A stretch of DNA of 64,000 nt from a virus (taxonomy: Duplodnaviria; Caudoviricetes). Shown in pieces: positions 1 to 64,000 of this stretch (positions within the stretch are counted from its first letter, which is position 1; every line of letters begins with the position of its first letter). The notes under the pieces are model-generated. The model searched no databases. It saw nothing but the letters and a program-made list of their open reading frames with translations, and had not been told where the DNA came from. The DNA is taken from the IMG/VR virus record IMGVR_UViG_3300037297_000386. One strand, given 5' to 3'. The position numbers were made by a program, and so were the translations under genes.

Positions 1-85
1 CTAGATCACTATCTAATTCTAATGGATACGAAGTGCTCATCTGGCTGCCTCATTAATTTTTTCTAAAAATCCAAATTTCATTGTA

Positions 86-3000
86 CTAAAATATTTCTCC
101 CACAGTTGCTGCTATCGAAGTTGAATCTCCGTCTATTTCATTAATTGCTCCTGCTATACTATAACTTGAGGTTACTATTCTTACATTGTCGAATCTTATT
201 GTTGGTTCCGGATCAGATCCTGGTCCACCATCAACATAATTAGAGTTAACTATCCTAACACGCGGAACTACATCGAACATAATATTTTCTGGGAGCCCAA
301 GCTCAGATACTGGAATAGATACAACATATCGTTCTGTTTGAGATTTGGATGGAAGAACTCCAGTATAAATAGTCTTGACCGTAGCATACGCTTCTGAAAC
401 AGTCAAATTTTCCATTCCTCTTTCAGTTGCTATCCCAACGTCGATATACACAGTGTCGCTGACACCAAATGGACCATTGATACCAGTCTTGATTCCTGTA
501 TAAATTAATTCAATAAATACATTTAAATGGGTCAGACCAATGGCCCTAAAAATTGTAGTTTGCATGGTATCTGGATCACTAAATTCAAACCTTCTAGTAG
601 TAATTATGGCACTACCGGCCCCAAACCCTCTAGCTGATAATGGTGTCTCATATTGACCTGGTATATAAGAAAATCCATTGTTAGATCCCATCTCAATACT
701 AGCTAAATAACCATCAATACCACCAGATGCTTCAGTTACGGTAAATCCCCATGAACTGCCTTGCACTGTATTACGAATCTGTGTTACTTTTTGTTCTAAA
801 TTAGCTTTCAAATCTACAATCTTTTTGTCCAACTTGTTAATCATTAAACGACGGTCTATAAAATATCCATCTATTGATGACCCATTTGCTTCGAATTGTC
901 CTATTATAGCGACACCCCTATCGTCACCATACCCATCTCCGGATGTAAGTTCTTCAAATGTAAATCCAGAATCATACTCAGTCTTTATTATATAATTACC
1001 GTGATGGTCAAGTAGCAACAATTTTTGTGATGCACTAAGATCGTCTACTTCTACATCCTTCGTACTAACCTCTACAATTCTACCGTCTACTAAAGCCCGG
1101 CCGCCACGAATTTTAAGATAATTATCACCATGCGAAATATACTCAAATCCACGTATAATACCATTATTTCTTAATTCTTTCGTAATGTCTTCTATTGGAA
1201 CTGGATTAAGAGTATCTTCTGATATGTTATTAATACTAGTTCCAAGAGGACGATGATCTATAGCATATTTTAAGGTTTCAATGCTCCAATTCCCAGAATA
1301 ATGAACCGATGCTATATGTAATTTATCATCGGTACCCCCAAAAGCAAACACACTCATTGTCTCACGTGAGCTAGATGGAATACCAGTAACTTCAAATAAG
1401 GCACTATTAATATTATCTGGTGCATATGCTTTAAGTTCGCCTAGAAAACCAGATGGTATATTGGACGCAGTTCCACGATCGCCATTCTCATACAAATAAA
1501 TTTTAGTGGCATCACTTATCTGCCATTCCACTTCCGATGTCGGGAAATCTTTACTGATAACCTTAATGTCTACTCCAGATATTGGATGGTATTGTACTCT
1601 AAGAGACTTAGTAATTATGCCATATCCGTCGCCATCTGGTTCTATAAAAATATCAAAAATTTCACCATTAGCGCTATTTTCGAAATTAACAGCATCTGCC
1701 GGTATTTCAATATCAAATTCTCCCAAAGCAATGTCCGAACTTAGTACAATCGATTCATCGTTTGGAAATCCAAGAATGTAATGCGTACCATTATAATCTG
1801 AACTCGTACTGTGATTTGTAATATTGCATAAAAGGCGGCCCTCATTTCCTATAATAATTCCTAATTCGGATAAATCACCTAATCCAAGAGATAAAGTATT
1901 TAATGGTTTAGTGTTATGTACATAATGACGTTTTACAAGCGACTTTATATCAAATATTTTTTGCCCACCTATATAGGCTCCATTAACATCTTTAGTCCAT
2001 TCAAATACGGTACCAGTAACAGATCCAAACCCAAGAGCTGTCGCTGCAGAAAATTGCACAGAATCTAATACCTGGATCGTAAACTCCTTTCCTGGCATAG
2101 TATGTGCAATAGTAAGATGTCCACCAGTATTATAGGCCGAAATCGGATAATGCTCTTCGCACCCCTGCGCTTTTGTATTAATTGCATTAACGACTTCATT
2201 TAAATCATCAGTCGGTATAATAGCTTGTAGATTGACATCCAAATAAGATCTACCAATTCCGCCAGCCTGAATCCTTAAGTATTGAGCAGACCCAATGCTT
2301 AGCGCATGTAAATCTAAATTCTTACTGGTTACTCTGGCAACATTTGGCCGCATTACCTGAAAAATATTAGTTGCTTTACTTGTTTCAGTTTGAAATATAG
2401 TGCCAGCTAAAGTGGTTTCTTTTAAATTTCCTTGATCACCTTGCTCTCCTCTGTCATTTAATATAACACCCGTAGTATGTCCCTTATCTTGATGGTCTTC
2501 GGTAACAGTGGATCCCAAATTATCTAATTCTATCAGAGCGCTTTGTACATCATTAGCAGAAAAATTTATAAATTCATTATTAGTAGAGATACCATAAGCT
2601 TTATGAGCGCCAATAGAAGATTGTTCATGTGATGTAAATGCGTTATTCAATACATTTATAATTGTTTCAACATCTTCACTACTTCTTATTGGCTGTGTTA
2701 AGTCTATATGATAACCGTCGTGTTTATATCCAGTTCCGCCGAAATGTTTAGTGAATTGATTAATCAATATATTAAAAGTCGTTCTTAATGTGTTTATATC
2801 AACAATATTAGAAGAAATTTTCCCATTCAAAGTTGCAGTCGGATAATCTAAATCCAATTTTACTTCCTCAATGGCCGCACCTGCTGATATATGAGCGTTT
2901 GTTATTGGAAGAGTTACCAATCCACGTTCTTGTAAAGCAGATAATTTAATACGACCATTCGCATCAATAGACTCATTAATTCTAGTTACTAAATCTTCCA

Positions 3001-3157
3001 TATTACCTTGCGGATTTACACCTATCGTATCCTCTATTGAAAATATAGCGTCACGCAAAGAATTAATTGATTCGGCACCTATTTCGGTAATATTGTTTTC
3101 TACTCTTGGGATTTCAACATCCGAGTCAATTGTACCAGGATAACTGCTTCTACCCAT
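86..3157 (-). CDS. Large virion structural protein (tail/baseplate-associated), 1023 aa
   Basis: Long ORF rich in beta-strand-type sequence. Its N-terminal YPxxxD...INxLRDAIxxIExxxGVxPxG motif is shared with 10807..13512, and it has an H-x-A-x-x-I-S...DVQSALIEL segment typical of tail-fibre-like proteins. Function is inferred from context. Confidence 0.55.
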   Translation of the reverse strand: MGRSSYPGTIDSDVEIPRVENNITEIGAESINSLRDAIFSIEDTIGVNPQGNMEDLVTRINESIDANGRIKLSALQERGLVTLPITNAHISAGAAIEEVKLDLDYPTATLNGKISSNIVDINTLRTTFNILINQFTKHFGGTGYKHDGYHIDLTQPIRSSEDVETIINVLNNAFTSHEQSSIGAHKAYGISTNNEFINFSANDVQSALIELDNLGSTVTEDHQDKGHTTGVILNDRGEQGDQGNLKETTLAGTIFQTETSKATNIFQVMRPNVARVTSKNLDLHALSIGSAQYLRIQAGGIGRSYLDVNLQAIIPTDDLNEVVNAINTKAQGCEEHYPISAYNTGGHLTIAHTMPGKEFTIQVLDSVQFSAATALGFGSVTGTVFEWTKDVNGAYIGGQKIFDIKSLVKRHYVHNTKPLNTLSLGLGDLSELGIIIGNEGRLLCNITNHSTSSDYNGTHYILGFPNDESIVLSSDIALGEFDIEIPADAVNFENSANGEIFDIFIEPDGDGYGIITKSLRVQYHPISGVDIKVISKDFPTSEVEWQISDATKIYLYENGDRGTASNIPSGFLGELKAYAPDNINSALFEVTGIPSSSRETMSVFAFGGTDDKLHIASVHYSGNWSIETLKYAIDHRPLGTSINNISEDTLNPVPIEDITKELRNNGIIRGFEYISHGDNYLKIRGGRALVDGRIVEVSTKDVEVDDLSASQKLLLLDHHGNYIIKTEYDSGFTFEELTSGDGYGDDRGVAIIGQFEANGSSIDGYFIDRRLMINKLDKKIVDLKANLEQKVTQIRNTVQGSSWGFTVTEASGGIDGYLASIEMGSNNGFSYIPGQYETPLSARGFGAGSAIITTRRFEFSDPDTMQTTIFRAIGLTHLNVFIELIYTGIKTGINGPFGVSDTVYIDVGIATERGMENLTVSEAYATVKTIYTGVLPSKSQTERYVVSIPVSELGLPENIMFDVVPRVRIVNSNYVDGGPGSDPEPTIRFDNVRIVTSSYSIAGAINEIDGDSTSIAATVGEIF

Positions 3158-3166
3158 CTACTTGTT

Positions 3167-3205
3167 CCGATCCTTTTTTGTTAATTTTTACTAATAACAG
3201 TTGCA
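3167..3205 (-). mobile_element. Isolated IS607/TnpB-type transposon right-end relic
   Basis: AAAATTAACAAAAAAGGATCGG (3167-3188) is identical to 4240-4261, which ends a TnpB C-terminal relic. The small hairpin just upstream is conserved (TTAGT-AAAA-ATTAA here, GTTGGT-GAAA-ATTAAC in the other copy). Confidence 0.55.
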
Positions 3206-3234
3206 CAAAATCGTATTTTTAATAAAAATATATG

Positions 3235-4233
3235 CTATTGGTGCAAATAAAATACCAAACCAGTATTAAATAAGTATTGATTAAAAGCTTTAGTAAAAGG
3301 CGTTCCAACAGATAATATTGCTCCTATATTTAAGTCTAGGTCAAATACTTTTGGATTAAAAGAAATACCAACATGCTGTGCTAAATTATCAACATCATTA
3401 AAACTTAATGATGTGTAAGTATGTACGCCTAGCCATTTCCATTCAAAAAATTGTAATCCGAGTCCGAAATTGGTATTACAGTTTGGTAATATATTAATTG
3501 CCCCTATTGCGGTTACACGTAGTTTAAATAGGTCCTTCCAACTAGATTCTGGATTTATAGTTGGACTGTTGTAATATTGAAATTCAGAATCTACTATTTT
3601 AGCTTTAGCATTAGGAATGGGTTTGTATTCACCTTCTTTATTCTTAAACATTTCCCTCAATATTAATCGACGTGTTTGTAAAAAACCTTCTTCTTGTTGC
3701 CAAATTTCACCATATATTTTAAATATTTGTTCACTTCTAAAGATTTCATTATTTTTTTGAAATATATTTGGATCCTCTAATCGGAATCGCTTAAGCGTGT
3801 CTTCCCAGTTATAACTTATAATGCAATTTCCCAAATCATCTAAACTATCACATTGTACAATATTTACCTCGGTTGTCCCACCATCTATTTTTTGTCTTAA
3901 TCTTGCTATAGTTATATCACGACTTTTGATCTGAAGGTCGTGCTTTTTCTTAAATTCTTCAAAATTTTTATCTACTTCTTGTTTATCCCTTTTAAGCTGT
4001 TCAATAAGATCGTGTTGTGTTACCAGTTTAGATCGCGATATTCCAAGTCCTATATTTAATTCTTGCAATTCTCTTTCATTATCAGTTAGCTTTCCTTGTA
4101 ATTGTCTATTATAGGTTTGTAATCTTTCATTTTCTTTCATTTGACAGCTTCTCATAAAAAATCCGCCGGAAACTAACAAACTTATTAAAACCCAAAGAAA
4201 ATATTTATTTCCCAATATTATTAAAGCTTTCAT
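3235..4233 (-). CDS. Membrane-anchored coiled-coil protein (possibly spanin-like), 332 aa
   Basis: N-terminal hydrophobic segment ending FMRSC, a long coiled coil, and C-terminal amphipathic beta-strands ending GLVFYLHQ. Confidence 0.4.
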   Translation of the reverse strand: MKALIILGNKYFLWVLISLLVSGGFFMRSCQMKENERLQTYNRQLQGKLTDNERELQELNIGLGISRSKLVTQHDLIEQLKRDKQEVDKNFEEFKKKHDLQIKSRDITIARLRQKIDGGTTEVNIVQCDSLDDLGNCIISYNWEDTLKRFRLEDPNIFQKNNEIFRSEQIFKIYGEIWQQEEGFLQTRRLILREMFKNKEGEYKPIPNAKAKIVDSEFQYYNSPTINPESSWKDLFKLRVTAIGAINILPNCNTNFGLGLQFFEWKWLGVHTYTSLSFNDVDNLAQHVGISFNPKVFDLDLNIGAILSVGTPFTKAFNQYLFNTGLVFYLHQ

Positions 4234-4239
4234 AATCTA

Positions 4240-4361
4240 CCGATCCTTTTTTGTTAATTTTCACCAACAACGCTACTGTTTAAGCAAGGTGAATCTCTCA
4301 ATGCCCTAAGTAAAATTCCTAGAGCTCCGTTTATATCTCGATCCATTTTCTTACCTCTCAT
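4240..4361 (-). pseudogene. tnpB: 3' remnant of an IS607-family tnpB plus transposon right end
   Basis: Frame 4361-4254 reads MRGKKMDRDINGALGILLRALRDSPCLNSSVVGEN*. DRDxNGAxGIxLRAL is the TnpB RuvC-III C-terminal motif. It is followed by a GAAA hairpin and ...AAAAAAGGATCGG. Confidence 0.7.
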
Positions 4362-4366
4362 ATATA

Positions 4367-7300
4367 TTAAGTCGCTGCAGATGTCATGTTTGAACCAAAT
4401 GTTGTTCCTGTATTTGCGCTGGAACTATTACCCCATCCTATAGCATGGTTCGTGAAATTAATACCACTATAAGAACTAAACCAATTCAGTGCTATCATTG
4501 GATCGGATGTACCATTTAATGCCGGACAATCGTAATCACCTGCTGCAGATAATGATAAAGTTAAAGCTCCAGTCATAGAATTGGCTATTATCATGCAGCT
4601 ATCCATTTCTGTACCTGGACCAGTATAAATAGTAATATACCCCGGTCCAGAGTTACCAGTGATAGCAATTCTAGTATGTTCATTAGCAACCCCACTAGAT
4701 CCGAGAGCTAGCCCGGTTTGAAACACATTACCAGAAAAAGTGCTATGTATAAAATTGTCCGCGGTACCATCTCCTGTTTTTGCAAAATGTATAAGACCTT
4801 TACAATTATTTCCTTGAAATGCAACACGAGTAATACATGCCGTATCAGTTCCAGTATCTGTGACTGTTAATGAACTATTGAAAGAGTTACCATTGCAAGC
4901 AACATCGATCCATTTGCCTGATGTAAAAGTGCTATTGAAAATATTGTTTCCAATACTTGATTCAGTAATCGTATTACTACCAGCTGAAGCGGTACTATTA
5001 AATGTGTTTCCAGAACAAGAAACATCGGTCCAAGAGCTTGAATTAAAAGCCGCATTAAACACATTGGATGTTACACTTACAACATTCAAGTCATCCACGC
5101 TCAGTGTTGATGCTATCTGATTTCCAGTAACTATACATCGAACAAGATCACCATCAATTGTCACAGTATCGTCAAATTGATTACAAGAAATTGTACAATC
5201 CTGCAATGAAGTTGAAGTAGCATCAAAATTTACAACACTAGAAAATATATTATCTGTAATAACACAATCATTCAATACCCCAGTAAAATCTATATTATCT
5301 ACATAATTGCTTGAAAAGGTTGTACTAACGAGTGATGATAAAAAGTCTAATGCATCAGTTGATCCGCTAAAATTATTACCAGTTATGTTGGAGTTATAAA
5401 CAGCGCCCGTTATATCAACAGTATCTTCGAATTTATTATTATTTATAACTGAATAATAAATTTCCTCTAAAGAAGTATTATTACCGTTACCATATATCAT
5501 ATTATCAGATATTAATGAATCATATATACGATCAGCAATTTGAATGGCCCCATAGATATTATTCGAAGATATGGTCGATCTAACTATGGAATTATCACTT
5601 GAATATGTAAATGATAAAGTCTGATATAATTGATTGTCAGAAAACACACTATCTGTAAATGTCCCAGATAAAGTTATTGATATATACCCACTAATTCCAG
5701 ACATTATATTATTTTCTATAATACTTTTACTTACATTCCCTGAAATTGTTACATTATCTGAGAATACATTTCCGTTTAATACACAATTTGTTAAAGAATT
5801 TAACCCAACTGTAGAATCAACAATATTATTTCCCACAGTACTATTTGATAAAGGAGCAGCAGAAGCTGATATTATATTAAATTTATTACCAACAATAGAC
5901 AGCCTTTCTTTAGCACTTGCAGACAATGTGAATGTTCCATTAACATAGTTAGAAATTATATCAGCATAATCACAATCACCATTCATATTAAGATTGTTGC
6001 ATCGATTATTACTAATTACACAACCAGAAGATGCTGTTCCTCCCACAGCACCAGAAAATACCAAATCGGACGAATCATCTACAATATTATTATTAATAAC
6101 ACAAGAATCTAATGAATTTGAAAATGTTACAGTAGATGCTGAATGATTAGAGCTAAATGATGAATCTGATAATGTACCACTTATAGTGGATACTCCAACA
6201 ATATTATTATTATCAATTAGTGCATCGGTGATCGCTCCATCAATTGTAAATGTAGAATTAATAGTATTATTAATTATATTAGAACTAGACACATATCCAT
6301 CTTCAATACTATCATCGATCTCAAATGTTCCATTTACGATATTAGAGACACAAGTAGAATTTTGTGATAATCCACTTAATGTCAGATTTCCATCCCCATC
6401 CGATCCAATCATATTACTAGACATAACGGTACCACTTAATGTGCCTATAGTAACATTGTCTTTCATGACATTATTACTTATGGAACATCCGGCTAATGAT
6501 CCACTTATAGATATATCACTACCAAAAGAATTGTCAGAAATAACAGAGTTTTGATACGTTACTATGGTTCTACCACTTGGTCCAAGATTAAAATAACTAC
6601 CGATTCTATTTGAATTAAATATAGTATTATTAAATAAATTTCCACTCGTAGTTGTATTAAGATCTGTACCAATTGATAAATAACCGTCAAATTGATTATT
6701 AGATATAACTGAATCCAATACGTATGTAGAATAACTGGCCGAATCAACTCCAAGACATCCTAATCCGCTAGCAAATATATTATTACAAAAAGTTGAATCT
6801 AATAACAAGTAATGCCCTGACGAATCTTCATTCACATCCATAGTAACAGCACCAATTATAGTATTACCGTCAAAATGTGATTTTTCAAAAATTTTATCTC
6901 CGGATTGAATAACAAATGCGTTAGAGCTAGAATTAGTCAAAGTATTATAACCAAATGTAGAGTTTAAAAATATTGCGTTTGTTCCGGAATTGGTAAAACT
7001 GACCGCTCCATCAATTTCAGTATTTGTTATAGACGAATTATTTAACAATGTTCCGGCCAATGAAGGCATTGTGAACCCTGCATCTAGAACAGAGTTATCA
7101 ATCGAAGAAGATATCATAGATGTAACTTCAACAGAACTAGAAACAAATTTACAATCACTAATTTCTGTGCCTGTAATAGCACCGAATACTATTTTTTGTG
7201 AGGGTTCAGAAAATAGCAAATTACCAGAAAATGTTACATCACTACAATCACCAACTGAAATATCTGCAGTTGTTGAAGTTGATCTAAATATATTATTAGA

Positions 7301-10300
7301 ACAAGCGACATTAGTTAAATCACCTATAATTAGAGCTGCGTATGGTGCGAGATCATACCCATCAGAATCAACCACATTACCTATAATAGATGTATAACTG
7401 GTCGTACTTAGATTAAAAACTCTAGCGTTATTGTTATTTAATGTAGAGTGATTTCCTAAAGTTCCAGATATTATTAGGTCACCACTACAAGAGTTTCCAT
7501 TAATACATGACGAAGATACTGAACCAGATATACTAATTCCCCCGATTCCAGTATTTGTAAAATCACGTAGTATTGTATTATTCGATATACTTGAATTATT
7601 TATTGAACCAGTTATTTGTATAACATGTCCAGTTATAGATGCATTTCCAATTGTATTAGAGTCTATCTTAGTAGAAGTAACAGATCCGGCACCAAATGTG
7701 CCAGCAACCATGAGTCCAGTAATTGTTGACTTTGTTATATCACCCACAGATGTAACATTTCCTCTCACAGTGTTATTTCCAAACACAGAGTTAGACACGG
7801 ACGTTGACACATTCAAATTATTTTCTATTTCATTGTTTGAAAATACAGTATTACTCCACGTTGTTGACGATATACCAGATGATCCTAGGATACTATTGGA
7901 ATCGATTGTACTATTGCTAATTGCCACAATAGTAAGGTCACCTTCTAGGCGATTGTTGCATATTTTTGATTCATCACAAGAATCATGTAATTCGATTTTA
8001 CCAGAAGATGTGTTTTCAGAAATTATAGAGTTATCAATTGTGCCAGCAAAATCAAATCCTGTTGACCCAGCCATATTTGATGTAATACTTGTTTCATCCA
8101 AATCACCATTTAAATCTATCGCTCCTAATACGGCATTATTGGATATCATGGCGTTTGTAATATTACCATTTAATATTAAGTCAGACGAAACATGATTACC
8201 AGATATTTGTATTTTATTTCCAGTAGCAGCAGCAATTGCAACATTTCCACCAGTTACCCAGTTGTTTTTAATAGATAGATCATTAAAATTACTATCTGAA
8301 TCTAAAGTACCGCCTATGTTAATAGATCCAGCAACCAGTTTGTTTCCAGATACAGATAAATCTTCGAATGTATAATCATTAGCATCAGTCGTAGATTCCA
8401 TTACAATGATTGACCCAGTTGTATCAAACACATTATTTTCTATAGTACATCCTTGTAAAGTAAATCCACTACTATTTGCTATCATATCATGTAAGGTAAT
8501 ATTACTACTGCCCATCATTACATTATCTTTTATTACAATTATATCTGAACTGCTACCATCAGCCGAATCTCCTGCATATATATCGTAAAACAAATCGATA
8601 TGATTAACTCTATTATTCGATATAGAAATATTGTGCAATTTGTGAGAATACCAATATATTCCTTTCGATCCGACGAATGTGTTTCCAGTTAATTCAATAC
8701 CTTTAGTGTCCGTATCTAAGTATACACGTTCATTAAAAACCATGTCGCCATGCATTATATTGTTAGAGAAAATGCAAGCACTTAAATAGATACCAACATA
8801 GGCGTCATCCCCAAAATTAATTGAGTCAACTATGGTAGTATCAGCATCACCAATCATATTATTTGTAACTTTTAAGTCAGAATATGTAATATTGCCTCCC
8901 GCAGAATTGGCAGATGTGGCAAAATTAATTGACGAAGTTACAGAGTTATTATCAATGATAAGATTTTTGATATTATGTTGCCCAAATCCATGCAATGATC
9001 CAGATATATCTAAATCGTCATGGAATTTGTTATCAGATATATTAACATTATTAATTTCCCAATCTGATGTTGTATCATCAGCTTTAAAAAGTGCTTTACC
9101 GAAACAAATATTACCAACGAAATTAAAATCACTAACTGAATTATATATACCAAAGGAATTAATAATATTATTGTTGAATTGAGAATCCACAATATACCCA
9201 TCTAGGTGGATATCATTAAACACATTGTCTTTAATTATTGATCCAGATAAACCATTAATATATATATTCCTAAATTCTGAATTATTACAAATACGCACAT
9301 TTTCTAAAATTGTGTCTATATCTAATCCTATATCAGCTGTTAGTGCTATATTATTTTCTGTAATATGGATCTCTCGTATATTTTCTAATATACCTCCATC
9401 TGAAATACCGCTTTCAAAATATATTGCATATCCATCAACAGCCGATTCTGAAATTTTAAAATTGTTAGAAGTTATATTGATATTATCTATAGACACACTT
9501 GGAGTAACTGAAAGCCCGTCGATGATATAATTTCCTATATAAACTGGTCGATCGAATGATGGTGAATCGAAGATATTACTATATATATCGATATTTTTAT
9601 ATGTTGTGTTAATATGCTTGGGAGCAAATCCAATACCATAAGCATCATGTGTGGCCCACAATTCATTGTTTTTAATTTTTATATTCTGAATTGTTTGAGA
9701 GGCAGAAGTTGTTGTTATTTCTATAGCGGCCCGTTTTTCAGTTGATCCATTAGTTTTTATAGTGAGCCCACTAATTGACGCATCGCTTCCTTGCACTGAA
9801 AATGCGGGCAAACTATTCGGACGAGTTATTTCAGCTCGCTTACTTAAACCAATCACTTTGACATTCGAGGGTATATTAACAGTATCAGTATATACATAAT
9901 CTCCCTCTTTAAGATATACTGTCCCTCCATACGGTGATAATGAATCAACCGCCATCTGCATAACGGTACTTGTTTGACCATAATATGTTCCAAAACTATT
10001 AATACCATCACCAACTGTTACTATATTAACATCATCATTATCTATTAAAGTCGGACCTGTATATTGATAAAAAGTTGCGAACATAGTTAAGCGTCCTTCA
10101 TCTTCTGGACGCTCATATCCATCTATATCTCCGTATACTCCGAATGGATTCATTATACTATTAATGCCATTTAGCGGAGCACCAGTAAATCTTATTATAC
10201 CATTAGCATAATCTACAGTCCACCTTGCATTATTACCAATGCCATATTCAGCTGTTGGATCAGCGGTAATCGGAATAGAACCATACCCATCATAGGCATC

Positions 10301-10792
10301 CAAACTAGATCCGGTTGGAGATGACAAATCTGTCACAGAATGGGCTGGAAATAGCGCTAACTCAAAACCACGAAAATTAGGATCGGCATGAGCGGCATTT
10401 GTTTTACCTATTGATAAATCAGGTGGAACTATATGTTTTACACGTACAAATTCTATATCCTCTGGATTATCTGATGCAGGCGTAGAATGGACTGCAACAA
10501 AAGTCTGGATAGATGATAGCCCAGACATGCCAGATGTAGCTAAAGAATGTAAACGAATTTTTTGACGTCTGGATGCTACTGCGCCGTTTGGCCAATCACC
10601 ATATTCCGGAGATGTAAACAAAGTATCGGATGTAGGGGTTTCACTAAATATATCATTCCGTAGAATTATTTCCGAATTACCAAATGGCTCTTCAACATAT
10701 GATTTATCCGACCCTAAAGTATTAGCCTTTCGTTGCTCACACTTATCGGCTCCGGCAATTTTTTCTTGGTCTAAGTTTGTAAAAGTTGCCAT
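4367..10792 (-). CDS. Giant parallel beta-helix tailspike/tail-fibre-like protein, 2141 aa
   Basis: After VTVGDG...YGGTVYLKEGDY (the usual beta-helix cap) come ~1870 aa of IxNNxI / IxGNxF repeats rich in Asn/Ser/Ile. Confidence 0.8.
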   Translation of the reverse strand: MATFTNLDQEKIAGADKCEQRKANTLGSDKSYVEEPFGNSEIILRNDIFSETPTSDTLFTSPEYGDWPNGAVASRRQKIRLHSLATSGMSGLSSIQTFVAVHSTPASDNPEDIEFVRVKHIVPPDLSIGKTNAAHADPNFRGFELALFPAHSVTDLSSPTGSSLDAYDGYGSIPITADPTAEYGIGNNARWTVDYANGIIRFTGAPLNGINSIMNPFGVYGDIDGYERPEDEGRLTMFATFYQYTGPTLIDNDDVNIVTVGDGINSFGTYYGQTSTVMQMAVDSLSPYGGTVYLKEGDYVYTDTVNIPSNVKVIGLSKRAEITRPNSLPAFSVQGSDASISGLTIKTNGSTEKRAAIEITTTSASQTIQNIKIKNNELWATHDAYGIGFAPKHINTTYKNIDIYSNIFDSPSFDRPVYIGNYIIDGLSVTPSVSIDNINITSNNFKISESAVDGYAIYFESGISDGGILENIREIHITENNIALTADIGLDIDTILENVRICNNSEFRNIYINGLSGSIIKDNVFNDIHLDGYIVDSQFNNNIINSFGIYNSVSDFNFVGNICFGKALFKADDTTSDWEINNVNISDNKFHDDLDISGSLHGFGQHNIKNLIIDNNSVTSSINFATSANSAGGNITYSDLKVTNNMIGDADTTIVDSINFGDDAYVGIYLSACIFSNNIMHGDMVFNERVYLDTDTKGIELTGNTFVGSKGIYWYSHKLHNISISNNRVNHIDLFYDIYAGDSADGSSSDIIVIKDNVMMGSSNITLHDMIANSSGFTLQGCTIENNVFDTTGSIIVMESTTDANDYTFEDLSVSGNKLVAGSINIGGTLDSDSNFNDLSIKNNWVTGGNVAIAAATGNKIQISGNHVSSDLILNGNITNAMISNNAVLGAIDLNGDLDETSITSNMAGSTGFDFAGTIDNSIISENTSSGKIELHDSCDESKICNNRLEGDLTIVAISNSTIDSNSILGSSGISSTTWSNTVFSNNEIENNLNVSTSVSNSVFGNNTVRGNVTSVGDITKSTITGLMVAGTFGAGSVTSTKIDSNTIGNASITGHVIQITGSINNSSISNNTILRDFTNTGIGGISISGSVSSSCINGNSCSGDLIISGTLGNHSTLNNNNARVFNLSTTSYTSIIGNVVDSDGYDLAPYAALIIGDLTNVACSNNIFRSTSTTADISVGDCSDVTFSGNLLFSEPSQKIVFGAITGTEISDCKFVSSSVEVTSMISSSIDNSVLDAGFTMPSLAGTLLNNSSITNTEIDGAVSFTNSGTNAIFLNSTFGYNTLTNSSSNAFVIQSGDKIFEKSHFDGNTIIGAVTMDVNEDSSGHYLLLDSTFCNNIFASGLGCLGVDSASYSTYVLDSVISNNQFDGYLSIGTDLNTTTSGNLFNNTIFNSNRIGSYFNLGPSGRTIVTYQNSVISDNSFGSDISISGSLAGCSISNNVMKDNVTIGTLSGTVMSSNMIGSDGDGNLTLSGLSQNSTCVSNIVNGTFEIDDSIEDGYVSSSNIINNTINSTFTIDGAITDALIDNNNIVGVSTISGTLSDSSFSSNHSASTVTFSNSLDSCVINNNIVDDSSDLVFSGAVGGTASSGCVISNNRCNNLNMNGDCDYADIISNYVNGTFTLSASAKERLSIVGNKFNIISASAAPLSNSTVGNNIVDSTVGLNSLTNCVLNGNVFSDNVTISGNVSKSIIENNIMSGISGYISITLSGTFTDSVFSDNQLYQTLSFTYSSDNSIVRSTISSNNIYGAIQIADRIYDSLISDNMIYGNGNNTSLEEIYYSVINNNKFEDTVDITGAVYNSNITGNNFSGSTDALDFLSSLVSTTFSSNYVDNIDFTGVLNDCVITDNIFSSVVNFDATSTSLQDCTISCNQFDDTVTIDGDLVRCIVTGNQIASTLSVDDLNVVSVTSNVFNAAFNSSSWTDVSCSGNTFNSTASAGSNTITESSIGNNIFNSTFTSGKWIDVACNGNSFNSSLTVTDTGTDTACITRVAFQGNNCKGLIHFAKTGDGTADNFIHSTFSGNVFQTGLALGSSGVANEHTRIAITGNSGPGYITIYTGPGTEMDSCMIIANSMTGALTLSLSAAGDYDCPALNGTSDPMIALNWFSSYSGINFTNHAIGWGNSSSANTGTTFGSNMTSAAT

Positions 10793-10806
10793 TTAAAATC
10801 TGCTCC

Positions 10807-13512
10807 TTACGGTAATAGTTGTAACATCGTCAAAATTTTCTGTTTAGAAATTTCTCGCTGTGCCAATGTAGACCCAAAATAAGTTACTTTAACGGCAATG
10901 GCATAATTATATGTATTATTAGAATCTTCAAATATAGCATCAGCAGTGTTTCTAGGACCAAACGTAAAAGGTACAGTAAAATCTCCTGAGTTACCGGTAA
11001 CTTCTCCATACAAAGCCCCATATCCGTCACTTTGCCCTGGTCCATAATATTGCCCGGTCTCGAACAAACGACTAATATCTAACCATTCTGTACTATTGGT
11101 CCCAGTTCCTGGAATTTTAACTTCAATTCTTCCGAATCTGTTCTGATTATTATGCTGTATATCCCAGAATGATATAGGTGATTCTCCATTACTAACGACT
11201 CTCAATTTCCCACTATTTATGGGATATCCCAGTGTAAATAATCTTCTATAAGACAAATCCCCTGTTTTGGTTGAATAATCCATGCTTGCTAAATCAACTT
11301 GATATGGACGTATTCGATGTCTGACATTATAATAATCAGTTTGTGGGTAAATTAGTCCTGGTATATTATATTCTGTATCGGTAAATCTACCACCAACTTG
11401 TAGACTATCTATTGGTAATGGTGACTGATAATCAAAAGAAGATAAATCATCATATCCATCTATAATCATAGTTTTTGTAAAACTTACTGAATCGGCCATG
11501 CGTTTAGATTCATCAGTGAAATACTCTGTGGTATTGGTTGATCTGGTAATAGAATGGCTATTTACTAATATACGATGAATAGATTCTGCACCAAATGCTG
11601 TGTATCCGTCTCCTGGCCCAAATGGATCATTCATTGTACCACTTATATAAGTATGAGTACTAAATCGATCTGACGCAGGATAAAGGCGACGACTTTCATT
11701 TGTAGCTGTTCCATTGATTAAAGTAGTATCATCTACTATATAATATGTTTGGTCACCAAAAGATGGAAGATTACTAGATGACCATTTCATATATCCGTCA
11801 TCAAGCAATTCTGTTACAGCAACGTTAGCCCCCCAGTATCCATCACTAATTCCATTCGGAAAATTGAGTACATTGGTTTCAAATGTCAAAATGTCATTAT
11901 ATTTATACGTTTTATTAAAAACATTATTATCACTTCTCAATTCGAATTCAAATAAATCATCTGCACCATTATAGTATTTTATACCTGATCTCATCGTTGT
12001 CCCATCTATTGATGGGGTATCAGACACAGGGCGCAAATTGATTAATTCTATCCCAGGTCTAGTTGGGCTACTATCAACGTATACATTAGAAAATCTTATC
12101 GGAGAATGGCCATCGTGATCATCTATTACCCATGTAGTATCTGTTGAACTATATAGATCAGTAGAAGCTGGATTACCTGTATAACTAGCGGTTGAATTTT
12201 CTTTAAAATGTAATATCCTATAGCTTGATATATTATCATTAGCTTCAACTTCAGTAATATCATTCGGTGATGATAAAGCTCCGCCAACAACATCATCATT
12301 GGAAATTGGTATTAAATATTTAGCAATCTGTAAACGTGTAAAATCATTTTCAAAATTATCATATGGTTGTTCTCCATCAGAATTTTCGTTTACTGATGAA
12401 TAATCTTTTTTTACTGGATATCTATCATATAATGTTATCGTATCAAAATTTTCTAACGTAGGGGTATAAACTTTTTGTCCTGTTGTACGAGTTGTGTTAT
12501 CAAATGCAGTACCCAAATCCAATACAGCAACTGGGAAAAAGTCGGACACTCCACGCAGTTTTCGTTGTAGTACTAGAGTTCCACGATCTGCCGGAAATAC
12601 CATTCCACCTATCATAGATTGTAATCGGCTGTTGCCAGATATATTGGTTGCCGTTCTTGTAATATATCGCGTAAACTTGAATCCCTCCGATGGAAGAGAA
12701 TAGTATCCATGTACAGATTCAAGGCCATAAATTTCGAAATGTTCTATCAATTCAACACCTTCACCTGGATTTACCAAAGATGTATTATTTCTGGTAACCC
12801 TTATTCTTTTATTCGTATCACTAGAGGTTAAGATCAAAACCTCACCCTGTCCGAGTTCCCATGTAGCATTTCTGACTACAACAGAATTTCCAAATGTAGA
12901 GTCGCCAGGGGCCATCCAGGATAAAGTACTAATACTGGAAGCATGTGCCATCTTTAAATAACCATCGCCATCCGGTGTATTTATACTAACTTCAAAAACA
13001 TGAATACCGCGAATACCAGGATCAACAGAAGACGGTTGAGTTCGTTTTTGAATGGTATCACTAGAAGAAATGTTAAATATAAATTTTGTTCCATATCCAT
13101 CGTAACTTGTTGGAATTCCATCATTGGGAACTTTACTATTATCTTCTCCAATATTGTCTGGTTGTGGCGGTAATAAAGATGACAATTCTTCTAGAGCTTC
13201 CTCTACATCATCGCCAAAGTAATGATCTTCTTCATCTAAGATAGAAATAGCACTTGCATCATGAGCATCTTCGGTGTCAGCAAGATGTGCTAATATAAGA
13301 GCTTTAGCATCTCCAATATTATCAAGCCGCGAAGCGACTGTTGCAAAAGTTCCACTGGGTTGCACTCCTAATTCATATTCGATTTTAATTATCGCATCGC
13401 GCAATCTATTTACATCTGCTGCAACTATTTCATGCACACCATCACGACGCAAAGGCATAGTACCATAGCTGTCTAAATGCTCAGGATATACCGAATATGA
13501 TTCGTTTGCCAT
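10807..13512 (-). CDS. Virion structural protein (baseplate/tail-associated), 901 aa
   Basis: N-terminus resembles 86..3157, contains HDASAIS...DDVEEALEEL, and lies among tail genes. Confidence 0.55.
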   Translation of the reverse strand: MANESYSVYPEHLDSYGTMPLRRDGVHEIVAADVNRLRDAIIKIEYELGVQPSGTFATVASRLDNIGDAKALILAHLADTEDAHDASAISILDEEDHYFGDDVEEALEELSSLLPPQPDNIGEDNSKVPNDGIPTSYDGYGTKFIFNISSSDTIQKRTQPSSVDPGIRGIHVFEVSINTPDGDGYLKMAHASSISTLSWMAPGDSTFGNSVVVRNATWELGQGEVLILTSSDTNKRIRVTRNNTSLVNPGEGVELIEHFEIYGLESVHGYYSLPSEGFKFTRYITRTATNISGNSRLQSMIGGMVFPADRGTLVLQRKLRGVSDFFPVAVLDLGTAFDNTTRTTGQKVYTPTLENFDTITLYDRYPVKKDYSSVNENSDGEQPYDNFENDFTRLQIAKYLIPISNDDVVGGALSSPNDITEVEANDNISSYRILHFKENSTASYTGNPASTDLYSSTDTTWVIDDHDGHSPIRFSNVYVDSSPTRPGIELINLRPVSDTPSIDGTTMRSGIKYYNGADDLFEFELRSDNNVFNKTYKYNDILTFETNVLNFPNGISDGYWGANVAVTELLDDGYMKWSSSNLPSFGDQTYYIVDDTTLINGTATNESRRLYPASDRFSTHTYISGTMNDPFGPGDGYTAFGAESIHRILVNSHSITRSTNTTEYFTDESKRMADSVSFTKTMIIDGYDDLSSFDYQSPLPIDSLQVGGRFTDTEYNIPGLIYPQTDYYNVRHRIRPYQVDLASMDYSTKTGDLSYRRLFTLGYPINSGKLRVVSNGESPISFWDIQHNNQNRFGRIEVKIPGTGTNSTEWLDISRLFETGQYYGPGQSDGYGALYGEVTGNSGDFTVPFTFGPRNTADAIFEDSNNTYNYAIAVKVTYFGSTLAQREISKQKILTMLQLLP

Positions 13513-13541
13513 TTATTATCTCCAGATAAACATATTTACCG

Positions 13542-14921
13542 TTATATTAACGTTTCTATTGGAAATTGGTAGACTACGTCCGTTTTGTCAAGTCTTTTAA
13601 TTCTAAATGATTGTTTTCCAGTTTTTCCAAAAAATAATTTATTTCTGACTACATCTAAACATTCATAACGAAACTCTTCCGTACCATCTTCATTAAACCT
13701 AATTATAATAGATCTATCTTTAATTGTAGGTACATTAATGGTCCAACAATTTGGAATTTCTACTGATTGCCTGGCTCCTTGAGCAGCCATTAATTCCAAA
13801 TCATCTGTATAAGGAGGTATTCTAGCTAAAATAAAACCTTGCGTATTTTGGCTGTATTCTGAGATTGGTCTCGGATTAACATATCTATCATAACCACCAT
13901 CAAACCCAACATTAAAACAGTATGGGCATCTTGTGCGAGGATGTTCTCTTCTCAATCCTTGACATCTACAGCGCTTTCCAGTCCATTTTCGTTTTAATAA
14001 AATTACTGTTTCACCAGTAACCTGTAACATAGCATCCAATCTTGCTAGATTACGATCTTGAAAAAACAGACCTCTTCCGTTATCAAACTCTCCACCTACA
14101 TAGCTTTTAACACATTCTCCACTAAAAGTAGCTTGTAAACTTGGTCTATGATAACTATTATAATCATAACTTGGGAAATCTAATGTATTTTGATCAGATA
14201 CGGATAAGTCTGTTGTCAACAAATCCTGTGATTTTGATCTATATCCATCTTCATCTACATTATATTCACCAATAGCCTCTGTATTACGGGGTGTTCCGTA
14301 TGATTGGTGCCAGGCAGCAGTTTCTTGAAAAATTACAGTATTTTGCTCTTCAACGCCATGCCATAATTTTACTTCGGTTCCTGCAAGATGTGTATCTATA
14401 TATGTAATATAAGCACCCCGTTGTATGTCTTCAACTATAAATGCCGTATCTGTTTTTGTGCTATATTGTAAAATTTCAGTATCAATTAATAGGAACCCTT
14501 TGTTTGGATAACCTTGTGTACTACCAACTTCTACTGTTGCTCCGTATGCATCAATATCTTCCTGTAATATGACAGTATTAGGATATTGATATACATTATT
14601 ACTAATTTGATCTAGATCTTCTATGTCGAACTCTTCTATATCAAACTCAGTCGCTCTAACGGCAAAATAGTATAAATTGCCTGGGTCAACGTTGATCACC
14701 GCCTGTTTATCTCTCGTTATAGCCTGAGGCCAATTATCAAAAACTCCAAAACGAGTGTCAGAATAATATATATTATAATGTATTATGTTGGAAACGTTAT
14801 TTGGAGTTGCTTGGCCCCATGTGAGCTTTAGACCCATCCCGTTGCCAACATCCTCTACAACTCTAAGGCCAACATAAAAATCCCATGTAGGTTTTGGTCT
14901 GCATCCAACCGAACTTGTCAC
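13542..14921 (-). CDS. FN3-domain head-tail connector/neck-like protein, 459 aa
   Basis: N-terminal FN3 signature (LxLxW...YNIYY...YYFAVRA). The C-terminal region has RCxC...CPYCFNVGFDGGY and resembles head-closure proteins. Confidence 0.55.
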   Translation of the reverse strand: MTSSVGCRPKPTWDFYVGLRVVEDVGNGMGLKLTWGQATPNNVSNIIHYNIYYSDTRFGVFDNWPQAITRDKQAVINVDPGNLYYFAVRATEFDIEEFDIEDLDQISNNVYQYPNTVILQEDIDAYGATVEVGSTQGYPNKGFLLIDTEILQYSTKTDTAFIVEDIQRGAYITYIDTHLAGTEVKLWHGVEEQNTVIFQETAAWHQSYGTPRNTEAIGEYNVDEDGYRSKSQDLLTTDLSVSDQNTLDFPSYDYNSYHRPSLQATFSGECVKSYVGGEFDNGRGLFFQDRNLARLDAMLQVTGETVILLKRKWTGKRCRCQGLRREHPRTRCPYCFNVGFDGGYDRYVNPRPISEYSQNTQGFILARIPPYTDDLELMAAQGARQSVEIPNCWTINVPTIKDRSIIIRFNEDGTEEFRYECLDVVRNKLFFGKTGKQSFRIKRLDKTDVVYQFPIETLI

Positions 14922-14933
14922 AATAGGTCCTCG

Positions 14934-15455
14934 TTACTCTTCCATCAGCTCTTTTTTCTTCTTATCACGTTCCGTACCCACCAAATCATGATGGTCCAAC
15001 AGTTTTTCTACATAATCATCTGCTTCCTTTTCAGATTCTTCCCTCTTTTTAAAATTTATTTGAGTTTTAAATGCTTCTTCTTCTGTATCTAGGTCTAAAT
15101 AATCCTTATTTTTATTGTGTTTGCAATTTTGTCCAGTTGATTGTTGTAAATAGTGAACCAACTCATGAATTAAATAATGTGTAGGATCTTTAACATCGCT
15201 ATCATCATCTAACATTTTTTCATTTAAAAATATTTCTCTATTTTTTGTTTTAGCTGATACATCTAAATCGCAGAATTGTACAGAAACATCATCTATGTCA
15301 TCTATTGGGACATCATATTCTTTAAATTTTTTTATAATAGCAGGGTCTTGTTTGGCTTGTTCTTTCATTTCAATTATAAGTTTTTCAATATCTGGGTCCG
15401 ACCTGCTACTTATCTTTTTCAGTGTCAGATGCCTCATAGACAGCTTTTTCATCAT
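14934..15455 (-). CDS. HExxH zinc metalloprotease-like protein, 173 aa
   Basis: HYLIHELVHYLQ motif plus a downstream EEEAF third-ligand region. Confidence 0.7.
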   Translation of the reverse strand: MMKKLSMRHLTLKKISSRSDPDIEKLIIEMKEQAKQDPAIIKKFKEYDVPIDDIDDVSVQFCDLDVSAKTKNREIFLNEKMLDDDSDVKDPTHYLIHELVHYLQQSTGQNCKHNKNKDYLDLDTEEEAFKTQINFKKREESEKEADDYVEKLLDHHDLVGTERDKKKKELMEE

Positions 15456-15642
15456 CTCCCTCTTTTGACATCGAAGATTTCATCATATTCTGTAATTTTA
15501 AACTTTGGTTAAGAACAGCAATTCGTTGTTTAGCAGCAGCAATAGCTGTAGCAAGTCCTAACAGTTCTAATTCTACTTCTTCCTCTGTCGATGGATTACT
15601 GTATCCAACATATTTAATTGACAAACTTTCTAGTTTTTTCAT
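15406..15642 (-). CDS. Hypothetical protein, 78 aa
   Basis: AGGAG SD before the ATG, co-directional, coiled-coil character. Confidence 0.6.
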   Translation of the reverse strand: MKKLESLSIKYVGYSNPSTEEEVELELLGLATAIAAAKQRIAVLNQSLKLQNMMKSSMSKEGDDEKAVYEASDTEKDK

Positions 15643-15654
15643 TTACTTTCTCCT

Positions 15655-16170
15655 TTAGGGTGCTGGCGATGGTACGTCTCCTGTTAACATTTTAATAATA
15701 AGAATTACAAGAGCTATAACTCCTGGAGCAACAACACCAGCTACTTTTAATTTTGCTAGCATTCGTTCACGCCTAAATTCTTTTTCTGTTTTTTGCTCCT
15801 GATCACGTAAAAGTTTTTCATTGTTTATAGCATCTCTTAATTCTTTAATAGATTTATGTACATCATCAGCAAATTTATCAAAATTATTTTCCATATCTTC
15901 TAATGATTTTTCCATTAAAGCTAGACGCGTAATCATAGAACCTTTACCATTTCCTTCGCGTACAATATGTGACAACGACTCAACACTACTGCTTAATGAA
16001 TCTAATTTTACTTTAACTAATACCAAAGAAGAAGCATTATCTTTTATATCACCTAACAAATTTTGCATCAAATTTGTAGCAGATTCTAAACTTTTAGCTA
16101 ATTCTTCGGCCAGCTTGTTATTTTCTGAAACAGTCATCGAGTTCTCCAGCCAAACAAACAATCTCTTCAC
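15655..16170 (-). CDS. Coiled-coil protein with C-terminal transmembrane helix (holin/XhlA-like?)
   Basis: Heptad-rich N-terminus and hydrophobic VAGVVAPGVIALVILIIKML at the C-terminus. Confidence 0.45.
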   Translation of the reverse strand: MKRLFVWLENSMTVSENNKLAEELAKSLESATNLMQNLLGDIKDNASSLVLVKVKLDSLSSSVESLSHIVREGNGKGSMITRLALMEKSLEDMENNFDKFADDVHKSIKELRDAINNEKLLRDQEQKTEKEFRRERMLAKLKVAGVVAPGVIALVILIIKMLTGDVPSPAP

Positions 16171-16327
16171 ATTGCTTTTTTGTCTTATATATCTCTTCTG
16201 GAATTCTTGCTTTTAGTGTCCGATTTAATTGATCAACGTAAGCCTTAAGTATCATCAAAAATTTTTCAAAATTTTTATCATTAGTATCCATTTTTATTCG
16301 AACCTCATGTTTATTTGCCCTATCCAT
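16118..16327 (-). CDS. Hypothetical protein, ~69 aa
   Basis: Start re-assigned to the ATG in a TAATG overlap at 16329-16325 (MDRANKHEV...). Confidence 0.5.
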   Translation of the reverse strand: MDRANKHEVRIKMDTNDKNFEKFLMILKAYVDQLNRTLKARIPEEIYKTKKQCEEIVCLAGELDDCFRK

Positions 16328-16571
16328 TACCCATTTGATACATAAGATGTTTCCATCCAATAACTACCAGTATAAACTAATGTTAATGCTCTACAAACAG
16401 ACACAGTGTGCCCAGCATTCAACACCAAATCATTAAGCTGTATCAGCTCCTAAGTTTAATGCTTCTGTTCTTGCATATGTTCTGTTATCTGTCCCAGAGC
16501 TTAGTTGCAGTGGGCGTGGATATATCTATCTCCAAGTTTCATGCGAGAAACTTTTTCCAGTTAATATCCAT
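16327..16571 (-). pseudogene. Decayed small gene resembling a tail-fibre C-terminal segment
   Basis: Bounded by TGATG and TAATG coupling signals but broken by frameshifts/stops. The last frame reads DLVLNAGHTVSVCRALTLVYTGSYWMETSYVSNG*. Confidence 0.3.
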
Positions 16572-16810
16572 CAGTCTGGTGTCCAGGTTCCTGCAAAACT
16601 AAAGGTCGCTGTTATCGCTGTTGTTGTCTCACCCATTACTAAGCTAACAACAGTCCCAACTTCAACTTCTCCCGAGCCAGGAGTTAATCCTAACTCATCT
16701 TCCGCAGCTGACATAAGAAAGCTCTTTACTTTGTCCCAAAAATCTTCGACATTTGGATTTGTATTGTTAACTTCTGTTGATACTGTTACTGATACAACTT
16801 GTGTTGACAT
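16571..16810 (-). CDS. Hypothetical protein, 79 aa
   Basis: GGGAG SD, co-directional, beta-rich. Confidence 0.65.
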   Translation of the reverse strand: MSTQVVSVTVSTEVNNTNPNVEDFWDKVKSFLMSAAEDELGLTPGSGEVEVGTVVSLVMGETTTAITATFSFAGTWTPD

Positions 16811-16835
16811 TTGTTTCTCCCTTCCCCTTTTTTAT

Positions 16836-18068
16836 TTAAGGACTCCAGTACAAAATACCAATCGTACATTCGCCTGCAGAAACCGAAGTCCAGTCATTAT
16901 CAACTGTTATGGTGACAGTTACTGTTTTAGCTGCATCGTGCCATTTCGTTCCGCTAGGGTCACCCATATCTACGCCCGAAGCATTAGAAGTATATACATC
17001 TGGTGTGCCTGTATTGTATCTATCTACAACTGTACCATCACCTACTTGTATCGTTGCTGTAGAGTTAACTCCACCAGTAAAGCCAGTAAGTGTATGAAGA
17101 ATACACGCAACGACCACTGCGCCATCAGGTATTTGTTCATCTAAGTCTAATGTTCCTACAACTCCTCCACCGTCTGTAAAATCATCGTAGGCTATTGTTT
17201 GATTCACACAGCCAAGACCTGCGCCGTTGCCACCTAAAGCGAGGCGGTTCCAGGTCCACCGCGAATCTTGAGTGCTATCTGTTGCTGGATTTTCGCTTGA
17301 CTTCAATATAATCGTAGGGTCATCTGGTACAGAATAACCATAATTATATTCGTAATACGTCTGACTTCCGACAAGTAAGTGATTCGAACTAGGATGTAGG
17401 AAGAATCCGCCTGGATATGGTGAATATTCTGTAGAAAGGACAAGCCACATTCCCTCAGGACCAACGTATAGTAACTTATTTCTGGTCATGGTTAAATGAT
17501 TATAGAAACCTGTAGCGCTATAGAAAAGGGCATAATCATCAAAACTTGCAACCCCATCAACTTCTAACTTTCCGCCAATAAGTACATCTTCAGTAGTAAG
17601 TGAACGACTTGTAACCGCAGATTTTCCAAGGTTTAATGGTCCTGCGCCGTCAAAAATACGTCCATCTATTCTTAGATTTAATGCACCAGCACTTTCATCA
17701 GTAAGAGTTAACTGACCATCAGTAGTAGTATCAAAGATTACTCCTTGGTCGCCAGCGCTGTTGGATATTATTAGTTTACCTTCGGAATCGGATGTAAGCC
17801 ATGTATCATGTAATTTAACACCAGTCCCGCCAATCTCTAATCTGTTTGTTTCACGGTTCCACTTTAGGTCATTGTCACCAGCTATAGTGGGAGTGCCTGT
17901 GAAGAAAGCAACGTAACCATCGGCACCATAACCAGATATATTGCCATAACCATCTAAACCTTTTAATATATCCTGTATTGCCTCAGAATGTTGACTGTAA
18001 TGTTCAGACACTGTTGTATCTAAAACATTACTAGAAGATCCTGTAACAATTTTAATAAATCCAGACAT
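16836..18068 (-). CDS. Virion fibre/spike-like structural protein, 410 aa
   Basis: Gly/Thr-rich beta-strand fibre-like repeats (YVAFFTG...IAGDNDLKW) and a C-terminal jelly-roll-like domain (IPDGAVVV...TIQVGD...AGECTIGILY). Confidence 0.55.
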   Translation of the reverse strand: MSGFIKIVTGSSSNVLDTTVSEHYSQHSEAIQDILKGLDGYGNISGYGADGYVAFFTGTPTIAGDNDLKWNRETNRLEIGGTGVKLHDTWLTSDSEGKLIISNSAGDQGVIFDTTTDGQLTLTDESAGALNLRIDGRIFDGAGPLNLGKSAVTSRSLTTEDVLIGGKLEVDGVASFDDYALFYSATGFYNHLTMTRNKLLYVGPEGMWLVLSTEYSPYPGGFFLHPSSNHLLVGSQTYYEYNYGYSVPDDPTIILKSSENPATDSTQDSRWTWNRLALGGNGAGLGCVNQTIAYDDFTDGGGVVGTLDLDEQIPDGAVVVACILHTLTGFTGGVNSTATIQVGDGTVVDRYNTGTPDVYTSNASGVDMGDPSGTKWHDAAKTVTVTITVDNDWTSVSAGECTIGILYWSP

Positions 18069-18080
18069 TGTATTTCTCCA

Positions 18081-18380
18081 TTATCCCCATACTTCCACTC
18101 TTACAATGCAACTTGTGCCGTTAGAAGAAAGTCTCAACCATATTTTACACTCATGTCTATTATCAAACACAATTCCCGCCGATGGAAGATCAGGATCTAA
18201 TGTACCATGTACATTAACACCATCAAAACTATATTCTATAATTCTACCAGATGTAGTATTCTCATTTAACAAAGCTATACCAGCACTATTAAAACCCCAA
18301 GATAATTCGACATCTTCGAACCACACGGATGAGACTGTCACTCTTTCAAAAAAGTTATATTTACTCATCAAGCTCTCCAA
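18081..18380 (-). CDS. Small beta-rich hypothetical (probably structural) protein
   Basis: Clean 99-aa ORF in the structural operon; the true start may be the ATG four codons in. Confidence 0.6.
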   Translation of the reverse strand: MESLMSKYNFFERVTVSSVWFEDVELSWGFNSAGIALLNENTTSGRIIEYSFDGVNVHGTLDPDLPSAGIVFDNRHECKIWLRLSSNGTSCIVRVEVWG

Positions 18381-18477
18381 ACACTATATTATATTTTCTA
18401 TTTAATTTTATAGTCTCGTCTTAATATAGGAAATTAGCTGTAGATTTTTCGACCAAATTTCCTCCGTACTCAAGAAT

Positions 18478-18606
18478 ATATAGTTCCCTAAAATATGGTC
18501 ATTTGTGACCAATAAGTTCTTGGGTAGAGGAGACTATAGGCTTCCTCCTTGAAACATTCCAATAGAAATCTTTCCTATTCCGATGTTCCAATCGTTGCTT
18601 CTGGCT
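18478..18606 (-). repeat. Copy A of a 129-bp inverted repeat / putative structured RNA
   Basis: Reverse complement of 22667-22795 with 8 mismatches, all inside one 19-nt hairpin window; the other 110 nt are identical. Confidence 0.9.
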
Positions 18607-18678
18607 GATTACAAATTATTTATAGAAACCATAAATACTTAATATTACTCATAATATTCTCCTCAAATGTTTTTTCGA

Positions 18679-19530
18679 TTATGACAAGTTAATTGTTTGG
18701 CTTGAATATTTATTATAAATCTTCATAAATCTATCATACTTTCTTTCTAAAAATAAATCAGAATCATTATATAATATATTAAATAAATTTATATTCTTAA
18801 CTATTCCATTAACGGCCACATGGTATATTTTAGAACCATTTCTGTTTATATTATATACTTTGGCATCTATCCCTATCTTATTATATAACGACAATAAATC
18901 GTATGAAAAACCATTGCTTGTTGTAAATATAGTAGTTCGCGGCTTTTTTACTTGAACTGTTCCGTCGCCATCTATAACCCCTCGAAGAAAATCACCAATA
19001 CAGTTATCTGGAATCTTTGGGCACCTAAGTGTTTTAGTCTTTCTTAAAGTCATATTCAAGTTCATTAAATCTTTACATATTTCTTGATTTCTAATAACCA
19101 AACGTGACATATTTTTATTCTCATATATTATATAATTACTGTTCATCTTGTCATTTATTTTTTCAAGTATATATTTATCATCATGTTTAAGTCCCAATGA
19201 TAATATATAATAATCCCTATTCTTACGTTTTGATATACATCCATCAGTTAACAAAAGTCCCAGTATATATGCATTTTCTCTGGTCACAGCGGAAAAATAT
19301 TTAGAGTTAATATTATATTTTTTTGTTTTCCCTGTATTAGATTTCTTATGTAAATAACTTATTATGCTTTCATCTCTCCGTATTTTTAATACTTTATTAC
19401 CATATTGATATATTGCACTCCACTTTCTTCCTAACATTTTTTCTGCTTCTAATGGCATAACTGAAGCAAAATGGCTTTTCATATACTTGGTTTCGTCTTC
19501 AGACCATTTACGTTTCATTAACAGCCACAT
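18679..19530 (-). CDS. LAGLIDADG homing endonuclease, 283 aa
   Basis: AYILGLLLTDGCI and DFLRGVIDGDGTV motifs, with an N-terminal helical DNA-binding-like repeat. Confidence 0.9.
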   Translation of the reverse strand: MWLLMKRKWSEDETKYMKSHFASVMPLEAEKMLGRKWSAIYQYGNKVLKIRRDESIISYLHKKSNTGKTKKYNINSKYFSAVTRENAYILGLLLTDGCISKRKNRDYYILSLGLKHDDKYILEKINDKMNSNYIIYENKNMSRLVIRNQEICKDLMNLNMTLRKTKTLRCPKIPDNCIGDFLRGVIDGDGTVQVKKPRTTIFTTSNGFSYDLLSLYNKIGIDAKVYNINRNGSKIYHVAVNGIVKNINLFNILYNDSDLFLERKYDRFMKIYNKYSSQTINLS

Positions 19531-19540
19531 CCTAATATTA

Positions 19541-20425
19541 TCATATTATCCGACGTTCTCTCAAATGTCGGAGGCGCAAATATGCTGGACTTATTGCTGT
19601 AACGCGAAATGTGCCGAGACCAAGAGGGTTTGGTTTAAGTGAACATTTTATCATTTTCAATTTTTCTTTATAATCCTGCAGTTGTGTACTATATTGCGTA
19701 TTTAATATTTCAGACACAGCTGGCGGCTGATAGGTTACGCCATTGTCTGTTATATTAAACTCCCGACCTTTTTCAATAAGCGCCTGAGCGGCAAGGGCCA
19801 ACAAAACAGCACCTTGTACAACTACTTCAGCAAATATTTCGTATATTTGTGGATCAGAAAATTTAAATTGACTAAAATGAGGATATTGGTTGAAACTCGA
19901 TAGACTATTTACTAAAAAACAAATAAGTTCAGTGTCCGTAAATATAGAACAGGGTACATCAACATATTCATTACCGTCTCTTACTTTTCGGGTTCCATCA
20001 TTTTTGACTCTACATTTTACCATTTTCAAAAGTATATTAATCCCATAAACTTCTTCTTTAGTAAAATTCCATGGCACCGGATCTCCAGGTGAAAAAATTG
20101 GTAAATCACTTTCTATAACATCACCAGAAGATATAACCATAAATTCGAAAGTATTCTCTACCTCAGTACCACCAATCTCAGCGACCCACCTGTGATACCA
20201 ATATCCATCCGGCGCATTCTCTGGAATATCATAATTTAAATAATATAATCCATCTTGGTTATCTGAAATCAAACCAACGCCAATATTAGACAACCTTCTT
20301 TGTATTGTTTCAGTAGAATCGTAAATCTCCACCTGAGGTGTATCATCAGCATTAACTGGGTTACCAACTGAATCTACAAATCTCACGTAAAGATCTACAT
20401 CTCTACCACGAATTCCGATGGCCAT
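19541..20425 (-). CDS. Neck/head-tail adaptor protein with N-terminal Ig-like domain, 294 aa
   Basis: N-terminal Ig-like strands (GLYYLNYDIP...GYWYHRW) and a helical C-terminal adaptor-like region (FTDTELICFL...ITDNGVTY). Confidence 0.55.
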   Translation of the reverse strand: MAIGIRGRDVDLYVRFVDSVGNPVNADDTPQVEIYDSTETIQRRLSNIGVGLISDNQDGLYYLNYDIPENAPDGYWYHRWVAEIGGTEVENTFEFMVISSGDVIESDLPIFSPGDPVPWNFTKEEVYGINILLKMVKCRVKNDGTRKVRDGNEYVDVPCSIFTDTELICFLVNSLSSFNQYPHFSQFKFSDPQIYEIFAEVVVQGAVLLALAAQALIEKGREFNITDNGVTYQPPAVSEILNTQYSTQLQDYKEKLKMIKCSLKPNPLGLGTFRVTAISPAYLRLRHLRERRII

Positions 20426-20447
20426 ACAATGTGCCTCCAGCTAGAAT

Positions 20448-21221
20448 TTATTTTTCTTTGCTAGATTTTGGTCTTTTTATAACAACATTTTTATTTTCTT
20501 TTGGTTTATCTTCCTCTCTAATTTCCATAATCACTGAACCATCTTGCGTCTTAACTGCAACTTCATCAACAGATTTTATTTCTTCCTGTACTTCTTGATG
20601 ATTTTTATTATCCGCAATATCGGGGTCGATCACTGTAAACGGCTTTTCTGCAGTTACTACTGAAGATTTTGCAATAGGCCCAATAGGATTTACCATTGCT
20701 TCACGCGTGACTTTCATTACTACCTGTGACTGTTGAGATGTTCCATATTCGATCTCTGGTTTTAAAACAGCATCATCTTTTAATTTTTCTTCTTTTTCCG
20801 ATTTTGTGTTTGTCACTACGGAACCGTTTTCTTGTTTTTCATGTATAACCGGATTAAGATCACCTATACCATAATCAGCAAAATCAAAAACATCATCTTC
20901 ATTCCCACCATCAAAATTTGTCTCGATTACCACAGAGGTCTTAGTTTTTTTTGCATGAACAGTACCATCACTTTGTTTAATACGATTCAAATCTGGCGGA
21001 ACAGGATTAACTTGTTTACGCACAACATGTAATGTGTTAGAATCAAGTCGTCTACGCAAAGATCCATTTTTTATAGACAGATTGACTTGTGCAACAGTTA
21101 TATATGGATTAACCTTATACACATTAACAGTTTTTCCGGCTCGAACTTTAACACCCAAATCACTCAAACTAACATCCGAAGTACCTGGATTGCGCAACCA
21201 TAATTCTTTATTGTCTATCAT
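20448..21221 (-). CDS. Hypothetical protein, 257 aa
   Basis: GGAGG SD, co-directional ORF. Confidence 0.7.
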   Translation of the reverse strand: MIDNKELWLRNPGTSDVSLSDLGVKVRAGKTVNVYKVNPYITVAQVNLSIKNGSLRRRLDSNTLHVVRKQVNPVPPDLNRIKQSDGTVHAKKTKTSVVIETNFDGGNEDDVFDFADYGIGDLNPVIHEKQENGSVVTNTKSEKEEKLKDDAVLKPEIEYGTSQQSQVVMKVTREAMVNPIGPIAKSSVVTAEKPFTVIDPDIADNKNHQEVQEEIKSVDEVAVKTQDGSVIMEIREEDKPKENKNVVIKRPKSSKEK

Positions 21222-21224
21222 ATC

Positions 21225-21470
21225 TTACTCCTTACTTTCTAATACTTCACCTAAAACTTTCACATTGACGGCTTGTGGCCCCTTATGGTTTTCTCCTAAT
21301 TCGAAAGATACTGGTTGCCCTGGTTTTAATGTTTTAAAGCCAGGCATATCAATATTTGTCCAATGTACAAACAAATCTTTTTCACCATTATCTCTTACTA
21401 CATATCCATAACCTCTACGGTGATCAAACCAAGCTACAAGCCCAGTTAAATCATTGCTTAATTCTGTCAT
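21225..21470 (-). CDS. csp: Cold-shock domain protein
   Basis: GLVAWFD..RGYGYV (RNP1), LFVHW (RNP2), GFKTLKPGQPVSFE..GPQAVNV. Confidence 0.95.
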   Translation of the reverse strand: MTELSNDLTGLVAWFDHRRGYGYVVRDNGEKDLFVHWTNIDMPGFKTLKPGQPVSFELGENHKGPQAVNVKVLGEVLESKE

Positions 21471-22351
21471 TTCTTATCTCCTTCTCTCGGGCATTTTGCC
21501 CACTTTTTTAAGTTATCTTCGGCCCACAATGGCTGAAGGTTTGTGTAATTACAGACTTTCTTAACATGCTCTCTATTAGTTAAGTCAAAACTAGATAGTG
21601 GAATAATATGATCTATATGCCACCTTCCATAATTATCCCAGGTCATGCCAATCTCGAATTTCTTTTCAAGATATAATTTTAATTCTTTTATAGAACATCC
21701 AAGATCTGCAACGGCTGAACCAGCACGATATCCTTTTTTAACTGCTTGATAGAACCTAGTTCTAAGTTTTTTCCTGATTTGTGCTGTTATACTGTTTTTT
21801 ATATACCGTTGCTCACGTGCTATTATTTCGTCTCTATTTTCTTTATACCGTTGTCTTTTTTCAGATAATATGCGTTCCTTATTTCTTTCATACCAATTCT
21901 TTTTTCTTTTAGCACATGCTTCTTTGTTTTTCTCGACATACTCTTTTTGTTTTATGGTCAATCTTGCCTTATTTTTCTCTCGATATTTTTTACTACCATT
22001 TTTTATAGATTCTTTGTTGTTTTCCCTATATTTTTTACAGCGGTCCTTATTCTTAGTGTGCCATTCAGCACTTTCTTTGCGTCTGCAATACTTACAACGG
22101 CTCTTTAACCCATCTTTAGTATTTTTACATCTACCAAAATTATCAACATCCAAAATTTTCATACATCTGCGACATTGTTTTTTATCATCTGAGTCTTGAT
22201 ATTCTATTTTGTTTGGGCCTTCTTTTTTCCATTTTTTAATATAATCGCGATGGCAATTTTTACATTGATTTCTAAGACCACTCGGACTGTCTTTTCGTCG
22301 ATAAAATCTAGAAAAATCTTTTAATTCTCCGCATTTACTACATTTCTTCAT
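21467..22351 (-). CDS. HNH homing endonuclease with two N-terminal CxxC zinc-binding repeats, 294 aa
   Basis: CSKC..CKNC and CRRC..CKYC repeats; C-terminal WHIDHIIP...NYTNLQPLWAEDN HNH motif. Confidence 0.9.
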   Translation of the reverse strand: MKKCSKCGELKDFSRFYRRKDSPSGLRNQCKNCHRDYIKKWKKEGPNKIEYQDSDDKKQCRRCMKILDVDNFGRCKNTKDGLKSRCKYCRRKESAEWHTKNKDRCKKYRENNKESIKNGSKKYREKNKARLTIKQKEYVEKNKEACAKRKKNWYERNKERILSEKRQRYKENRDEIIAREQRYIKNSITAQIRKKLRTRFYQAVKKGYRAGSAVADLGCSIKELKLYLEKKFEIGMTWDNYGRWHIDHIIPLSSFDLTNREHVKKVCNYTNLQPLWAEDNLKKWAKCPREGDKK

Positions 22352-22454
22352 GATTTTCCTCTTTATTAGAAAAATAGACCAATCCCTACATCTTAAATCA
22401 AAATATTAATAGAATTCTTAGATATTTCGACAGGTAGCATCCTTTCATCCTCCG

Positions 22455-22666
22455 ATGCTAGCTCTAAAAGGATTGAAATAGCGCTTTTGATCGTTGAATA
22501 TCCGACTGACCAGAAATTATATAATCAGCACTACCGCTAAATTTGCTTATTATTTTGGCACGCTTTTTACGCACAAATGATCCCTCCATTTTAAGGTACA
22601 CTAATGCCGAAGTGCGATTCGGATTATAACGCTGCCTGTAATATCGCTACGCCGTTGATGGCTATT
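22455..22666 (+). pseudogene. Eroded Cas12f/TnpB-like C-terminal relic
   Basis: GAT TCG GAT TAT AAC GCT GCC TGT AAT ATC GCT ACG CCG encodes DSDYNAACNIATP. Upstream, broken frames give ALKGLK*RF..EY..TDQK (cf. GI.V..V.P.YTSQ) and HFK..C. Confidence 0.55.
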
Positions 22667-22795
22667 AGCCAGAAGCAACGATTGGAACACAAAAATAGAA
22701 AAGGCTTTTATTGGAATGTTTCAAGGAGGAAGCCTATAGTCTCCTCTACCCAAGAACTTATTGGTCACAAATGACCATATTTTAGGGAACTATAT
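22667..22795 (+). repeat. Copy B of the 129-bp inverted repeat / putative structured RNA
   Basis: 121/129 identical to the reverse complement of 18478-18606. Confidence 0.9.
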
Positions 22796-22809
22796 TGGTG
22801 ATTTTTAGC

Positions 22810-23205
22810 TTAGATTGCAGCTAAATAAGAAATTAAATAAGAAGTTCTTAGAGATGAAATATCTCCATGCTCTGTATTGGTGGGCTCTAATAAAACTGTT
22901 CTTGCCGTAGGTATGCCAGTATAAGAATAATTTGACCGATGCGAATGATAGCGATCTTGGTTAGATAACCTATTTAAAAAATAAGTTAATTCTATATGAT
23001 TAAGTTTGCTATTAATTATTATATCGTCGCGCTGTTTGCATATATTAGCAGGTTTATGTTTCAATGAAGCAATAACTATTGGCACATAATTATCACACAA
23101 ACAACTATTTTTGTCTCTAACTATTTTAAATCCTTGAAAAAAATATAATTTTCCTAGGCCGTATTTCTTTTTAATCTTTTTTATAAGTTTATTTTTATAT
23201 TTCAT
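22810..23205 (-). CDS. Tandem paralogue family member 6 (hypothetical)
   Basis: KKKYGLGKLYF...LxYFLNRL...LRTSYLISYLAAI. Confidence 0.7.
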   Translation of the reverse strand: MKYKNKLIKKIKKKYGLGKLYFFQGFKIVRDKNSCLCDNYVPIVIASLKHKPANICKQRDDIIINSKLNHIELTYFLNRLSNQDRYHSHRSNYSYTGIPTARTVLLEPTNTEHGDISSLRTSYLISYLAAI

Positions 23206-23210
23206 AAAAT

Positions 23211-23579
23211 TTAAATACCAGATAAATTTATTACTAATAGGTCATGCCTTAAATCATTCAAATTATTATAGTTTTTCCCTAAATCTGAAAAATATATTTT
23301 TTCTTTACCTTTAGACAAATTTTTAAGAACCATGTTTAAATTATGCGAATTTAGATTGTTATCAGTAATATTCTTTGTTGTACTGCACACTAAACTGCAT
23401 AATAAATCATTAAATCCGGATAAAGATCCATATCCATCAAATCCAAGATATTTGTATGTAAAATACAAATTTTCTACTCCATAATGTCTTTTTATACCAT
23501 CACATACTGCTTCGTTGACTTCATCGATCGTAAAATTACCATTTGCTATACCATTTCTAATGTCTTCTAAACTATCCAT
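23211..23579 (-). CDS. Tandem paralogue family member 5 (hypothetical)
   Basis: KRHYGVENLYF...IYFSDLGKNYNNLNDLRHDLLVINLSGI. Confidence 0.75.
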   Translation of the reverse strand: MDSLEDIRNGIANGNFTIDEVNEAVCDGIKRHYGVENLYFTYKYLGFDGYGSLSGFNDLLCSLVCSTTKNITDNNLNSHNLNMVLKNLSKGKEKIYFSDLGKNYNNLNDLRHDLLVINLSGI

Positions 23580-23892
23580 TATATTCCCCTAACCCAGATA
23601 AATAATAAGATAATGCATCATGTTTTAGATTATCAAGATTTCCATAAAATTTACCTGTATCTATAAAATATATTTTCTTACCTGCCGGCTTTTCATCAAG
23701 TTCTTCTATAACCATTTCTAACTCGGTCCCATCAAGTACAAAACTACGCCAAATCATTTGACCATCTTTTGATTTAAATATATCTTGATGATCACAATTA
23801 CAAATGCAACATACATATAGATCTTTGTCATAAAGTCCAAACAACTTGTAAAAATGTAAAAAATAAATACCATATTTATCTTTAACTTTCAT
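23572..23892 (-). CDS. Tandem paralogue family member 4 (hypothetical)
   Basis: KDKYGIYFLHF...IYFIDTGKFYGNLDNLKHDALSYYLSGL. Confidence 0.75.
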   Translation of the reverse strand: MKVKDKYGIYFLHFYKLFGLYDKDLYVCCICNCDHQDIFKSKDGQMIWRSFVLDGTELEMVIEELDEKPAGKKIYFIDTGKFYGNLDNLKHDALSYYLSGLGEYNG

Positions 23893-23896
23893 TTCT

Positions 23897-24232
23897 TTAC
23901 ACTATTCTTGTTGAAAGTCCGGCTATATCGGCAATAAAATAGTCCTTTTTAAGATCTTCATAATCTGTAATTTTATATCTTTTACCAGTTTCTGCAAAAC
24001 ATACTCCTTGTTTCAAAAATGTCCTATATATATCACACTCATCAGAAAATTTTCCACGATACAAGTGGTCTATATAATCAATTAACATCATATCATTAGC
24101 TGGGCAAAATGATTGAATACTATAAAAACCAACTGAATTATCTAATGTTATAAAGATTTCAGCTTTGCCATTAATACCGACTTCAAAAAAATTTACATTT
24201 GGTAATTCTTTGATTATATCCCAACGCTTCAT
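23897..24232 (-). CDS. Tandem paralogue family member 3 (hypothetical, divergent)
   Basis: VCFAETGKRY...EDLKKDYFIADIAGL. Confidence 0.7.
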   Translation of the reverse strand: MKRWDIIKELPNVNFFEVGINGKAEIFITLDNSVGFYSIQSFCPANDMMLIDYIDHLYRGKFSDECDIYRTFLKQGVCFAETGKRYKITDYEDLKKDYFIADIAGLSTRIV

Positions 24233-24585
24233 TTTATTCCTGATAATTTTTTAATTAACACAAATTCTTTTATTTCATCCAAATTGTCCATACTTTTATT
24301 ATTATAAATAATTCTACAAGTTCCTGTTGATAATCCATATAAATATTCAGCAAGTTCGTCGAGATTTAATAAACGTCTATGAATTCTAAAAATATTATTT
24401 AATTTACCTAATTGGCCGGGGCCTTTTTCGTCACAATAAATTCGTCCAGTACTATCCTTCCAAAAATACATACCATCAACGCCATACACTCTTTTTAGTT
24501 CATCTTTTAGACGCGGTATGAGCCTGTGTAAACCACGATCTGCTATAAGCTTAGCCATTTCTTCTATAACTTTATTCGAATTCAC
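24229..24585 (-). CDS. Tandem paralogue family member 2 (hypothetical)
   Basis: KRVYGVDGMYF...NLDEIKEFVLIKKLSGI. Confidence 0.75.
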   Translation of the reverse strand: MNSNKVIEEMAKLIADRGLHRLIPRLKDELKRVYGVDGMYFWKDSTGRIYCDEKGPGQLGKLNNIFRIHRRLLNLDELAEYLYGLSTGTCRIIYNNKSMDNLDEIKEFVLIKKLSGIK

Positions 24586-24857
24586 AGTCCAGCCAACTTT
24601 ATTATTAAATAATGTCTTTTTAATTCATCGATACCAATACATAATTTACTGGCATCTTTGAAGTAAACAGATCCTTGTTGCATACTAAGTGCTTTTAATA
24701 TCCAATCTAAATCAATCATTTTAATATTATCATCAAAATCTGGTCTATTACCTATGTATTCGCATTCTATGACTTTTTTAGAAGCATCAAAGGACATACA
24801 TTCGAGACCATAAGCTTTTTTAAGTTGATATTTAGGTGTCATCTGTTGATTTTTCAT
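24582..24857 (-). CDS. Tandem paralogue family member 1 (hypothetical)
   Basis: KKAYGLECMSF...VYFKDASK...DELKRHYLIIKLAGL. Confidence 0.75.
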   Translation of the reverse strand: MKNQQMTPKYQLKKAYGLECMSFDASKKVIECEYIGNRPDFDDNIKMIDLDWILKALSMQQGSVYFKDASKLCIGIDELKRHYLIIKLAGL

Positions 24858-27046
24858 TATATTATTTTGTAAAAATTAATTGGTTCTAATTTAGGTGTCT
24901 TATTTTTTGTAAAATGTGATTTTCTAGTTACCAAGTTCCACGAATCTACCAAACGGAATCCCTCTTCTTTTACTATATTATTTATATCATTGTGTATTTT
25001 CGTCATTTTTTTATTAGCAAAGTTTCCAGCATTAACAGCAAAAACGCCATTCTTTGCTAATGATCTCTTTATGTATTTTACAGTAATTCTCCAATAATTG
25101 TTAAGCCAATCTTCATAATCGGGGAATTTGTTATAACTTTGGGTATCTTCGTCAGTATAAATTTCATGATCATAATATGGAGGACTACTGAATGCAAAAT
25201 TTATATCGCAATCTGGTATAAAATTTTCCGATGGAACATTATATATATCAGCATTAATATTAAAATCATCGCACATTTTAATTAAACATTTATAAGTTTC
25301 AGTATTTGGGTCAGTTCCTATATATTTAGCTTTTACTCCGCTTGCATAAAATCCTAATAGTCTACCACCATATCCAGCACTATAGTCATAAACAATATCA
25401 CCGTCTTTGACCCAATGGGAATAAATTTCTTTGGCAACAGATGCTTTAAAAACAGATCCAGTTGCAGCCAACCCAGATGATTTTGCTCCTTGTGCTATCA
25501 TGGCTGGATGTATATTAAAATATTCAACACCATTTTTGTTTTTTATTCCGCTAATCCTATTTGTTATTATTTGTTCTAAGCTGTTTTTGTTAGTTATACA
25601 GTTATAAACGGATGGTTTTTTCTTAGTAGATAGTTTTAAAATGTTAGCAAAATAGCTTTTACATAATTTAGCACCAGCGTTATTATTGTTTGATAATTGT
25701 TTATTAGCTAGATCTAAACAGGAAGCGTTCAATAAGGCTTTCAAATCTTTTTTGATTATTTCTGTTTCCAATACTATATTAGAAAAATCATAATTAGAAA
25801 ATAATTCTAATAAATAATGTTTTATTTTATTTCTTGTTGTATTATTGGTCTTGCGTATAAATTCACTGGTTAATTTTTGTCCATTCCATACTACCACATC
25901 ATGAAAATGTTTAGGTTTATATATAATAATATCATGAACAGATTTTTTAATATTTCTATCAAATTTGACTATTTTTATATTAAAATTGTTGTTTTTGTAA
26001 TATTCTATTTTCTCGTTATCATCAGAATAAGAGTTAGTACGATTTTTACCCATTCCACCTGCTTCAATCCAAATTTTATGTTTGCCTGTACGAACCAAAA
26101 AATCACAAGACCAGTTTCTATTTTCACATATAGGAACCTCATATTTATAATCATCTATTATATATTTATTTTTAAATTCTAGAAGACAGTTTGCAACATT
26201 GGCTTCAAATTTAGACCTATAAATATTTCCATCATTTCCTACAACCGAAACGCTATTTCTCCACTGATTTTGTGCTGTATAATTAAATCCTAGAAATTTT
26301 AAAGCTTTTAAATAAGTCCCAAATCTGCCAGCATAAGTTTCTGCAGAAAATTTTCCATAATCTGCCATATCTTTATAATTAGGAACATGGCCTAATTCAT
26401 CTCTAAGGCGTATAATTTCATTTTTAAGATCTTCTTTTGGTATATTTTTAAGTGTTTGTGGTTCAAGTCCGCAAATTTCTAGCGTTTTATTCCAACTATC
26501 ACTATTAGATATTTTGTGACATGCTGTGACCCAAGAGCAAGTAGTAGAATATTCAGCAAAATCTGAAATAGTAGGAATTTTACCAAGTATTTTACTAACC
26601 CTTATTATATCTTTTATTATTTCTTCTTTAATATAGAGCATATTTAAATTATATGTATTATCCAAATTACACGAACCAACAGCAATACTAAATTTTCCAA
26701 AGGCTCTTTTATAAGCTCCAATAGGATACTTACCATGTTTACTAATTTCTGTCTGTGAAGGAACATGCCCTATATCTTTGTATACTCTTAATAATTCATC
26801 TAACAATTCTTGTTTAGAATATTTCATATCGGATCCAGATTTATTGGCATCTAGTTCGGCCTTTGTTTGTGCATTTTTTAGCTTACCAAATCTTTTTCTA
26901 TACAAGTGTACCCTTTTCGTTAAAAAACACCCATATTTTTTCATATCAGAACTACTGGGTGTTCTATTTAATTTAGTTGCGAGCTTTTTTAAAGCATCTA
27001 TTAATTGTTTATCAGTAATGGTTTTTGGATTAAAACTTTTTGTCAT
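24857..27046 (-). CDS. Fusion: homing-endonuclease-associated helical repeats + PD-(D/E)xK-like nuclease + amino-DNA methyltransferase, 729 aa
   Basis: Four repeats of type KxELxxELxRxxxxLGxxP(S/T)xxD...YxxxFG; YRSKFEANVA...CDFLV...IWIEAGG; MTase motif I VYDYSAGYGG and motif IV FSSPPY. Confidence 0.8.
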   Translation of the reverse strand: MTKSFNPKTITDKQLIDALKKLATKLNRTPSSSDMKKYGCFLTKRVHLYRKRFGKLKNAQTKAELDANKSGSDMKYSKQELLDELLRVYKDIGHVPSQTEISKHGKYPIGAYKRAFGKFSIAVGSCNLDNTYNLNMLYIKEEIIKDIIRVSKILGKIPTISDFAEYSTTCSWVTACHKISNSDSWNKTLEICGLEPQTLKNIPKEDLKNEIIRLRDELGHVPNYKDMADYGKFSAETYAGRFGTYLKALKFLGFNYTAQNQWRNSVSVVGNDGNIYRSKFEANVANCLLEFKNKYIIDDYKYEVPICENRNWSCDFLVRTGKHKIWIEAGGMGKNRTNSYSDDNEKIEYYKNNNFNIKIVKFDRNIKKSVHDIIIYKPKHFHDVVVWNGQKLTSEFIRKTNNTTRNKIKHYLLELFSNYDFSNIVLETEIIKKDLKALLNASCLDLANKQLSNNNNAGAKLCKSYFANILKLSTKKKPSVYNCITNKNSLEQIITNRISGIKNKNGVEYFNIHPAMIAQGAKSSGLAATGSVFKASVAKEIYSHWVKDGDIVYDYSAGYGGRLLGFYASGVKAKYIGTDPNTETYKCLIKMCDDFNINADIYNVPSENFIPDCDINFAFSSPPYYDHEIYTDEDTQSYNKFPDYEDWLNNYWRITVKYIKRSLAKNGVFAVNAGNFANKKMTKIHNDINNIVKEEGFRLVDSWNLVTRKSHFTKNKTPKLEPINFYKII

Positions 27047-27153
27047 ACTATCCTCTCTATATCAAGCCGGCCAGTCTCTTTCTAGCTGGACGGGTTATCA
27101 CTATAATACACAAAAATACACAAAATAAATTAGTAGAAGTGTGTGAAATATCC

Positions 27154-27181
27154 AAAAAAAGAGGGCCCTTTTTGGGCCCTC
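27154..27181 (-). terminator. Rho-independent terminator after the major capsid gene
   Basis: GAGGGCCC-AAAAA-GGGCCCTC followed by T7 on the minus strand. Confidence 0.9.
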
Positions 27182-27221
27182 AATTTATTCTAAGTAATCA
27201 ATTTTACTTAACTTTTAGTTC

Positions 27222-30200
27222 TTAACCAACGGCTACATCTTTACGACCAACTGATACACCGCGTGGATTTACAATCCCGATACCAATGATCTCGTTGACT
27301 ACCCAGCCTAATTTCAGCTGCTTCGGCTCGTCGGCTGGTAGAACTTCGATGTCTTGACGAACTGGCATTACACCAACAAATTCTGGATCAGCTACACCGA
27401 AAACAGTACCAGTTGGAACAACCTTACTAACGATAAGGTCGGCACCCCATAGATGTGCGAAAAGACCAGTCTGAAGAATTTCGCGCTGAGTGACCATATC
27501 TAGCTCACCGCCAGTTCCTGCAGACTGTCCACCACCGGAACCCCAGTTTAGAATATCATTAAATTCAACAATATTCATTAGGAACTTGGTTGTAACAAGG
27601 TCCCATCGATCTACCTGAACTTTGATTTCTGAAAGATCACGCTTTAGTAACCCAGCATCAGCAATATCCTGAGCGGTATTTTCGCCACCAAGATTTGAGT
27701 CACCAGCATAATCCAAAGCTGAGAAAATGTTAGCATCTTCTTGTGCTTGAATTTCTTGCAATTTGTTAATAGTTTTTATAAACTTACCAAATCATTTCTG
27801 TTTGGTTCTACACCTTTCGGTATAGTTCAGACTGTATCATCATCTTCTTTAGAAGAGCTTGGCATATCAGTCGTTGAGAATTGGAGTAATTTATATTTCA
27901 TACAATCTATAACATATGGTTTTATAAGTTTTGTAAGCTTAATGCCATTTTTTTTATTAAATGATAAATAATAATATTTTTTATTCCTATTATTATATTC
28001 ACATACTTTAGAACTTATATTAAAATTTACATATATGGCGTTTTGTAACCTATAGTTTTCTTCTTTTGTGAATCCCTCTGTAGATAATTTCATATCATAC
28101 TTTCTGGTATGTCCATCATCCATATACCAAATTGCCATCGCATAGGCCGAAAGCATATTTGATATATTCTTTTTTATAACCTTTTTTGTATTATCATAAA
28201 ATAATTTATGTAAATAATTTAATTCATGATGACAGATAGTAGTTAAATTGTATGTGACAGAATTCCTTGAATTCTGTTGTACATTCTGTCGTATCTTGTT
28301 CACAAAATTATTAAGCACCTGTTTTTTATAATGCAAGTATGGTAATTGTTTTTTACAATGATTAACAACAAATCTTTTTGTCTTACCATTATCTATATGT
28401 CCATCACCAAGCAAAGAACCAATTATAAACTCTTTCTGTTTTCGTGTGAATGGAATTTTGCGTAAATGATAATATTTTCTTTCTACACTTCTTATCGGTT
28501 TTATTCCATATTCTCTAAACCATCTATAAATTGTTCTTTCTCCGACTCCATAATATTCTGCTAAAACCTTTATTCCTTTGTGTGTAGTTTCATATGCATG
28601 TATCAATTCGCTCTTACAAGGTATTTTCCTTTTGCACACATATCCTCTTGATTCTATACCAAATTTTTTGAACCACTTTCTAACAGTTTTAACGCTCACT
28701 CCATAATAATCACCAATTTGTTGCATTGTTTTCATCTGATTATTGTACAAATCACACAGATTTTCTTTTGTAGGCACTTTGGATTACTCCTTTTCTGCTG
28801 ATTGCCCGTATCATTTAATTATTTTTAACTTAGTTTGATTGTAAATTATATTTCAATATAAATTATTTATGACTAAGTATAATTAACATTCGGGGTTTCC
28901 AGCATATAGCCAAGTTTAGAGCCCGCCGGAAATTAACGGGCTTTTTGCTGAGCACGGTCAATTACATTAAATCGACGCCTTTTAACTTCAGCAATACGAA
29001 CGGTCGGGTTAGAAACAACCTCGAATTCTGGAACACTTACACGATCTGAAAATGCACGTGATTCAGGAGCAGAACCGTTACTAGAAATAACAACGGCTGC
29101 CACATCGATATCTCTATCGTAGACAGGTAAAGCACCTTGTGGTACAATTTGTTACTCATCGTTAAGATGGGCCGAATCATCTCTGTTCGGCTCTACATAT
29201 CTCTATGTAGTTCAGACTATATCATCACCTCTTTTTGAGGGTTTAGCATTTAGTCGTTGAGGGACGGCAAAATTTTATACATAAAATCTTTCAGTATATA
29301 TTGCCTAACCAAGTTAGATAACAATTGTGAGTTTCTCTTGTTGATTGATATATAATAGTATTCTTTCTGGTTTCTATTATATTTTGCAATTTTAGATCTC
29401 ACATTAAATTTTGATTTCAGCATACTCTGTAAAATCAACTGTTCTTTGTACGAGAAACTATCAGTCGAAAGCCTTATGTTACACCTATTGTTTAGTGTTC
29501 CGTCATCCATTATCCAATATGCTAAAGATCTTTCAGTTACATAATTGGATAGCTCTTGACGAATTACTTTTTTGTTATTTTCATAAAACAAGTGTCTAAA
29601 GAATCTGAAATCATTATGTACTACTGTGACAAAAGAATACATTACAGAATTTTTTCTTTTATCTTCCTTCTTGTTTATAGAATTAACTAAATTCCCAAGA
29701 ATTGCCTTCTTGTGTAACACCAATGATTTTTGTTTTTCGCAATGTCCTATTTGAAGCCTACAACTTTTGTTCTTTCTTCCATGTTCACCAACAAATCCAT
29801 CGCCAAGAAGAGTTCCAACAACCATCTCTTTTTGCTCTTTTGTAAGTGGGACTTTCTTAATTAGTTCATATTTTCTTTGTTTCGGATTAGCATCAATATT
29901 TAGAATATAGAACCATCGATTAATAGTCTTTCGACTAACCTGATATATCTCTGCTATTTCGTAAGTTGTAAGTCTTCTATCAACATAAAGTTTTATCAAC
30001 TCGTTTCTGCTTGGTCTCTTCATTCTACCTTCCCTGCTGATTGTCTGCGTATCAAAAGTTTTAACTTAGGTACTGTTTTAGATTATCTTCTGTGAGTAAT
30101 CTGTATTTTCCTAAGTATTTCGATCTTCCAGACTTCCCAGCATACAGCCAAATTTTTCCTAAAATATTGCTATTTTAGGCCGCTACCGTTAACGGATCCA

Positions 30201-30471
30201 CAACTAGAACTCTACGTCCAACGCCTTGATAATCTAAGTTTCTACGAATTGGATTAGCCATAGCTTGGCCTAATGCAACCTTACCTTCCGTGGTCATTAG
30301 AGCCCTACGAATTAGCTCATCTTTTTGCTCTTCTGTAAAAGAAGGCTGGCCAGCAAGACCCTGACTGGCCGATTGGTTATTCTGAATAATACTAGCATAC
30401 TTTACGATTTGTGCTAATGCATCGCGATCGCTAGCAGCATTCAGCTCACCATGGGTATTAAACAATGACAT
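27222..30471 (-). CDS. Major capsid protein (HK97 fold), spliced from three exons: 30471-30192, 29144-28936, 27758-27222 (341 aa)
   Basis: Exons of 280+209+537 nt join in frame as ...VVDP-L-PQGALPVYDRDID...RAQQKAR-QEIQAQEDANIF...; strong AGGAGG SD; lies downstream of the protease/scaffold and decoration genes and is followed by a strong terminator. Exon 2 is missing from the ORF track. Confidence 0.9.
27759..28935 (-). mobile_element. Group I intron 2 in the major capsid gene
   Basis: 5' exon ends in U with P1 GCCCGU/GCGGGC; P10 AAUUUC/GAAAUU; P4 UGCUG/CAGCA; P7 CAACGACUG/CAGUC; ends AACAAAUUG (omega-G). Confidence 0.92.
27827..28777 (-). CDS. Intron-encoded LAGLIDADG endonuclease with two N-terminal HTH repeats
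   Basis: FIIGSLLGDGHI and MAIWYMDDGH motifs. Confidence 0.9.
   Translation of the reverse strand: MPTKENLCDLYNNQMKTMQQIGDYYGVSVKTVRKWFKKFGIESRGYVCKRKIPCKSELIHAYETTHKGIKVLAEYYGVGERTIYRWFREYGIKPIRSVERKYYHLRKIPFTRKQKEFIIGSLLGDGHIDNGKTKRFVVNHCKKQLPYLHYKKQVLNNFVNKIRQNVQQNSRNSVTYNLTTICHHELNYLHKLFYDNTKKVIKKNISNMLSAYAMAIWYMDDGHTRKYDMKLSTEGFTKEENYRLQNAIYVNFNISSKVCEYNNRNKKYYYLSFNKKNGIKLTKLIKPYVIDCMKYKLLQFSTTDMPSSSKEDDDTV
29145..30191 (-). mobile_element. Group I intron 1 in the major capsid gene
   Basis: P1 CCGU/GCGG; P10 GGUA/UACC; UAUGCUGGGAA ... AAUCAGCAGG; UCAACGACUA ... GAUAUAGUCU; ends AACAAAUUG. Confidence 0.92.
29250..30023 (-). CDS. Intron-encoded LAGLIDADG endonuclease with N-terminal HTH
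   Basis: MVVGTLLGDGFV and LAYWIMDDGT motifs. Confidence 0.9.
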   Translation of the reverse strand: MKRPSRNELIKLYVDRRLTTYEIAEIYQVSRKTINRWFYILNIDANPKQRKYELIKKVPLTKEQKEMVVGTLLGDGFVGEHGRKNKSCRLQIGHCEKQKSLVLHKKAILGNLVNSINKKEDKRKNSVMYSFVTVVHNDFRFFRHLFYENNKKVIRQELSNYVTERSLAYWIMDDGTLNNRCNIRLSTDSFSYKEQLILQSMLKSKFNVRSKIAKYNRNQKEYYYISINKRNSQLLSNLVRQYILKDFMYKILPSLND

Positions 30472-30509
30472 GATTTTATGTCCTCCTGATATTATTTTTT
30501 TGCTATAAT

Positions 30510-31328
30510 TTATACAGCATTAATCTTTTCAAAGTCGGTATTACCGACAGGTTCACGAATTTGAAAATCGTTACACAATTTGTATCTCATGCTTTCTATA
30601 ACATAGAATCTTATTATATCTTGCATCTTTTTGGTTTCCTTAGAACTCAACCAAAGTCTATGAGTATTTTTATATGATACTATATTAGCATTTAAACTAA
30701 AATTATTCTTAAGCATCTTCATTAATTTAACATGTTCATCTCGTGTAAAACAATCTGTACACATGTAGGTGCTTTTATTTCTTAAAGAATATGTTCCATC
30801 CTCCATGAACCAAACAGCTAACGATATTTTTTCTGTAAATATATGGTCTATAGAATCTGGCACAATTTTCTTTCCGCTAGCATTATAAAAAGTTTTTCTA
30901 AAATAGTTTAATTCAGGAACAGATAAGGTGCTAAAATTATAAAATACATAACTTTTGTCATATTTTTTATTATAAGCGACTTGTTTGCTAATATTAGATC
31001 CCAAATCATCAAATATATCTTTAATCCAATGTATATAATCTTTCTGCTTTATAGAATGACTTGTCTTATAACTAGAAGTTCTATTATTACATTTTGTTAT
31101 GTGCCCGTCGCCAAGTAAAGACCCGATTAAAAAATTTCTTTGATAATCATTTAATTGTCTGTTTTCAACTATATCTCTTTTTTTCTGAAATCTGGTTTTT
31201 ATATCAAATTTCTTGAGTGCCTTACACACCGTACTTCTATGAACGCCCATTTCTTTAGCTATTTCATATGTACTTTTCAATTGGTCAACATATAGCTTTT
31301 GTATAAATTCTTTATTAATTTTTTCCAT
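30510..31328 (-). CDS. Free-standing LAGLIDADG endonuclease with N-terminal HTH
   Basis: FLIGSLLGDGHI and LAVWFMEDGT motifs. Confidence 0.9.
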   Translation of the reverse strand: MEKINKEFIQKLYVDQLKSTYEIAKEMGVHRSTVCKALKKFDIKTRFQKKRDIVENRQLNDYQRNFLIGSLLGDGHITKCNNRTSSYKTSHSIKQKDYIHWIKDIFDDLGSNISKQVAYNKKYDKSYVFYNFSTLSVPELNYFRKTFYNASGKKIVPDSIDHIFTEKISLAVWFMEDGTYSLRNKSTYMCTDCFTRDEHVKLMKMLKNNFSLNANIVSYKNTHRLWLSSKETKKMQDIIRFYVIESMRYKLCNDFQIREPVGNTDFEKINAV

Positions 31329-31345
31329 ATAACTCTTGGTTACAA

Positions 31346-32119
31346 TTAATTTAAAACAGACAATTTATATCTCATGCTTTCTATAATATAAGGCATTACT
31401 ATTTCTGATATTTCTTTTGATTCTTTTACATTAAAATATAAATTATATCGGCTATCTTTTATTCTAGATATTTTTGTATTAATTCCAAGTTTCGCTTTTA
31501 TCATAGATCTTAAAATTTCATGATCTTCTAAAGAAAAACAATTAGTACATAATATTATTTTGTTGGCTGCCTTTTTAAATGTACCGTCATCCATCAACCA
31601 TATAGCCATAGAAAAATCATCTAAATATTTCTCTATCTCTGGATTTATGTATTTTATATTATCTTTATAAAATAAATTTCTAAAATGCATGAATTCTGGA
31701 TGAGAATAAGATTTAAAACCACATGTAAAATGTGTTTTATTTTCTAAGACGGCTTTATTAAATGTTATATCACCAACATAACCAGACAATATTTCTCTTT
31801 TCCACTTAACATATTCAAATTGTTTTGTACTATGTCTAACTTCAAATCTTGCTGCTTTATTACTATTATTTAATGATATATGCCCGTCTCCAAGCAATGA
31901 GCCTACAATAAACTTTTTAATATCGTTAGTGAAACAAGTTTTAAATCTTTCTAAACATAATTTTGTATAGCCTGGAGCAATTCTTGATATATTATGTTTA
32001 ACAAACCATCTACTTATTGTTGTTTTGGTAACGCCGTAATGTTTTGCTATACCACTAAGACTTAGTGTCTTGTATAAATCCACCAATTCTTGCCTACTTA
32101 CATTGTACCTGTGTTTCAT
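31346..32119 (-). CDS. Free-standing LAGLIDADG endonuclease with N-terminal HTH
   Basis: FIVGSLLGDGHI and MAIWLMDDGT motifs. Confidence 0.9.
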   Translation of the reverse strand: MKHRYNVSRQELVDLYKTLSLSGIAKHYGVTKTTISRWFVKHNISRIAPGYTKLCLERFKTCFTNDIKKFIVGSLLGDGHISLNNSNKAARFEVRHSTKQFEYVKWKREILSGYVGDITFNKAVLENKTHFTCGFKSYSHPEFMHFRNLFYKDNIKYINPEIEKYLDDFSMAIWLMDDGTFKKAANKIILCTNCFSLEDHEILRSMIKAKLGINTKISRIKDSRYNLYFNVKESKEISEIVMPYIIESMRYKLSVLN

Positions 32120-32128
32120 TTTAAACCC

Positions 32129-32154
32129 TAGGGGCTAGGAAAACCCAGCCCCTA
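32129..32154 (-). promoter_or_regulatory. GC-rich hairpin between the decoration gene and the first free-standing endonuclease
   Basis: TAGGGGCTGGG-TTTT-CCTAGCCCCTA immediately before the endonuclease ATG. There is no good U-tract, so it may be an attenuator/RBS-occluding or stabilising hairpin. Confidence 0.5.
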
Positions 32155-32174
32155 TGATCATTGTCAGCTAAATA

Positions 32175-32840
32175 TTATGCGTTGTGATGTGCGCCAAAAT
32201 ACTGAATCTTAATACGATCAAAAGTTTCGCTAGCACCAACAAGTCTTGCAGGCGTATTTACCATAGAGCCATTATTGGTTAGCTCAACAAATGCAGCGAT
32301 CTTGTCACTAGTACCGGTTGCTCGACACAACTTACCAGTTAGCGTCTCACGATACAATACCGTACCTGGTAGAGGTGTGTCATATAGATTACCAGATGTA
32401 GTAGGAACAACGTCACTTGAAACTGCGTCTAGTGACACAGCATAAAGCCCACCTTTATCCCATAGCGTAACCTTGCCAGAACCAGTAGTAGTGTGTGGGC
32501 CAAGATTAGTACTAGTAGTGGACAGACCAACGGGTCCACCAACTACTGATCCAAACGTAACGCCATAATGAGTCGTTCCTTCGTCAGATAGATAGAAAAC
32601 ATCGTAAGTTTCGCTTGCTTCATCAGCAATGCGAGCAACTACGCGAGTTGTTGCTTCAGTAACTTCATCTGCAATATATCCATCAAGTACGTCATAAGCT
32701 GCTTTCTCAGTTGAAGTAATAGTTCTAGATGCTTCGTCAAGTACCATGACTTCTCCACCAAGTACACTAGATTGATCAGTGTCCAAAAGATCGAAATCAC
32801 CTAATGGATGAAGTCCAGGTTGTAGTAAAAATAATGCCAT
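32175..32840 (-). CDS. Capsid decoration/cement-like protein, 221 aa
   Basis: GGAGG SD, located upstream of the MCP; TTGSGKVTLW..GGLY motif shared with 39873..40583. Confidence 0.55.
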   Translation of the reverse strand: MALFLLQPGLHPLGDFDLLDTDQSSVLGGEVMVLDEASRTITSTEKAAYDVLDGYIADEVTEATTRVVARIADEASETYDVFYLSDEGTTHYGVTFGSVVGGPVGLSTTSTNLGPHTTTGSGKVTLWDKGGLYAVSLDAVSSDVVPTTSGNLYDTPLPGTVLYRETLTGKLCRATGTSDKIAAFVELTNNGSMVNTPARLVGASETFDRIKIQYFGAHHNA

Positions 32841-32948
32841 TTTTTAATGACCTCCCAACTTATTTTTTTGGGAAAATTCTCTTAGAAAAACAAAAGTTGG
32901 TCATCAGAGAATAACCACTTATATTAATACAAAAATATTAGTAGATTT

Positions 32949-34619
32949 TTAATATTTTTGTATTCTTTGGTAAGCTTGTATTAAATTATTATAATCTATT
33001 ACATGTCCTATTTCTGGCACCACGAAAATACCAGAAAATCTATCTGTTCCTGCTTTCCTATTAAATTCATTTTCTAAATCTCGTAATCTTTCAGCTGTAT
33101 CTCTGTCTAATTTTCCACTAGGATGCAGTCCTAAAAACTCTTGTATTTTCAATATGTTAGTGTCGGTAATGCCTGCTTTTCCAGTTTCTTCAACCGACAC
33201 TCCAATTTGCGAACTTAATTTTCCAATTTGTCCTGATATATCTTTAACAAACTCGACTAAGTTATTTCCTAGAGCAAGTGCCACTGATTTATCAGTGGCA
33301 GAATTAACCACTAAGTCCCATTTCTCAAGATTATTGGTAATTTTGCTAATTTCCGTGGATATGCCAGATATGTATGATCTGATTGACTCAGGAGCATTAT
33401 CTTCTCCTAGGCCACTATTAACATTATTAGCAAGATGTGTAATTTTAGAAATAGAATTTTGTACATCCTGTGTTATTGATTGTCCTATTCCTTTCGAACC
33501 AACACTAGATAATGATGATTGAATAGAAGTTCCAGCCGATTCTACTCGTTTTGGGTCGTTATTCCCAAACCAATTGTATACTTTAATTGCGCCATAACCA
33601 GCTCCAAGGGTAGCTAGTCCAAGACCCAAGCGTTTTACTGTTTCTTTTGGAGTAATCCCAATTAATTTTCTTTTTAAAGATATTCTAGGATCCATTCGTT
33701 TTATCATATCGCCAACAAAACCAGGAGACATCTTCATCTTTGCCCACCTAGATGCATTGCTTGGATTGGCCATAAATAACTTAAAAGTTTCAGAATTACT
33801 TGGATCTGATGCTAAACTAATAGCTTCCTGGATAAATTTTCTATCATTAACGCCAGACCTGTTTAAACTATATACCTCATTAACATCGTCGATTAAATTT
33901 CTAAGTTCTGGTACATTTCTCTCAAGTCCACTACCAAAAAACCCACCAGCTTCTTTACGTTCCACATCTAGAAGATTTTTTAAATTTTGTAACCCATTTG
34001 GTTCACGCATAACATCCTTAGCTCGGTTTATATAATGCAGTTGAGCTTCTGCTTGTTGCACTCTTGACAATGGGTCACGTATCGTATTACGAACATAATT
34101 TTTTATAGCTTCTGGCCCACTACTTTTTATAGACTCTGGAACTATAATAACTCCTAAATTATCACCTACAGCACGCTGTATAAATTCATCTGGGCTATTT
34201 TCTAGTAGATCTCCTACTCTTTTAATGGGCCCTCCCGATTGTATCACTGAATTAGCTTGCGCTTCTGCACCAGATAAACTTTGATGTATTTTGTTTGTTG
34301 TTTCACGCACTCTTCTGGCAAAATCGCCAGCAAAATCTTTATGTAATGTGCTTTCTATCAATTCTCTTCCAGATTTTTCGACACCTTTTATACTTTGTTC
34401 TACAGCCTCGTCAGCTCCTTTCCATAAATGCCTTAACCCAGAAAATACATTATCACTGCTAGATGCAACAGCTTTTGCAGCCTGTTCGGCTGTTTCACGT
34501 CCCAATTTACCGCTAATCTTAGATACGAGGGTAATTACACCTTTCCCTAGTGCACTTAAAATTCCTGCTTGTTTATATAGCGGGCTTACCCTGGAACTTA
34601 TTTGCCTGGTGCCTTCTCG
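32949..34619 (-). CDS. Probable internal virion/ejection protein with C-terminal PG-binding-like motif, reached by -1 frameshift from 34598..35041 (fusion ~697 aa)
   Basis: The frame is open from 34628 with no ATG/GTG/TTG until 34505. The extension reads REGTRQISSRVSPLYKQAGILSALGKG; C-terminus has ILKIQEFLG...SGKLDRDT. Confidence 0.7.
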   Translation of the reverse strand, partial: REGTRQISSRVSPLYKQAGILSALGKGVITLVSKISGKLGRETAEQAAKAVASSSDNVFSGLRHLWKGADEAVEQSIKGVEKSGRELIESTLHKDFAGDFARRVRETTNKIHQSLSGAEAQANSVIQSGGPIKRVGDLLENSPDEFIQRAVGDNLGVIIVPESIKSSGPEAIKNYVRNTIRDPLSRVQQAEAQLHYINRAKDVMREPNGLQNLKNLLDVERKEAGGFFGSGLERNVPELRNLIDDVNEVYSLNRSGVNDRKFIQEAISLASDPSNSETFKLFMANPSNASRWAKMKMSPGFVGDMIKRMDPRISLKRKLIGITPKETVKRLGLGLATLGAGYGAIKVYNWFGNNDPKRVESAGTSIQSSLSSVGSKGIGQSITQDVQNSISKITHLANNVNSGLGEDNAPESIRSYISGISTEISKITNNLEKWDLVVNSATDKSVALALGNNLVEFVKDISGQIGKLSSQIGVSVEETGKAGITDTNILKIQEFLGLHPSGKLDRDTAERLRDLENEFNRKAGTDRFSGIFVVPEIGHVIDYNNLIQAYQRIQKY

Positions 34620-35041
34620 AAAGGGAGATCATCAATCTTTTCAAACAATACTATTGCCTTATCATAAACTACGTCAGAAAGGTTAGATTCTCCTATATCG
34701 TCCAATCTATCAGCCACTTTAACAAGTTCATTAATAGCGTGTGCGTATCTACCAACAAGAGAGCCGGTGGGCATCTTATTAAGCATTTCAATCAATTTAT
34801 TCTGTTGTTCAATTTGATTTTCTACAAGCCCGCCATCTCCACGTGCCTCAGCTACATATACTGATTCTGGATGTGCTTGTTCTATAATATTTTTTTCTGG
34901 AGATTTCTGTCTTTTTTCTTCAATAACCCTTTTGTCTTCTTGATGTGGGTTAGGTGAAGGTGTAGCAGTCTTCTTGATTCCAAACAAATCCTTCTCTTCA
35001 GCAATTTTCAAAAACTCTTCCAATACTATGGAATTATTCAT
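34598..35041 (-). CDS. AHP-motif/helical-tag protein, 147 aa
   Basis: IIEQAHPES...LVENQIEQQ...MPTG and LVKVADRLDDIGESNLSD. Confidence 0.75.
   Translation of the reverse strand: MNNSIVLEEFLKIAEEKDLFGIKKTATPSPNPHQEDKRVIEEKRQKSPEKNIIEQAHPESVYVAEARGDGGLVENQIEQQNKLIEMLNKMPTGSLVGRYAHAINELVKVADRLDDIGESNLSDVVYDKAIVLFEKIDDLPFEKAPGK
34619..34625 (-). promoter_or_regulatory. -1 ribosomal frameshift slippery heptamer C CCU UUC
   Basis: Canonical X XXY YYZ in the zero frame of 34598..35041, six sense codons before its stop; the -1 frame opens one codon upstream. Confidence 0.75.
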
Positions 35042-35319
35042 TATACTCTCCTATTGTCGAACCTTTCTGCTTTATATTGTTTATGATTGGTGTATTGGCC
35101 ATTTGCAACTTTTATCATATGTCCCGGATCTAAATTGTTTTCTCTGCAATATTTGGACAAGTTTTTAATTATCTCAACTTTTCCACTTGGTTTTGTAATT
35201 TTCCAATGTTTCGCGTTAAATTTATGGCCAACTCACAATTTTTTACTTAAAGACTGTATAGTTTGCCCTATATATTTTTTATTATAAATTTCATTCCTGA
35301 CTACATATATTATTCCCAT
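35041..35319 (-). pseudogene. Internally deleted GIY-YIG homing endonuclease relic
   Basis: MGIIYVVRNEIYNKKYIGQTIQSLSKKL* followed in frame by a NUMOD1-like tail (KHWKIT...KNLSKYCRENNL...GQYTNHKQY); the catalytic core is missing. Confidence 0.8.
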
Positions 35320-35332
35320 ATATAGTCTCCAT

Positions 35333-35974
35333 CTACATTAATCTGGTAAATGGTTGCATTAATTGAGACGGATCAGCTACAAAACTCATAAGTCCTTCTA
35401 AATTTTCATCAGTAAAATCTTTGCTTTCTGGAATTTCATGATTGTTAGTATCTTCTAGATATAACTGACCAGGCAATTTGGTTGTCCCAGACGTTTGCGC
35501 ATAAATATCTCCAATTTTTGTAAGTCCAACAGCCAATAATAGGAATTTGACTGCTTTCCACAGAATTTGTATTAACTTTGGTATTGCTCCAATAAGTTTT
35601 AATAATCCACCAAACCATGCTAGTTTAATAATATCATTTTCTGTAGCACCTACTGATGGTTTCAAAAGATTTTTAAGAAATCCGCCGATACCCTCTAATA
35701 AATCATTTTCTTGTATCTGTAGATTTGTGTTTGGAGCCCATCCCATAGCGTTATCTATTGCTTTTCCTAAATCCGAAAGACCGTATCCGAAAAAAGTAGC
35801 AATTTTCTCTAATATAAACACACCCCATCCAAGACCTGGGACAAAAGGAATCAAATATGTTATGATACGGAAGAAATTTTCACAGAATCCTTCGTTTTGG
35901 CGCCATACAGATTTTATGGTTTCACCTAGATCAGATAACTCCCATGCCCGTTTTGAAATAGCATTACCAGTCAT
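35333..35974 (-). CDS. Hydrophobic probable internal virion protein, 213 aa
   Basis: N-terminal ISKRA motif, two hydrophobic segments, IIKLAW motif. Confidence 0.55.
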   Translation of the reverse strand: MTGNAISKRAWELSDLGETIKSVWRQNEGFCENFFRIITYLIPFVPGLGWGVFILEKIATFFGYGLSDLGKAIDNAMGWAPNTNLQIQENDLLEGIGGFLKNLLKPSVGATENDIIKLAWFGGLLKLIGAIPKLIQILWKAVKFLLLAVGLTKIGDIYAQTSGTTKLPGQLYLEDTNNHEIPESKDFTDENLEGLMSFVADPSQLMQPFTRLM

Positions 35975-37412
35975 GTAACATCCTATAGGTCAATAATTCT
36001 TCGTCTTGAATCGGCCTATCTTTATATCCGCGGGGTTTTTCCGGCATAACTTGTCTTTGTGAAACTGGTCTAACAGGACCGAGGCCAGCCATGCCGGTTT
36101 CTATACCTTGTTTACTTAAGTTTCTTGCTATAGGAGCAATCACACGATACACACTTCTAAGCAATTGAGGTCTGTCGCGCATCATTTTAATATTTTGTAA
36201 TGCGTCAAACCCGACTTTAGATCTCTCAGCAACTTCTTGTTGGATTCTCCAATCAGAAGATATGGCTCCTACTAGAGCATCAGCTGTGACAGGCCCATAT
36301 ATTCCATCTTCTCTAACGACACCAGCACCAGAATTTAATGCCGTGTTAATCTGATTCACGACCAATTGCAAACCACGAATAAAAGGATCACCTCTCGACC
36401 TACTTTTACTTGGTACAGTTCTTTGTTTTTCTGGACTTTGGGATCTATCTCTAGGAAGAACTTTTCTACCATCGCCAAGTGTCAAAGCTCTTTTAGATAT
36501 TGCTTTATGCACACTAGCCTTGGCTGTAATCATTTCTATACCATGTTCCATTAATAGCTTAAGGTCTTGCATAGGCTTTGTAACAGATATTATTTCTTGT
36601 TGGGTCAATGGTGCATAACCTTCTGACTTTCCTAAAAGACGTTGTACTACATTCCAAGAAGCTCGTTCAGCATCTGTATCAAACGTGGGAGGCTTACCAC
36701 CTGACATTTCTGTTAACCTTGTATATAATCGATCAACATCTTTAGCCAACTTTTGATAATCAATTTTTGTTCGACTTTGTAAATCCTTAATTGTTTCTTG
36801 GGCCGCCTGTTGCGCTCTTACTTTAGCTTGTTCAACTGATTGTCCCATGGTTTTAGTAGTAAGTTGTAATGCATGCTCAGCTTGTGCATCATCCCATCCC
36901 CAATCTGTCAAATTTTCTTTTACCACCGGCCATTCGACCAACATCTGTTTTAGATATTCATAAACTTGTTTTATAGACATATATTTTTGAATATTCTGTC
37001 GAGCCCGTTCTTGTATATTAGTGGTAGTAGGTGGCAATTCTAGTACAGATTTGTAAGAATTTAACTGTTGTATCCAAGACTGTACTTTTGGAGCAGCAAT
37101 ATTATTTGGATCCAAATCCTCTAGACGATCTATAAGATCAGATAAATTATTATCCATTTGTCTAGTCAGATACCATATTCCCATAGTGAGAGCTGCACCA
37201 CCTAAAATAGCCCAACCAATCGGACCAGCGGCTGCACCTATACCAGCCATTGCACCGGCTCCACTAGCTGTACCTGCAACTCCAGCAGCTCCAGCTGCAA
37301 CAGCTGCATCTATTGCAGCACCAATACCAAGTTCTGTTATAATGTCTCTCCAGGTCCATCCTTCTTTTATGAACCAATCAGATGGATCTGTTTCAGTTTT
37401 AAGTTTGTGCAT
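35964..37412 (-). CDS. Probable ejection/internal protein with Gly/Ala-rich TM region and PG-binding-like motif, 482 aa
   Basis: AGAAGVAG...AAGPIGWAILGGAAL; ISKRA; IRGLQ...EDGIYGPVT. Confidence 0.55.
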   Translation of the reverse strand: MHKLKTETDPSDWFIKEGWTWRDIITELGIGAAIDAAVAAGAAGVAGTASGAGAMAGIGAAAGPIGWAILGGAALTMGIWYLTRQMDNNLSDLIDRLEDLDPNNIAAPKVQSWIQQLNSYKSVLELPPTTTNIQERARQNIQKYMSIKQVYEYLKQMLVEWPVVKENLTDWGWDDAQAEHALQLTTKTMGQSVEQAKVRAQQAAQETIKDLQSRTKIDYQKLAKDVDRLYTRLTEMSGGKPPTFDTDAERASWNVVQRLLGKSEGYAPLTQQEIISVTKPMQDLKLLMEHGIEMITAKASVHKAISKRALTLGDGRKVLPRDRSQSPEKQRTVPSKSRSRGDPFIRGLQLVVNQINTALNSGAGVVREDGIYGPVTADALVGAISSDWRIQQEVAERSKVGFDALQNIKMMRDRPQLLRSVYRVIAPIARNLSKQGIETGMAGLGPVRPVSQRQVMPEKPRGYKDRPIQDEELLTYRMLHDW

Positions 37413-37422
37413 ATCTAGCCCA

Positions 37423-39072
37423 TTAAAATTGGTTTAAAATAATTCTTAAAGCATTACTATAACCATCTGGATTTGATAAATCGTGATATCTTTCTGATTG
37501 TTCTACCAATTTACGTATACGATTTTGTACACCTGGTTCATCTGCCCATCTAGAGTCCATTCTTACTAAATGACTATAAACTTGATCTTGTAATTTAAGT
37601 CTTGTGCGCTCGTCGGCAGCTACTCTTTCAGTAACTCCTGGCTTCCTAATCTCTTTAGGAGACTTAATGGCCATTTTGATGTCATAAGCTTCCTTTAATT
37701 TGGCACCACTACCATAATTTTCTTTAATATATGATAAGGCTCTTTGTATTCCTCTTCGCATTGGACGCGTAACACCATCTTCAATTCTATTTATAGGAAT
37801 GCGATGTTCACTTTTTACAAAATTTTCATCCCCAAGAATCCCCTTCATCATCTTCATATACCAATCAGCAAATTTCTTGGCAGTTGGCCAATCTGTTAAG
37901 ACCCTTTGTTTCCACGACATTGTTTTTATATCGCCAACACCTGCTTTACCCTTTTCATCAATAGGAGTCTTCATGTCATAAACCCCGGGAGCTTTAGATT
38001 CTACCTGTTGTTTTAAAGCCACATACTGGTTCATATATGGATACACAGCTGAAAGTGCTTCGTTAAATGTACTGCGTAGTTCGGGTTGTGAATTTACAAG
38101 TCTTTCAATATTATGTCGAGCTTCCTGAAAACTTCTGTTTTTTTGGTTTTGAATTATTGAACGTTGGCCACCAGCCGTAGCACCACCAGGAAGCCTGGAT
38201 ACCATAGTGTCAACCATAGTATCAACCATCTGTTTTTCAACATCTCTTAAAGCATTTTGTTGTGTCGTAGTAACTGCAACTTTTAATATTTCATCAATTC
38301 TATTAGCTGCCTCTGAATGTCCTATATTATCCAATTTATCGGCCAACATATTAAGAGTATAAAACACATAATCTTCCCTAGTGGCAATTTTGTTAATCGC
38401 CTTACGCAATTCTCCAAGATGTTTTCCATACCCCATCTTGTTAAGTTTCAGGTATAAATTAACCAAAGCCGCATATGTGCCTTTTGGAACACTTCTAGCT
38501 ACCCCAACATCGGCATCTTGCTGTTCGACAATTGTCTCGACCAAATTTTCATCAGTCTTACTGTGTGTTAATTCAGTTTTTGTGCCACCGCCAGGATGGG
38601 CCTTTTCTACAAGTTGTTCTCCAGTCTCACCAGATACATTATATATACTTTGTTCAGCGACTTTCTTACTGTCATTTTTATTGGTAGCTTGCTTATCTGA
38701 TTGAATAGATTGTGGAAAATGTTTTTTTAATAGTTGAAGAACCATTGGCTGCCAGCCAAACTCTTTAAATAATATTTGCCCAAGTTTAACCGGATCAGTT
38801 TTAGGAGGTATTTTCCATTGTTTTAAACTATTAAACAAACCAACTAATATTCTTTCTTTTCCCAAATCATTCAAAAAAGCGTCAAAAGCTTTTTTAGCTT
38901 CTGGAATAGCAATTGTAGTTCCCTTCTCAAAAGTTACCACCCCAGGTTCAGTACTCTCAGATTGTTCTACTACTTCAGTGGCTTCCTGAGCTTGTTTGAC
39001 TAGACCATTATTAACAGCAATACGGGCATATTCATTTAGAACTGTGCTTTGATCAAAACCGATATGTTTCAT
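37423..39072 (-). CDS. AHP-motif/helical-tag protein, 549 aa
   Basis: KAHPGGGTKTELTHSKTDENLVETIVEQQ and LADKLDNIGHSEAANRIDEIL. Confidence 0.7.
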   Translation of the reverse strand: MKHIGFDQSTVLNEYARIAVNNGLVKQAQEATEVVEQSESTEPGVVTFEKGTTIAIPEAKKAFDAFLNDLGKERILVGLFNSLKQWKIPPKTDPVKLGQILFKEFGWQPMVLQLLKKHFPQSIQSDKQATNKNDSKKVAEQSIYNVSGETGEQLVEKAHPGGGTKTELTHSKTDENLVETIVEQQDADVGVARSVPKGTYAALVNLYLKLNKMGYGKHLGELRKAINKIATREDYVFYTLNMLADKLDNIGHSEAANRIDEILKVAVTTTQQNALRDVEKQMVDTMVDTMVSRLPGGATAGGQRSIIQNQKNRSFQEARHNIERLVNSQPELRSTFNEALSAVYPYMNQYVALKQQVESKAPGVYDMKTPIDEKGKAGVGDIKTMSWKQRVLTDWPTAKKFADWYMKMMKGILGDENFVKSEHRIPINRIEDGVTRPMRRGIQRALSYIKENYGSGAKLKEAYDIKMAIKSPKEIRKPGVTERVAADERTRLKLQDQVYSHLVRMDSRWADEPGVQNRIRKLVEQSERYHDLSNPDGYSNALRIILNQF

Positions 39073-39117
39073 TATTATCTCCAGAATATATATAAAATTT
39101 TAAAAATTATTTCCACT

Positions 39118-39792
39118 TTAGCCGGCAGATATATTATTAAGCTCATTTATCATTTTCTTAATATCTTCATTGCTCAAAGAAGAAGCTATATGTTTTATAT
39201 TTCTTATAGTACGTTCAATCTTATAGGCAGTCTTATGATTACCCATTGTGCCATGTTTATAAGCCATATCTTCGAGAGCTGAATATATCGTAACTAACCC
39301 AGATTCTGGTGTAGCCAAGCCTTCTTCTACAGCTTCCTCGGCCCCGCTAGTTACTTCCGAAGTCTGAGCATCATCTTCATTTTCATCATTATCTTCTCTA
39401 TCACTATCTTTTTCATCTTCATCTTCTCTATCACTATCTTTTTCATCCTTGTCTTTGTCTTTTTTCAAGGGGCATTCTGGATTAGGGCCACTACCAGGAG
39501 GCCCACCACGTCCCATACCAACCGGATCATTACCATCGAATAAGATTTCCATTAAACTATTCTTACTAGATAATCTTTCAAAATCTCCACGCAGACATAT
39601 TGATTTAAGATTATTGTATAAATCATTTAGCACAACTAATAAAGTTTCATCGCTAGCTTGTCGAATTATTGGGTCTATCCATTTTCTTAAATCACCACTA
39701 GTAGCAAGACCCATAGATACAATTCTATCTTTTTCATTGCGAATCATATCGCAAGCAAGTTTTAGTGTGTATTCGTCATTAAGAGTAAACAT
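39118..39792 (-). CDS. Acidic low-complexity hypothetical protein with divergent helical tag, 224 aa
   Basis: EKDSDRED duplicated at DNA level (~39391-39447); LEDMAYKHGTMGNHKTAYKIE. Confidence 0.7.
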   Translation of the reverse strand: MFTLNDEYTLKLACDMIRNEKDRIVSMGLATSGDLRKWIDPIIRQASDETLLVVLNDLYNNLKSICLRGDFERLSSKNSLMEILFDGNDPVGMGRGGPPGSGPNPECPLKKDKDKDEKDSDREDEDEKDSDREDNDENEDDAQTSEVTSGAEEAVEEGLATPESGLVTIYSALEDMAYKHGTMGNHKTAYKIERTIRNIKHIASSLSNEDIKKMINELNNISAG

Positions 39793-39872
39793 TATTGCTC
39801 CTTAGAACTTTTTCTTAAATTTTAGATTGTTTGAATAGCGCACAATTTATCCTAGACACAACGAAACCATAT

Positions 39873-40583
39873 TTAAAACCAAATTAATTCTAATGTAGTA
39901 TTAATTCCGCTTGGTGGACCAGTTACCATAGCAATCCCAGGATGACTTGGTGTTGGCTGCTCGGTAGTAAAAAGTCCATCTCCATTACAAAATAACGTAG
40001 CATTTACTACATATCTTTTCTTTGCATCATATTGATCTGTCTCAAATATTCCACGACCAAACCAAACTGTAATTCTACCACTACCAATCGTAGTATTGTC
40101 ACCCGGAATATTAGCTATACGATATATGTAACTAACTATTGTACGAATGGAATCTGGTACGCCGTCTCCATCGGCATCCCAATTTAATGGCGTACCTGCT
40201 GGAGCAATTAGGATTCCATTATTATCATTCAAAATTAAACCTTCAATGTCGCAGGTAAAACTACTTCTAACAATGCTAGGTTTTCTGAGATCTTTCATGA
40301 CATCAATCACTGATACATATCTACCATAACCATCATGTGTTCCAACCGCTGGTATTACTACAACCTCATCTATCATAGGACGAGTAAAAGCAGATGTATT
40401 AATATCATCGATAATTCCAATAGGTGCTGTTCCATCTGAAACACCACAAACTATTTCATTGCCAATGACATTCAACTGAGCAACTTGCCCAGGTTGAAAC
40501 TCAGAAGAAGGATTTACTGGAAAACTTAATGGCAAAGTGTTGCCAATCTGTATTAACCTAAGTATGACACACCTCCTGGACAC
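39873..40583 (-). CDS. Decoration-protein paralogue, 236 aa
   Basis: TTIGSGRITVWFGRGIF matches TTGSGKVTLWDKGGLY of 32175..32840. Confidence 0.5.
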   Translation of the reverse strand: MSRRCVILRLIQIGNTLPLSFPVNPSSEFQPGQVAQLNVIGNEIVCGVSDGTAPIGIIDDINTSAFTRPMIDEVVVIPAVGTHDGYGRYVSVIDVMKDLRKPSIVRSSFTCDIEGLILNDNNGILIAPAGTPLNWDADGDGVPDSIRTIVSYIYRIANIPGDNTTIGSGRITVWFGRGIFETDQYDAKKRYVVNATLFCNGDGLFTTEQPTPSHPGIAMVTGPPSGINTTLELIWF

Positions 40584-40659
40584 GCCAGAGTTGTTATTTT
40601 ATTTTCCCTAAAAAACAACTTATGTTACATTCACTATTTTAATTAAAAAATATCTATTA

Positions 40660-40986
40660 TTACTCTTCGGACGACTTGTCTGATTGAAAGCTATCAACAA
40701 TAGTCTTTAATGCATCATCAACTAAATTAGATGCTTCTTCAGCGCCCATGTCATCAAGTTCACCAGCCAGTTTCACCAAATCATTAACCACACTTATTAA
40801 GCTGGCTTTTTTATCATTTTTTTCTTTTTCCTTATCCTTTGCCTCATCTTTCTTTTCTTCCTCGTCTTTTTCATCTTTATCATTTTCATCTTTATCATTT
40901 TCATCTTTTTTAGCTGCATTCTTAACCATATCAGTATTTAATAAGGATGCAAGTTCTAAAATCATTTCGTCTCCAGCTCGTGTCAT
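40660..40986 (-). CDS. Small charged helical-tag protein, 108 aa
   Basis: KDEND repeats and LVKLAGELDDMGAEEASNLVD. Confidence 0.75.
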   Translation of the reverse strand: MTRAGDEMILELASLLNTDMVKNAAKKDENDKDENDKDEKDEEEKKDEAKDKEKEKNDKKASLISVVNDLVKLAGELDDMGAEEASNLVDDALKTIVDSFQSDKSSEE

Positions 40987-41003
40987 TTTATATCTCCTTG
41001 TTT

Positions 41004-42335
41004 TTACTTATGCTTCTCTCTGAAAGCATTTGTAGCCCAGTCGTTAAACTGTTTAGTCTTGAAAATATTAGGAATATTATTTATATAAAAATCAGGATGT
41101 GTTCTGGCTATCTCGCCAGCCAAACGACGCATCTTGTTAAAAATTCTATCTTTAAATAAATATGTTTCAGGAATATTTTTAATTCTTTCTTTCTCAAATC
41201 TAATCAGATTGTTCCATAAATCAGGCAACATACTGTATATCTCCGGGCCTTGTTTATACAAATCAAACATTAATACTTCATGGGGATGACGTTTGATCGA
41301 TTCTGTAATTGCTTTGCCCATCCATTTCTTTAAATCATGTGGCCGACGTAATCCCCATTCAAAATATTTAATAGGATTATATTCTATTAAATTGTTCATA
41401 GCAATCTCTGTAGCACGTGGATCGCGCCCATCTCTTACTCTTTTATCCTTCCATATATCATTGCCACGCAGATATGTTTTAGGATAATGTTTCGCCAACC
41501 AAACGAGAGACCCACGCCCGTCAGCAGTTTCTCTCGTGCTTATTGACCTTTGTTTCGATTCTGCTTTTTTAAATCTTTCTGCATATGGAGAATCCTTTAT
41601 AGTATCATAAAACTCGGGGATTTCTTCGGATATCTTCTTCAATAATGACCTCATACGATAATGTAGAATGCCAGGAAATATATTACTTTTATCAGTTTCA
41701 GGTGTTTTCTTCAATTCATTGTCTATAGATTTTTCCCATAATTTTGGCAAAAGCTCTTTCATTCCTGGTCTATGGAAAAAAGCAAAAATATGTAATATAA
41801 GTGCTGTCTCTGGATCAGTATTAATCAAATTTTCAGCCGCTCTTTTCATCCATACAGGGTCATCTCCAGGTTTCCTTCTATACATTTCCCATTCAAAATA
41901 TTTTTCAGGCTCTTCTTCTACTATTTTATTAATAAGCTCTTTGGTCAATTTGGTATTAGTTGGATCTGATGCATAGCCTAAAAATGGATCGTGTCCTTTT
42001 AAATAAGCATATGGATAATTCTTGGCCACCCATTCAGGACTGCCAGCATTAGGATCTAACCAGGGTTGTTCGACATGTTCTACTCCAAAATCACTCTTTA
42101 ATTCCTCAACATTTTGATAAGATTCAGGAGCAATCATTTGTGGAATAGGTTGTTCTATTGGAATTGGTATAGCTGGAGCACCCCCTATATCCGGTTTTTC
42201 TTCTTCTAGACCCTCTAATTGTTCAGTTCTAGGATACGGCTTTAGTTGTTCAGTGACAGGTAAAGGTGGAGGGCTAATAATATCTAATATATTAGCCGCG
42301 AATTCAAACATTATTTCATCTCTAGTTTTGAGCAT
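41004..42335 (-). CDS. Hypothetical protein with two internal helical repeats, 443 aa
   Basis: W(V/L)AKxYPxxYLxG...PxKYFEW...WMxxA occurs twice. Confidence 0.7.
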   Translation of the reverse strand: MLKTRDEIMFEFAANILDIISPPPLPVTEQLKPYPRTEQLEGLEEEKPDIGGAPAIPIPIEQPIPQMIAPESYQNVEELKSDFGVEHVEQPWLDPNAGSPEWVAKNYPYAYLKGHDPFLGYASDPTNTKLTKELINKIVEEEPEKYFEWEMYRRKPGDDPVWMKRAAENLINTDPETALILHIFAFFHRPGMKELLPKLWEKSIDNELKKTPETDKSNIFPGILHYRMRSLLKKISEEIPEFYDTIKDSPYAERFKKAESKQRSISTRETADGRGSLVWLAKHYPKTYLRGNDIWKDKRVRDGRDPRATEIAMNNLIEYNPIKYFEWGLRRPHDLKKWMGKAITESIKRHPHEVLMFDLYKQGPEIYSMLPDLWNNLIRFEKERIKNIPETYLFKDRIFNKMRRLAGEIARTHPDFYINNIPNIFKTKQFNDWATNAFREKHK

Positions 42336-42492
42336 CTGTGTTTGTTCCGATCAAATAGTCAAATATACTTTTATGAATATCCCAATTAAACTCAAAAAAT
42401 CCAACTATTTCTTCTTCAGTAAGACCTAACTTTTTTAACTCGCTAATTTCATTTTGAAATTCCAAGCATGCCAACAGGTTTTTTATACTCAT
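42322..42492 (-). CDS. Small hypothetical protein, 56 aa (not in ORF track)
   Basis: MSIKNLLACLEFQNEISELKKLGLTEEEIVGFFEF...; its stop overlaps the start region of the next gene. Confidence 0.55.
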   Translation of the reverse strand: MSIKNLLACLEFQNEISELKKLGLTEEEIVGFFEFNWDIHKSIFDYLIGTNTDAQN

Positions 42493-42516
42493 AATTATAA
42501 TCCTGTAGGTAAGGAG

Positions 42517-42551
42517 ATAGGGAAGAACGCGACATAAGCATTCTTCCCTAT
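42517..42551. promoter_or_regulatory. Hairpin after the protease-scaffold gene
   Basis: ATAGGGAAGAA-13 nt-TTCTTCCCTAT; no U-tract. Confidence 0.45.
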
Positions 42552-42585
42552 ATGAATTCTGCTACATAAGGTTAATAGATATCAA

Positions 42586-45500
42586 TTACTTCCAACCTAG
42601 TCCGTTCAATTGCGTAACTAAATTTGGTTCTACCACTGGATCTGCACTTGCAGTAACTTCCATAGCTTTTGTAGCTGCATCGGCGCCAACTACTGGTAAT
42701 TTACCAGACTTTTTGTTAGATTTCATACTAGCCACAATGCGCTTAGTCGACTCAAAAGCCGCATTGTCAAACTTCATAATTTCATCGACATATGTATCTA
42801 GGGCAACTCGACTTGGTTCTATCATACCTTTTTCTTGAGCCATAAGACCAAGATCATAAGCCCGACGTAGCTTTACTTTATACGTTTTGTCTTCAGCTTC
42901 TTTTTTCTTGCCAGCAAAATCTTTACTTAGATCAGCACCAAAACTTCCCGTGTCTGGACCTTGGCTCCAATATTTCTTCCAGTATGATGCTGCCGCCGAA
43001 TCTACTTTGCCTTCTGCTACTAGTTTATCTAAATCTTCTACTTTGAGTGCTCCCTTGACAAACTGCTCCTGTAATTTCATCGCTGCTTCACGCACATTGC
43101 GTGGGCCAGATTCAGCAACATCACGCATGGCATCATGAATTTCAGATATTGTCTCGACTTTTGCTTCATCAGTCTTAGTGTGGGTTAATTCAGTCATAGT
43201 GCCTTTTCCACCGGGATGAGCTTCAAAATAAGTTTTCTCTGTCGCATTTTCTGCTTTACCAAGATCAAGCTCATACTTTCCAAGTATCTTATCAGTTGCT
43301 TGTACAACTAACTCTTCACGAGCTCTTTTGCGTGCTTCCTTAAGAGAGGCTTCACTCTCAACAACCTCGTCATCAGCATAACTAGAAGAATCATTAATAA
43401 GATCCTCTAAACTATCATCAGTATCTACTTCGGTGACAACACAGTCATCGGCCGGCACACCACAGTCATGCGCTTGACCAGGAACTAATTTGGATCCACA
43501 CTGCTCACAAAACTGTCCATTACCCATAGCTTTTGCTAGCAAGGCTGCGCGATTTTCGGATCTAATTTTTAATGCATCTTCTAAAAGTTTTTGGGCTTCT
43601 TTTTTATCTTCCTTGTCGTTTTCATCTTTCTCTTCTTTCTTATCCTTATCGTCTTTATCCTTATCGTCTTTCTTATCTTTGTCTTTACCTTTCTCTTTTT
43701 GGAATTTCTCTAGACCAGGAGGAAGTTTACCAGCTTCTTTCTTCTCATATTTTTCATCCTCATTTTTAGCCTTCTCTTCTTTTTTATCTTTCTTGTCGTT
43801 TTCATCTTTCTCTTCTTTCTTATCTTTATTTTTCTTAGCCTCAAGAACCATAGAAGTTTCTTTAAGAATAGTTTGTGAGTCTTCCCATGCTTGTTCAGCT
43901 GCCTTAAGCAATCTTTCATTCACTTCACCATCCAGCGCTTCACTAATAAGGGCTAGTTCATCAGCTGACTCGTTCAGAAGAGATTCTACTTTTAGAACTT
44001 CTTCGCGAGAAGCCAATGCACCTTCCATTGGTGCCATCTCTGGCGTCTTTTCAGCAGCTTCACCCTTGGAGTCCTCATCGATATTAACATCAATATCAAC
44101 TAATTCTTCTTCCATACCTGAAGCTAGATCACGAATTTCAGCAATTTTTTCTTCCATAGCATTTAATGCTGAATCAATTTTACCTTGCGTCTCTTCTTTT
44201 GGCTGTTTAACTTCAACTGGCTTTTCGGAATCTTTAGGAGCTGTTTCTCCACCTTCTGAAGGAATAGGTTCTCCTAATTGATCTCCTATTGGAGCCATTT
44301 CACCACCTGCTCCACCTGCTCCACCTGCTAATGGATCTGTCATAGGAGGTTGGGCTCCCTTCAATAAATAAGCAACGCGATCGAATCCTTCAGAACGAAT
44401 ATACTTTATAACATCTCCGCCATATTCTCTGGAACTCAGGTAATCCCAATTCTCATCTATATCATCACCAAAAATTTCGGAGCCGGTAGCCGTCAAAATA
44501 AGCTTGCCACCAGCATAAATATCCCATCTAGAGGCACTTTTACATAGCTGTCCATCATGATCAGCAACTTTTGTAAATTTTGCGCTAAGCTTGGCACGAA
44601 GTAACTTTTTCTTAAGTTCCATATCGCCAGGAACAGTGCCATCTTTTCCGCCCATATCATACAATCCCTGAAGATGTTTGTCTTCATTATTGCGAACTTT
44701 CTCTGCCATTGGGTCTTTTTCATACTTTGGTTTTCCAGGAGTAGGCTCATTAACACCACCACCGCCTAACCAATAAGCTCGACGTTTCATTGCCCTTTCT
44801 TCTAATTTAGCTTTACTCAAGTTTAGTCCATTACGACCAGCGTCACGTAATTTTTCCTCATCGCCAGGGTGCAAACCTTCTGATCCTGTTTCTAATGGCT
44901 GACCTGTCATTTGTTTGTCTTCTTTATTTCGAATGCTTTCTGCATCCTCTTTTTCATACTTTGGTTTTCCAGGAGTAGGCTCATTAACGCCACCACCGCC
45001 TAACCAATAAGCTCTTCGTGCCTTTGCACGAGCACGCAATCTCGCAGAATTCATGTTGTTCTCCTCCTTAGAGACTTTTTTAAGTTCGTTTAATGATTTT
45101 TGCATACTTTCCACCTTGGATCGAAGGAGACGTAATTCTTCTAAATAAGCACCCTGCTTGTCTCCTTCTTTACTTGCATATCTTTCTGTTGGTATCCCAG
45201 ACAATGGTGTAGAAGTTGGCAGTCCTTCTACACCCTCTTCTGACATGGGGCTCCAACTTGGACCACCAGGAGTAGGTCTCATAGGTGGTATAGTCTCATC
45301 TTCTATTTTTTCAATCGATTTATCTTTACTGATCAATTTTGTAATTTCTGCTAATATTTCTGCTGCTGCTTTTTCAGCACCCGCCTCTTTCAGCTCTCTA
45401 TAAGTAGCTGTAAGTTGAGCAAGAGTTCTGGCTTTATCCTCGTCCATTTCAGCAGCTTTTTCTAAATTTTCACTTTGCATCAAACTACTAATTTTTATTC

Positions 45501-46368
45501 GTATCTCATTAACAGTATCAGCTAGACTTTGTAATTCAGTTGGGTTTACACATCTTTGGTGCGTAAGTTCATCTATTCTATCTTGCTTATTTTGCACATA
45601 AGTATTTAGACTAGCTATAATATTCCTTATTTTAGCCCTGCCATCAGCCCCATTAACAACTAAACTAAGTTCAATCGGTGACAGATCTAAATTAATTTCA
45701 CCATAATTCTTCCTAGCAAGAATACACGGACAATATTCTTTCTCTGTGACGGCCACATTCCCGCACTCAGTACACACAGACCGCCCAACTGCTGTTCCCA
45801 TAGAAACACAATTTGCGTATCCAGTCTCAACTTTGCGCGCCAAATCCGCATAATTCTTTTTATCTAATGCAAACAACGCATGAACACGCTTAAATTTTGG
45901 ATCATAATATGTATCAATAATTATCCCGCGGATTCCATCAACGCTATCCGAACGATGATCCTTGCAAAGTGGTTTTCCAATCCACAGTTTATATGCTTTG
46001 ATAAGTTCAGCTTCACTAAATATATCTCCATTGGCATTTTTATATGGCATTATATTATCTGTCGAAACCCATCTAACCGAATTTTTGCCACTTTTGTTTT
46101 TAAACTCTTCAAAAAACCCAGACACAGGCTTGCCGTTTTTATTCATATTCGGTTCGCCAGTCTCTTGATTTACCAAAGAAGCTTCAGCTGCATGCATAAT
46201 AACCGCATGTCCGTATAAAAAATCTTTAGCTTTTGGAGCAACTCTTCGTAATTTTTTGGCTAATTTAACAAATCTTTTTAATACCAATTCATCCTTAAGG
46301 GCCTGTTTTGGCGACAAAATATTTTTTTCGGAACTGAATGTTAAATTTTCACCAAATTTTTCAAGCAT
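42586..46368 (-). CDS. Prohead protease fused to a long scaffold/internal-protein region (~1260 aa)
   Basis: NANGDIF...KPLCKDH...GIIID...VSMGT...CTECG...YCPC...IELSLV..GAD is a HK97/herpes-type prohead protease. It is followed by coiled coils, K/D/E tracts, a Zn-ribbon and an AHP motif. Start moved to the ATG behind GAGGAG. Confidence 0.85.
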   Translation of the reverse strand: MLEKFGENLTFSSEKNILSPKQALKDELVLKRFVKLAKKLRRVAPKAKDFLYGHAVIMHAAEASLVNQETGEPNMNKNGKPVSGFFEEFKNKSGKNSVRWVSTDNIMPYKNANGDIFSEAELIKAYKLWIGKPLCKDHRSDSVDGIRGIIIDTYYDPKFKRVHALFALDKKNYADLARKVETGYANCVSMGTAVGRSVCTECGNVAVTEKEYCPCILARKNYGEINLDLSPIELSLVVNGADGRAKIRNIIASLNTYVQNKQDRIDELTHQRCVNPTELQSLADTVNEIRIKISSLMQSENLEKAAEMDEDKARTLAQLTATYRELKEAGAEKAAAEILAEITKLISKDKSIEKIEDETIPPMRPTPGGPSWSPMSEEGVEGLPTSTPLSGIPTERYASKEGDKQGAYLEELRLLRSKVESMQKSLNELKKVSKEENNMNSARLRARAKARRAYWLGGGGVNEPTPGKPKYEKEDAESIRNKEDKQMTGQPLETGSEGLHPGDEEKLRDAGRNGLNLSKAKLEERAMKRRAYWLGGGGVNEPTPGKPKYEKDPMAEKVRNNEDKHLQGLYDMGGKDGTVPGDMELKKKLLRAKLSAKFTKVADHDGQLCKSASRWDIYAGGKLILTATGSEIFGDDIDENWDYLSSREYGGDVIKYIRSEGFDRVAYLLKGAQPPMTDPLAGGAGGAGGEMAPIGDQLGEPIPSEGGETAPKDSEKPVEVKQPKEETQGKIDSALNAMEEKIAEIRDLASGMEEELVDIDVNIDEDSKGEAAEKTPEMAPMEGALASREEVLKVESLLNESADELALISEALDGEVNERLLKAAEQAWEDSQTILKETSMVLEAKKNKDKKEEKDENDKKDKKEEKAKNEDEKYEKKEAGKLPPGLEKFQKEKGKDKDKKDDKDKDDKDKKEEKDENDKEDKKEAQKLLEDALKIRSENRAALLAKAMGNGQFCEQCGSKLVPGQAHDCGVPADDCVVTEVDTDDSLEDLINDSSSYADDEVVESEASLKEARKRAREELVVQATDKILGKYELDLGKAENATEKTYFEAHPGGKGTMTELTHTKTDEAKVETISEIHDAMRDVAESGPRNVREAAMKLQEQFVKGALKVEDLDKLVAEGKVDSAAASYWKKYWSQGPDTGSFGADLSKDFAGKKKEAEDKTYKVKLRRAYDLGLMAQEKGMIEPSRVALDTYVDEIMKFDNAAFESTKRIVASMKSNKKSGKLPVVGADAATKAMEVTASADPVVEPNLVTQLNGLGWK
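44716..45014 (-). repeat. Two ~65-bp direct repeats in the scaffold region (44716-44780, 44949-45014)
   Basis: Both encode RRAYWLGGGGVNEPTPGKPKYEK. Confidence 0.9.
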
Positions 46369-46379
46369 TTTAAAACTCC

Positions 46380-47528
46380 TCAATCCTCTTCGTCTTCTTC
46401 AATACCTTCTAAAAATTTTTCTAATTCTTCTTCCATTTCATCAGACATTTCTACTTCTTCTGTGGAATCACATTCATCATTACTATCTTCTGCATCTATT
46501 GCTTTTTCATCGTCAGAATTAGCATCAAAAAAATCTAAAGTATTTTGACCTTCATCATGTTTAACGGCATCGACAATATTGTTAAACATTTCCTCTAAAT
46601 CTTTTTTAGATGGTTTCTTGCCGTGCATTAATTCAAAAAATCTCTTTTTGGCTGACTCTAAACCTTCTTGGGTTTTCTCCATGTCTTTAACTATCTTGTC
46701 TAATCCTAAATCTTTCGCCGAATCAGAAAAATCGAAATACCGTAGACGTCTAAAAAGTTCATTAAGACTTTTAATGGATTTTGAATTATTTTGATCGGCG
46801 TCATGTACAAAAATAATTAAATTCTTTTTAACCTTATCGTCTAATTTTTTAAGTGGGGCTTTTGGGCGGGCCGAAAATGATTTTAAAGCACGATCAACTT
46901 CAGAGGCAAGATCAAATTTTCTTTCTTGATCGAATTCATCAGCCATTTTTACCAACACAGATCTAATTTTATTCTCCACTACACTTGCCATTTTTCTCTC
47001 AGTTGATTTCATATCTTCCTGTGTAAACAACGGCTTCCTGTTTTCAACGACTTCGTGAGTTCCAGATAATGCTTCATCCAGATCTTTTTCTCTGCCAACA
47101 TGTTTTGGGTCAAATTCGAACTCTTCTTCTGATAATGTTGGTAAATCTGCTCCCTCTTCAAACCAACCACCTTCTTCTAATTTTCTAATCGTCTCTTTTG
47201 CAGCTTCTGGGACCATATATGTTTGTAATTCTGGAGTATCGCTAATATCACCAAGATTTAAGCCATCAGTCCATTTATCATGAATTTTTGGAATAGCTCG
47301 TACCATATTACCGCGCCCATCTGGGTCTGGCTCTAGAACTAAATCGAAACTGATGGCTTTTCCAAGGGACATAATAACTTCTGGCTTCAATCTAATGAGT
47401 TCAACCAGATCAATGTTCCCACCAGCTTCTTGTGCTAAAGATAAAATAAATTTATCCACTCTATTTGCCATTTTAAGTAAACCAGATTGATTAAGGCGAT
47501 CGGACAATTTGATCAATTTTACAAACAT
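46380..47528 (-). CDS. Helical-tag protein (two copies), 382 aa
   Basis: LIKLSDRLNQSGLLKMANRVD and LVKMADEFDQERKFDLASEVD. Confidence 0.75.
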   Translation of the reverse strand: MFVKLIKLSDRLNQSGLLKMANRVDKFILSLAQEAGGNIDLVELIRLKPEVIMSLGKAISFDLVLEPDPDGRGNMVRAIPKIHDKWTDGLNLGDISDTPELQTYMVPEAAKETIRKLEEGGWFEEGADLPTLSEEEFEFDPKHVGREKDLDEALSGTHEVVENRKPLFTQEDMKSTERKMASVVENKIRSVLVKMADEFDQERKFDLASEVDRALKSFSARPKAPLKKLDDKVKKNLIIFVHDADQNNSKSIKSLNELFRRLRYFDFSDSAKDLGLDKIVKDMEKTQEGLESAKKRFFELMHGKKPSKKDLEEMFNNIVDAVKHDEGQNTLDFFDANSDDEKAIDAEDSNDECDSTEEVEMSDEMEEELEKFLEGIEEDEED

Positions 47529-47668
47529 TATTTATCATCCTCGTCGTTACTATGATCGCATACAAGTTTATTATGATCTGAGCCAACTGACACTATAACA
47601 AGTTTTTTACCACATTTGTCACAAAATATTTCAGACCCATCTTCGTCAATATACGACAAAACAGGCAT
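47528..47668 (-). CDS. Small Zn-ribbon-like protein, 46 aa (not in ORF track)
   Basis: MPVLSYIDEDGSEIFCDKCGKK...VCDH; GGAG SD; TAATG coupling to the next gene. Confidence 0.55.
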   Translation of the reverse strand: MPVLSYIDEDGSEIFCDKCGKKLVIVSVGSDHNKLVCDHSNDEDDK

Positions 47669-47694
47669 ATCATCTCCAGTTTTTATTATAGCCA

Positions 47695-48288
47695 TTACCC
47701 ATTCCTCATAAAATATTTTATTATTCTTTTTCTACGCTGTATGTTAAAGTGTAAATTACTTATTTTCATTCGCCCTAATATATCATGGTCAATATGATTA
47801 AATAACTGATTGTCTATCACATCAATGATAGATTTTTGTCTTTTCTCAATTTGAGCCGTAATTTGTTCAATTGTTTTACTAAAACCCTCACGATCTGTTT
47901 CTTTTAATAAATCCATTACGGCTTCAGCACCATCAGAAAGTTCTCCAATTTCTGCAATAATAATTTCGCGGAGTCTAACCATATCCGGATCACTTATTTT
48001 AGACAATTTTTCCAATGAATTTTTAACATTAGATAAGAATTCATTAAATATATTACGTATTTTGCGTCTATACCTTAATAAACGACCACGATATTTATGT
48101 TTTAGATCTTCCTTGGATGGCCGTTCTTCGGCCATTGCATCGCGTAAATCTGTAATTGATCTTACAGATTTGTCAAGTTTTTGTAATATATTTCTGAAAT
48201 CCTCTTTTACTTGTTTGGCAACAGCGCGTTCATTATCTGTAACCATCAAAGTCATTCTTGGTCCAGCTAATGCATTTGATCGTATCAT
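47695..48288 (-). CDS. Helical hypothetical protein, 197 aa
   Basis: Clean ORF with coiled-coil character. Confidence 0.7.
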   Translation of the reverse strand: MIRSNALAGPRMTLMVTDNERAVAKQVKEDFRNILQKLDKSVRSITDLRDAMAEERPSKEDLKHKYRGRLLRYRRKIRNIFNEFLSNVKNSLEKLSKISDPDMVRLREIIIAEIGELSDGAEAVMDLLKETDREGFSKTIEQITAQIEKRQKSIIDVIDNQLFNHIDHDILGRMKISNLHFNIQRRKRIIKYFMRNG

Positions 48289-48446
48289 CTGTTGCCCTCA
48301 TAACATCTCTCAAAAAAACTATTTAAAATATAACAATCCCTACGTTATAGTTTAGAAATATTAATAGATTTTTACCAACGTTTGAATATTATAATAATCA
48401 TAATATTCAAAATATTAAGCATATTTATACAAAATTTATTAAAATC

Positions 48447-49202
48447 TTATTGTTTGCCATACGGAGGCTCTAAATTATTATAAGATGTATAAAAATAACT
48501 ATCAGAGAGTCCATTAAATCCAGAATGCTGGCTGAAATCTGTAGGAACACGGCCATTAGCGCCAACTAATACTTCAGTTCCACCATTTTCTTTTTTGTGC
48601 TTTCTCTTGGTTTTTTGTTTACGTTTTCTCTTCTGTCTACGCTCTAAATTTTTAATAGTTTCAAGCATTTCATCATCTATCATAGTCTTTAAAACGTTAT
48701 CTAACTCGCTAGCTTCACTATATAAGCCCATGTTATCTAATAGATCTGCTAGTTCAGCAATTTTTTCGGCTTCTGGGATATTAAAAACTCCTTGCATACC
48801 TCCAGCTGGTTCTCCAGTCATCATATACTCGCCAGACCCAGGATAATTCATTTGTACATCTGGAACATTATTTATTATTGAATCATTTAAATCATCTTCA
48901 AAATTACCATCTATAGCTGACATGGCATCAAATACCAATTGTGAAGCGTCTATGAAACCCGCTTCTTCCAAAAATCCAGCAATATCAGATAGTTTTGATA
49001 ATGCCTTGGTTTCTTTGTCATCAGTAGACCCATCATCAGCGCGATGTTTAAAAGTTTGTACTTCTTTTTCACGTTGTTTAGCACCAGCCAAAGAATCATA
49101 TGTTCCTAAATTACGTCGATGGCCACTTTCGTCTTTTTTACGACTATATAAACGATATTTACCACTAGGCAATTTTCTTATGATAGCTATTTTAATAAGC
49201 AT
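48447..49202 (-). CDS. Helical-tag protein with basic N-terminal domain, 251 aa
   Basis: IKIA motif; GKYRLYSRK...NLGTYDS..AKQRE; two tag copies. Confidence 0.75.
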   Translation of the reverse strand: MLIKIAIIRKLPSGKYRLYSRKKDESGHRRNLGTYDSLAGAKQREKEVQTFKHRADDGSTDDKETKALSKLSDIAGFLEEAGFIDASQLVFDAMSAIDGNFEDDLNDSIINNVPDVQMNYPGSGEYMMTGEPAGGMQGVFNIPEAEKIAELADLLDNMGLYSEASELDNVLKTMIDDEMLETIKNLERRQKRKRKQKTKRKHKKENGGTEVLVGANGRVPTDFSQHSGFNGLSDSYFYTSYNNLEPPYGKQ

Positions 49203-49234
49203 TTATTTACATCTCCTAGTTTAATAAAAACATA

Positions 49235-49726
49235 TTATTGTTGACGTAATTCATTTTTCAATATTTTTTGCATCCATGGAAACATTTTCCTTGCACGTTC
49301 TGTAGCAGGCCCATATAAAGCATCTTCTTTCAAGCGAGGCCCAAAACCACCTCTCACCCTCAAGCCCATATTTTTTAATTGATCCCAAATCTCGTTATAT
49401 TGTTTTTGAAATGCTAAAATATTTGGATCTCTTATTACATCAGGACGTATAACCTGTGGCTTTCCACGTTCTATTAACTTTTGTGGTTCCGGTTTCATAT
49501 TCTTCATTTGTTCGGCGCGATCCCGAAATTCAGCATAATAAGGCTCTGGAACATCCCCAAGACGATCAGTGATATATACATTTCCTTTTTCATCCTTCCA
49601 CTTAAAAATTGGTTGTTCAGCAATGCTTTTTATTACAGAATCTATTTCAGACGCTTCTATATAAAGACCTTTATCGTCCAATTTGTTAGCGAAACTTATA
49701 AGTTCTTCTAAAATTGATACACACAT
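49235..49726 (-). CDS. Helical tag + DUF4124-like + PG-binding-like protein, 163 aa
   Basis: LISFANKLDDKGLYIEASEID; IFKWKDEKGNVYITD..P; ILAFQ...EDALYGPAT. Confidence 0.65.
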   Translation of the reverse strand: MCVSILEELISFANKLDDKGLYIEASEIDSVIKSIAEQPIFKWKDEKGNVYITDRLGDVPEPYYAEFRDRAEQMKNMKPEPQKLIERGKPQVIRPDVIRDPNILAFQKQYNEIWDQLKNMGLRVRGGFGPRLKEDALYGPATERARKMFPWMQKILKNELRQQ

Positions 49727-49735
49727 AACCTTCTC

Positions 49736-50110
49736 CTATTCCGCGCCCCATCCAGGCTGTAATCTTTGTTTTTTTATTTCTTCTCGTACTGGTTTAAATG
49801 ATGGCTGCACAACAATAATATCATATCGAACATTAGCAGTACCTCTCCCTCTCACTGCAGCTATCATAAAATGACCCATAGATTCTCTAACTTCAGCAAT
49901 CTCTCCGGATCTCAATTTAAATCTATATACAGGTGTAGCTTTTGCAAACTCAGTTGCAATTTCCTCATTAAGCTGCGCGTTTGGCATATGAGCAAATTCT
50001 GGATTAGCTCGTCTAAAATATTTACGTGCCGTGACACTGACACCAATATTTGCCGAAGACATTTCTATAGAAGTAGCAACTATTTTGTGTCGCAAAGATA
50101 TTGGTTTCAT
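49736..50110 (-). CDS. Hypothetical protein, 124 aa
   Basis: Co-directional ORF; N-terminal ISLR..KIVA. Confidence 0.7.
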   Translation of the reverse strand: MKPISLRHKIVATSIEMSSANIGVSVTARKYFRRANPEFAHMPNAQLNEEIATEFAKATPVYRFKLRSGEIAEVRESMGHFMIAAVRGRGTANVRYDIIVVQPSFKPVREEIKKQRLQPGWGAE

Positions 50111-51003
50111 ATTTTTTTAATAATTTTATCGAGTTCATTAGCTTCATTATAAAATCTTTTTTGATCTAATTGATTAGCAATTTTTGTAAGAATATTAATT
50201 ACAAATGTTTGGCTCTTCTTTTCCCTCAACCAATCATACCAGTATTGTTCCTCATTTGTAACACTGGATGGTGGATCCATATACATTTCTTGTTCTGATG
50301 GAGGAATTGTTACGCCCTTTTCTTTTTGTTCTAACCAATCATTAACATCTTTGTCTGGCCAGTTTAGTTTATCATATGTACCGGCTGGAACTGGCCCATG
50401 GCGTTCATCCCATTCTTCACCACCTACTTCTCTATAAGTCTTCTCTATTTCATGTGGATCAGTAGGTACTTCTAATTTTTCATCTGGCATAACACTAAAC
50501 CTACCTATATTTTCTAATTCTTTCATCTTGCGTTCGTCTTCCAAATACTCATATATTTCTTTTTTATGCCTGTTTATAATTTCTGGGAGAGATTTCCCTA
50601 CATTATTTTCAAGAGTCCCTCTTCCTTTAAAAGTTTCATAGGCTATCTCGCCAGTCCATTCATCAGGATCATAATAATCAACAATAATTTTACCCATTGG
50701 ATCGTTTCTAAGAGCTTCGTCTAATAGTTCTTCTGCTTTTTCGGTCATCTCAACATCTACTAAATTTGATTTTTCTTCAATAGCCCATTCTTCTAAGTCT
50801 GTGTCAGAATATTCATTTATAATTCTATTTAAAAATGAGATCCTTCTTTGCCAATCATCATTGTCTAGATTATTATAATCCTCTCGTACTCTTTCCGCTA
50901 ATCCAGGCGAAACTTTGTATTCTTCTTCCTCAAACATAGAGTCGTCTTTATTTGTATCAACTGCTATTTTAACAAATTTATATGTATCCACTGGTATAGG
51001 CAT
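50107..51003 (-). CDS. Acidic protein with C-terminal helical tag, 298 aa
   Basis: FVKIAV; LTKIANQLDQKRFYNEANELD. Confidence 0.75.
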   Translation of the reverse strand: MPIPVDTYKFVKIAVDTNKDDSMFEEEEYKVSPGLAERVREDYNNLDNDDWQRRISFLNRIINEYSDTDLEEWAIEEKSNLVDVEMTEKAEELLDEALRNDPMGKIIVDYYDPDEWTGEIAYETFKGRGTLENNVGKSLPEIINRHKKEIYEYLEDERKMKELENIGRFSVMPDEKLEVPTDPHEIEKTYREVGGEEWDERHGPVPAGTYDKLNWPDKDVNDWLEQKEKGVTIPPSEQEMYMDPPSSVTNEEQYWYDWLREKKSQTFVINILTKIANQLDQKRFYNEANELDKIIKKI

Positions 51004-51020
51004 TTTAAAATCCTTGTGAA

Positions 51021-51953
51021 TTACTTATTTGGACTCTTCGTTTTACTATAGCGCTTGTATATCGAGCTACGTTTGGCATCAGACAGCTGATTGTCCCAGA
51101 TATCTCCAACAATTTCGCTTACACGTTTAGAAGAATAGTCCGGGTTCTTTTTCTTAATTTCGGCAACTTGTTCATTCCACCATTTTTTAGGAGCCTTATG
51201 CTCAGCCCCTTCAGGCTTTTTTTCTCCTGGACCTTTATATGTTTTATACTTAGTTTTCTTTTTAGAAGCTTCTTTCACTAATTCATCAAATTTGTTTGCT
51301 AATGCAGTTTCACCTAATTGATCAAAATAATCTGCAAGAGCAATCATATCATCGGGTTTAATACCAACGCGCTCCGCCATTGATTCCATGACCTTTTCTA
51401 TTTCTTTTGCTTCATTATACATTCCTTTTGTATCAAGTATATATGCTATCTTATACAATGCAACTAATGGACTCATCATAGCCTCCCTACGTTCATTCCT
51501 TTGTTTTAATAAATACAGATGACTTTCATGTAAATCAACCACACCTTGTAATAAATTATCAATCCCATCGGTTAATTCATTATCTTTTTCCATAGATGTT
51601 AAAGCATCAGAAACAATGGAAATAAATTTTTCTTCTGCTTTAATAGATAAAATTGGGAATTTATCTGCTGTATCGGTATCAGATATCAAATTACTTACTA
51701 TATTCGCAGTCATAGCGGTATTTTTATTTGGCCCTATAGAATCCGGGCCAAATATACCTATAGCCTTCTCAGCCACAGAATCTATCTCTTCTTCTATCTC
51801 ATCATATAATCTTTCATACAACAAATGATCTCCATAATAATTATTTCCTGAAGAATGCCAATGCATATGCTCATACATTTCTTCTAAAGCTTCCAAAAAA
51901 GAAAGTATGGTGCTCATATCGTTGGATCCATCTGCTAATACAATTTTAGACAT
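51021..51953 (-). CDS. dps: Dps/ferritin-like protein + two helical tags + HMG-box-like tail, 310 aa
   Basis: HMHWHSSGNNYYGDHLLYERLYDEIEEEIDSVAEK matches the Dps ferroxidase pattern; C-terminal KKKNPDYS...IVGDIW..LSDAKR. Confidence 0.75.
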   Translation of the reverse strand: MSKIVLADGSNDMSTILSFLEALEEMYEHMHWHSSGNNYYGDHLLYERLYDEIEEEIDSVAEKAIGIFGPDSIGPNKNTAMTANIVSNLISDTDTADKFPILSIKAEEKFISIVSDALTSMEKDNELTDGIDNLLQGVVDLHESHLYLLKQRNERREAMMSPLVALYKIAYILDTKGMYNEAKEIEKVMESMAERVGIKPDDMIALADYFDQLGETALANKFDELVKEASKKKTKYKTYKGPGEKKPEGAEHKAPKKWWNEQVAEIKKKNPDYSSKRVSEIVGDIWDNQLSDAKRSSIYKRYSKTKSPNK

Positions 51954-51965
51954 GTTAGTCTCCTA

Positions 51966-52286
51966 TTACATAAAATCCCGGTTTTTTCTATTAAAAATTC
52001 TTTGACCAGTATTCATAACGGTTCGAGAGTGTTCTATCAAGTGGAACCCAGGAGGCCAAAACATTTCAATAGCATCTTCTGAAACATATATTTCATGTTC
52101 TCCATCAGAAGTTGTAAATATTAGAACACCACTATCTTCGTCATATTCTTTAAAAATAACACGCATAAGAGTGCCATTGATGGTTGTAGAATCAGCATAA
52201 GTAATCCATTCGCGATCTATCCCAGTATATAATTCTACTTCCTTGCCTTTAAAACGTTTTTCAAAAAATTTACCAAGCTGTGCCAT
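51966..52286 (-). CDS. Small beta-barrel (Sm/SH3-like?) hypothetical protein, 106 aa
   Basis: FKGKEVELY...GTLMRV..KEYD..GVLIF...IYV pattern. Confidence 0.55.
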   Translation of the reverse strand: MAQLGKFFEKRFKGKEVELYTGIDREWITYADSTTINGTLMRVIFKEYDEDSGVLIFTTSDGEHEIYVSEDAIEMFWPPGFHLIEHSRTVMNTGQRIFNRKNRDFM

Positions 52287-52298
52287 TATTAAGTATCC

Positions 52299-52676
52299 TT
52301 ATAGTTTAAATAATATTTTATCTATTTCACTAGCTTCATCATAAAACCCATTTCGGTCTAAATTATTAGCCAAACTTACAAGATTATTAAATATATTTAA
52401 AGAAGATTGCTTAGGTAAACCAGTACTATCTACCTGAATACCAGGGTATTTTCTTTTTAATGTTCTAATATAATTCCATATTTCTGGCAAAAGGTCTTTT
52501 ATGCTTGAACCGTTAAATTCCTTATAACTTATCATTTCATTTGATTTGGTATCCATTACTACAACACTTACTGTAGCCATATTTAATATTTCATATCCAT
52601 TTACTTTTATTATATATTGTGACATTGTTTCGGCCTTTTTTGGAATTGTTATCATAATATTTTCATTAGATCTCAA
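52299..52676 (-). CDS. Hypothetical protein with C-terminal helical tag, 125 aa
   Basis: LVSLANNLDRNGFYDEASEIDKIL. Confidence 0.75.
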   Translation of the reverse strand: MRSNENIMITIPKKAETMSQYIIKVNGYEILNMATVSVVVMDTKSNEMISYKEFNGSSIKDLLPEIWNYIRTLKRKYPGIQVDSTGLPKQSSLNIFNNLVSLANNLDRNGFYDEASEIDKILFKL

Positions 52677-52774
52677 TATAAATCTAATTATTAGTATAAT
52701 ATTTTCTTTTCAACTGTTTAACTGTTGATTAGCCTTAATTAAATGGCATGTTTATCGGCTGCGATTCACGTACT

Positions 52775-55700
52775 CTAATTTTCATCTTTTTTTATCATCC
52801 ATAACCATTTCTTTCCATCTGTATGAACTAATACATATTTCCCTTTCGCTTTTCCGCTCGATATCTCGAACTCAATTTTTTTATTTGACCAACTAATAGG
52901 TTTGTAATGTCCTTTTTGATAAACTGAAACTTTCCCTGCTCCATATTCCCCAGAAGGTATAGTGTAACTACCTGTATAACTCAAAGGATGTGGTTCTGTG
53001 ATAGTTGCAAGTAATCTTTCTCCCTTTGATGGTAATTTCGCTTTTGGTATCGCCCAACTTTCCAGCACATTATCTTTTTGCAGACGTAAATCAAAATGAG
53101 TCCCAGCTCTATGTGCCTCATGTTTTTGGATAACAAATATATTTTTTCCTTTACCATTTTCTTTTGGCTCTTTCGTTTCATTGAAATTCCGTTTCTTTTT
53201 ATAAACTGATAAAGGATCTTTTGATATTGACTTGGCTCTTTTTGATATATAACGAAAATTTGATTTAAAAGATTGTTTGTCTAATCTCTCAAGATCTTTA
53301 AAACTATTGGCTGTCAAAAAATCTAACAGATTAAATGGACCAACTTCAATGTCATTTGAAGCCAATATGTCTATCTTTTTAATATTTATTATTGGAAGAT
53401 ATGGAACAATATTTTGGACTCGTTTTAAATATAAATCATCAAAAGATGGAACTTGGACTTGCAAATAACCACGCAGTGTTACTAATCTAATCCATCCACG
53501 TTCGAAGGCAATATTATATATTTCATAATAATTCTTATCTGTAATTTCAGGTGCTCCTTCAAAAAGGTCTATATTTTCTGTAATAAATCGTGCATGTTCA
53601 AAAAATCCCACCGGATATAGTTTGTTATCTGGAGAAAGCCACCAAGCATCTGACGTATCCGCTCTTTTTGATATAAATGAATGTATAGATGCCCATTTAG
53701 ACGAAAACATATCATCAAATCCACTTGACGTAATAAACATAGAATATGGAATTTTTATTGGAAAAGCACCAGATGTGCCTTCCCATCTAGATGATGTTCT
53801 ATATTTCATAAATCTTTCTAAATCATCAAAACCACTTGACGCAACAAATATTGAATAAGGTATATTTAGTATATATCCTCCTGGCCAACTAATTTCTACC
53901 GATTTATATATACCTGGCAAATCAACAGATTGAACACGCCTAATATACTTATCTTCTTTAGCTGGGAATTCCAAATCCAAATTATTGTCTGCTTTTACAA
54001 TACGGATCCAATCATTATCAAATGCTATATCATATTCTCCACCAGACATATCTTTAAATAATTCCTTATGCTCATCAACAAAGATAGTATGACCAAATAC
54101 ATCAACTTCATATAATTGCCCGTCAGGAGAAAGCCACCACCCATATGGCAATTTTGCTCTCTTGGAAAGTACTTTTGGAAGTCGAAATGTTTTATTTTTT
54201 CCACAACCCCATATTTCTACTGAATCTATTAACCAGGAGCCTTCTGGAGTTTTTCCGTCATATTTAACTTTTGGAGGTTCCATATATTCTAAAGTTATAT
54301 GAGGACTGTAATTTTCAAAATGATCATCTACATCGATTCCAACGCTAACAAGCCCTTTTTTAAGTTCTTTGTGTAACTTCTTTAATTGTTCGGACAGTAT
54401 TTTTATTTTTGCCACTTTGCATCCATCCGAATGTTTAGTTGCAGGAAAATATGAAACTTTATTATCAAATTCAACAATAAAGGGCATCCATTTTTCTAAA
54501 ATTCTTTCTACAGTTTGTAAAAGCAGATTATGTTGATTATTTTTGACATTTTTACCAATATATAATAATGTTATATGCGGAACACTATTATCATGTTCTC
54601 CAAGTGAAGAAAACTGTTTTGATAAACTTTTTGGTAACACTGCAAATATACCAATTGGTTTCTTTTTAGCACATTTAGATAGCAAATATGTGCCTTCGCT
54701 ACTTGATTTATCTTTAAACAATGGTATAACTTTAGCTAATTCCTCTTGTTCGGATCCCTCTTTGTCGGAAATAATTTTTAACATTTTTTGATGTAAATCT
54801 TGGTCCATCAAAAATGATTGTAATTGTTTAAATGTCTCATAAGGATCTTTACTATTATATTCAAAAACGGTAATATATTGTGATTGATTTGCTTCATCAA
54901 CTATATATCTCAACCGAACAGAAGCATTATAGCCATGTTGTTCAGACACATGGGATCTGGCTTTATCAAGATAATTCCATAAAATATAAACATTTGGCAA
55001 TATTATGATTTTTCCTGACACTATACCATCTTCTTCAGCCGATGGAAACGGGAAAAAGCCAGGTAAATGTGATAATAATTCAAGAATATCATCTGGAATT
55101 CCTGATAAATATAATACAGATGCTACTATTTTATTTGTTTTTCCATTATCTCTAATCGACAAATGATCTCTTGCGTCATCTCCGCCATGACTAATGGGTT
55201 TTTTTATTCCACCATATTTTTCATGCAAAGCATACGGAACTCTAATGTTTCCGTTAGTTTTTAATGTTGTCGTATCTGTACGAACGCCATCACCTTTAAC
55301 TATTCCAGTAGTAAATCCATCAAAATCTTCATTTAAATCTTCGCACATTTCACGAAGTTCATTTCTCAAAGCATCAACATTAGTTTTTTTTGTATGAAAC
55401 TCCACATGATAACCAGTACCACCGCTTTCATAGATAGTAGGCTTGCCATATTTTGATTTAATCTTAGATGTAATTTTCTTTGCATATTTTAATGTTTTTT
55501 CCTTAGAAAAATTACCATGAACATCTAAATCAACAAATCCTAAATCTGTTTTAGATTCAATTACTCTATGAATTGATACCACACGACGATCTACCCAATA
55601 ATTATAATCTTTATTATCAGAAATTATTATCCTTTTATCATTATGATTTCGTTTGAGCACATTTTGGTTTTTACCTGTACCTATAAATAACATTACAGGT

Positions 55701-58700
55701 TTACCTTTTATTTCTGACATTATTTTTGATTTATTTTTTATATAATGATCGCGTATCTGTCTGCGAGTTAATTTTCTATCTTTATCTATCAGCACTTCAT
55801 CCCACTTTGGATCATTTTTTTCTTTTTCGTATTTACCGTCCTCTGATTCTTTTTCAGCACATTTAGATATAAATCTAGCCTCTTTTATCATTGACACAAT
55901 AGGTTCCTTGTACTCATGAGTTTTTTCGTCATATATGTTTTGAGCATCAAATGATTCCAGAAAATGTATTACATCTTCTCTAGATAGTTCTATATTGTGA
56001 GTTGCAGCTTGTGTTTGCCATATCTGAAGTTCTTTATTTATTTGTCCTATCCACTTACCTGGACGTCTATTAAATAAATTTTGCAGATCAAATCCACTAA
56101 TCAAAGGAACTAACGCCGTAGTTGTGGGAACTTTTTCAAATTGGCGTGTAAGATAATCATATCCTTCCATAGGAAAAGTTGGTAGCCATCCTCCTTTATG
56201 AGCTGCGGCATCGGCTAAAGCCACTTGCAAAGCACGTTTCCAGTCATCACCAAATTCTTGTGTAAGTTTCAAAATATTTCTTATTGCTTTTGCTGTAATC
56301 TTAGACGCTTTATCTGGATCTAAATCTACACGTCTAGCGGCATCAATTAAACTTTGTACACGCTTTATATCTTTACCTTTTGTTCCTTTAAGTTTGGTTA
56401 AAATATATTGAGCCGCTTGTATGCTGGAACGTTCATGCCCATGATATGTATTAACAAGTTTGTCTCCCATCTCTTTGACGCCTTGTACGGTAGGATCCAA
56501 TTTTCCAACATCGTGTAATAAAGTGGCCCAATTAAGTATATATCTATCAGCCTTATTTAAATCTTCATTTTTTGTAATTTCATAAATATTATCTAAGGCT
56601 TCCATTAAATGACCCCAAACATTAAATTCATGATGTGGGTTGTTTTGATCTAACTCCCATTCAGAATATTCATCTGGTAGTTGTAGAATTTCAGACCTAT
56701 ACCCTAAATCTTTAATTAATTCGAGGGCTTCACGCGGGCTACGATTCTCACTCATTATTTTTGATAATTCTTCTTGTCTACGTTCCCATGTAATCTTATT
56801 TCTAAATGCTTCCTGAACATCTTTATTTTTAGCTGCTGAGATTATTTCAGGATCTATTTTAAAATCAGGATATCTGTTAGCGAATCTTATTGCCCTTAAC
56901 ACACGTAATGGGTCGTCCAAAAATATTTGTTTAGCATCTATAAGTCTACCAACTTCTTTTTGTTGTTCTTCTGTGACAGTTTTTGGAGTTCGTAATATTT
57001 TATTTTTAATATCGTATATTCCTTGACCAGTAAAATCTTCTATCTTATTAGTATGTATATTATAAAATAAAGAATTAATTGTTAAATCTCTTCTAAATGC
57101 ATCTTTTATAGGAGAATCGGTAATAGTTACTATTGGTTTTCTTGATTCTTCATCATATTCTTCATCTCGCAAATTAACAACATCTATTGATTCTCCAAGC
57201 ATATGTATAACTGCTGTTTCTAAATGTTTTCCCTGTTCTGGTTTAGCAGGAATTAAACCAGCAGTAATATCAATATTATGGATACGTGCATAACGATTAA
57301 TATAATCGACGAATTCTTTACCAGTCATATTATCTATGGCTATATCAATATCTTTGGATTGCCGACCCATTAATTTATCTCGCACCCATCCACCAGCAAC
57401 TCTAATTGTAGTGCCAAGATTAAATTCGTCTACAGCAGATTTTAAAATATTGAAAATTTTTCTTTCCGTAGATGTAAGATTTATTGTATCATTAGCATAC
57501 TTAAGACGTTTCGAAATGTATGCCTTCGGATATTCCCAAAAACTAGGTTTATTACCTATCTCAGAAATATCAAATTGATGCCTCCAGAATTGTCCTCTTT
57601 CTTTATTAATTCGGTGCTCTTCCTTGGTCTTTTCTGATATAGATAGTTCTTTTTCTTTGTCAAAATCAGCTACCATTTTTTTAGCTTCTGGAATTATATC
57701 TTGTATTGCTTCTCTAATAACAGGGCTGGATTTTGCCAAATTCAAAATTTCAATTGGATTGTTTTTAAGTATATTTATAGCAGCTGTGTCAATAGCATGC
57801 TTAAACTCATCCTCTAAAAACAAACCAGAATTAAAATAAAAAGATGGGTTGAAATCTAATAAACGTAATAAGGCGTCTTGATTTACATCTTTTAATTCTG
57901 GCCTACGATAATATTTAAGAACAAAATATTCCTGCGGATGCAACATACTTAATTTAGTAGCTTGTGCAAGAATTAGATGAGGAAATTTTTCCATCAATTT
58001 TTTGTTATTTAAAAATGTACTTGGTTGGATAGCAAGGGCTTCCTCATCAGTATCTGGAAATATATTATTAGCGGCATTCTTATCTCTTAATGAAATTGGT
58101 TTTTCTGGATCATATTTAAACCATTCTGGTTGTTCAAATTCTATTTTATTTGGATCTTTAATGTTATGAGCAGCGCCAGCACTTTCTTCTAAATCTAGAA
58201 TGAGTGATTTTTCAAACCAATTTCCTAACCCATCTTCTTTTCCAAATCCCATATCTAATACTAATTCATCTTCACTATCTGCAATTCCCTGCCCATCAAA
58301 AGACTCATATTGAATAATGCCAAGTTTGTTTATCAAGTCCTCTGGAGGGTTAGAATACAAAAAATCTGCAAATATATTTTGTATTTGTTCATCTTCTATC
58401 GCTGAATAAATTGATGCAAAACGCTGGCGTGAATGTTCACGTACAGCTAATACCGCATCTTCATCAAATCGTGCAGACTCTACACCTACATGTACACACC
58501 CATTACCTTGTTCGATTAATGGTTTACGAAAAGTAACTGGTAGGGCAGGATTATCTGAAACAGCTTTAACTACAGCAGATATATCATATAAATCAGCGCC
58601 AGCTATGTCCAATGCTCTTCCTTTCAGATGTGAATACGGATTATTTGTTTCGGGAGGCCCAACAATATAACCATAATGTCTTTTTAATAACCTTGAAACT

Positions 58701-60544
58701 TGTCGCCAGACGCGCATATCGGATCTTAAATCTTGCGGAATTGTTTTTCCCGTAGCTTTTTTCCAGTAATGATTTAAAATATTTTTTTGGTCTTCTGGGG
58801 TTCTAACGCCTGAAGTCATTACTGCAGTTTCTGGCAAAAATGGTTTTAATGTTTTCCAGGCATTAAGTAGTAACTGATTAACTTTCGCTCTTGGAATCAT
58901 TAATATGCGTCTGTCTTCTTGTGAAATATTGATCAATTGTTTGTTCGGTTGGTTTATTCCCGATCTTAAATTATCGACCCAAACAATATCCGCCGGAGTT
59001 AATTCGGCACGTTTAGATATTAGTGGCTTAATATTTTGTTGAATAACACGTGCAATTTGTGGATTTTGTATTTGTATTAATTTTAAAACATAATCGTTTA
59101 TATTAGGCATACTAACGCTTCTAGCTAATACAATATGAACCACATTGTTTGCTACTCCTTCTTTATAAGGTGGTTGCATTAACTGTATCGATTCAGGAAA
59201 AATATTTGATACATATATCACGCGCTCACTAATAAGATTTAAATTAGGCCCACTAATATCAAATGCTATTCCTTCTTGATGAGCTGATTCTCCTGGCTCA
59301 GCAACGTCCGGACGATCAAACCCATCAGGTACAGTTCCAGCGACCATTATTCTGGATATTTTATTCAAAATATATTTATCCAAACGACTAAATGCTGTAC
59401 GATTAATCGATTTATTATATAATCGTTCAATTCTCCACGGATTTATTCTTTGTTCTATACCAAATGTTTTATGGAAATATCCTTCATATATTTTAGTATT
59501 CCATCTATTGTGCCACTTATGTCCGTCAAATACACCCCAACTTCTCCAATATTCTAATAATATTCTGGCTTGTTCGTGTTCATCCCTATAAACACTAGTA
59601 ATTGTAGAACCTGGTGGCAAAAATGGTGCTATAATTCTCCAAGCTATTTTAATACTTGGGTCATCAAATACGACATTTTTTCCTATATTGTTTACATTTA
59701 AATCTATATCAACTTGTGTCAATAGATTTTGAATATCAGTGGGATCCGAATATGGAATTGGCTGCTCTTCTTGTTGAATTGCTGGAGAAGCAGACATTGG
59801 TAGATCATCAGCCCTACAACTAATTGTGGCTTTTTTCTTTTTTCCCTCGTGTTTTTCAACCAATTCTGGATCAAGATACTGGTTTTTCAATGTAGATGCT
59901 TCGTGTCCAACTATTTCAGCAACTTCATTCAATGCATCTTTAAAATCTTTCTTTTTGAGCATTTCTTTCATCAAACGATTTGCATGAAATCCACGTAAAT
60001 CTTTCGCACTAATATCAAATTTAGAAAGATAGCGGTTAACTGCTCTGTCCCAAATCTTTTTACCATCGATTTCAAATATAAAATCGTCAGACTTTTTGCC
60101 TTTCATTAAATCCCGAATGACTTTTATTACTTTACTGTTTTCAAGGACAACATTTTGTTCAATTGCACCTTTTCCGGGAAAGTCAAACGTCATTTTATTG
60201 CCTTTCCCTTTTACATGTTTCACTTTAAGAGTAGACGCCCCAAATGTTCCTTCTTTAGCAGAATCCTCATTTCCGATACGCATAGCAGTATCGTCCATAA
60301 TGCCGACTATAGCAGCAATGGCACGAGTACGGTCATCGTCAGAGTTTAAATCTTTTTCATATTGTTTACGAACTTTCTTCAATTCTTTTTCAAGTTTCTT
60401 CAGTTTTTCTATCTTCTCATTCCACCGCTTTTTAATATGATCTTCTTTGTATTTATAAATAGTTCCGCCACTCTCACTTTTCTCTTTTTTTTCATACGCA
60501 GGCTTATCAGACACAACCTTGGCTCTTTTACTTATTTGTCTCAT
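52775..60544 (-). CDS. Multi-enzyme polyprotein (~2589 aa): TopIB - M15 peptidase x2 - helical domain - CCA-adding enzyme/HD - LigD primase-polymerase - unknown - 2H phosphoesterase - WWLSPD repeat x2 - LigD 3'-phosphoesterase
   Basis: TopIB MRIGNE/FPGK/AKDLRGFH/VGH/NQY; M15 TSxxR...SxHxxGxAxD...VH twice; GGWVRD..DIDI, RRDLTIN, DDPLRVLR, LLHDVGK; FVDLD..SGGTGYH..IRVPY; PHITL twice; FVIQKHEAHRAGTHFDLRL..SWAIPK. Start set at the ATG behind AAGGA. Confidence 0.9.
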   Translation of the reverse strand: MRQISKRAKVVSDKPAYEKKEKSESGGTIYKYKEDHIKKRWNEKIEKLKKLEKELKKVRKQYEKDLNSDDDRTRAIAAIVGIMDDTAMRIGNEDSAKEGTFGASTLKVKHVKGKGNKMTFDFPGKGAIEQNVVLENSKVIKVIRDLMKGKKSDDFIFEIDGKKIWDRAVNRYLSKFDISAKDLRGFHANRLMKEMLKKKDFKDALNEVAEIVGHEASTLKNQYLDPELVEKHEGKKKKATISCRADDLPMSASPAIQQEEQPIPYSDPTDIQNLLTQVDIDLNVNNIGKNVVFDDPSIKIAWRIIAPFLPPGSTITSVYRDEHEQARILLEYWRSWGVFDGHKWHNRWNTKIYEGYFHKTFGIEQRINPWRIERLYNKSINRTAFSRLDKYILNKISRIMVAGTVPDGFDRPDVAEPGESAHQEGIAFDISGPNLNLISERVIYVSNIFPESIQLMQPPYKEGVANNVVHIVLARSVSMPNINDYVLKLIQIQNPQIARVIQQNIKPLISKRAELTPADIVWVDNLRSGINQPNKQLINISQEDRRILMIPRAKVNQLLLNAWKTLKPFLPETAVMTSGVRTPEDQKNILNHYWKKATGKTIPQDLRSDMRVWRQVSRLLKRHYGYIVGPPETNNPYSHLKGRALDIAGADLYDISAVVKAVSDNPALPVTFRKPLIEQGNGCVHVGVESARFDEDAVLAVREHSRQRFASIYSAIEDEQIQNIFADFLYSNPPEDLINKLGIIQYESFDGQGIADSEDELVLDMGFGKEDGLGNWFEKSLILDLEESAGAAHNIKDPNKIEFEQPEWFKYDPEKPISLRDKNAANNIFPDTDEEALAIQPSTFLNNKKLMEKFPHLILAQATKLSMLHPQEYFVLKYYRRPELKDVNQDALLRLLDFNPSFYFNSGLFLEDEFKHAIDTAAINILKNNPIEILNLAKSSPVIREAIQDIIPEAKKMVADFDKEKELSISEKTKEEHRINKERGQFWRHQFDISEIGNKPSFWEYPKAYISKRLKYANDTINLTSTERKIFNILKSAVDEFNLGTTIRVAGGWVRDKLMGRQSKDIDIAIDNMTGKEFVDYINRYARIHNIDITAGLIPAKPEQGKHLETAVIHMLGESIDVVNLRDEEYDEESRKPIVTITDSPIKDAFRRDLTINSLFYNIHTNKIEDFTGQGIYDIKNKILRTPKTVTEEQQKEVGRLIDAKQIFLDDPLRVLRAIRFANRYPDFKIDPEIISAAKNKDVQEAFRNKITWERRQEELSKIMSENRSPREALELIKDLGYRSEILQLPDEYSEWELDQNNPHHEFNVWGHLMEALDNIYEITKNEDLNKADRYILNWATLLHDVGKLDPTVQGVKEMGDKLVNTYHGHERSSIQAAQYILTKLKGTKGKDIKRVQSLIDAARRVDLDPDKASKITAKAIRNILKLTQEFGDDWKRALQVALADAAAHKGGWLPTFPMEGYDYLTRQFEKVPTTTALVPLISGFDLQNLFNRRPGKWIGQINKELQIWQTQAATHNIELSREDVIHFLESFDAQNIYDEKTHEYKEPIVSMIKEARFISKCAEKESEDGKYEKEKNDPKWDEVLIDKDRKLTRRQIRDHYIKNKSKIMSEIKGKPVMLFIGTGKNQNVLKRNHNDKRIIISDNKDYNYWVDRRVVSIHRVIESKTDLGFVDLDVHGNFSKEKTLKYAKKITSKIKSKYGKPTIYESGGTGYHVEFHTKKTNVDALRNELREMCEDLNEDFDGFTTGIVKGDGVRTDTTTLKTNGNIRVPYALHEKYGGIKKPISHGGDDARDHLSIRDNGKTNKIVASVLYLSGIPDDILELLSHLPGFFPFPSAEEDGIVSGKIIILPNVYILWNYLDKARSHVSEQHGYNASVRLRYIVDEANQSQYITVFEYNSKDPYETFKQLQSFLMDQDLHQKMLKIISDKEGSEQEELAKVIPLFKDKSSSEGTYLLSKCAKKKPIGIFAVLPKSLSKQFSSLGEHDNSVPHITLLYIGKNVKNNQHNLLLQTVERILEKWMPFIVEFDNKVSYFPATKHSDGCKVAKIKILSEQLKKLHKELKKGLVSVGIDVDDHFENYSPHITLEYMEPPKVKYDGKTPEGSWLIDSVEIWGCGKNKTFRLPKVLSKRAKLPYGWWLSPDGQLYEVDVFGHTIFVDEHKELFKDMSGGEYDIAFDNDWIRIVKADNNLDLEFPAKEDKYIRRVQSVDLPGIYKSVEISWPGGYILNIPYSIFVASSGFDDLERFMKYRTSSRWEGTSGAFPIKIPYSMFITSSGFDDMFSSKWASIHSFISKRADTSDAWWLSPDNKLYPVGFFEHARFITENIDLFEGAPEITDKNYYEIYNIAFERGWIRLVTLRGYLQVQVPSFDDLYLKRVQNIVPYLPIINIKKIDILASNDIEVGPFNLLDFLTANSFKDLERLDKQSFKSNFRYISKRAKSISKDPLSVYKKKRNFNETKEPKENGKGKNIFVIQKHEAHRAGTHFDLRLQKDNVLESWAIPKAKLPSKGERLLATITEPHPLSYTGSYTIPSGEYGAGKVSVYQKGHYKPISWSNKKIEFEISSGKAKGKYVLVHTDGKKWLWMIKKDEN

Positions 60545-60550
60545 GTTTAG

Positions 60551-60700
60551 ATCCTTTTTAAAGTTGTGATCAGCCAATAATGGTTGTAAGTTTTTATAAT
60601 AGCAGACTCGACGGAACCGATCTTTATCAATTAATCGTTTGCTCAATTTCTTGTTCATAATTGCCCACACCAAAGTCATATTTTAGTCTCTTTATTAAAT
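60551..60700 (-). pseudogene. Frameshifted HNH endonuclease C-terminal relic
   Basis: ...DFGVGNYEQEIEQTI / DKDRFRRVCYYKNLQPLLADHNFKK parallels GMTWDNYGRWHIDHII...KKVCNYTNLQPLWAEDNLKK of 21467..22351. Confidence 0.6.
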
Positions 60701-60962
60701 ATCCAATAAATCTCCGAATTTTTTGTGCCATAAGCTTTTGTGAATAACTCATGGTTTCTCCCAAGTCTTCACTTTCACGATATGTTAAACTTAATTTATC
60801 ATATATCTTTTTAATTGTGTCTATAACAGATTGAGCATGTGTTATATTTTTTCTAGACATAGATATCTCAAATTCCCTATTTAATGTCGTCAGGGCCTTT
60901 CGTATCGTATATTGATTATTATAGTCAATATACTTATCTATTTTTGTAAATAAATCTATCAT
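60627..60962 (-). CDS. Hypothetical protein, 111 aa (possibly the decayed N-terminal part of the HNH relic)
   Basis: Overlaps the portal stop; its C-terminus resembles a degenerate HNH segment. Confidence 0.4.
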   Translation of the reverse strand: MIDLFTKIDKYIDYNNQYTIRKALTTLNREFEISMSRKNITHAQSVIDTIKKIYDKLSLTYRESEDLGETMSYSQKLMAQKIRRFIGYLIKRLKYDFGVGNYEQEIEQTIN

Positions 60963-63900
60963 GGTTTAATTGGCAGTGGTGTCCCACCTCCTGGCGTTGT
61001 AGCCGGGCCTTTAACACCTAATTCGCCTCCACCAGGACCAGGAATTATTGGACCACCCATACCAGGAGGAGCGCCTAATGGTGATGGGGCTCCTGTTGGA
61101 GGACCCCCTAATGGCGGTAATCCGCCGCCCATTGGGCCACCTAAACCACCAGGTACCAATCCTGCACCAGGGATACCAGATTCCTCTGCTCCCGGCGTAC
61201 CAGGTAATGGTGTTTCAGTTGGTTCTATAATATCTTCATCAGCTTTAATAGCTCTCAAAGCGCCTAGTGTCATTCCTTGTAATATTACAGCTTCCTTAGC
61301 TGTTATGGCATTATATATCATCTCTTCTTTTATTAACCTACGTTCTTCTTCCATATTGAGACCTAAACTTCTATATAATGTTGTCTGAGAAACTTTATTA
61401 TTCTGTGCTAAATTGTTTAATACATTTATATAATTATCCATATCAAACAATATCATTCGATTCCATTCCACTTCTGGAACTATTAACTTTTTATCCCCAT
61501 CCTTATACTCATAAAACTCTTGTATTTCACTAATCGGAGCGAATATTTTTTTGGTTAGCCACTGCGCCATCATATTTCTAAATGATTCATATCGCTGTTT
61601 TAATACTTCCAACCCAACAGTCGCACTATTAAAAGATGCCCCTTCTTGTGTAACTACAGCCTTTGGAACCATCAAACCAAACAAAATATTATCTAAAATA
61701 AAATTCATATCTGGTGTAATATCGATAATAGCGCCACTGGCTCCAACACGTTCAACAGATATTCCTGCATGAGATATTATCTTAAAGTCTTTGTCGTATT
61801 GAGCACTGTTCCCTAATATTATTAATGACTTATGACGTTTAGTAACAAATAATCCTCCAGGAACAGTAAAACACCATACCTTTCCATTATATTTTGTTTT
61901 ATTAAGAGTAGCACATTTGGATTTTGGATTTTGTCTATACATTGGAAATCTTCCTTTAGATCCGTCGCTCCAATTTGTAATCCAGTATTCCTTACCTTGC
62001 CCATTTTTAGTTTTATATACACTAGGCGAATATCCAGCCAAAAATGCAAGTTCAAAAATATCATTCGCTAAATTTTCAGATATAGTACTATATTTAAAAC
62101 CACATGTATTATTTTTATTAACATATGTGGTTCCATCACCATTGTTCAATGCTTTTAATAATATTTTCATTTGTCGAGGAGAAATAGAATACACCCACCT
62201 AGGAATTCGTTTATTATGTGAATTGCATTTACCATTTTCACCTATTTCATTAAAAATATGTCTAACTAATTTAGCATCATACACAATACCTTTCCATATT
62301 GATTTATGTTTATTTTCAGAAAATCCAGAACCATTATTAATAATTCTAGACTTAACCGTTTTGTTAAAATATTTAGCGATTTTCGTTAAATTATTTTCCA
62401 TCGCAAGTTTTTCTTCAGTTTCTTCTTCTTGGTATAAATTAATACTATTTGGATATTTATTATTTATAATACAAACATATCCTTCACTAATAACATTGCC
62501 CAAAAACTCCAGATAATCATCTGTTTTTATTTCATGTCCACATACATTTGTATACTCAATTTCAGTGCCATTAAAATTAGTTACCGCTCTAAACCTATAA
62601 TTAGTTTTAGACATGTTTTTTGCTTTTATAAATTCCCAATCAGACCACCCATCTTTTAATTTTCTACTAACAAACATTCTATGATTCGGAGTAACCATAG
62701 CATCTACTTGCTGCCCATTAAAATGATACATTTCACCATTATAATCATATAAATGAGATTTTAACGGAACACGGTATTCTAATTTTTCAGTATCTTTGTT
62801 AAAACAGGCTATCTTGAAACCAGGTTTAATGCTAGCTCTATAAGACCCATCATCGTTTTTAGTATAATCCATTACTTCATTATATTTTTTAAATCCTTTA
62901 TTAGTCAAAACTTGTGTTTGTTCATCGTGACATTCAAATGTTTGTCTCCACTTTTCTAAATCATCACCAGTTGGATGATATTCACCCTCAGCTGTTCCTC
63001 CAACTTTTACGATAGTTATTGGATTTACAAGATTGTCAGCTTGTGCAAATTTAGAGTTTCCTTGAATAGTATACAAACCATTGCGACGAGTAATAAATAA
63101 ACCAGTTGGAACTTCATAACACCAGACTAATCCATCATAATTTATTTTATCTATATTAGCCCCACCATGATTTGGATTACCATATATTAATGGTTCTTCT
63201 CCGTAATTAGTATTAGACCACGTAATAATATATTCGGTTGACTTATTGCTAACATTAGATATCAATATATTTGGAGAAAACCCACATTTATACACAAGCT
63301 CGCTTACATCATCTGCTAACTGTTTAGATACAGTAGAATATTTATAAGCAACTGATTTATTTTTATATTTACTTTTTATAACAGTTCCATCTCCTGCTAA
63401 TAATGCATTTAATAAAACCTGTAAATGTTCCCTGTGTAATTTAAGTATCCAGCGAGGAATTCGTTTATTATGAGAAGTACAATTTTCTCCATCTCCTATT
63501 TCTTTTATAAATAGATTCGTTAATTCCTTATTACATATCTTTCCTTCCCAATATTCATGTGGAGAATGCCTATTGAATCCAGCACCACGAATTTTCGTGT
63601 AATTATTACAATATAAACCTAAACTATTTGCAAAATTATTTGTACATTTAAATATTTTATCATAGTATTTTGACCTTGTTTCTTGCCCAATGATTATTTT
63701 GTTATCCGATCTTTTACCATAAATATAATTTTTATATATACAACCTTCGCTTAATAAATATCCTAAGAATTCCATATAACTGTTGGTAGAAATTTTCGAA
63801 TCAAATATTTCTATGGTGTCTCTTTTTTCTCCAATCCAATCTGCATGTGTTTTAAAACGATAATAACGCGATTTAGATATATTTTTGGCCAACTCAAAAT

Positions 63901-64000
63901 TCCAATCGGTCCAATTATTTTTAATTTTACTCGTAACCCACATACGATGTTCTGGGGTTACACATATATCCACCTTTTTGCCATTAAAATGGTACATTTC
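60959..64000 (-). CDS. Portal protein (5' part outside window) with two inteins and a Pro/Gly-rich C-tail
   Basis: Extein SKFAQADNLVNP...WRQTFE / SAQYDKDFKI...GLMVP...FNSATVGLEVLKQRY...WLTKKIFAPI looks like a portal core; the position upstream of the protease and MCP fits. Confidence 0.75.
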   Translation of the reverse strand, partial: EMYHFNGKKVDICVTPEHRMWVTSKIKNNWTDWNFELAKNISKSRYYRFKTHADWIGEKRDTIEIFDSKISTNSYMEFLGYLLSEGCIYKNYIYGKRSDNKIIIGQETRSKYYDKIFKCTNNFANSLGLYCNNYTKIRGAGFNRHSPHEYWEGKICNKELTNLFIKEIGDGENCTSHNKRIPRWILKLHREHLQVLLNALLAGDGTVIKSKYKNKSVAYKYSTVSKQLADDVSELVYKCGFSPNILISNVSNKSTEYIITWSNTNYGEEPLIYGNPNHGGANIDKINYDGLVWCYEVPTGLFITRRNGLYTIQGNSKFAQADNLVNPITIVKVGGTAEGEYHPTGDDLEKWRQTFECHDEQTQVLTNKGFKKYNEVMDYTKNDDGSYRASIKPGFKIACFNKDTEKLEYRVPLKSHLYDYNGEMYHFNGQQVDAMVTPNHRMFVSRKLKDGWSDWEFIKAKNMSKTNYRFRAVTNFNGTEIEYTNVCGHEIKTDDYLEFLGNVISEGYVCIINNKYPNSINLYQEEETEEKLAMENNLTKIAKYFNKTVKSRIINNGSGFSENKHKSIWKGIVYDAKLVRHIFNEIGENGKCNSHNKRIPRWVYSISPRQMKILLKALNNGDGTTYVNKNNTCGFKYSTISENLANDIFELAFLAGYSPSVYKTKNGQGKEYWITNWSDGSKGRFPMYRQNPKSKCATLNKTKYNGKVWCFTVPGGLFVTKRHKSLIILGNSAQYDKDFKIISHAGISVERVGASGAIIDITPDMNFILDNILFGLMVPKAVVTQEGASFNSATVGLEVLKQRYESFRNMMAQWLTKKIFAPISEIQEFYEYKDGDKKLIVPEVEWNRMILFDMDNYINVLNNLAQNNKVSQTTLYRSLGLNMEEERRLIKEEMIYNAITAKEAVILQGMTLGALRAIKADEDIIEPTETPLPGTPGAEESGIPGAGLVPGGLGGPMGGGLPPLGGPPTGAPSPLGAPPGMGGPIIPGPGGGELGVKGPATTPGGGTPLPIKP
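61808..62932 (-). mobile_element. Intein 2 in portal (375 aa, LAGLIDADG-containing)
   Basis: Starts CHDEQTQVLTNKGF; VTPNHRM (block B); FLGNVISEG and LNNGDGT; ends KVWCFTVPGGLFVTKR...IILGN followed by Ser. Confidence 0.92.
63056..64000 (-). mobile_element. Intein 1 in portal (N-terminus outside window, LAGLIDADG-containing)
   Basis: VTPEHRM; FLGYLLSEG and LLAGDGT; ends VWCYEVPTGLFITRRNGLYTIQGN followed by Ser. Confidence 0.92.

What the first reader, a model, noticed from the sequence alone, without database searches (positions are those of the whole stretch)
18478..22795. 129-bp inverted repeat that looks like a structured RNA; one copy carries a LAGLIDADG gene in a stem loop
Seen: 18478-18606 (-) and 22667-22795 (+) are 121/129 identical. 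All 8 differences lie in one hairpin window whose stem stays paired. Other helices are UGGAACA/UGUUUCA, AGGAG/CUCCU and UGGUCA-CAAA-UGACCA. Just 5' of copy B is UGGCUA-U-UAGCCA. In copy A the same stem is UGGCUG (19527-19522) ... CAGCCA (18607-18602), a compensatory G-C/A-U swap, with the entire LAGLIDADG ORF in its loop. The motifs AAUCAGCC, GCAACGAUUG and CCUAUAGUCU resemble group I Q/R/S elements, but there is no clear P6 and no interrupted gene. Copy B directly follows a Cas12f/TnpB relic, and the copies diverge sharply after ...AGGGAACUAUAU. Inference: either a minimal group-I-like mobile RNA or an omega-RNA-like scaffold with different downstream guides. The pair could also invert the 4-kb neck-gene segment.
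Basis: partly seen in the sequence, partly recalled or inferred. Interest (0 to 1): 0.75.

Follow-up and report, generated by a model that had tools for sequence, protein, structure and literature searches.

The report
Leftover TnpB guide-RNA ends in phage
The 130-base inverted repeat is the right-hand end of a jumping gene (the tail of a tnpB nuclease gene, which also encodes its guide-RNA scaffold) kept at two places where the rest of the gene has been lost; it is a real structured RNA of a known kind, not a self-splicing intron.

Summary
Arms 18478-18609 (-) and 22664-22795 (+) are 132 nt and 93% alike. A third copy lies at the start of the phage contig.

The repeat is the 3' end of a 405-aa TnpB gene of the IS607 lineage, together with its omega-RNA scaffold and the transposon right end.
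- Intact paralogues (P0001-P0005) are 80-93% identical to the 54 codons kept in copy B.
- The contig itself ends inside an intact tnpB.
- About 100 related TnpB loci, many on huge-phage contigs, carry the same RNA at the same place.
- Three helices covary (86% of cells paired against 37-51% in slid controls). A variable terminal hairpin is present in each of the 19 homologues folded. Where copy groups could be compared, similarity stops right after AACUAU/AACUGU and the flanks then differ, as expected of a guide.
- One third of the relatives have an IS607 serine transposase just upstream.

Copies A and B are 5'-truncated. They keep 38 and 54 codons, with no left end and no other TnpB trace. 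Copy A is cut inside a further conserved hairpin (H0) and carries a change at an otherwise invariant G.

The LAGLIDADG gene is a syntenic resident gene, not an insert in a stem loop. The long-range hexamer stem is likely chance. Nothing supports a group I intron. Inversion could not be tested.

This is a new member of a known kind, of modest interest. Other first-reader notes of this scan on the same genome had already flagged these relics.

The parts
22610..22774 (+). Copy B: last 54 codons and stop of a tnpB gene (RuvC-III motif CDSDYNAACNIA onward). The rest of the gene is missing.
   Evidence: tblastn of P0001-P0005: residues 352-405, 80-93% identity. Family protein HMM E 4e-17. nhmmer with the whole-element profile aligns only 22612-22795.
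22654..22793 (+). Copy B: complete omega-RNA scaffold. H0 is 22654-22676, H1 (outer and inner stem) 22682-22724, H2 22725-22747, H3 22749-22787, and the conserved 3' tail AACUAU 22788-22793, which is the transposon right end.
   Evidence: CM R1 118 bits. Covariation of H1 and H2. H0 hairpin in 31 of 38 homologues at z<-1.5. An H3 hairpin folds in each of the 19 homologues tested. Right-end boundary after AACTAT in multi-copy groups.
22794..22813 (+). Copy B: presumed guide, the 20 nt that follow the right end (ATTGGTGATTTTTAGCTTAG). It runs into the stop codon of the converging gene 22810-23205 (-).
   Evidence: Flanks differ between copies directly after the scaffold. The only exact match in the own contig is itself. 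Guide function is inferred from the TnpB literature (PMC8612924, PMC10055086).
18480..18609 (-). Copy A: 5'-truncated scaffold. It has the 3' strand of H0, then H1, H2, H3 and the AACUAU tail ending at 18480, and overlaps the last 36-38 tnpB codons (18502-18615). The 5' strand of H0 is missing. It carries G->A (GGC->GAT) at a column that is G in all other homologues.
18460..18479 (-). Copy A: presumed guide (ATATTCTTGAGTACGGAGGA), upstream of ORF 18081-18380.
   Evidence: Inferred as for copy B.
18679..19530 (-). Neighbour, not part of the element: a free-standing LAGLIDADG endonuclease gene (283 aa), 70 nt upstream of copy A.
   Evidence: Pfam LAGLIDADG_3 1.7e-13 and PHROG 4645 3e-38. Homologues lie directly after the ORF4 homologue in L026 and L027, with no omega-RNA there.
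19522..19527 (-). It is codons 2-3 of the LAGLIDADG ORF and most likely a chance match.
   Evidence: 37 copies of the hexamer in the window. No TnpB sequence lies between the ORF4 stop (19541) and the LAGLIDADG ATG.

Best explanation
The repeat is the right-hand end of an insertion sequence of the IS607 lineage that carries the RNA-guided nuclease gene tnpB.

In this family the last ~50 codons of tnpB also encode the omega-RNA scaffold. The scaffold has four helices, H0 to H3, and ends in AACUAU exactly at the transposon's right end. The 16-20 nt of flanking DNA that follow are transcribed as the guide.

By analogy with studied TnpB systems, intact copies would work as follows. TnpB binds this RNA and cuts the uninterrupted version of the same site in another genome copy. 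Repair then copies the element in (homing or retention).

This giant phage carries several intact copies. Copies A and B are copies that lost the left end and almost the whole nuclease gene and kept only 38 and 54 codons with the RNA and the right end.
- They are most likely decaying relics.
- B still has a complete scaffold, so TnpB from the intact copies could use it in trans.
- A is cut inside H0 and mutated at an invariant position.

Shown here: the identity of the sequence, the RNA structure, the right-end boundary, the truncation and the multi-copy state. Inferred: transcription, loading on TnpB, cleavage and homing.
For: Identity of the sequence
- ORF 22604-22774 matches the C-terminus of 405-aa PF07282 proteins at 80-93% identity over 92% of its length. 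P0002 hits Cas12f1-like_TNB at 9.9e-16 and NCBIfam guided_TnpB at 1.6e-21, which is below that model's curated cut-off.
- The own contig ends with residues 1-212 of such a TnpB (99.5% to P0002) and starts with its last 28 residues.
- 21 viral and 80 metagenome loci encode relatives.

The RNA
- A covariance model built on the tails hits every locus searched whose record still holds the 3' end of the gene. It hits only the three copies in the own contig.
- Covariation: 86% of cells paired against 37-51% when slid, and a score of 0.46-0.49 against about 0.1. H2 is 98-100% paired, with compensatory changes in 4-6 of its 6 pairs.
- H3 folds in each of the 19 homologues tested, with unrelated sequences. 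H0 is present in 31 of 38.
- In groups of copies with different flanks, similarity stops right after AACTAT or AACTGT.

IS607 lineage
- An IS607 TnpA (NF033518, 1e-49) lies directly upstream of tnpB in 32 of 101 loci, including the closest relative L039.

Truncation
- Truncation is shown by tblastn, a protein HMM, nhmmer and a test for the left end.
- Summed contig depth over the repeat is 5-27 times that of the flanks in the source metagenome. Loose ends there show other flanks and intact tnpB sequence.
Against: - No RNA data exist, so transcription of any copy is unproven.
- The TAM of this subfamily could not be defined.
- No IS607 transposase is present in the 162-kb contig, which is about 40% of the genome.
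- NCBIfam's IS607_TnpB and IS200_TnpB models match P0002 only far below their cut-offs.
- The RNA does not match Rfam RAGATH-18, the known IS607 reRNA.
- In B, the 3' 186 nt are pristine while nothing recognisable lies upstream. That fits a clean truncation, but it would also fit selection on the RNA.
Confidence: 0.92

Rival explanations
1. The truncated copies are working, non-autonomous guide-RNA genes. They are transcribed, loaded in trans on TnpB made by the intact copies, and direct cutting of related phage genomes that lack the insert at these two sites. Each solo RNA would then still drive its own inheritance or serve in phage-phage competition. This would explain why it is always the 3' end that survives.
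For: - Every truncated copy seen keeps the right end and its junction with the flank exactly: A, B, the L072 solo copy and the 189-aa P0003.
- B keeps the full scaffold H0-H3, with no difference from A over the last ~100 nt.
- Intact TnpB genes are present in the same genome.
- Use of omega-RNAs from gene-less elements in trans has been proposed for PATEs (PMC10055086, Discussion).
Against: - Truncation points are scattered. A is cut inside H0, and the L072 solo copy inside H1.
- A has a change at a column invariant in about 60 homologues.
- No promoter-like site lies upstream of B, which is antisense to its neighbours.
- Identity of the 3' part is equally expected from recent origin, since the family's 3' ends are highly conserved between paralogues.
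Confidence: 0.2
2. A minimal group I-like intron, or an IStron-type chimera, with the LAGLIDADG gene carried in a peripheral loop.
For: - LAGLIDADG genes often sit in group I introns.
- IS607/IS605 IStrons exist, and their intron 3' part overlaps the omega-RNA (PMC10690162, PMC4227781).
- A hexamer complementary to the 3' strand of H0 lies at the start of the ORF.
Against: - Rfam gives no match at the gathering score or at E up to 10. This is weak evidence, because Rfam is also silent at introns claimed elsewhere in this window.
- ORF4 ends natively at 19541, as in its homologues, so no gene is split.
- Copy B lies antisense in an intergenic gap.
- All helices are accounted for by the TnpB-linked RNA.
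- The left end of the intact copy is only about 85 nt, too short for an intron 5' half.
- LAGLIDADG homologues in L026 and L027 have no such RNA.
Confidence: 0.02
3. The LAGLIDADG gene was inserted into the loop of H0 of a once-complete element, so that H0 still forms over 920 nt (UGGCUG...CAGCCA) and copy A remains a complete RNA.
For: - H0 is a real conserved helix, and the break in A falls exactly in its loop.
- GATG..GGCT precedes both the H0 5' strand in B and the hexamer in A.
Against: - No tnpB sequence lies upstream of the hexamer. The ORF4 stop is 11 nt from the LAGLIDADG ATG.
- The hexamer is common: 37 in the window, giving P about 0.2 for one in 920 nt.
- The LAGLIDADG gene is syntenic after ORF4 in relatives that lack the element.
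Confidence: 0.04
4. The pair serves as a recombination switch that inverts the 4-kb segment between the arms.
For: About 100 nt of perfect inverted identity is enough for homologous recombination.
Against: - All five genes between the arms run the same way as the flanking genes, and in the same order as in relatives.
- No recombinase gene is nearby.
- The copies are explained as independent transposon ends.
Confidence: 0.04

Closest known systems
TnpB omega-RNA / reRNA of IS200/IS605 and IS607 elements (OMEGA systems; ISDra2, PMC8612924; G. stearothermophilus elements, PMC10055086)
   Same: The RNA is encoded over the 3' end of tnpB. It has a structured scaffold that ends at the transposon right end, followed by a variable flank as guide. 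Most copies lack a transposase. The element is multi-copy, with degraded copies alongside.
   Different: The sequence and helices match no Rfam family. Nothing has been tested biochemically and the TAM is unknown. The host is a giant phage of about 312 kb.
IS607-family TnpB with RAGATH-18-derived reRNA (ISFba1; PMC11061315) and the C. botulinum IS607 IStron TnpB (PMC10690162)
   Same: IS607 serine transposase directly upstream of tnpB in a third of the relatives. TnpB of about 390-405 aa. Guide lies 3' of the scaffold.
   Different: The ISFba1 reRNA starts 13 nt after the stop codon, has a 187-nt scaffold and contains RAGATH-18. Here the scaffold of about 140 nt lies almost wholly inside the coding end, and Rfam finds no RAGATH-18. 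There is no group I part, unlike the IStron.
PATEs, gene-less IS200/IS605 derivatives that still encode omega-RNAs (PMC10055086)
   Same: Copies without a nuclease gene that keep the guide-RNA end and would depend on TnpB in trans.
   Different: PATEs keep both left and right ends and can be mobilised. Copies A and B have no left end and look like truncations.

Membership tests
TnpB omega-RNA (OMEGA guide RNA) | Encoded at or over the 3' end of a tnpB gene | tested here: met
   The repeat covers TnpB codons 352/368-405 plus 21 nt. The same RNA lies at the 3' end of tnpB in about 95 related loci.
TnpB omega-RNA (OMEGA guide RNA) | Conserved secondary structure supported by covariation | tested here: met
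   86% paired against 37-51% slid, and covariation 0.46-0.49 against about 0.1. H3 and H0 are seen by per-sequence folding.
TnpB omega-RNA (OMEGA guide RNA) | Scaffold ends at the transposon right end and is followed by a copy-specific guide | tested here: met
   Copies with different flanks share sequence up to AACTAT or AACTGT and then differ.
TnpB omega-RNA (OMEGA guide RNA) | Transcribed, bound by TnpB, and directs TAM-dependent DNA cleavage | not testable with these tools
   No RNA run holds the stretch. The TAM could not be derived from the left flanks.
IS607 family | Serine-recombinase TnpA adjacent to tnpB | tested here: inconclusive
   Met in relatives: NF033518 at 1e-49 in L014, and a TnpA upstream in 32 of 101 loci including L039 at 80% aa identity. 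Not found in the own 162-kb contig, which is about 40% of the genome.
IS607 family | TnpB passes NCBIfam IS607_TnpB (NF038280) | tested here: not met
   29 bits against a cut-off of 350. The IS200_TnpB model also falls far below its cut-off, and even the broad guided_TnpB subfamily scores only 77 bits against a cut-off of 100.
RAGATH-18 reRNA | Match to the Rfam RAGATH-18 model | tested here: not met
   No hit at E up to 10 in 18000-23300, and none at the gathering score in 17 related loci.
Group I intron / IStron | Catalytic core detectable (Rfam Intron_gpI) | tested here: not met
   No hit. This is weak evidence: Rfam is also silent at 27000-30700, where another note claims capsid introns.
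Group I intron / IStron | Interrupts a gene whose exons join in frame | tested here: not met
   ORF4 ends at its native stop, as in L026-L030. Copy B is antisense and intergenic.
PATE-like non-autonomous element | Both left and right ends retained | tested here: not met
   The left end of the intact copy (shared with L040 and L041) is not found beside A or B.

The most novel reading that the evidence does not exclude
In this giant phage the nuclease-less right ends are minimal selfish or weapon elements. Each solo omega-RNA borrows TnpB from the intact copies to cut co-infecting relatives at its own site. Only truncations that keep the RNA would then survive. That would make a dispersed, CRISPR-array-like set of guides for phage-phage conflict.
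Probability: 0.15. Interest if true: 0.6.

Novelty: new member of a known kind. Interest (0 to 1): 0.33.

Why it matters
This settles an ambiguous structured-RNA call as a TnpB guide RNA. It also documents an omega-RNA subfamily, absent from Rfam, that is common on huge-phage contigs from wetlands, groundwater and lakes.

The scaffold lies inside the coding end of tnpB, so the protein motif NRxGFYW...IVP and the RNA helices constrain the same bases.

The mix of intact and RNA-only copies in one phage genome gives a concrete system for asking whether phages use TnpB as a homing nuclease, and whether solo guides work in trans. On present evidence the two copies in the finding are ordinary relics.

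Tried and rejected
- Phage GenBank (megablast): no match for either copy with its surroundings.
- Exact-pattern scans of IMG/VR with the H2 region and with guide A found nothing.
- The contigs of P0001, P0002, P0004 and P0005 could not be fetched; near-identical records are withheld. The DNA of the intact paralogues, their left ends and any empty sites were therefore not available.
- LAGLIDADG relatives were not found by the pattern scan. They were found instead through the neighbouring ORF4.
- Pfam on the relic alone gave nothing. PF07282 and PF01385 scans of the contig missed the relics.
- Promoter scan: nothing convincing. H3 is flagged as terminator-like in both copies.
- Sequencing runs: no RNA holder is listed. 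Only two DNA runs are kept, as contigs, and one may be the source sample. The contigs break inside the repeat and no joints are listed, so neither inversion nor expression could be judged.
- The guides have no second target in the own contig.
- The TAM could not be read from left flanks. Own, L040 and L041 give CTT/GTT/CAT before GGTAT, and other groups differ.
- Another note claims frameshifted TnpB traces upstream of 22600. I found no significant signal with a protein HMM, nhmmer or pairwise DNA (z of 1 or less). At most about 25 nt more may be present, with a 14-nt deletion.
- The related viral contigs G001-G005 have at most one copy each, the TnpB-linked one (G005 has none), so solo copies are not general.
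Full report
**Observation.**
The inverted repeat is real. Arms 18478-18609 and 22664-22795 are 132 nt long and 93% complementary. They differ at 8 positions, all within about 20 nt, and the last ~100 nt are identical. A third copy, 95% alike, lies at the very start of the phage contig and ends at the same nucleotide. The record is a 162-kb viral contig, estimated to be about 40% complete.

**What the repeat is.**
The plus-strand frame through copy B (22595-22771) was searched against longer proteins.
- It matched five proteins carrying the TnpB zinc-ribbon domain PF07282 at 80-93% identity: four of 405 aa and a 189-aa truncated form (P0003). The match always falls at their C-terminus.
- tblastn places residues 352-405 at 22610-22771 and residues 368-405 at 18615-18502.
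- It also shows that the contig ends with residues 1-212 of such a TnpB (99.5% to P0002) and begins with its last 28 residues.

The repeat is therefore the coding 3' end of tnpB plus 21 nt. Neither a family protein HMM nor an nhmmer profile of whole elements finds any other piece of tnpB near A or B. The left end of the intact copy is absent there too. A and B are 5'-truncated copies.

**The RNA.**
Twenty-one IMG/VR loci and 80 metagenome loci encode relatives at 31-80% identity. Many sit on contigs of 100-330 kb.
- An alignment of 19 tails shows two helices with clear compensatory change. The outer stem of H1 varies on both sides in all 6 pairs. H2 is 100% paired, with double changes in 4 of its 6 pairs. 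The inner stem of H1 (AAUAGA/UCUAUU) is conserved.
- Overall, 86% of cells pair against 40-51% when partners are slid. The covariation score is 0.485 against about 0.1.
- A covariance model built on this alignment hits every related locus searched whose record still holds the 3' end of tnpB. The figures hold on 65 distinct sequences, with the caveat that this alignment is fitted to the model.
- Each of the 19 homologues folded has a last hairpin (H3) of unrelated sequence directly before a conserved (U)AACU(A/G)U.
- A longer alignment revealed a further hairpin, H0, upstream of H1. It folds at the same place in 31 of 38 homologues at z<-1.5, with a mean z of -2.8.
- Where several copies of one element lie in different contexts, similarity stops right after AACTAT or AACTGT and the flanks are unrelated.

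This is the anatomy of a TnpB omega-RNA: a scaffold over the gene's end, ending at the right end, followed by a guide taken from the flank (PMC8612924, PMC10055086).

**Family.**
In 32 of 101 loci, including the closest relative L039 (80% aa), an IS607-type serine transposase lies directly upstream of tnpB. NF033518 scores 1e-49, above its cut-off. None is present in the own contig.

The known IS607 reRNA (ISFba1) starts after the stop codon and contains RAGATH-18 (PMC11061315). Here Rfam finds no RAGATH-18, nor anything else, in the window or in 17 related loci. This is a separate omega-RNA subfamily that lies inside the coding end. The conserved peptide NRxGFYW...IVP and helices H1 and H2 share the same bases.

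**The eight differences.**
In the tnpB frame they read CAC/CAT, AAA/CGG, AGA/AGG, GGC/GAT and TTT/TTC, which is EHKNRKGFYW against EHRNRKDFYW. The K/R difference exists among intact paralogues. Most of the differences are therefore inherited from different parent copies. The G->A in copy A falls on a column that is G in all of about 60 other homologues, a sign of relaxed constraint.

**The LAGLIDADG gene.**
It is a genuine LAGLIDADG endonuclease gene. Homologues follow the ORF4 homologue directly in the related phages L026 and L027, where the model finds no omega-RNA. It is a resident free-standing gene, and copy A lies 70 nt downstream of it.

Copy A's homology begins in the loop of H0, so only the 3' strand of H0 is left. 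The proposed partner UGGCUG is codons 2-3 of the LAGLIDADG ORF. The ORF4 stop is 11 nt upstream of the ATG, and the hexamer occurs 37 times in the window. I read it as chance, with a small residual probability.

**Group I reading.**
No Rfam match was found. That is weak evidence, because Rfam is also silent at 27-30.7 kb, where another note claims capsid introns. The stronger points are these:
- No gene is split.
- Copy B is antisense and intergenic.
- The left end of the intact copy is too short for an intron half.
- Every helix is explained by the TnpB RNA.

**Relic or working solo guide.**
For a working guide:
- All truncated copies keep an exact right-end junction.
- B keeps the full scaffold.
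- Intact TnpB genes are present in trans.
- Gene-less omega-RNA elements have been discussed before (PMC10055086).

Against it:
- Truncation points are scattered. A is cut in H0. A further inverted solo copy in L072 is cut inside H1. P0003 keeps 189 aa.
- A has the invariant-site change.
- No promoter-like site precedes B.

I put relic at about 0.7-0.8 and trans-acting guide at about 0.2.

**Reads.**
Only contigs of two DNA runs were available. They break inside the repeat and give no joints. Summed depth over the repeat is 5-27 times that of the flanks. Loose ends show other flanks and intact tnpB sequence, which confirms many copies in that wetland sample. Inversion remains untested.

**Verdict.**
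This is a correct observation of a real structured RNA. It is the omega-RNA and right end of a multi-copy IS607-lineage TnpB element, present here as two truncated copies. It is a new member of a known kind.

Noticed in passing
G000:C1:161779-162414 and G000:C1:1-111 (outside the window): The phage contig ends inside an intact tnpB (residues 1-212, 99.5% to P0002) and begins inside the last 28 codons and omega-RNA of another copy. The assembly therefore broke in this repeat at both ends.
   Followed up: partly
L072:1410-1542 (-) next to L072:1546-2559 (+): A related metagenome contig has an inverted, deeper-truncated solo omega-RNA end abutting a 5'-truncated tnpB (337 aa). The two copies differ by compensatory changes in H2 and are identical over the last 70 nt. 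Outward-facing truncated right ends therefore recur in this family.
   Followed up: partly
window 16836-18380 compared with L027-L029: The 99-aa gene 18081-18380 lies just after copy A. In three related phages its homologue lies upstream of the cold-shock gene. Two of the three junctions of this block interchange coincide with copies A and B, so the element copies may have taken part in the rearrangement.
   Followed up: partly
window 22682-22747 and all related loci: The conserved TnpB C-terminal peptide NRxGFYW...(G)QExIVP is encoded by the same bases as helices H1 and H2 and the UAUAGU loop. This is a clear case of double constraint on protein and RNA.
   Followed up: partly
window 27000-30700: Rfam finds no group I intron, even at E up to 10, where another first-reader note claims two group I introns in the capsid gene. 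Either those introns are too divergent for the model or the claim needs checking.
   Followed up: partly
window 21467-22351 (-), 24857-27046 (-), 18679-19530 (-): The region is rich in homing-endonuclease-type genes. It holds an endonuclease VII/HNH-like 294-aa ORF (PHROG 1035), a 729-aa protein with four HNH-associated repeats, and the LAGLIDADG gene, all beside a cold-shock-domain gene (21225-21470).
   Followed up: no
G000:C1:161690-161778, L040:1250-1347, L041:55-150: The left end of this subfamily begins at GGTAT(A/T)(A/G)AATTCTTTTCTAA. In the own copy it supplies the last codons and the stop of the upstream gene (…PWYNILF*).
   Followed up: partly

What the first reader, a model, noticed from the sequence alone, without database searches (positions are those of the whole stretch)
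34598..52676. A ~28-aa helical tag shared by 10 unrelated head-region proteins (candidate capsid-sorting signal)
Seen: consensus LxxLAxxLDxxGxxxxAxxIDxxI occurs 13 times. One copy each: 34598 (LVKVADRLDDIG), 37423 (LADKLDNIG), 39118 (divergent), 40660 (LVKLAGELDDMG), 49235, 50107, 52299. Two copies each: 46380, 48447, 51021. It appears at N-, C- or internal positions, attached to different payloads (Dps, DUF4124-like/PG-binding, acidic tracts), and only between the portal and capsid genes. Inference: a modular address tag that docks cargo onto the scaffold/inner core, analogous to the T4 capsid-targeting sequence, or an oligomerisation module that builds an inner body.
Basis: partly seen in the sequence, partly recalled or inferred. 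Interest (0 to 1): 0.87.

Follow-up and report, generated by a model that had tools for sequence, protein, structure and literature searches.

The report
Portable helical-hairpin tag on megaphage proteins
A fragment of an uncultured giant phage related to Bacillus phage G attaches the same roughly 32-residue two-helix module to about ten otherwise unrelated proteins, mostly among its head-assembly genes; the module is real, widespread in related phages and undescribed, and it most likely docks proteins into the assembling head, though that role is inferred and not shown.

Summary
The motif is real. Leave-one-protein-out profiles recover 10 of 11 carriers at 16-35 bits, against 5 bits or less for every other ORF. 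A profile built only from database sequences scores the window's copies at 27-51 bits; decoys with the same hydrophobic pattern reach at most 17.5.

Of the 13 copies claimed, 11 are strong and one is weak (48447, copy 1). The 'divergent' copy in 39118 is not supported. An eleventh carrier with two copies lies outside the window, upstream of the terminase gene.

The module matches 1,413 protein clusters among 1.84 billion metagenomic representatives. No Pfam or PHROG model covers it. It is virtually absent from cellular genomes and was not found in cultured phages, phage G included. A tandem pair folds confidently into two TPR-like hairpins.

Across nine related phage records, 40 of 63 tags lie within 35 kb upstream of the capsid gene (10.6 expected). 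In three complete genomes most tags lie elsewhere, so 'only between portal and capsid' is wrong.

Payloads include a Dps-like protein, a muramidase, membrane-active ejection-like proteins and acidic scaffold-like proteins. My best reading is a docking module for procapsid-core and internal proteins (about 0.5). The receptor is unknown.

Other follow-ups in this scan describe similar hairpin tags in other giant-phage genomes.

The parts
34637..34738 (-). Tag copy in the 147-aa protein (ORF 34598-35041), residues 102-135. In relatives this protein continues into the next ORF, so the tag is internal there.
   Evidence: Leave-one-out 16.9 bits; database profile 22-27 bits; orthologous tags in G004 and G007.
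38266..38364 (-). Tag copy in the 549-aa protein (ORF 37423-39072), residues 237-269.
   Evidence: Leave-one-out 22.5 bits; 27.8-34.6 bits; orthologues in G004, G005 and G007 keep a tag.
39190..39294 (-). Claimed 'divergent' copy in the 224-aa acidic protein (ORF 39118-39792). Not supported.
   Evidence: -2.7 bits in leave-one-out, at another position; 0.4 bits against the database profile.
40690..40794 (-). Tag copy near the C-terminus of the 108-aa acidic-tract protein (ORF 40660-40986), residues 65-99.
   Evidence: Leave-one-out 33.6 bits; the G005 orthologue keeps it.
47427..47528 (-). N-terminal tag (residues 1-34) of the 382-aa protein (ORF 46380-47528), immediately upstream of the protease gene.
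   Evidence: Leave-one-out 16.1 bits; 24-31 bits; N-terminal tag kept in the G002 and G005 orthologues.
46866..46967 (-). Second, internal tag (residues 188-221) of the 382-aa protein.
   Evidence: Leave-one-out 23.6 bits; 27.5-34 bits.
48906..49007 (-). Weak first tag (residues 66-99) of the 251-aa protein (ORF 48447-49202).
   Evidence: 3.3 bits in leave-one-out, 7.8-13.3 bits against the database profile; orthologous copies score 22.6 bits (G002) and 19.2 bits (G005).
48672..48773 (-). Second tag (residues 144-177) of the 251-aa protein.
   Evidence: Leave-one-out 25.7 bits; 32.6-38.4 bits.
49616..49717 (-). N-terminal tag (residues 4-37) of the 163-aa protein (ORF 49235-49726).
   Evidence: Leave-one-out 34.9 bits; 40.5-45.6 bits; the single-sequence AF2 model gives helix 3-18, turn, helix 25-36 at low confidence.
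50110..50205 (-). C-terminal tag (residues 267-298) of the 298-aa protein (ORF 50107-51003).
   Evidence: Leave-one-out 34.8 bits; 38-44.5 bits.
51246..51482 (-). Tandem pair of tags (residues 158-236) in the 310-aa Dps-like protein (ORF 51021-51953). The pair sits between a ferritin-like domain and a basic HMG-box-like tail.
   Evidence: Leave-one-out 28.4 and 8.7 bits; 30.8-44.4 bits against the database profile; AF2 with alignment A3 gives pLDDT 86.7 and four helices; DUF5856/Ferritin and phrog_858/3636 hits.
52302..52397 (-). C-terminal tag (residues 94-125) of the 125-aa protein (ORF 52299-52676).
   Evidence: Leave-one-out 31.3 bits; 41-46 bits.
42586..46368 (-). 1,260-aa protein with a prohead-protease domain (about residues 33-253) and a charged extension of about 1,000 aa. 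Candidate protease-scaffold fusion and candidate receptor for the tags; the receptor role is inferred.
   Evidence: phrog_18299 'head maturation protease', E 1e-12; 34% identity to phage G gp19 over residues 33-253 only; conserved at 35-62% identity in G002 and G004-G007.
52775..60679 (-). 2,634-aa multi-enzyme protein lying between the portal gene and the first tagged genes. It carries five exact ISKRA motifs.
   Evidence: phrog_2244 nucleotidyltransferase hit; ISKRA counts.
60959..64000 (-). Portal gene (1,413 aa). It runs off the window end.
   Evidence: phrog_16240 portal, E 9e-33 and 4e-13 on its two parts; 41% identity to the phage G portal.
30175..30471 (-). First piece of the major capsid protein gene. 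A later piece lies at 27222-27578; homing-endonuclease ORFs lie between them.
   Evidence: phrog_2522 major head protein, E 1.6e-15; 66% and 52% identity to phage G gp27.

Best explanation
The tag is a portable protein-protein docking module of about 30-34 residues. It is a single TPR-like helical hairpin: helix, conserved LD-x2-G turn, helix.

Two conserved alanines (profile positions 8 and 20) would let the helices pack closely. Four conserved Asp/Asn residues (9, 12, 21, 24) would form an acidic face.

In this lineage of phage-G-related megaphages the hairpin is fused, in one to three copies and at any position, to proteins that must be built into the procapsid. These include:
- acidic scaffold-core-like proteins;
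- a Dps-like DNA-binding protein;
- cell-wall hydrolases;
- membrane-active ejection-like proteins.

It would hold them on a common, repeated receptor inside the assembling shell. The most likely receptor is the long extension of the protease-scaffold fusion protein; failing that, the inner face of the capsid protein. Several copies would give avidity on a repeated lattice. The maturation protease may later cut the tags off or destroy them.

Shown: the module exists, is statistically robust, is viral, is widespread, folds as paired hairpins when tandem, and is enriched in the head block.

Inferred: that it binds anything, what it binds, that the carriers are packaged, and any proteolytic removal.
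For: Reality of the module:
- Leave-one-out recovery at 16-35 bits against 5 bits or less for non-members.
- 27-51 bits against an independent database profile; decoys that keep the hydrophobic pattern reach at most 17.5.

Breadth:
- 1,413 clusters at E<=1e-3 and 74 at E<=1e-10 in 1.84 billion representatives, often with 2-3 copies per protein.
- At least 119 IMG/VR stretches matched a degenerate DNA pattern. 76 of the 80 loci returned were confirmed by HMM.
- A somewhat stricter pattern gave only 2 hits in 596 Gb of prokaryotic genomes, both on short MAG contigs.

Same positions conserved on unrelated carriers (L4, A8, L11, D12, G15, A20, D24 at 86-99%), which argues for one shared constraint.

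Fold:
- The tandem pair is predicted at pLDDT 86.7 as four helices.
- All top structural matches are TPR/Sel1 proteins, but they are weak.

Head association:
- In the record the window lies in (G000), 13 of 15 tags lie between the portal and capsid genes.
- Syntenic relatives keep tags on orthologous head-block proteins.
- 49 of 75 independent IMG/VR tag loci also hold an untagged head-block marker.
- 40 of 63 tags in nine records lie within 35 kb upstream of the capsid gene, against 10.6 expected.

Modularity:
- Only the tag aligns between 49235 or 52299 and their best matches in relatives.
- A tag that is intact in the G002 orthologue has decayed in G000.

Payloads fit head-internal or ejected proteins:
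- ferritin/Dps-like in 7-11 of the 150 top hits;
- a GH108 muramidase, E 2e-20;
- a glycine-zipper protein resembling the untagged ejection-like 482-aa protein;
- acidic tracts.
Against: - No direct evidence of packaging or binding exists. No cultured phage with the tag was found, so no virion proteome applies.
- In the three complete genomes only 4 of 14 tags lie near the capsid gene.
- G006 has no tag between portal and capsid.
- In G001 and G006 several tagged genes lie 2-6 kb from chaperonin genes, or among small genes that do not look structural.
- Some proteins of about 72 aa consist of tags alone, which a pure address label does not explain.
- The enrichment test treats tags as independent. 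The DNA pattern also over-samples one orthologous family, the 378-aa protein next to the terminase block.
- The G000 record is only about 40% complete.
Confidence: 0.5

Rival explanations
1. Self-association module. The solitary hairpins stack on one another, as TPR repeats do within one chain. Carriers would then co-polymerise into a proteinaceous core or inner body without any separate receptor.
For: - A lone TPR-like hairpin exposes hydrophobic faces. Tandem copies are predicted to pack against each other with high confidence.
- Tag-only proteins of about 72 aa exist, as do proteins with 2-3 tags joined by long linkers.
- Many carriers are acidic and scaffold-like.
Against: - Nothing here shows intermolecular pairing.
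- The conserved acidic face (D/N at positions 9, 12, 21, 24) would repel a like face unless bridged by cations or a basic partner.
- Most carriers have a single copy, and the payloads are enzymes rather than structural repeats.
Confidence: 0.2
2. A general docking module unrelated to the capsid. The tag would recruit diverse phage proteins to some other hub, phage- or host-encoded, such as a chaperonin, a membrane site or a replication or transcription compartment. Its abundance in the head block of this sub-lineage would then be secondary.
For: - 10 of 14 tags in the complete genomes G008-G010 lie far from the capsid gene.
- In G001 three consecutive tagged genes lie 2-6 kb downstream of a Cpn60 gene and near adenylosuccinate synthetase. 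G006 shows the same chaperonin proximity.
- Some tagged genes lie on the opposite strand among small ORFs.
- One carrier has an AP2 DNA-binding domain.
Against: - Enrichment near the capsid gene is about 3.7-fold even without G000 (27 observed against 7.4 expected).
- 65% of independent loci hold head-block markers.
- Giant phages commonly scatter virion-protein genes (general knowledge), so dispersion does not exclude packaging.
- Dispersed carriers include a muramidase and an ejection-like protein, both typical virion cargo.
- The G000, G004, G005 and G007 records hold no chaperonin, though they are fragments.
Confidence: 0.2
3. No common partner. The hairpin would be a stabilising structural element, a solitary TPR/Sel1-like unit that spread by duplication and recombination within these genomes without carrying a shared function.
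For: The hairpin is small, helical and weakly TPR-like. Decayed copies exist.
Against: - Surface-type positions (D12 99%, D24 89%, D/N9 79%, D/N21 77%) are conserved across more than 200 instances on unrelated carriers.
- Orthologous carriers keep their tags at 30-60% overall identity.
- The module often sits at the extreme termini, detached from the payload domain.
Confidence: 0.07

Closest known systems
Capsid-targeting sequence (CTS) of phage T4 internal proteins (IPI-III, Alt; reviewed in PMC3012670 and PMC9026906)
   Same: A short peptide shared by unrelated proteins encoded with the head genes. It is thought to direct them into the procapsid core, in a system that has a prohead protease.
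   Different: - The T4 CTS is a short N-terminal peptide removed by gp21; this description is from my own knowledge of T4.
- The module here is a folded hairpin of 30-34 residues. It can be N-terminal, internal or C-terminal, comes in up to three copies, and is also found outside the head block.
- No sequence similarity was seen. Removal by the protease is untested.
C-terminal helix-turn-helix coat-binding domain of the phage P22 scaffolding protein (used to load foreign cargo into P22 capsids; PMC9962691)
   Same: A helical hairpin of about 30 residues that docks a protein to the inside of an HK97-fold procapsid. It is transferable to arbitrary cargo and acts electrostatically.
   Different: - By my recollection the P22 hairpin is basic and binds an acidic coat N-arm; the face here is acidic.
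- P22 has one scaffold gene, not about ten carriers.
- No homology was detected, and no binding to the capsid protein was tested here.
Encapsulin cargo-loading peptides (PMC7925596, PMC10402063)
   Same: A common peptide addresses unrelated cargo, ferritin-like proteins in particular, into an HK97-fold shell. Here too a ferritin/Dps-like protein is the most recurrent identifiable payload.
   Different: Encapsulin peptides are short, C-terminal and unstructured, and the shell holds no DNA. The motif is unrelated.
Tetratricopeptide (TPR) / Sel1-like repeats
   Same: A helix-turn-helix unit of about 34 residues. Small residues sit at positions 8 and 20 and hydrophobic residues at 4, 7, 11 and 27. 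The best structural matches of the tandem model are all TPR/Sel1 proteins.
   Different: - No Pfam TPR or Sel1 model matches.
- Copies are solitary or widely spaced rather than in arrays.
- Position 24 is Asp, not aromatic.
- Structural matches are weak (E 0.07-1, TM 0.4-0.5).
Herpesvirus protease-scaffold precursor (pUL26-type), raised by another follow-up in this scan (e1-5374090)
   Same: The phage protease is fused to a long extension that could serve as scaffold and hub.
   Different: Membership of the assemblin family was not established here. There was no Pfam hit and no informative PDB sequence hit.

Membership tests
T4-type capsid-targeting sequence | Located at the extreme N-terminus of the precursor | tested here: not met
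   Of 14 supported copies in G000, 3 are N-terminal, 4 C-terminal and 7 internal.
T4-type capsid-targeting sequence | Short peptide (about 10-20 residues) with no fold of its own | tested here: not met
   The conserved unit spans 30-34 residues. It is predicted as a helical hairpin; the tandem pair has pLDDT 86.7.
T4-type capsid-targeting sequence | Removed by the prohead protease at a consensus site after assembly | tested here: inconclusive
   - K-x-A ends 38% of 311 tags, against 1.2% per residue in the background, but it also occurs inside the tag.
- An [ILMFV][SA]xR[AVT] motif is enriched in the head block (12 against 3.5 expected) and follows tag 1 of the Dps-like protein.
- The true cleavage specificity is unknown.
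T4-type capsid-targeting sequence | Necessary and sufficient to package a foreign protein into proheads | not testable with these tools
   This needs a fusion-packaging experiment.
TPR / Sel1-like repeat (Pfam clan TPR) | Match to a curated TPR or Sel1 sequence model | tested here: not met
   No TPR/Sel1 family at E<=0.1 in the ten window carriers. None in ten database carriers and none in the 150-member tally.
TPR / Sel1-like repeat (Pfam clan TPR) | Consensus small or hydrophobic residues at positions 4, 7, 8, 11, 20, 24, 27 of a 34-residue unit | tested here: inconclusive
   L4 90%, L7 66%, A8 93%, L11 86%, A20 96% and I/L/V27 fit. Position 24 is Asp in 89% of copies, and the hydrophobic residue is at 23.
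TPR / Sel1-like repeat (Pfam clan TPR) | Tandem arrays of three or more contiguous repeats forming a superhelix | tested here: not met
   Carriers have 1-3 copies, usually separated by tens to hundreds of residues. At most two are contiguous.
TPR / Sel1-like repeat (Pfam clan TPR) | Structural similarity to solved TPR domains | tested here: inconclusive
   The top 50 Foldseek PDB hits are almost all TPR proteins (MamA, consensus TPR, KLC, OGT), but with E 0.07-1 and TM 0.4-0.5. The viral library gave the same picture.
P22-type scaffolding coat-binding hairpin | Binds the inner surface or N-arm of the major capsid protein | not tested
The capsid gene is also interrupted in this window.
Encapsulin cargo-loading peptide | Short C-terminal peptide adjacent to an encapsulin shell gene without portal or terminase | tested here: not met
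   The carriers sit in a tailed-phage head module with terminase, portal and protease. Tags are not restricted to the C-terminus.

The most novel reading that the evidence does not exclude
The hairpin is a general, position-independent cargo-loading signal of phage-G-related megaphages. It would bind a repeated receptor on the protease-scaffold fusion or on the shell interior, so that any protein given one or more copies is packaged and later delivered into the host. The maturation protease would then destroy the signal at its own internal and terminal K-x-A sites. This would be a natural counterpart of engineered scaffold-fusion encapsulation, and the organising principle behind the protein-rich heads of giant phages.
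Probability: 0.3. Interest if true: 0.85.

Novelty: new variant of a known kind. Interest (0 to 1): 0.7.

Why it matters
How giant phages select and load dozens of different proteins into their heads is unresolved for the phiKZ/SPN3US-type phages (PMC5694885, PMC7411985). It is essentially unexplored for phage-G-type megaphages.

A recognisable sequence tag would:
- allow the packaged or ejected proteome of uncultured megaphages to be predicted from sequence alone;
- point to candidate injected enzymes and anti-defence proteins;
- provide a compact natural handle for loading cargo into large capsids.

Whatever its function, the module defines a large family that is virtually confined to viral sequence (more than 1,400 clusters at 50% identity) and is missing from Pfam and PHROGs.

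Tried and rejected
- Complex prediction of four copies of one tag, using alignment A1, returned no verdict. It is evidence neither for nor against self-association.
- The search for related loci with the tag alignment failed because no stretch was conserved enough. I replaced it with degenerate DNA patterns.
- The single-sequence AF2 model of the 163-aa carrier had low confidence (pLDDT 60.6). It was used only for secondary structure.
- The ESM Atlas search with the tandem tag gave no usable hit.
- Contig look-ups for two top database hits gave contigs of only about 3 kb, with no useful context.
- tblastn of tag carriers against 50,697 phage records found no tag match.
- Profile searches of phage G, Tunturi_5, Rctr197k and LR745208 found no tags. 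No proteome-backed relative could therefore be used.
- A sequence search of the protease domain against the PDB gave only an irrelevant zinc-ribbon match.
- The C-terminal part of the protease-scaffold protein was tested as a marker co-occurring with tags. It was found in G010 but not in G008 or G009, nor in the tag-less phage G and LR745208. This is inconclusive at single-sequence sensitivity.
- A link to phage chaperonins was considered. It was not pursued because four of the six tag-bearing records examined, all of them fragments, hold no chaperonin.
- Four literature searches found no description of this module.

Full report
**Setting**

The window is the minus strand of bases 55692-119691 of a single 162,416-bp viral record, G000. 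CheckV rates the record as about 40% complete, so it is a fragment of a phage of roughly 400 kb. All genes of interest lie on the window's minus strand.

In transcription order the region encodes:
- a gpA-type large terminase, just outside the window;
- a 1,413-aa portal;
- a 2,634-aa multi-enzyme protein;
- a run of small and medium ORFs;
- a 1,260-aa protein whose N-terminal quarter is a prohead protease;
- more ORFs;
- a major capsid protein gene broken up by homing-endonuclease ORFs.

The nearest cultured relative by capsid protein is Bacillus phage G, at 53% identity to the intact capsid protein of relative G005. The portal, the protease domain and the capsid protein of G000 also align to phage G.

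**Is the motif real?**

Yes. A profile built from the 13 claimed copies separates them (33-48 bits) from everything else in a six-frame translation of the record (8.7 bits or less). It also finds two further copies in a 378-aa protein outside the window.

Seeds match their own profile by construction, so I repeated the test leaving out one carrier at a time. Ten of eleven carriers were recovered at 16-35 bits, against 5 bits or less for the best non-member of 151 ORFs.

A second profile, tagBig, was built only from database proteins.
- Excised copies of the window's tags score 26.7-51.2 bits against it.
- 3,000 decoys that keep each tag's hydrophobic/polar pattern average -1.5 bits, with a maximum of 17.5.
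- Shuffled proteomes reach 7.3 bits at most.

Two corrections to the copy list:
- The 'divergent' copy in 39118 fails both tests (-2.7 and 0.4 bits).
- The first copy in 48447 is weak here. Its orthologous copies in G002 and G005 score 19-23 bits, so it is probably a decaying true copy.

The payloads share nothing beyond the tag and low-complexity acidic tracts. The exception is a second module that 37423 and 34598 share with the protease protein.

**What the module looks like**

Over 236 database instances the conserved positions are:

| Position | Residue | Frequency |
|---|---|---|
| 4 | L | 90% |
| 7 | L | 66% |
| 8 | A | 93% |
| 9 | D/N | 79% |
| 11 | L | 86% |
| 12 | D | 99% |
| 15 | G | 95% |
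| 19 | E | 64% |
| 20 | A | 96% |
| 21 | D/N | 77% |
| 23 | I/V/L | 94% |
| 24 | D | 89% |
| 27 | I/L/V | 83% |

The unit is helix, LD-x2-G turn, helix, and the element A-[DN]-x-[LIV]-D recurs 12 residues apart. The spacing of small and hydrophobic positions (4, 7, 8, 11, 20, 27) follows the TPR pattern.

The tandem pair from the Dps-like protein was folded with an alignment of 18 tandem-tag proteins. It gives four helices at pLDDT 86.7. Its best matches in the PDB and in the viral structure library are almost all TPR or Sel1 proteins, but they are weak (E 0.07-1, TM 0.4-0.5). No Pfam TPR model matches. I therefore call it TPR-like and not a member of that family.

**How widespread is it?**

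- The tag profile matches 1,413 representatives (clusters at 50% identity) at E<=1e-3 and 74 at E<=1e-10 among 1.84 billion proteins. Two or three copies per protein are common, and carriers range from 71 to 1,032 aa.
- No Pfam or PHROG family covers the tag.
76 of the 80 loci returned were confirmed by HMM.
- A slightly stricter pattern found only two hits in 596 Gb of prokaryotic genomes, both on short MAG contigs.
- The tag was not found in 50,697 deposited phage records by tblastn. Profile searches found none in phage G, Tunturi_5, Rctr197k or LR745208.

The module thus appears confined to an uncultured branch of phage-G-like large phages. These share the capsid family phrog_2522 and, where it was tested, the portal family phrog_16240.

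**Where are the tagged genes?**

In G000, 13 of 15 supported copies (9 of 10 carriers) lie between the portal and capsid genes. The tenth carrier lies 8.7 kb upstream of the terminase gene, in a conserved block of four genes (576 aa, the tagged 378 aa, 242 aa, 489 aa).

The relatives G002, G004, G005 and G007 are syntenic and keep tags on orthologues of 37423, 34598, 40660, 46380, 48447 and the Dps-like protein. For 49235 and 52299, only the tag aligns to their best matches in relatives, which shows payload swapping. The G002 orthologue of an untagged G000 protein carries an intact tag at the spot where G000 has a decayed one.

Among 75 independent IMG/VR loci with a confirmed tag (median length 9.3 kb), 49 also contain an untagged head-block marker. 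I used one operational window for all nine records whose capsid gene is located: the 35 kb upstream of that gene.
- All nine records: 40 of 63 tags fall inside, against 10.6 expected.
- Without G000: 27 of 48, against 7.4 expected.

The enrichment is real, but it is overstated by treating tags as independent and by over-sampling the 378-aa family.

It is not an exclusive rule:
- G006 has no tag between portal and capsid.
- The three complete genomes have only 4 of 14 tags in the window.
- In G001 and G006, tagged genes lie a few kb from Cpn60 chaperonin genes or among small ORFs.

**What is attached to the tag?**

Most carriers have no recognisable domain. The recurrent identifiable payload is a ferritin/Dps-like domain (7 Ferritin and 4 DUF5856 hits among the 150 top carriers), usually followed by a tandem tag. 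In the window it also carries a basic HMG-box-like tail.

Other payloads:
- a GH108 muramidase (E 2e-20);
- a protein with a glycine-zipper hydrophobic segment, like that of the untagged 482-aa protein in the window, which hits tape-measure-like PHROGs;
- HEAT repeats, an AP2 domain, zinc ribbons, and one weak hit to the T7 capsid-assembly protein;
- acidic tracts.

Wall hydrolases, membrane-active proteins, DNA-binding proteins and acidic core proteins are what one expects inside a large phage head. That expectation rests on general knowledge of T4, T7 and P22, not on a test made here.

**Mechanism**

The same surface-type residues are held constant on hundreds of unrelated carriers. This points to one shared partner, or to mutual association.

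I favour a docking module that holds carriers on a repeated receptor in the procapsid (confidence about 0.5). The protease protein's extension of about 1,000 aa is the first receptor candidate:
- Phage G, which has no tags, has a 300-aa protease (gp19) and aligns only to residues 33-253.
- All six syntenic tag-bearing relatives have the long form.

This rests on a small sample, and the co-occurrence test was inconclusive.

Multiple copies would add avidity on a lattice. Proteolytic removal is possible but untested:
- An [ILMFV][SA]xR[AVT] motif, most often ISKRA, is enriched in the head block (12 against 3.5 in shuffles). It occurs right after the first tag of the Dps-like protein.
- K-x-A ends 38% of tags but also occurs twice inside the tag.

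The rivals are direct tag-tag stacking that builds a core (0.2), a docking role unrelated to the capsid (0.2), and no shared function (0.07).

**Comparison with known systems**

Functionally the closest are the T4 capsid-targeting sequence, the P22 scaffolding hairpin that binds coat protein, and encapsulin cargo-loading peptides. The module meets none of the defining features of these that I could test (position, length, context), so I file it under none of them. It works most like the P22 hairpin in form and like the T4 CTS in use. I found no paper describing it.

**Earlier notes in this scan**

Follow-ups on other giant-phage genomes describe similar portable two-helix tags and reach the same tentative reading. 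I did not compare their sequences with this module. My conclusions rest on the tests above, not on those notes.

**Verdict**

This is a genuine, widespread, undescribed module that is virtually confined to viral sequence. The capsid-addressing reading is the best available, but it is unproven.

Noticed in passing
window 27222-32119 (-): The major capsid protein gene is in pieces (30175-30471, 27222-27578 and probably a short one near 29037-29180). LAGLIDADG-type homing-endonuclease ORFs lie between the pieces (29250-30023, 27827-28735). Two more paralogous endonuclease ORFs lie just upstream (30510-31328, 31346-32119). The capsid genes of G007 and G011 are also split, while those of G004-G006 are intact.
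   Followed up: partly
window 43072-43239 (-), 38455-38619 (-), 34673-34894 (-): A second shared module, roughly L-[IV]-E-x-A-H-P ... G-x-[LV]-E-[TN]-I-x-E-Q, occurs near the C-terminus of the protease protein (residues 1044-1099). It also occurs in 37423 (54% identity over 56 aa, E 2e-8) and in 34598, in both cases just before the hairpin tag. It is conserved in three proteins per genome in G004, G005 and G007.
   Followed up: partly
window 44950-45018 (-) and 44716-44784 (-): The protease extension contains two near-identical 23-residue repeats beginning R-R-A-Y-W-L-G-G-G-G, plus a related L-R-R-A-Y-D-L-G near residue 1168. They are conserved in G002 and G005. This basic-aromatic element could be a binding site for the acidic tags, but that is speculation.
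   Followed up: no
window 34598-42335 (-), N-termini of ORFs 41004, 40660, 39118, 37423, 34598: Five proteins downstream of the protease gene start with a similar short helical leader of the form [DE]-E-h-h-x-[EK]-h-A. A regex written after seeing them hits 4 of 11 proteins in that block and 0 of 140 elsewhere. The test is post hoc and therefore weak.
   Followed up: partly
window 52775-60679 (-), 35964-37412 (-), 35333-35974 (-), 4367-10792 (-): The pentapeptide I/L-S-K-R-A occurs five times in the 2,634-aa enzyme polyprotein. It occurs once each in the 482-aa and 213-aa ejection-like proteins (in the latter at residues 6-10) and once in a 2,141-aa protein. The relaxed motif is enriched in the head block, 12 against 3.5 in shuffles. 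It is a candidate maturation-protease site.
   Followed up: partly
window 32949-35041 (-): The 147-aa tag protein (34598) and the following 518-aa ORF (32949) correspond to single ORFs in relatives: 751 aa in G005, 464 aa in G004, 411 aa in G007. The G000 arrangement is therefore a split, a frameshift or a sequencing error.
   Followed up: partly
L011:10204-11796 (G001) and G006:C1:71318-72847, 121554-123062: Phage-encoded Cpn60-type chaperonin genes lie 2-6 kb (up to about 11 kb for one G006 tag) from tagged genes in two records. An adenylosuccinate synthetase gene lies next to the G001 cluster.
   Followed up: partly
L001:11695-12384 (genome 47695-48384, outside the window): This 229-aa protein has a decayed hairpin (no Gly, and a Pro in the turn) at the spot where its G002 orthologue has an intact tag (17.7 bits). 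It is an example of tag loss.
   Followed up: yes
L001:10437-11204, L001:14465-15679 and window 52775-60679: A free-standing CCA-type nucleotidyltransferase gene and an ATP-dependent DNA ligase gene lie next to the terminase gene. The polyprotein carries a second nucleotidyltransferase domain, paralogous to the first (28% identity). This suggests a nucleic-acid repair toolkit encoded with the head genes.
   Followed up: no

Follow-up and report, generated by a model that had tools for sequence, protein, structure and literature searches.

Near the stop codon of a head-module gene of bacteriophage T7, a −1 ribosomal frameshift produces a minor, C-terminally extended product (10A/10B). In Escherichia coli dnaX, a −1 shift at A AAA AAG leads into an immediate stop and thereby separates tau from gamma. 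The dnaX frameshift is discussed in two of the papers on which the present comparison draws (PMC4066793; PMC5009743). The gpG/gpGT pair of phage lambda, the third system to which the locus described here is readily compared, goes back to Levin, Hendrix & Casjens (1993) and Xu, Hendrix & Duda (2004), both as cited in PMC5221750.

The locus lies on the minus strand of a 64,000-nucleotide stretch of viral DNA (IMG/VR record IMGVR_UViG_3300037297_000386), hereafter the window. Its anatomy indicates that a single message of this phage, a giant uncultured one from a wetland, very probably gives rise to two proteins, and a canonical programmed −1 ribosomal frameshift is highly likely to join a short gene, A, to the following open reading frame, B. 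In every public record seen, gene callers have annotated two genes here, one of 147 aa and one, start-less and wrongly truncated, of 518-536 aa, so that more than a hundred giant-phage genomes would mis-describe a conserved head-module protein.

The probable slip site and its reading frames

Gene A (34598..35041, minus strand, 147 aa) begins with the ATG at 35041, which is preceded by AGGAG, and ends with the TAA at 34600-34598. Its 3′ end reads ...GAT GAT CTC CCT TTC GAG AAG GCA CCA GGC AAA TAA. When phase is counted from the ATG, the zero frame is CUC CCU UUC at 34627-34619, and the heptamer C CCU UUC (C CCT TTC in the DNA; 34619..34625, minus strand) therefore stands in the X XXY YYZ phase, 8 codons ahead of the stop, with CCC UUU in the −1 frame. 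The −1 frame, TGA (34631-34629) TCT CCC TTT CGA GAA GGC ACC..., opens one codon before the heptamer and holds 559 open codons, up to the stop at 32949. The first new codon after a shift is CGA at 34619, and 38 codons then pass without ATG, GTG or TTG before the TTG at 34505. These codons form a −1-frame bridge (34506..34619, minus strand, REGTRQISSRVSPLYKQAG...) that carries a junction motif found throughout the family, G-T ... (V/I)-S-P-L-x-K-x-A, with the window copy VSPLYKQA at 34589-34566. The predicted products are a protein of 147 aa from unshifted ribosomes and one of 141 + 556 = 697 aa from shifted ribosomes, with DDLPF-REGTR as the predicted junction peptide.

A frameshift at this position had been proposed in an earlier, sequence-only reading of the same DNA, and the details that it gave are borne out. 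It had placed the heptamer at 34625-34619 in the zero frame of 34598..35041, with a −1 frame that opens after a TGA one codon upstream and runs uninterrupted into 32949..34505; both statements hold when the frames are read directly. The absence of a start for 38 codons is likewise confirmed, the next canonical start being the TTG at 34505, and so are the QISSRV and YKQAG segments of the extension, which are both present in the translated −1 frame, the GGCACC...GGGUAAGCC stem, which is found at 34613-34583, and the product sizes of 147 aa and about 697 aa.

The long frames of the minus strand of the window, 19,165 codons in all, contain 153 in-phase X XXY YYZ sites (Y = A or T). The open −1 stretch downstream of these sites has a median of 6 codons; it reaches 558 codons at the gene A/B slip site and 139 at the runner-up, and the A/B site is an outlier among the 153. 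In E. coli, H_HH.U_UU.Y is among the most efficient −1 motifs and forms the top class, to which C_CC.U_UU.C, C_CC.U_UU.U and U_UU.U_UU.C all belong, C_CC.U_UU.C being described as 'high level frameshifting' and C_CC.U_UU.A as likewise shift-prone (PMC4066793). The +1 sites of the form UCC_UUU_CGU known from influenza PA-X and amalgaviruses were considered and rejected as a description of the site, because here the zero frame reads CCU UUC and it is only after the shift that UUU CGA would be read.

Conservation of the site in split relatives

The comparison at the DNA level covers 18 loci of more than 120 family members. Ten of these loci, from about eight lineages, are split as in the window (the window itself, L001, L007/L008, L011, L012, L015, L016, L017, L073 and L074), and the identity of A among them falls to 40%. 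An in-phase slippery heptamer is present in all ten, and B lies in the −1 frame every time; conservation of the heptamer and of the frame overlap in related phages was one of the tests that the sequence-only reading had named. Four different heptamers occupy the position (CCCUUUC, CCCUUUU, CCCUUUA and UUUUUUC), all of them slippery. At the protein level, 110 of the 117 homologues of A that were found carry a terminal PF, PL, FF or FL dipeptide 0-11 residues ahead of the stop, which is apparently the amino-acid shadow of these heptamers.

The GenBank phage collection, searched with the region, B and A, gave no match at the DNA or protein level and offered no cultured or annotated relative, scans of IMG/VR with B alone and with an alignment of B yielded no match, and a scan of GTDB genomes with A yielded none. 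In distant phages (L022, L023, L027, L031, L041 and L058), A-like modules also form the C-termini of large ORFs, and at none of these was an in-phase heptamer found together with an open −1 frame.

In all split loci except L007, the first canonical start codon of the −1 frame lies 22-85 codons past the heptamer, after the conserved motif. L007/L008 have a GTG, preceded by GGAGG at a distance of four bases, from which the −1 frame is open, five codons ahead of the heptamer, and the resulting product, M-F-R-L-P-P-F, would resemble the M-V-R-L-P-D N-terminus of B where B is expressed separately; P0126 has its initial ATG at a comparable position. Some lineages, namely those of L007/L008 and P0126, may thus also, or instead, initiate B independently. 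These starts lend some weight to the idea that B is initiated inside the overlap or the bridge, either from a non-canonical start codon or through termination-reinitiation where A stops; B would then carry the bridge without A. This explanation is nevertheless very unlikely, because the window, L001, L011, L012, L015, L016, L017, L073 and L074 have no ATG, GTG or TTG from the point where the −1 frame opens up to the conserved motif, and no consistent near-cognate codon lies by the zero-frame stop, which is itself 0 to 8 codons past the shift site. It would also leave unexplained why four in-phase heptamers are always slippery and why a rare CUC codon is used.

The downstream hairpin

The heptamer is followed by a 5-nt spacer, GAGAA (34614..34618, minus strand), and then by a small two-part hairpin of the form GGC N CC... 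/ ...GG GUAA GCC (34583..34613, minus strand), with an outer helix of 3 bp and an inner helix of 2-5 bp. The window pairs CC-A-GG with CC-A-GG in the inner helix, around a single A.A mismatch; its hairpin comes to about −5 kcal/mol, and the zero-frame stop TAA (34600-34598) falls inside it. The same hairpin is the RNAalifold consensus structure, starting 5-6 nt past the heptamer, and its inner arms are complementary in each lineage despite their differing sequences. When the 3′ arms were permuted among 13 lineages, 32.8 consecutive pairs were expected, against 52 observed (p = 1e-5). The five pairs that can be aligned are 100% paired in 14 sequences, one of them having undergone a compensatory change from C-G to U-A in 4. 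The hairpin is weak (−4 to −10 kcal/mol in relatives), 60-nt segments fold with the same energy as shuffled sequences (z about 0), and part of its conservation overlaps the codons for G-T and V-S-P.

Two other kinds of stimulator were rejected. The folding energy of the 59-68-nt stretches after the heptamer is the same as that of shuffled sequences (z −0.5 to +0.3), which argues against a large stable downstream structure and leaves the small hairpin alone. GGAGG-like strings occur upstream in L007 and L012, at differing distances, and none occurs in the window, so that a Shine-Dalgarno-like stimulator is not a conserved element of the site.

The position of the hairpin also bears on whether the frame is changed by the ribosome or earlier, by slippage of RNA polymerase on the T/C run, which would yield some mRNAs that are one base shorter. 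Runs of T or A can provoke transcriptional slippage (reviewed in PMC5009743), and one subgroup of the family has T TTT TTC, with six to seven T in a row. However, in most members, including the window, the run is no longer than CCC TTT, too short a stretch for the polymerase to slip on efficiently, and the conserved codon phase and X XXY YYZ form matter to the re-pairing of tRNAs, not to the polymerase. The distance of 5-6 nt from heptamer to hairpin is moreover the spacing expected of a ribosomal stimulator. No RNA run is listed as containing the sequence. Transcriptional slippage is therefore extremely improbable, and a ribosomal frameshift is the preferred reading.

Fused and separate relatives

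Six natural proteins in which A and B form a single ORF share the junction PF..GT....VSPL.K.A, and this matching junction peptide supports the frameshift that the sequence-only reading had proposed. In the five fused loci with DNA (L013, L014, L070, L072 and L078), which are only 69-74% identical at the DNA level, C CCU UUU is in phase in every case, and the heptamer uses the rare leucine codon CUC, which makes up 3-6% of Leu codons. A stop in the −1 frame follows immediately in L013, L014, L072 and L078 (CCC UUU UGA) or one codon later in L070 (CCC UUU UGC UAA); a slip in these relatives would therefore truncate the protein, as in dnaX. The spacer is 5 nt long in all split relatives and 6 nt long in fused ones, a difference of one base that determines in which frame B lies relative to A.

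A difference of exactly one spacer base is also what would be seen if a former single A-B ORF had lost that base and become a pseudogene, or if the base had been lost in assembly. Such a broken gene can hardly be the explanation, because the split form is the majority in the family (about 110 of the 117 A homologues, from many samples) and no split locus shows an interruption of B within its 556 codons. The stretch 34416-34665 is identical, and free of indels, in a contig from an independent marsh-metagenome run, and is therefore not an assembly error; the sequence is the same in 19 contigs of a relative with 90% identity as well.

The three remaining loci lack the heptamer, and in these B is preceded by a Shine-Dalgarno sequence and starts from an ATG of its own where A stops. 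These are the only loci among the 18 with DNA from which the heptamer is absent. Because A and B are separate proteins in this third clade, covalent fusion is not indispensable for B.

There is perhaps an even chance that one cassette, consisting of an in-phase C CCU UUY, a spacer of 5-6 nt and the small hairpin, has been retained throughout a family of giant-phage head-module genes and is used in both directions, extending A in split relatives and truncating A-B, there the zero-frame product, in fused relatives, with B separately initiated in the third clade. If so, selection would act on the making of both A and A-B, and 1-nt indels would swap the majority product between clades. A comparison of the clades would then serve as a natural experiment, showing how far the loading of a cargo protein into the head depends on the stoichiometry that frameshifting sets.

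ORF B and the bridge

ORF B, as listed by the ORF finder, starts at the TTG at 34505 and encodes 518 aa (32949..34505, minus strand). The listed protein very probably corresponds to the last 518 residues of a 697-aa protein made across the two frames. One alternative is that A and B are two ordinary genes, that B starts at this TTG, and that the heptamer and the open −1 frame are coincidental. Gene callers treat the locus in this way, since the protein database holds the 518-aa form of B and a 536-aa form from a close relative, and the third clade does express B separately. The called starts, however, differ between close relatives, and the TTG that was chosen in a relative with 90% identity is TTA in the window.

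The sequence-only reading had named an independent start at the TTG at 34505, with a real Shine-Dalgarno sequence, as the finding that would speak against a frameshift. No Shine-Dalgarno sequence lies upstream of that codon (AAGATTAGCGGTAAATTG), and the upstream stretch proves to be conserved as protein: past the zero-frame stop, the −1-frame bridge keeps its residues while its codons vary synonymously (window, ISSRVSPLYKQA; relative with 37% identity, LSSRISPIHKKA), and the same 38 codons are present in the single-ORF fusions. As the heptamer is in phase in all split loci and is missing only alongside a real Shine-Dalgarno sequence and ATG, two independent genes are very unlikely, and a trans-frame product is favoured.

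In a structure model of the −1 ORF, the bridge is predicted to be disordered (pLDDT <50 for residues 1-36), and B is predicted to be all-alpha, with long helices. The model of B has no fold match at E <= 0.001 in PDB or BFVD, and searches of Pfam and PHROG with A and B gave no useful family match. The disordered motif VSPL.K.A may be a maturation cleavage site or a sorting site that frees B inside the head.

Gene A and its genomic context

Gene A encodes the 'tag' protein, the homologues of which share the invariant core AHPE.VYVAEARGDGGLVEN...MPTGSLVGRYA. In an AlphaFold model, A is a helical or extended protein with an overall pLDDT of 70.6 and a pTM of 0.36; the pLDDT rises to 94-97 at residues 100-130, and the C-terminal end is confidently predicted to be a helical hairpin. 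Parts of A recur in other head-module proteins.

The gene order is portal, polyprotein, protease, A/B and major capsid, the A/B pair thus lying between the genes for the prohead protease and the major capsid protein. The latter is a separate gene further down the operon, in the 27222..30471 region, where 27222..27761 matches a major head protein (phrog_2522, E = 1.7e-37). Among the direct neighbours of A/B, searches of Pfam and PHROG gave nothing useful; the only hit, a weak one to a tape-measure-like family, came from the gene of 482 aa that lies two genes upstream of A.

From the recurrence of its parts in head-module proteins and its position between protease and capsid genes, A may be a head-targeting or scaffold-like domain. 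The description of A and B as internal or ejection proteins, which the sequence-only reading had put forward, is conjectural, as is the fixed ratio of the two products that the same reading supposed.

Proposed mechanism and significance

According to the most probable model, a −1 frameshift of the tandem-slippage type, ribosomes translating gene A reach CUC CCU UUC with the P site occupied by tRNA-Pro and the A site by tRNA-Phe, whereupon a fraction of them would re-pair one base back, onto CCC UUU, probably assisted by the small hairpin 5 nt downstream. Unshifted ribosomes would meet the stop six codons past the Phe codon and release the 147-aa A. Shifted ribosomes would continue into CGA GAA GGC ACC... 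and add 556 more codons, giving the 697-aa A-B with the junction ...DDLPF-REGTR.... In this scheme, B would have no initiation site of its own and would be made only as a C-terminal extension of A. Sister clades would arrive at A and A-B by other routes, either from a single ORF with a truncating slip or, where the site has been lost, with B starting by itself. What the sequences show is the anatomy of the site and that relatives preserve its phase, frame and slipperiness; that the shift takes place, and how often, is inferred.

Once the shift is recognised, the true product would be about 697 aa long, and its junction peptide could serve as a diagnostic marker in metaproteomics. The head module would also gain a conserved −1 frameshift, beside the tail-chaperone and capsid cases that have long been known. 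With its split, fused and separate forms around one conserved slip site, the family makes a tractable system in which to ask why phages fix product ratios by recoding, and by what means a 'tag' domain at the N-terminus might direct cargo into the capsid.

Comparison with known systems

The sequence-only reading had likened the locus to lambda G/GT and T7 10A/10B, a likeness that holds for the mechanism and fails for family membership. As in lambda gpG/gpGT, a short gene of a structural module would have its −1 slip at a heptamer in phase, close to the 3′ end; the longer product would share its N-terminus with the shorter one and enter a start-less ORF, and the layout is conserved in many phages though the proteins diverge (PMC5221750). 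Unlike the lambda genes, A/B belongs to the head module and does not lie between the tail tube and tape measure genes. The A/B extension amounts to 556 residues, the heptamers are of the CCCUUUY/UUUUUUC class, and fused and separate relatives exist, which also sets the locus apart from lambda. No sequence or family relation to the lambda G/T chaperones, and no Pfam or PHROG tail-chaperone match, was found for A and B.

Other parallels are head genes. As in T7, the gene of the major head protein of Lactobacillus phage A2 has a −1 shift close to its stop that yields a minor second product with a C-terminal extension (Garcia et al. 2004, as cited in PMC5221750). In both T7 10A/10B and phage A2, however, the gene that shifts encodes the major capsid protein and gains a short extension, whereas here the major capsid protein is the product of a different gene and the extension is four times as long as the zero-frame product.

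The fused loci L013, L014, L070, L072 and L078 have the layout of dnaX, that is, a long ORF with an in-phase heptamer, a near −1 stop and a downstream hairpin. The window differs from dnaX in that the shift would extend the product, the heptamer is another one, no conserved upstream Shine-Dalgarno stimulator was seen and the protein is unrelated. The joining of a short ORF to a start-less −1 ORF at X XXY YYZ also recalls the orfA/orfAB genes of the IS3 family, among the heptamers of which U_UU.U_UU.C is found too (PMC4066793). The proteins there are transposases of mobile elements rather than constituents of a virion module, and a strong pseudoknot takes the place of the small hairpin (PMC4066793). 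Conserved as it is among related phages, the A/B site appears to be a well-supported new case of a known recoding trick.

Probable slip site and reading frames

Gene A, which encodes the 147-aa tag protein, and gene B, the ORF that follows it, are very probably joined by a real, conserved and previously unannotated programmed -1 frameshift, whose mechanism, as read from the codons, is that of textbook tandem slippage. Every gene in this region lies on the minus strand. Gene A (34598..35041) begins with the ATG at 35041, with AGGAG upstream, and stops at 34600-34598; its 3′ end reads ...GAT GAT CUC CCU UUC GAG AAG GCA CCA GGC AAA UAA, and the heptamer C CCU UUC at 34625-34619 stands in exact X XXY YYZ phase with it. 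The -1 frame reads UGA (34631-34629) followed by UCU CCC UUU CGA GAA GGC ACC, and is open after the UGA for 559 codons, up to the stop at 32949, running into B (32949..34505). Past the shift point, no ATG, GTG or TTG occurs before the TTG at 34505, 38 codons downstream, which has no Shine-Dalgarno sequence ahead of it. Slippage at C CCU UUC would generate a 697-aa protein (141 + 556) with the junction DDLPF-REGTR.

The sequence-only reading had proposed this shift, with products of 147 and about 697 aa, and its description of the window proved right on every point: codon reading confirmed the phase of the heptamer, the -1 frame does open after a TGA one codon upstream and run stop-free into B, no start codon occurs for 38 codons, and translation arithmetic returned both product sizes and the peptide DDLPFREGTR.

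In the long minus-strand frames of the window, 153 in-phase heptamers of the general form X XXY YYZ are found, with a median of 6 open codons in the downstream -1 frame; the A/B site has 558 and the runner-up 139. This runner-up is an in-phase A AAU UUA (23223-23229, minus strand), located near the end of a 122-aa gene (23211..23579), five codons ahead of its stop, and its 139 open codons are in frame with the next ORF of 131 aa (22810..23205), which has an ATG at 23205 without an obvious Shine-Dalgarno sequence. PHROG gives no match for either protein, and the two genes may form a second frameshift pair or simply overlap in the ordinary way.

Conservation in split relatives

Close relatives of B are few. 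A 90%-identical phage (L001-L006, 19 contigs) has the same heptamer and frames as the window; the gene caller began its B at a TTG, where the window has TTA. In a 37%-identical phage (L007, L008), CUC CCU UUC is in phase with A, and B lies in the -1 frame. Past the A stop, this frame reads LSSRISPIHKKA in L007/L008 and ISSRVSPLYKQA in the window. The bridge between slip site and B (34506..34619), though start-less in the window, is evidently translated, because the DNA differences there fall mostly at third codon positions of the -1 frame. An independent start of B at TTG 34505 is contradicted, since the bridge upstream of it is conserved yet start-less. Nor does transcriptional slippage fit as the source of the shift, CCCTTT being unsuitable for it.

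A is better conserved than B, with 117 homologues (42-89% identity) whose C-termini are of the types ...PF(D/E)(K/E)AP.., ...PL(T/K/E) and ...FF(E/K/Q); 110 of them have PF, PL, FF or FL among their last 14 residues. At all seven further loci with DNA in which A and B are in different frames, this dipeptide comes from an in-phase slippery heptamer, which is C CCU UUC (L012, L017), C CCU UUU (L015), C CCU UUA (L016, L074) or U UUU UUC (L011, L073). In each of the seven, the -1 frame opens 2-21 codons upstream of the heptamer and runs 523-603 codons into the B homologue. Three of the four variants fall in H_HH.U_UU.Y, which is among the most efficient -1 classes measured in Escherichia coli (PMC4066793), where C_CC.U_UU.A also shifts above background (PMC4066793). 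Between lineages, the sequence of the heptamer varies and its phase and slipperiness are constant. The expected conservation of heptamer and frame overlap in related phages was thus borne out, with an in-phase heptamer and B in the -1 frame in all ten split loci with DNA. The junction common to them is (P/F)-F-x-x-G-(T/S/A) ... (V/I)-S-P-x-x-K-x-A. The recurrent zero-frame tail (E/K)-A-P results from reading the conserved -1 codons GGC ACC in the other frame, and selection there therefore seems to target the RNA or the -1 reading. That A/B is a pseudogene or an assembly error is excluded by the breadth of this conservation and by an identical contig from an independent marsh metagenome, which spans the slip site with no indel.

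Initiation of B within the overlap is possible in L007 and for the B-type protein P0126, where a GTG or ATG occurs a few codons before the heptamer, but canonical codons do not allow it in the window or in eight other lineages, and the heptamers are left unexplained by it. In L007 (3992-4003), as in L008, GGAGG is followed after four bases by a GTG that starts an open -1 frame five codons upstream of the heptamer, and the product, M-F-R-L-P-P-F, resembles the M-V-R-L-P-D start of B proteins from loci in which B is a separate gene (L075-L077). Judged from these features, L007/L008 may represent an intermediate state that combines frameshifting with independent initiation of B.

Downstream hairpin

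The frameshift probably has a modest stimulator in a hairpin. GGC N C(C/U) begins 5 nt past the heptamer in split loci, or 6 nt, one base more, in loci where A and B are fused in one ORF, and pairs (RNAalifold) with (G/A)G (G/A)UAA G(C/U)C, which sits 8-29 nt beyond it. The five alignable pairs are formed in 14 of 14 sequences, one of them as C-G in ten and U-A in four. The inner helix continues for 3-5 nt in the variable part of the bridge, where the arms are complementary within a lineage and different between lineages (GAC/GUC, UGC/GCA, UA/UA and others). When 3′ arms were permuted among 13 lineages, 52 consecutive pairs were observed against 32.8 expected (p = 1e-5), and at positions 3-5 alone 28 of 39 pairs against 17.8 (p = 5e-4). 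The energy is small (-4 to -10 kcal/mol); the window copy, with an A.A mismatch, is among the weakest, and wider folds after the heptamer are not more stable than shuffles.

Fused and separate architectures

A profile search with B recovered six natural single-ORF A-B fusions of 633-801 aa, the junctions of which (for example ...LPFDSGT....VSPLYKEA) agree with the expected slip product of the window. In all five fused loci with DNA (L013, L014, L070, L072, L078), C CCU UUU is in phase, at just 69-74% mutual DNA identity. It uses the rare Leu codon CUC (3-6% of their Leu codons) or UGC, and its joint codon-usage expectation is 0.012-0.13 per locus. The -1 frame there reads CCC UUU UGA, or UGC UAA in L070, and a slip would release A alone. 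In L075, L076 and L077, B has its own ATG and Shine-Dalgarno sequence at or over the A stop, no in-phase heptamer is found, and the B products begin M-V-(K/R)-L-P-D-.-P-L-.-K-E-A. The association is complete: the heptamer is present where B is without a start and absent where B has one.

A and B proteins and their genomic setting

The A model is a confident helical hairpin (helices 93-115 and 119-136) with a poorly predicted N-terminal part, which carries the invariant segment AHPE..VYVAE.RGDGGLVEN. Parts of the A profile weakly match two head-module ORFs of the same genome (minus strand), 37423..39072 (E = 2e-3) and 40660..40986 (E = 3e-4). The A domain is also N-terminal in single ORFs of 370-600 aa in distant phages (about 35 distinct IMG/VR loci, L018-L066), most of which have a (K/Q)K.A-type motif (mostly KKEA) and then a hydrophobic, membrane-like segment after it. 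From these sequences A looks like a portable N-terminal module for various payloads, because the C-terminal parts are not recognisable as B. In six IMG/VR loci of distant phages (L022, L023, L027, L031, L041, L058), A-profile positions ~37-135 at most match the C-terminal end of 460-890-aa ORFs. The next ORF begins M-A-L-K-(L/P)-L-(N/H)-P-G in L022, L023, L031, L041 and the fragment L030; L058 differs, and L027 was left out. Should this ORF be the capsid gene, a protease or scaffold protein would carry the A module as its tail, consistent with a role in capsid binding. The B model is all-alpha with long helices, disorder being predicted for the bridge (residues 1-36), and a fold search gave no significant match. 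We infer that A may act in head targeting or as a scaffold-like module, with the bridge motif as a putative sorting or protease site.

The window belongs to a 162-kb IMG/VR virus record from wetland samples (~40% complete by CheckV estimate), and, with relatives on contigs of 200-480 kb, the phage is a very large one. In the operon, a portal-like gene (60959..63997) is followed by a polyprotein of 2,634 aa, a protein of 1,265 aa that has a head-maturation-protease domain (42586..46383), several genes without assignment, A and B, a 221-aa gene, and the major capsid gene region, where 27222..27761 matches a major head protein (E = 1.7e-37). By this gene order, A/B occupy the usual place of head scaffold or core genes, which is a statement of position, not of function. 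LAGLIDADG endonuclease genes (27827..28777, 29250..30023, 30510..31328, 31346..32119) lie after B and among the capsid gene pieces (27222-32119). Relatives also have one two genes past B (downstream genes of L070-L072), and L001 and L007 have an uninterrupted 341-aa gene at that position. A 674-nt contig from a diverged relative occurs in the source sample as well; over the heptamer and hairpin region (34560-34626) it shows 8 differences in 67 letters and no gaps, so the sample contains more than one strain of this phage group.

Comparison with known systems

A literature search found no published frameshift for the A/B family or for giant-phage head modules generally, and the gene was absent from the GenBank phages searched. 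A/B does not belong to the lambda G/GT, IS3 orfAB, T7/A2 capsid or dnaX gene families. The likeness to lambda G/GT and T7 10A/10B put forward earlier stands for mechanism and fails for family membership: lambda G/GT, IS3 orfAB and the T7 and A2 capsid shifts are the nearest functional analogues of A/B in the window. The most interesting addition is the combination of split, fused and separate architectures with one slip cassette apparently serving extension and truncation; dnaX is the nearest analogue of the fused relatives, which share its layout: a -1 slip would give the truncated product, here A alone.

Follow-up and report, generated by a model that had tools for sequence, protein, structure and literature searches.

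An uncultured giant wetland phage was found to encode, just after its portal gene, one 2589-residue chain of 11 modules, at least eight of them enzymatic and of mixed, unrelated activities, with the short motif [IL]SKRA or a variant of it at the junctions. In related phage proteins this motif marks the borders between modules. The explanation that best accounts for the data overall, and to which we give slightly better than an even chance, is that the gene encodes a cargo polyprotein of the head module that is cut at [IL]SKRA and delivered with the DNA.

The window analysed here is a 64,000-nt stretch of phage DNA (IMGVR_UViG_3300037297_000386), and the genome piece searched comprises 162 kb, estimated to be 40% complete. 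The polyprotein gene (52775..60544, minus strand, as are all of its modules) lies within an ORF that stays open over 2634 aa (52775..60679, minus strand) and extends 5' beyond the likely start. Position 60544, from which the product begins MRQISKRA, is the likely start because AAGGA stands 8 nt upstream, a gene beginning there does not run into the upstream ORF 60627..60962, and the publicly called gene is also 2589 aa long; a first-pass annotation of the sequence had chosen the same position. The portal gene directly upstream (60959..64000, minus strand; phrog_16240, phrog_9232 and synteny in relatives) carries a LAGLIDADG insert (PF14528) and passes the window end. The order terminase, portal, small gene, polyprotein, small genes, protease/scaffold was kept in four relatives, and the polyprotein directly followed the portal in five loci. 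In the phage GenBank collection there were no relatives of the polyprotein, only distant matches to its CCA-enzyme and topoisomerase parts, and neither a cultured relative nor a virion proteome of the polyprotein family was found.

Eight motifs of the type [IL]S[KC][RC]A were present in the polyprotein, compared to 0.01 expected (5000 shuffles). The first-pass annotation had listed nine, at 60535, 59824, 59020, 57517, 55870, 54682, 54169, 53674 and 53248, and all were recovered in place, the one at 57517 being the variant ISKRL instead of a ninth match to the type. Two further variant junctions, ISLRD (aa 862) and LSIRD (aa 1840), extend that list and divide the chain into 12 segments. Five of the 11 junctions are canonical [IL]SKRA and six are non-canonical, and the Cys and Leu variants are common to an 81%-identical relative. 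Since only five junctions are canonical, some products of the polyprotein in this phage may stay fused, and the chain may not be cut into all of its single enzymes. In both AF2 models, of the 'WWLSPD' and primase-polymerase modules described below, the motif-bearing tails had a pLDDT below 50. In these models the motif sits in low-confidence linkers; the annotation had named a motif inside folded domains as an outcome that would count against its reading.

The chain opens with a three-residue leader and the first motif (MRQISKR, 60524..60544, border drawn as ISKR/A). Module 1 (59813..60523) is a type IB topoisomerase (TopIB) ending in the variant ISCRA (Pfam PF01028, 2e-31; PDB 6z01, 1e-17). 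Its TopIB domain spans aa 86-277, and alignment to PDB TopIB chains showed the whole catalytic Arg/Lys/Arg/His/Tyr set claimed earlier to be intact, with R134, K152, R229, H259 and Y268 lying within the expected motifs (MRIGNE, TLKVKH, DLRGF, VGHEA and KNQY). At the joint between TopIB and the M15 module the motif was consistently degenerate. Modules 2 (59009..59812, ending in ISKRA) and 3 (58085..59008, with a C-terminal extension and ending in the variant ISLRD) are M15/LAS-type zinc peptidases a and b. Module 2 gave a weak VanY match (0.0019) and module 3 was assigned by sequence motifs; the set SxxR..Q, H-x6-D and a distal H was invariant across 11 homologous modules, including both copies here (alignment A1), which bears out the two M15 peptidases proposed at first pass. 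As a family, M15 enzymes cleave cell-wall peptide bonds that involve D-amino acids, which argues against their cutting the polyprotein themselves. Module 4 (57506..58084; 193 aa), apparently helical and ending in the variant ISKRL, had no match in Pfam or the atlas and has a homologous part in 15 family proteins.

Module 5 (55859..57505), ending in the variant ISKCA, is a class II CCA-type tRNA nucleotidyltransferase with an HD domain (PolyA_pol PF01743, 3e-25; PF01966, 6e-4; phrog_2244, 2.5e-42). The signature motifs GGWVRD, DID, RRD, DPLRVLRAIRF and HDVGK place it in this class, and its specificity for CCA, as opposed to poly(A) or A addition, is predicted. Module 6 (55151..55858) ends in the variant LSIRD within a disordered tail and by sequence gave only a Pfam match at 0.0027. 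Its AF2 model (pLDDT 89.5) matched the Mycobacterium tuberculosis LigD polymerase 2r9l in Foldseek (E 5e-11, TM 0.73), and the archaeo-eukaryotic primase (AEP) motifs DLDxH, SGGxGxH and RxD were invariant in 28 sequences (alignment A4), so the LigD-type primase-polymerase of the earlier reading stands. Module 7 (54671..55150; 160 aa, ending in the variant LSKCA) is DUF5677-like as a lead only (atlas feature score 0.93 to DUF5677 clusters), and homologous modules occur in eight proteins.

Module 8 (54158..54670, ending in LSKRA) is a LigT-like 2H phosphoesterase with two HIT motifs (PF13563, E 2e-10 to 3e-12). It is also weakly Acb1-like, and an assignment as an Acb1 anti-CBASS 2H enzyme was rejected: the PF23474 match (1.5e-5, 25.2 bits) falls below the Pfam cut-off of 27, and the generic 2H family scores higher. 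Modules 9 (53663..54157) and 10 (53237..53662), each ending in ISKRA, are the two 'WWLSPD' repeats of the first-pass annotation and proved to be copies of one module of ~135 aa (alignment A3) with no known fold. The AF2 model of this module had a pLDDT of 79.8; a structure search of the PDB reached at best Z 5.8, which is no match, and Foldseek, VIA-align, AFDB and Atlas searches returned only noise or uncharacterised proteins and AFDB clusters. PDB sequence and profile searches were without matches for this module, for the M15 segments and for the module 6 segment. The C-terminal module 11 (52778..53236) is a LigD 3'-phosphoesterase (PF13298, 5e-22; PDB 3p43, 1e-28) in which the active-site His/Asp/Arg/Tyr set is present (HEAH..HFDLR and EPHPLSY). 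For modules 5, 8 and 11 the earlier domain assignments were all confirmed.

The motif was present in 46 of 48 distinct metagenomic homologues. At the 215 sites in these proteins, Ser was found throughout (215), preceded by Ile (108) or Leu (93) and followed by Lys (202), Arg (202) and Ala (196), while the flanks were free. The codons of the motif vary synonymously among homologues and include both Ser codon families, which indicates that selection acts on the peptide; the motif as a repeat or recombination signal at the DNA level is ruled out by this free codon variation. The starts and ends of BLAST HSPs fell within 5 aa of a motif in 23% and 19% of cases, respectively, compared to 2.7% and 2.2% on random placement. 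When the chains were cut in silico at the motif, module families of tight length were obtained that recur in different orders. Sharp conservation, the piling of HSP ends on the motif and constant module length with changing order together establish that the motif delimits modules, and HSP ends and fixed-length modules agree on shuffling exactly at the motif, the pattern that the first-pass annotation had proposed to look for in homologues.

Elsewhere in the 162 kb, the strict motif was limited to two other head-module genes and one chance site. The first is a 482-aa head-module protein (35964..37412, minus strand), in which ISKRA (36486..36500) separates an N-terminal Gly/Ala-rich hydrophobic part from a part with a peptidoglycan-binding-like motif; SKRA was invariant in 10 of 10 homologues of this family, within a gappy, variable linker. 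The second is a 213-aa protein (35333..35974, minus strand) that starts MTGNA-ISKRA (motif at 35945..35959). In 18 of 19 homologues of the latter a variable leader of 0-16 aa precedes [IL]SKRA and a conserved body, and one starts MSKRA. A variable leader followed by [IL]SKRA was also seen in a NUDIX gene of the relative L002 and in a 514-aa gene of the relative L006, and many polyprotein homologues start M-x(1-12)-[IL]SKRA. The remaining site, LSKRA in the fibre protein 4367..10792 (aa 316, 9833..9847), lies in a well-aligned repeat region and was kept in 3 of 37 homologues; since it is not conserved, we regard it as chance. The portal has two relaxed matches to the motif, which may also be chance.

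A candidate for the processing enzyme is encoded in the head module. The head maturation protease domain (aa 38-258; 45610..46272, minus strand) is part of a 1265-aa protease-scaffold protein (42586..46383) and is of the phage G gp19 type (phrog_18299, 1e-12; 34% identity to Bacillus phage G gp19), with conserved His and Ser motifs (DH and VSMG), a conserved ELSLV and a zinc-ribbon insert. The earlier annotation had thus been right to place a protease in this region. The protease was 42-58% identical in L006 and L003, the two relatives where an alignment was found; L002 matched only in the C-terminal scaffold part. The scaffold has three conserved [KR]-R-R-A-Y sites, which have a basic-Arg-Ala core in common with the motif. 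A co-fold that paired the protease domain and a linker of 51 aa scored 0.00, which counts neither way on binding. In L004, an uncultured phage of 485 kb, a stand-alone TopIB of 528 aa follows the portal and the protease is of the same type, but ISKRA is absent.

Cutting at the motif could instead be carried out in the cytoplasm by a host protease or another phage protease, for example a trypsin-like one, in which case the polyprotein would be an expression device for equimolar repair enzymes and not virion cargo. Lys-Arg before a small residue suits trypsin- or kexin-like enzymes, and [IL]SxR[ADQSG] was not found in the putative major capsid protein (41004..42335, for which homology gave no identification) nor in the protease-scaffold protein. 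The ~28-aa helical tag of neighbouring head proteins (HMM from seven tags) is likewise absent from the polyproteins. In Staphylococcus phage 80alpha the host protease Prp acts on capsid and scaffold leaders, which also counts for such an enzyme, as does a Trypsin_2 gene (3e-11) that L003 carries in its head module. However, this gene was rejected as a universal protease, as it has no homologue in the 162-kb piece (40% complete) of the present genome. The motif has moreover survived in phages whose polyproteins share only 38-50% identity, which is easier to reconcile with a phage enzyme inherited together with it than with a variety of host enzymes. No conserved site falls outside the head module, the stretch from the portal to the tail genes, and the position directly after the portal is the classical slot for packaged proteins. 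We therefore consider a cytoplasmic protease of this kind unlikely.

The motif could also be a docking or modification signal in the linkers (a scaffold, portal or chaperone contact) of a polyvalent protein that stays full length, like N4 vRNAP or P1 DarB. In favour of docking, packaging without cleavage is known for some polyvalent proteins (PMC5512222), a repeated signal would add avidity through multivalency, and the Arg is missing from several junctions with no evident cost. Yet a docking signal is not needed at every junction, the motif marks exact points of module exchange and in many polyproteins is found at the very N-terminus, and a variable leader of 0-16 residues with the motif and then a conserved body directly behind it is typical of a propeptide that is removed. 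On this evidence docking appears improbable. Self-processing by the polyprotein's own peptidase modules (M15/LAS here, DJ-1/PfpI in relatives), the kind of autoproteolysis by embedded peptidases that Iyer et al. predict for polyvalent proteins (PMC5512222) and for which two M15 modules are at hand, is very improbable, as subfamily B relatives without M15 keep the motif, the 213-aa and 482-aa proteins carry it too, and no embedded protease is universal across the family, so that the processing enzyme would act in trans.

Cleavage of a head-module cargo polyprotein at [IL]SKRA, the reading that we favour, would proceed as follows. Each module would be a self-contained fold ending in a flexible linker with [IL]-S-K-R-A, and a sequence-specific protease would recognise this peptide and cut at or next to it. 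We judge proteolysis at the motif to be probable. The likeliest enzyme would be the phage's own head maturation protease of the HK97/phage-G type, fused to the scaffold, and we put the chance that it does the cutting at about even. The chain would be loaded into the procapsid first, and cutting would then free the modules; the signal would also serve stand-alone proteins of the head module, in which it stands behind a short leader that can be discarded. The freed TopIB, wall peptidases, CCA/HD and 2H RNA-end enzymes, and LigD polymerase and 3'-phosphoesterase would travel with the DNA, and the balance tips slightly in favour of such packaging and ejection. As the phage enters, the enzymes would breach peptidoglycan, relax the DNA, and heal broken DNA ends and damaged 3' ends of tRNA and other RNA. 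A counter-defence role plausibly fits the domain set, and we rate the chance of a role in repair or counter-defence at somewhat below even.

Several observations count against the favoured reading. Some proteins have a leader of no more than 0-3 residues in front of the motif, unexpectedly short for a targeting propeptide; the motif is lacking in the putative capsid protein and in the protease-scaffold protein; and the polyprotein itself has no helical tag and six non-canonical junctions. We tentatively suggest, as a possibility on the doubtful side, that [IL]SKRA is a combined loading-and-release code of a giant-phage clade: by virtue of its many signal copies, a single chain would be captured within the procapsid by the lattice of scaffold-fused protease and then cut to free the enzymes, the flanked modules would be plug-and-play cargo cassettes, and the LigD-like end-joining set together with TopIB and tRNA/RNA 3'-end repair would reverse damage by restriction, CRISPR and tRNA targeting before expression begins.

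Cutting of internal or ejection proteins at short motifs has a precedent in the head proteases of SPN3US, phiKZ and T4 (PMC10052503). As in T4 (Alt and internal proteins, gp21), phiKZ (inner-body proteins, gp175) and SPN3US (ejection proteins, gp245), where the head protease cuts head-module proteins with short N-terminal leaders at a short consensus and the cargo leaves the head together with the DNA (PMC10052503), we found a protease in the head module and one consensus at the borders or leaders of the polyprotein, the 482-aa and 213-aa families and the L002 and L006 genes. The sites differ, being L/I-x-E in T4 and A/S/G-x-E in phiKZ and SPN3US as opposed to I/L-S-K-R-A here, and the present protease, unlike those of the three phages, is of the HK97/phage-G gp19 type and fused to the scaffold. 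Their substrates mostly lose one propeptide, whereas here up to a dozen enzymes stand in one chain and are exchanged as cassettes; their capsid proteins carry the cargo motif, whereas the putative capsid protein here does not. Of the features of T4/phiKZ-like processing, the head-module protease and the shared consensus were found here, and a consensus in capsid and scaffold and a Glu site were not. In phage G, the capsid protein gp27 has ISKRG at ~aa 72, a single match. ISKRA or LSKRA together with prohead or capsid was not found in the literature searched.

Polyvalent proteins, which are predicted to be packaged (Iyer et al. 2017, PMC5512222), resemble the polyprotein in being giant multi-domain chains (2-15 domains) of DNA, RNA and wall enzymes encoded near head genes, with predicted delivery alongside the DNA. 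The polyprotein here differs in having no MuF, MPTase, ART-PolyVal or other polyvalent signature domain; among its relatives, P0050 matched ART-PolyVal at 65.9 bits and P0016 weakly. A term search of the text of PMC5512222 found no mention of CCA enzymes or LigD, a single mention of topoisomerase, no description of a fixed inter-domain motif or cassette grammar, and no occurrence of 'linker'. RNA viruses (picorna-like viruses and potyviruses) also make polyproteins from a single ORF, in which each junction repeats a short protease site. The present virus, in contrast, is a tailed phage with dsDNA, the protease has a gene apart from the polyprotein, and the modules are accessory enzymes and not the replication core. 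The type IB topoisomerase of vaccinia is packaged in the virion. The TopIB here is compact like the poxvirus enzyme and is presumed to be virion-carried, but belongs to a bacterial virus and lies within a polyprotein.

If the motif is a cut site, its grammar could be read to recognise proteins carried in the virions of uncultured giant phages, capsids could be loaded with foreign enzymes through a naturally occurring cassette system, and the head protease would be one of unusual and well-defined specificity. Judging from the cargo set, some phages may arrive with enzymes of their own for DNA end-joining and tRNA-end repair. Such a kit would be a pre-emptive answer to nuclease-based defences and would complement packaged inhibitors such as P1 Dar and T4 IPI.

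By structure or by sequence, the polymerase and 3'-phosphoesterase modules are related to domains of bacterial LigD, and their catalytic motifs are intact. The difference is that the domains are scattered here among unrelated modules and separated by motifs; the ATP-dependent ligase has a gene of its own, a short way upstream of the terminase/portal block, and the 162 kb of phage genome yielded no Ku. The family comprises about 50 shuffled polyproteins, and in the subfamily B relatives all three LigD domains occur in one chain.

The polyprotein gene lies on the minus strand, in a reading frame open over 2634 codons (60679 to 52775). Its start is likely the ATG at 60544, since AAGGA lies 8 nt upstream, this start clears an upstream 111-aa ORF (60627..60962), and it is also the one used in the public gene call (2589 aa). 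Translation from 60544 begins MRQ-ISKRA. All nine ISKRA-like sites listed in the first-pass annotation were found where it had placed them, and eight of these matched [IL]S[KC][RC]A, compared to 0.01 expected from shuffles. Relaxing the pattern added ISLRD (aa 862) and LSIRD (aa 1840), each at a domain end, so that the chain reads as a 7-residue leader followed by eleven modules. Canonical [IL]SKRA occurs at only five junctions, the others being ISCRA, ISLRD, ISKRL, ISKCA, LSIRD and LSKCA. A relative 81% identical to the polyprotein has ISCRA, ISLRD, ISQRI, ISKLA, LSLRD and ISKLA at the corresponding six junctions, which indicates that these positions are stably non-canonical in the lineage; many relatives have a degenerate sequence, ISIRA or ISSRA, where TopIB meets M15. 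Arg was the most constant basic position among variants such as ISLRD and ISQRD, while ISKCA and ISKLA have lost the Arg and retained the Ala. The motif-bearing tail was disordered in both AlphaFold models (2/2).

A search of 5.8 billion proteins returned 49 family members of 1450-3800 aa, one being the polyprotein's own record. The motif was present in 46 of the 48 others, often straight after the first Met. Over 215 family sites the residue counts were I108/L93, S215, K202, R202 and A196, with unconstrained flanks. Codons varied from site to site and both serine codon families were used, so selection acts on the peptide and not on the DNA. BLAST alignments ended within 5 residues of the motif eight to nine times as often as under random placement. 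Cutting the family proteins in silico at the motif yielded module families, each with a narrow length range, which turn up in varied orders and combinations: TopIB (~240 aa), M15 (~210-260 aa), WWLSPD (~135 aa), 2H (~174 aa), LigD 3'-phosphoesterase (~154 aa), CCA (~541 aa), ligase (~336 aa) and others. The family splits into two subfamilies, the first centred on TopIB-M15 and the second (subfamily B) on the complete LigD trio of ligase, primase-polymerase and phosphoesterase domains, accompanied by DJ-1/PfpI and ASCH. One relative carries an ART-PolyVal domain.

Profile searches bore out four of the enzymes proposed earlier for the polyprotein: TopIB (PF01028, 2e-31) with its full catalytic set of Arg, Lys, Arg, His and Tyr; a nucleotidyltransferase with PolyA_pol head, HD domain and intact class II motifs (aa 1092-1560 match phrog_2244, tRNA nucleotidyltransferase, 2.5e-42); a 2H phosphoesterase (2e-10) with both HIT motifs of the fold; and a LigD 3'-phosphoesterase (5e-22; PDB 3p43, 1e-28) that keeps its His/Asp/Arg set. 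The LigD-type primase-polymerase, the commonest module across the family (32 proteins), held up despite a weak Pfam score (0.0027): DLDxH, SGGxGxH and RxD are kept without exception across 28 sequences, and its AlphaFold model (pLDDT 89.5) matched the M. tuberculosis LigD polymerase 2r9l (E 5e-11, TM 0.73). Similarly, the two predicted M15 peptidases matched VanY only weakly, but the LAS/M15 residues SxxR..Q, H-x6-D and the distal His are invariant across 11 homologous modules. The WWLSPD repeats are one ~135-aa module in two copies; its model (pLDDT 79.8) gave only noise in a PDB structure search (best Z 5.8), and its sole relatives in AFDB were uncharacterised proteins. The segment at aa 866-1058 has no known family, and that at aa 1844-2003 is DUF5677-like by language-model features only.

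Elsewhere in the 162-kb virus record containing the window (about 40% complete), the strict motif occurs in three ORFs only. In a 482-aa protein (35964..37412), S-K-R-A is invariant in 10 of 10 homologues within an otherwise gappy linker; on the N-terminal side of this linker the protein is hydrophobic and rich in Gly/Ala, and on the other side it has a peptidoglycan-binding-like motif. A variant form of the site, [IVL]S[QVR]R[DQ], occurs further on. In a 213-aa protein (35333..35974), 18 of 19 homologues open with a leader (0 to 16 unrelated residues), followed by [IL]SKRA (MSKRA in one) and a conserved body, an arrangement that has the pattern of a removed propeptide. The LSKRA of a fibre-type protein (4367..10792) was rejected as a genuine site: it sits in a repeat region that aligns well, and 3 of 37 homologues retain it, the behaviour of a chance match; it makes a useful negative control. 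Among contigs of related phages, stand-alone head-module genes encode a NUDIX hydrolase beginning MYISKRA (L002:20629-21165) and a 514-aa protein beginning MKKFYLSKRA (L006:19449-20993); a 110-aa L006 product begins MMDRLSLSKRH. A lone match, ISKRG, lies at about aa 72 of the major head protein gp27 of Bacillus phage G (23289-24137).

The simplest reading of these patterns is that [IL]SKRA serves as a proteolytic processing signal of the head module in this phage clade, because the pentapeptide is sharply defined, lies in flexible linkers at every module exchange point, follows disposable leaders and is restricted to head-module proteins. The obvious candidate for the cutting enzyme would be the phage's own head maturation protease, by analogy with T4 gp21, phiKZ gp175 and SPN3US gp245, which cut a short consensus in many internal and ejected head proteins (PMC10052503). 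Cleavage by an enzyme active solely in the procapsid would imply that the polyprotein is packaged. The protease is the N-terminal domain of a 1265-aa protease-scaffold fusion (window 42586-46383); it matches phrog_18299, conserves DH, VSMG and ELSLV, and has a zinc-ribbon insert. Its closest cultured relative is phage G gp19 (34% identity), located between the portal and capsid genes of that phage. The remainder is acidic, coiled-coil and scaffold-like, with three conserved [KR]RRAY[WD]LG sites, two of which are followed by GGGGVNEPTPGKPKYEK repeats; all three sites are kept in L002 and two in the part of L003 examined. Their basic-Arg-Ala core resembles the motif, a likeness that is suggestive only. 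Counting against the head-protease step, neither the putative capsid protein nor the scaffold contains the motif, and the helical tag, a stretch of about 28 aa common to nearby head-module proteins, is absent from the polyprotein. Against that step we weighed a trypsin-like protease as the cutter: the head-module genes of one relative, on a 481-kb contig, include one for a Trypsin_2 serine protease whose N-terminus is signal-like (L003:17870-18565), but this gene has no homologue in the 162-kb, partial record. Self-processing by an embedded protease is unlikely, because no module is common to all family polyproteins.

Four related contigs, drawn from both subfamilies, share the gene order terminase, portal, small gene, polyprotein, small genes, protease-scaffold. 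Directly upstream of the polyprotein, the portal ORF (window 60959-64000, on to about 65200 in genome terms) encodes 1413 aa, compared to about 617-670 aa in three relatives and 1046 aa in a fourth; within it are a LAGLIDADG_3 domain (2.5e-11) and a segment that matches a terminase PHROG, and it probably holds an intein or homing-endonuclease insertion. About ten small genes lie downstream of the polyprotein, several with the helical tag noted in the first-pass annotation. A 310-aa protein (window 51021-51953) has a Dps/ferritin-like N-terminus (DUF5856, 7.6e-8; phrog_858) and a weak HMG-box match; by regex it carries one tag copy, where the first-pass annotation counts two. In an uncultured 485-kb phage (LR745208.1; 11416-13002 and 15721-17214) the portal is followed directly by a separate 528-aa TopIB protein, whose poorly characterised N-terminal region looks HAD-like by eye, and then by a downstream protease of the same zinc-ribbon type. 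This sequence has no ISKRA, so TopIB in the post-portal slot is wider than the motif.

As judged from the module families, the M15 wall peptidases point to entry functions and TopIB to DNA topology, while the LigD polymerase and 3'-phosphoesterase alongside a separately encoded ligase, the CCA/HD enzyme and the 2H phosphoesterase point to end healing. The 2H enzyme could open 2',3'-cyclic phosphate ends; degradation of cyclic-nucleotide signals is less likely, and the match to Acb1 was below cut-off. Given the known activities of these families, we infer that the set may counter nuclease-based defences. The polyprotein overlaps in concept with polyvalent proteins (PMC5512222), a paper that never mentions CCA enzymes or LigD, and with protease-processed head cargo. 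Among the papers searched, none linked ISKRA or LSKRA to capsid or prohead, and the polyprotein was not found in any cultured phage. Three features appear to be new: the motif, its role as a cassette border throughout a large family, and the LigD/TopIB/CCA cargo set.

The polyprotein, from wetland and marsh metagenomes, is also on record on a 312-kb contig. Ku was not found in the 162 kb of the virus record. A stand-alone ATP-dependent DNA ligase (PF01068, 108 bits; G000:C1:50465-51679 of that record) lies upstream of the portal, about 4-5 kb past the end of the window; in subfamily B the ligase is the first polyprotein module, and in L002 and the contig of the related polyprotein P0016 it lies just before the terminase. 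Three related contigs also encode, a few genes before the terminase, a separate 255-aa PolyA_pol-type nucleotidyltransferase (L002:1177-1944, L003:557-1324, L006:1-458).
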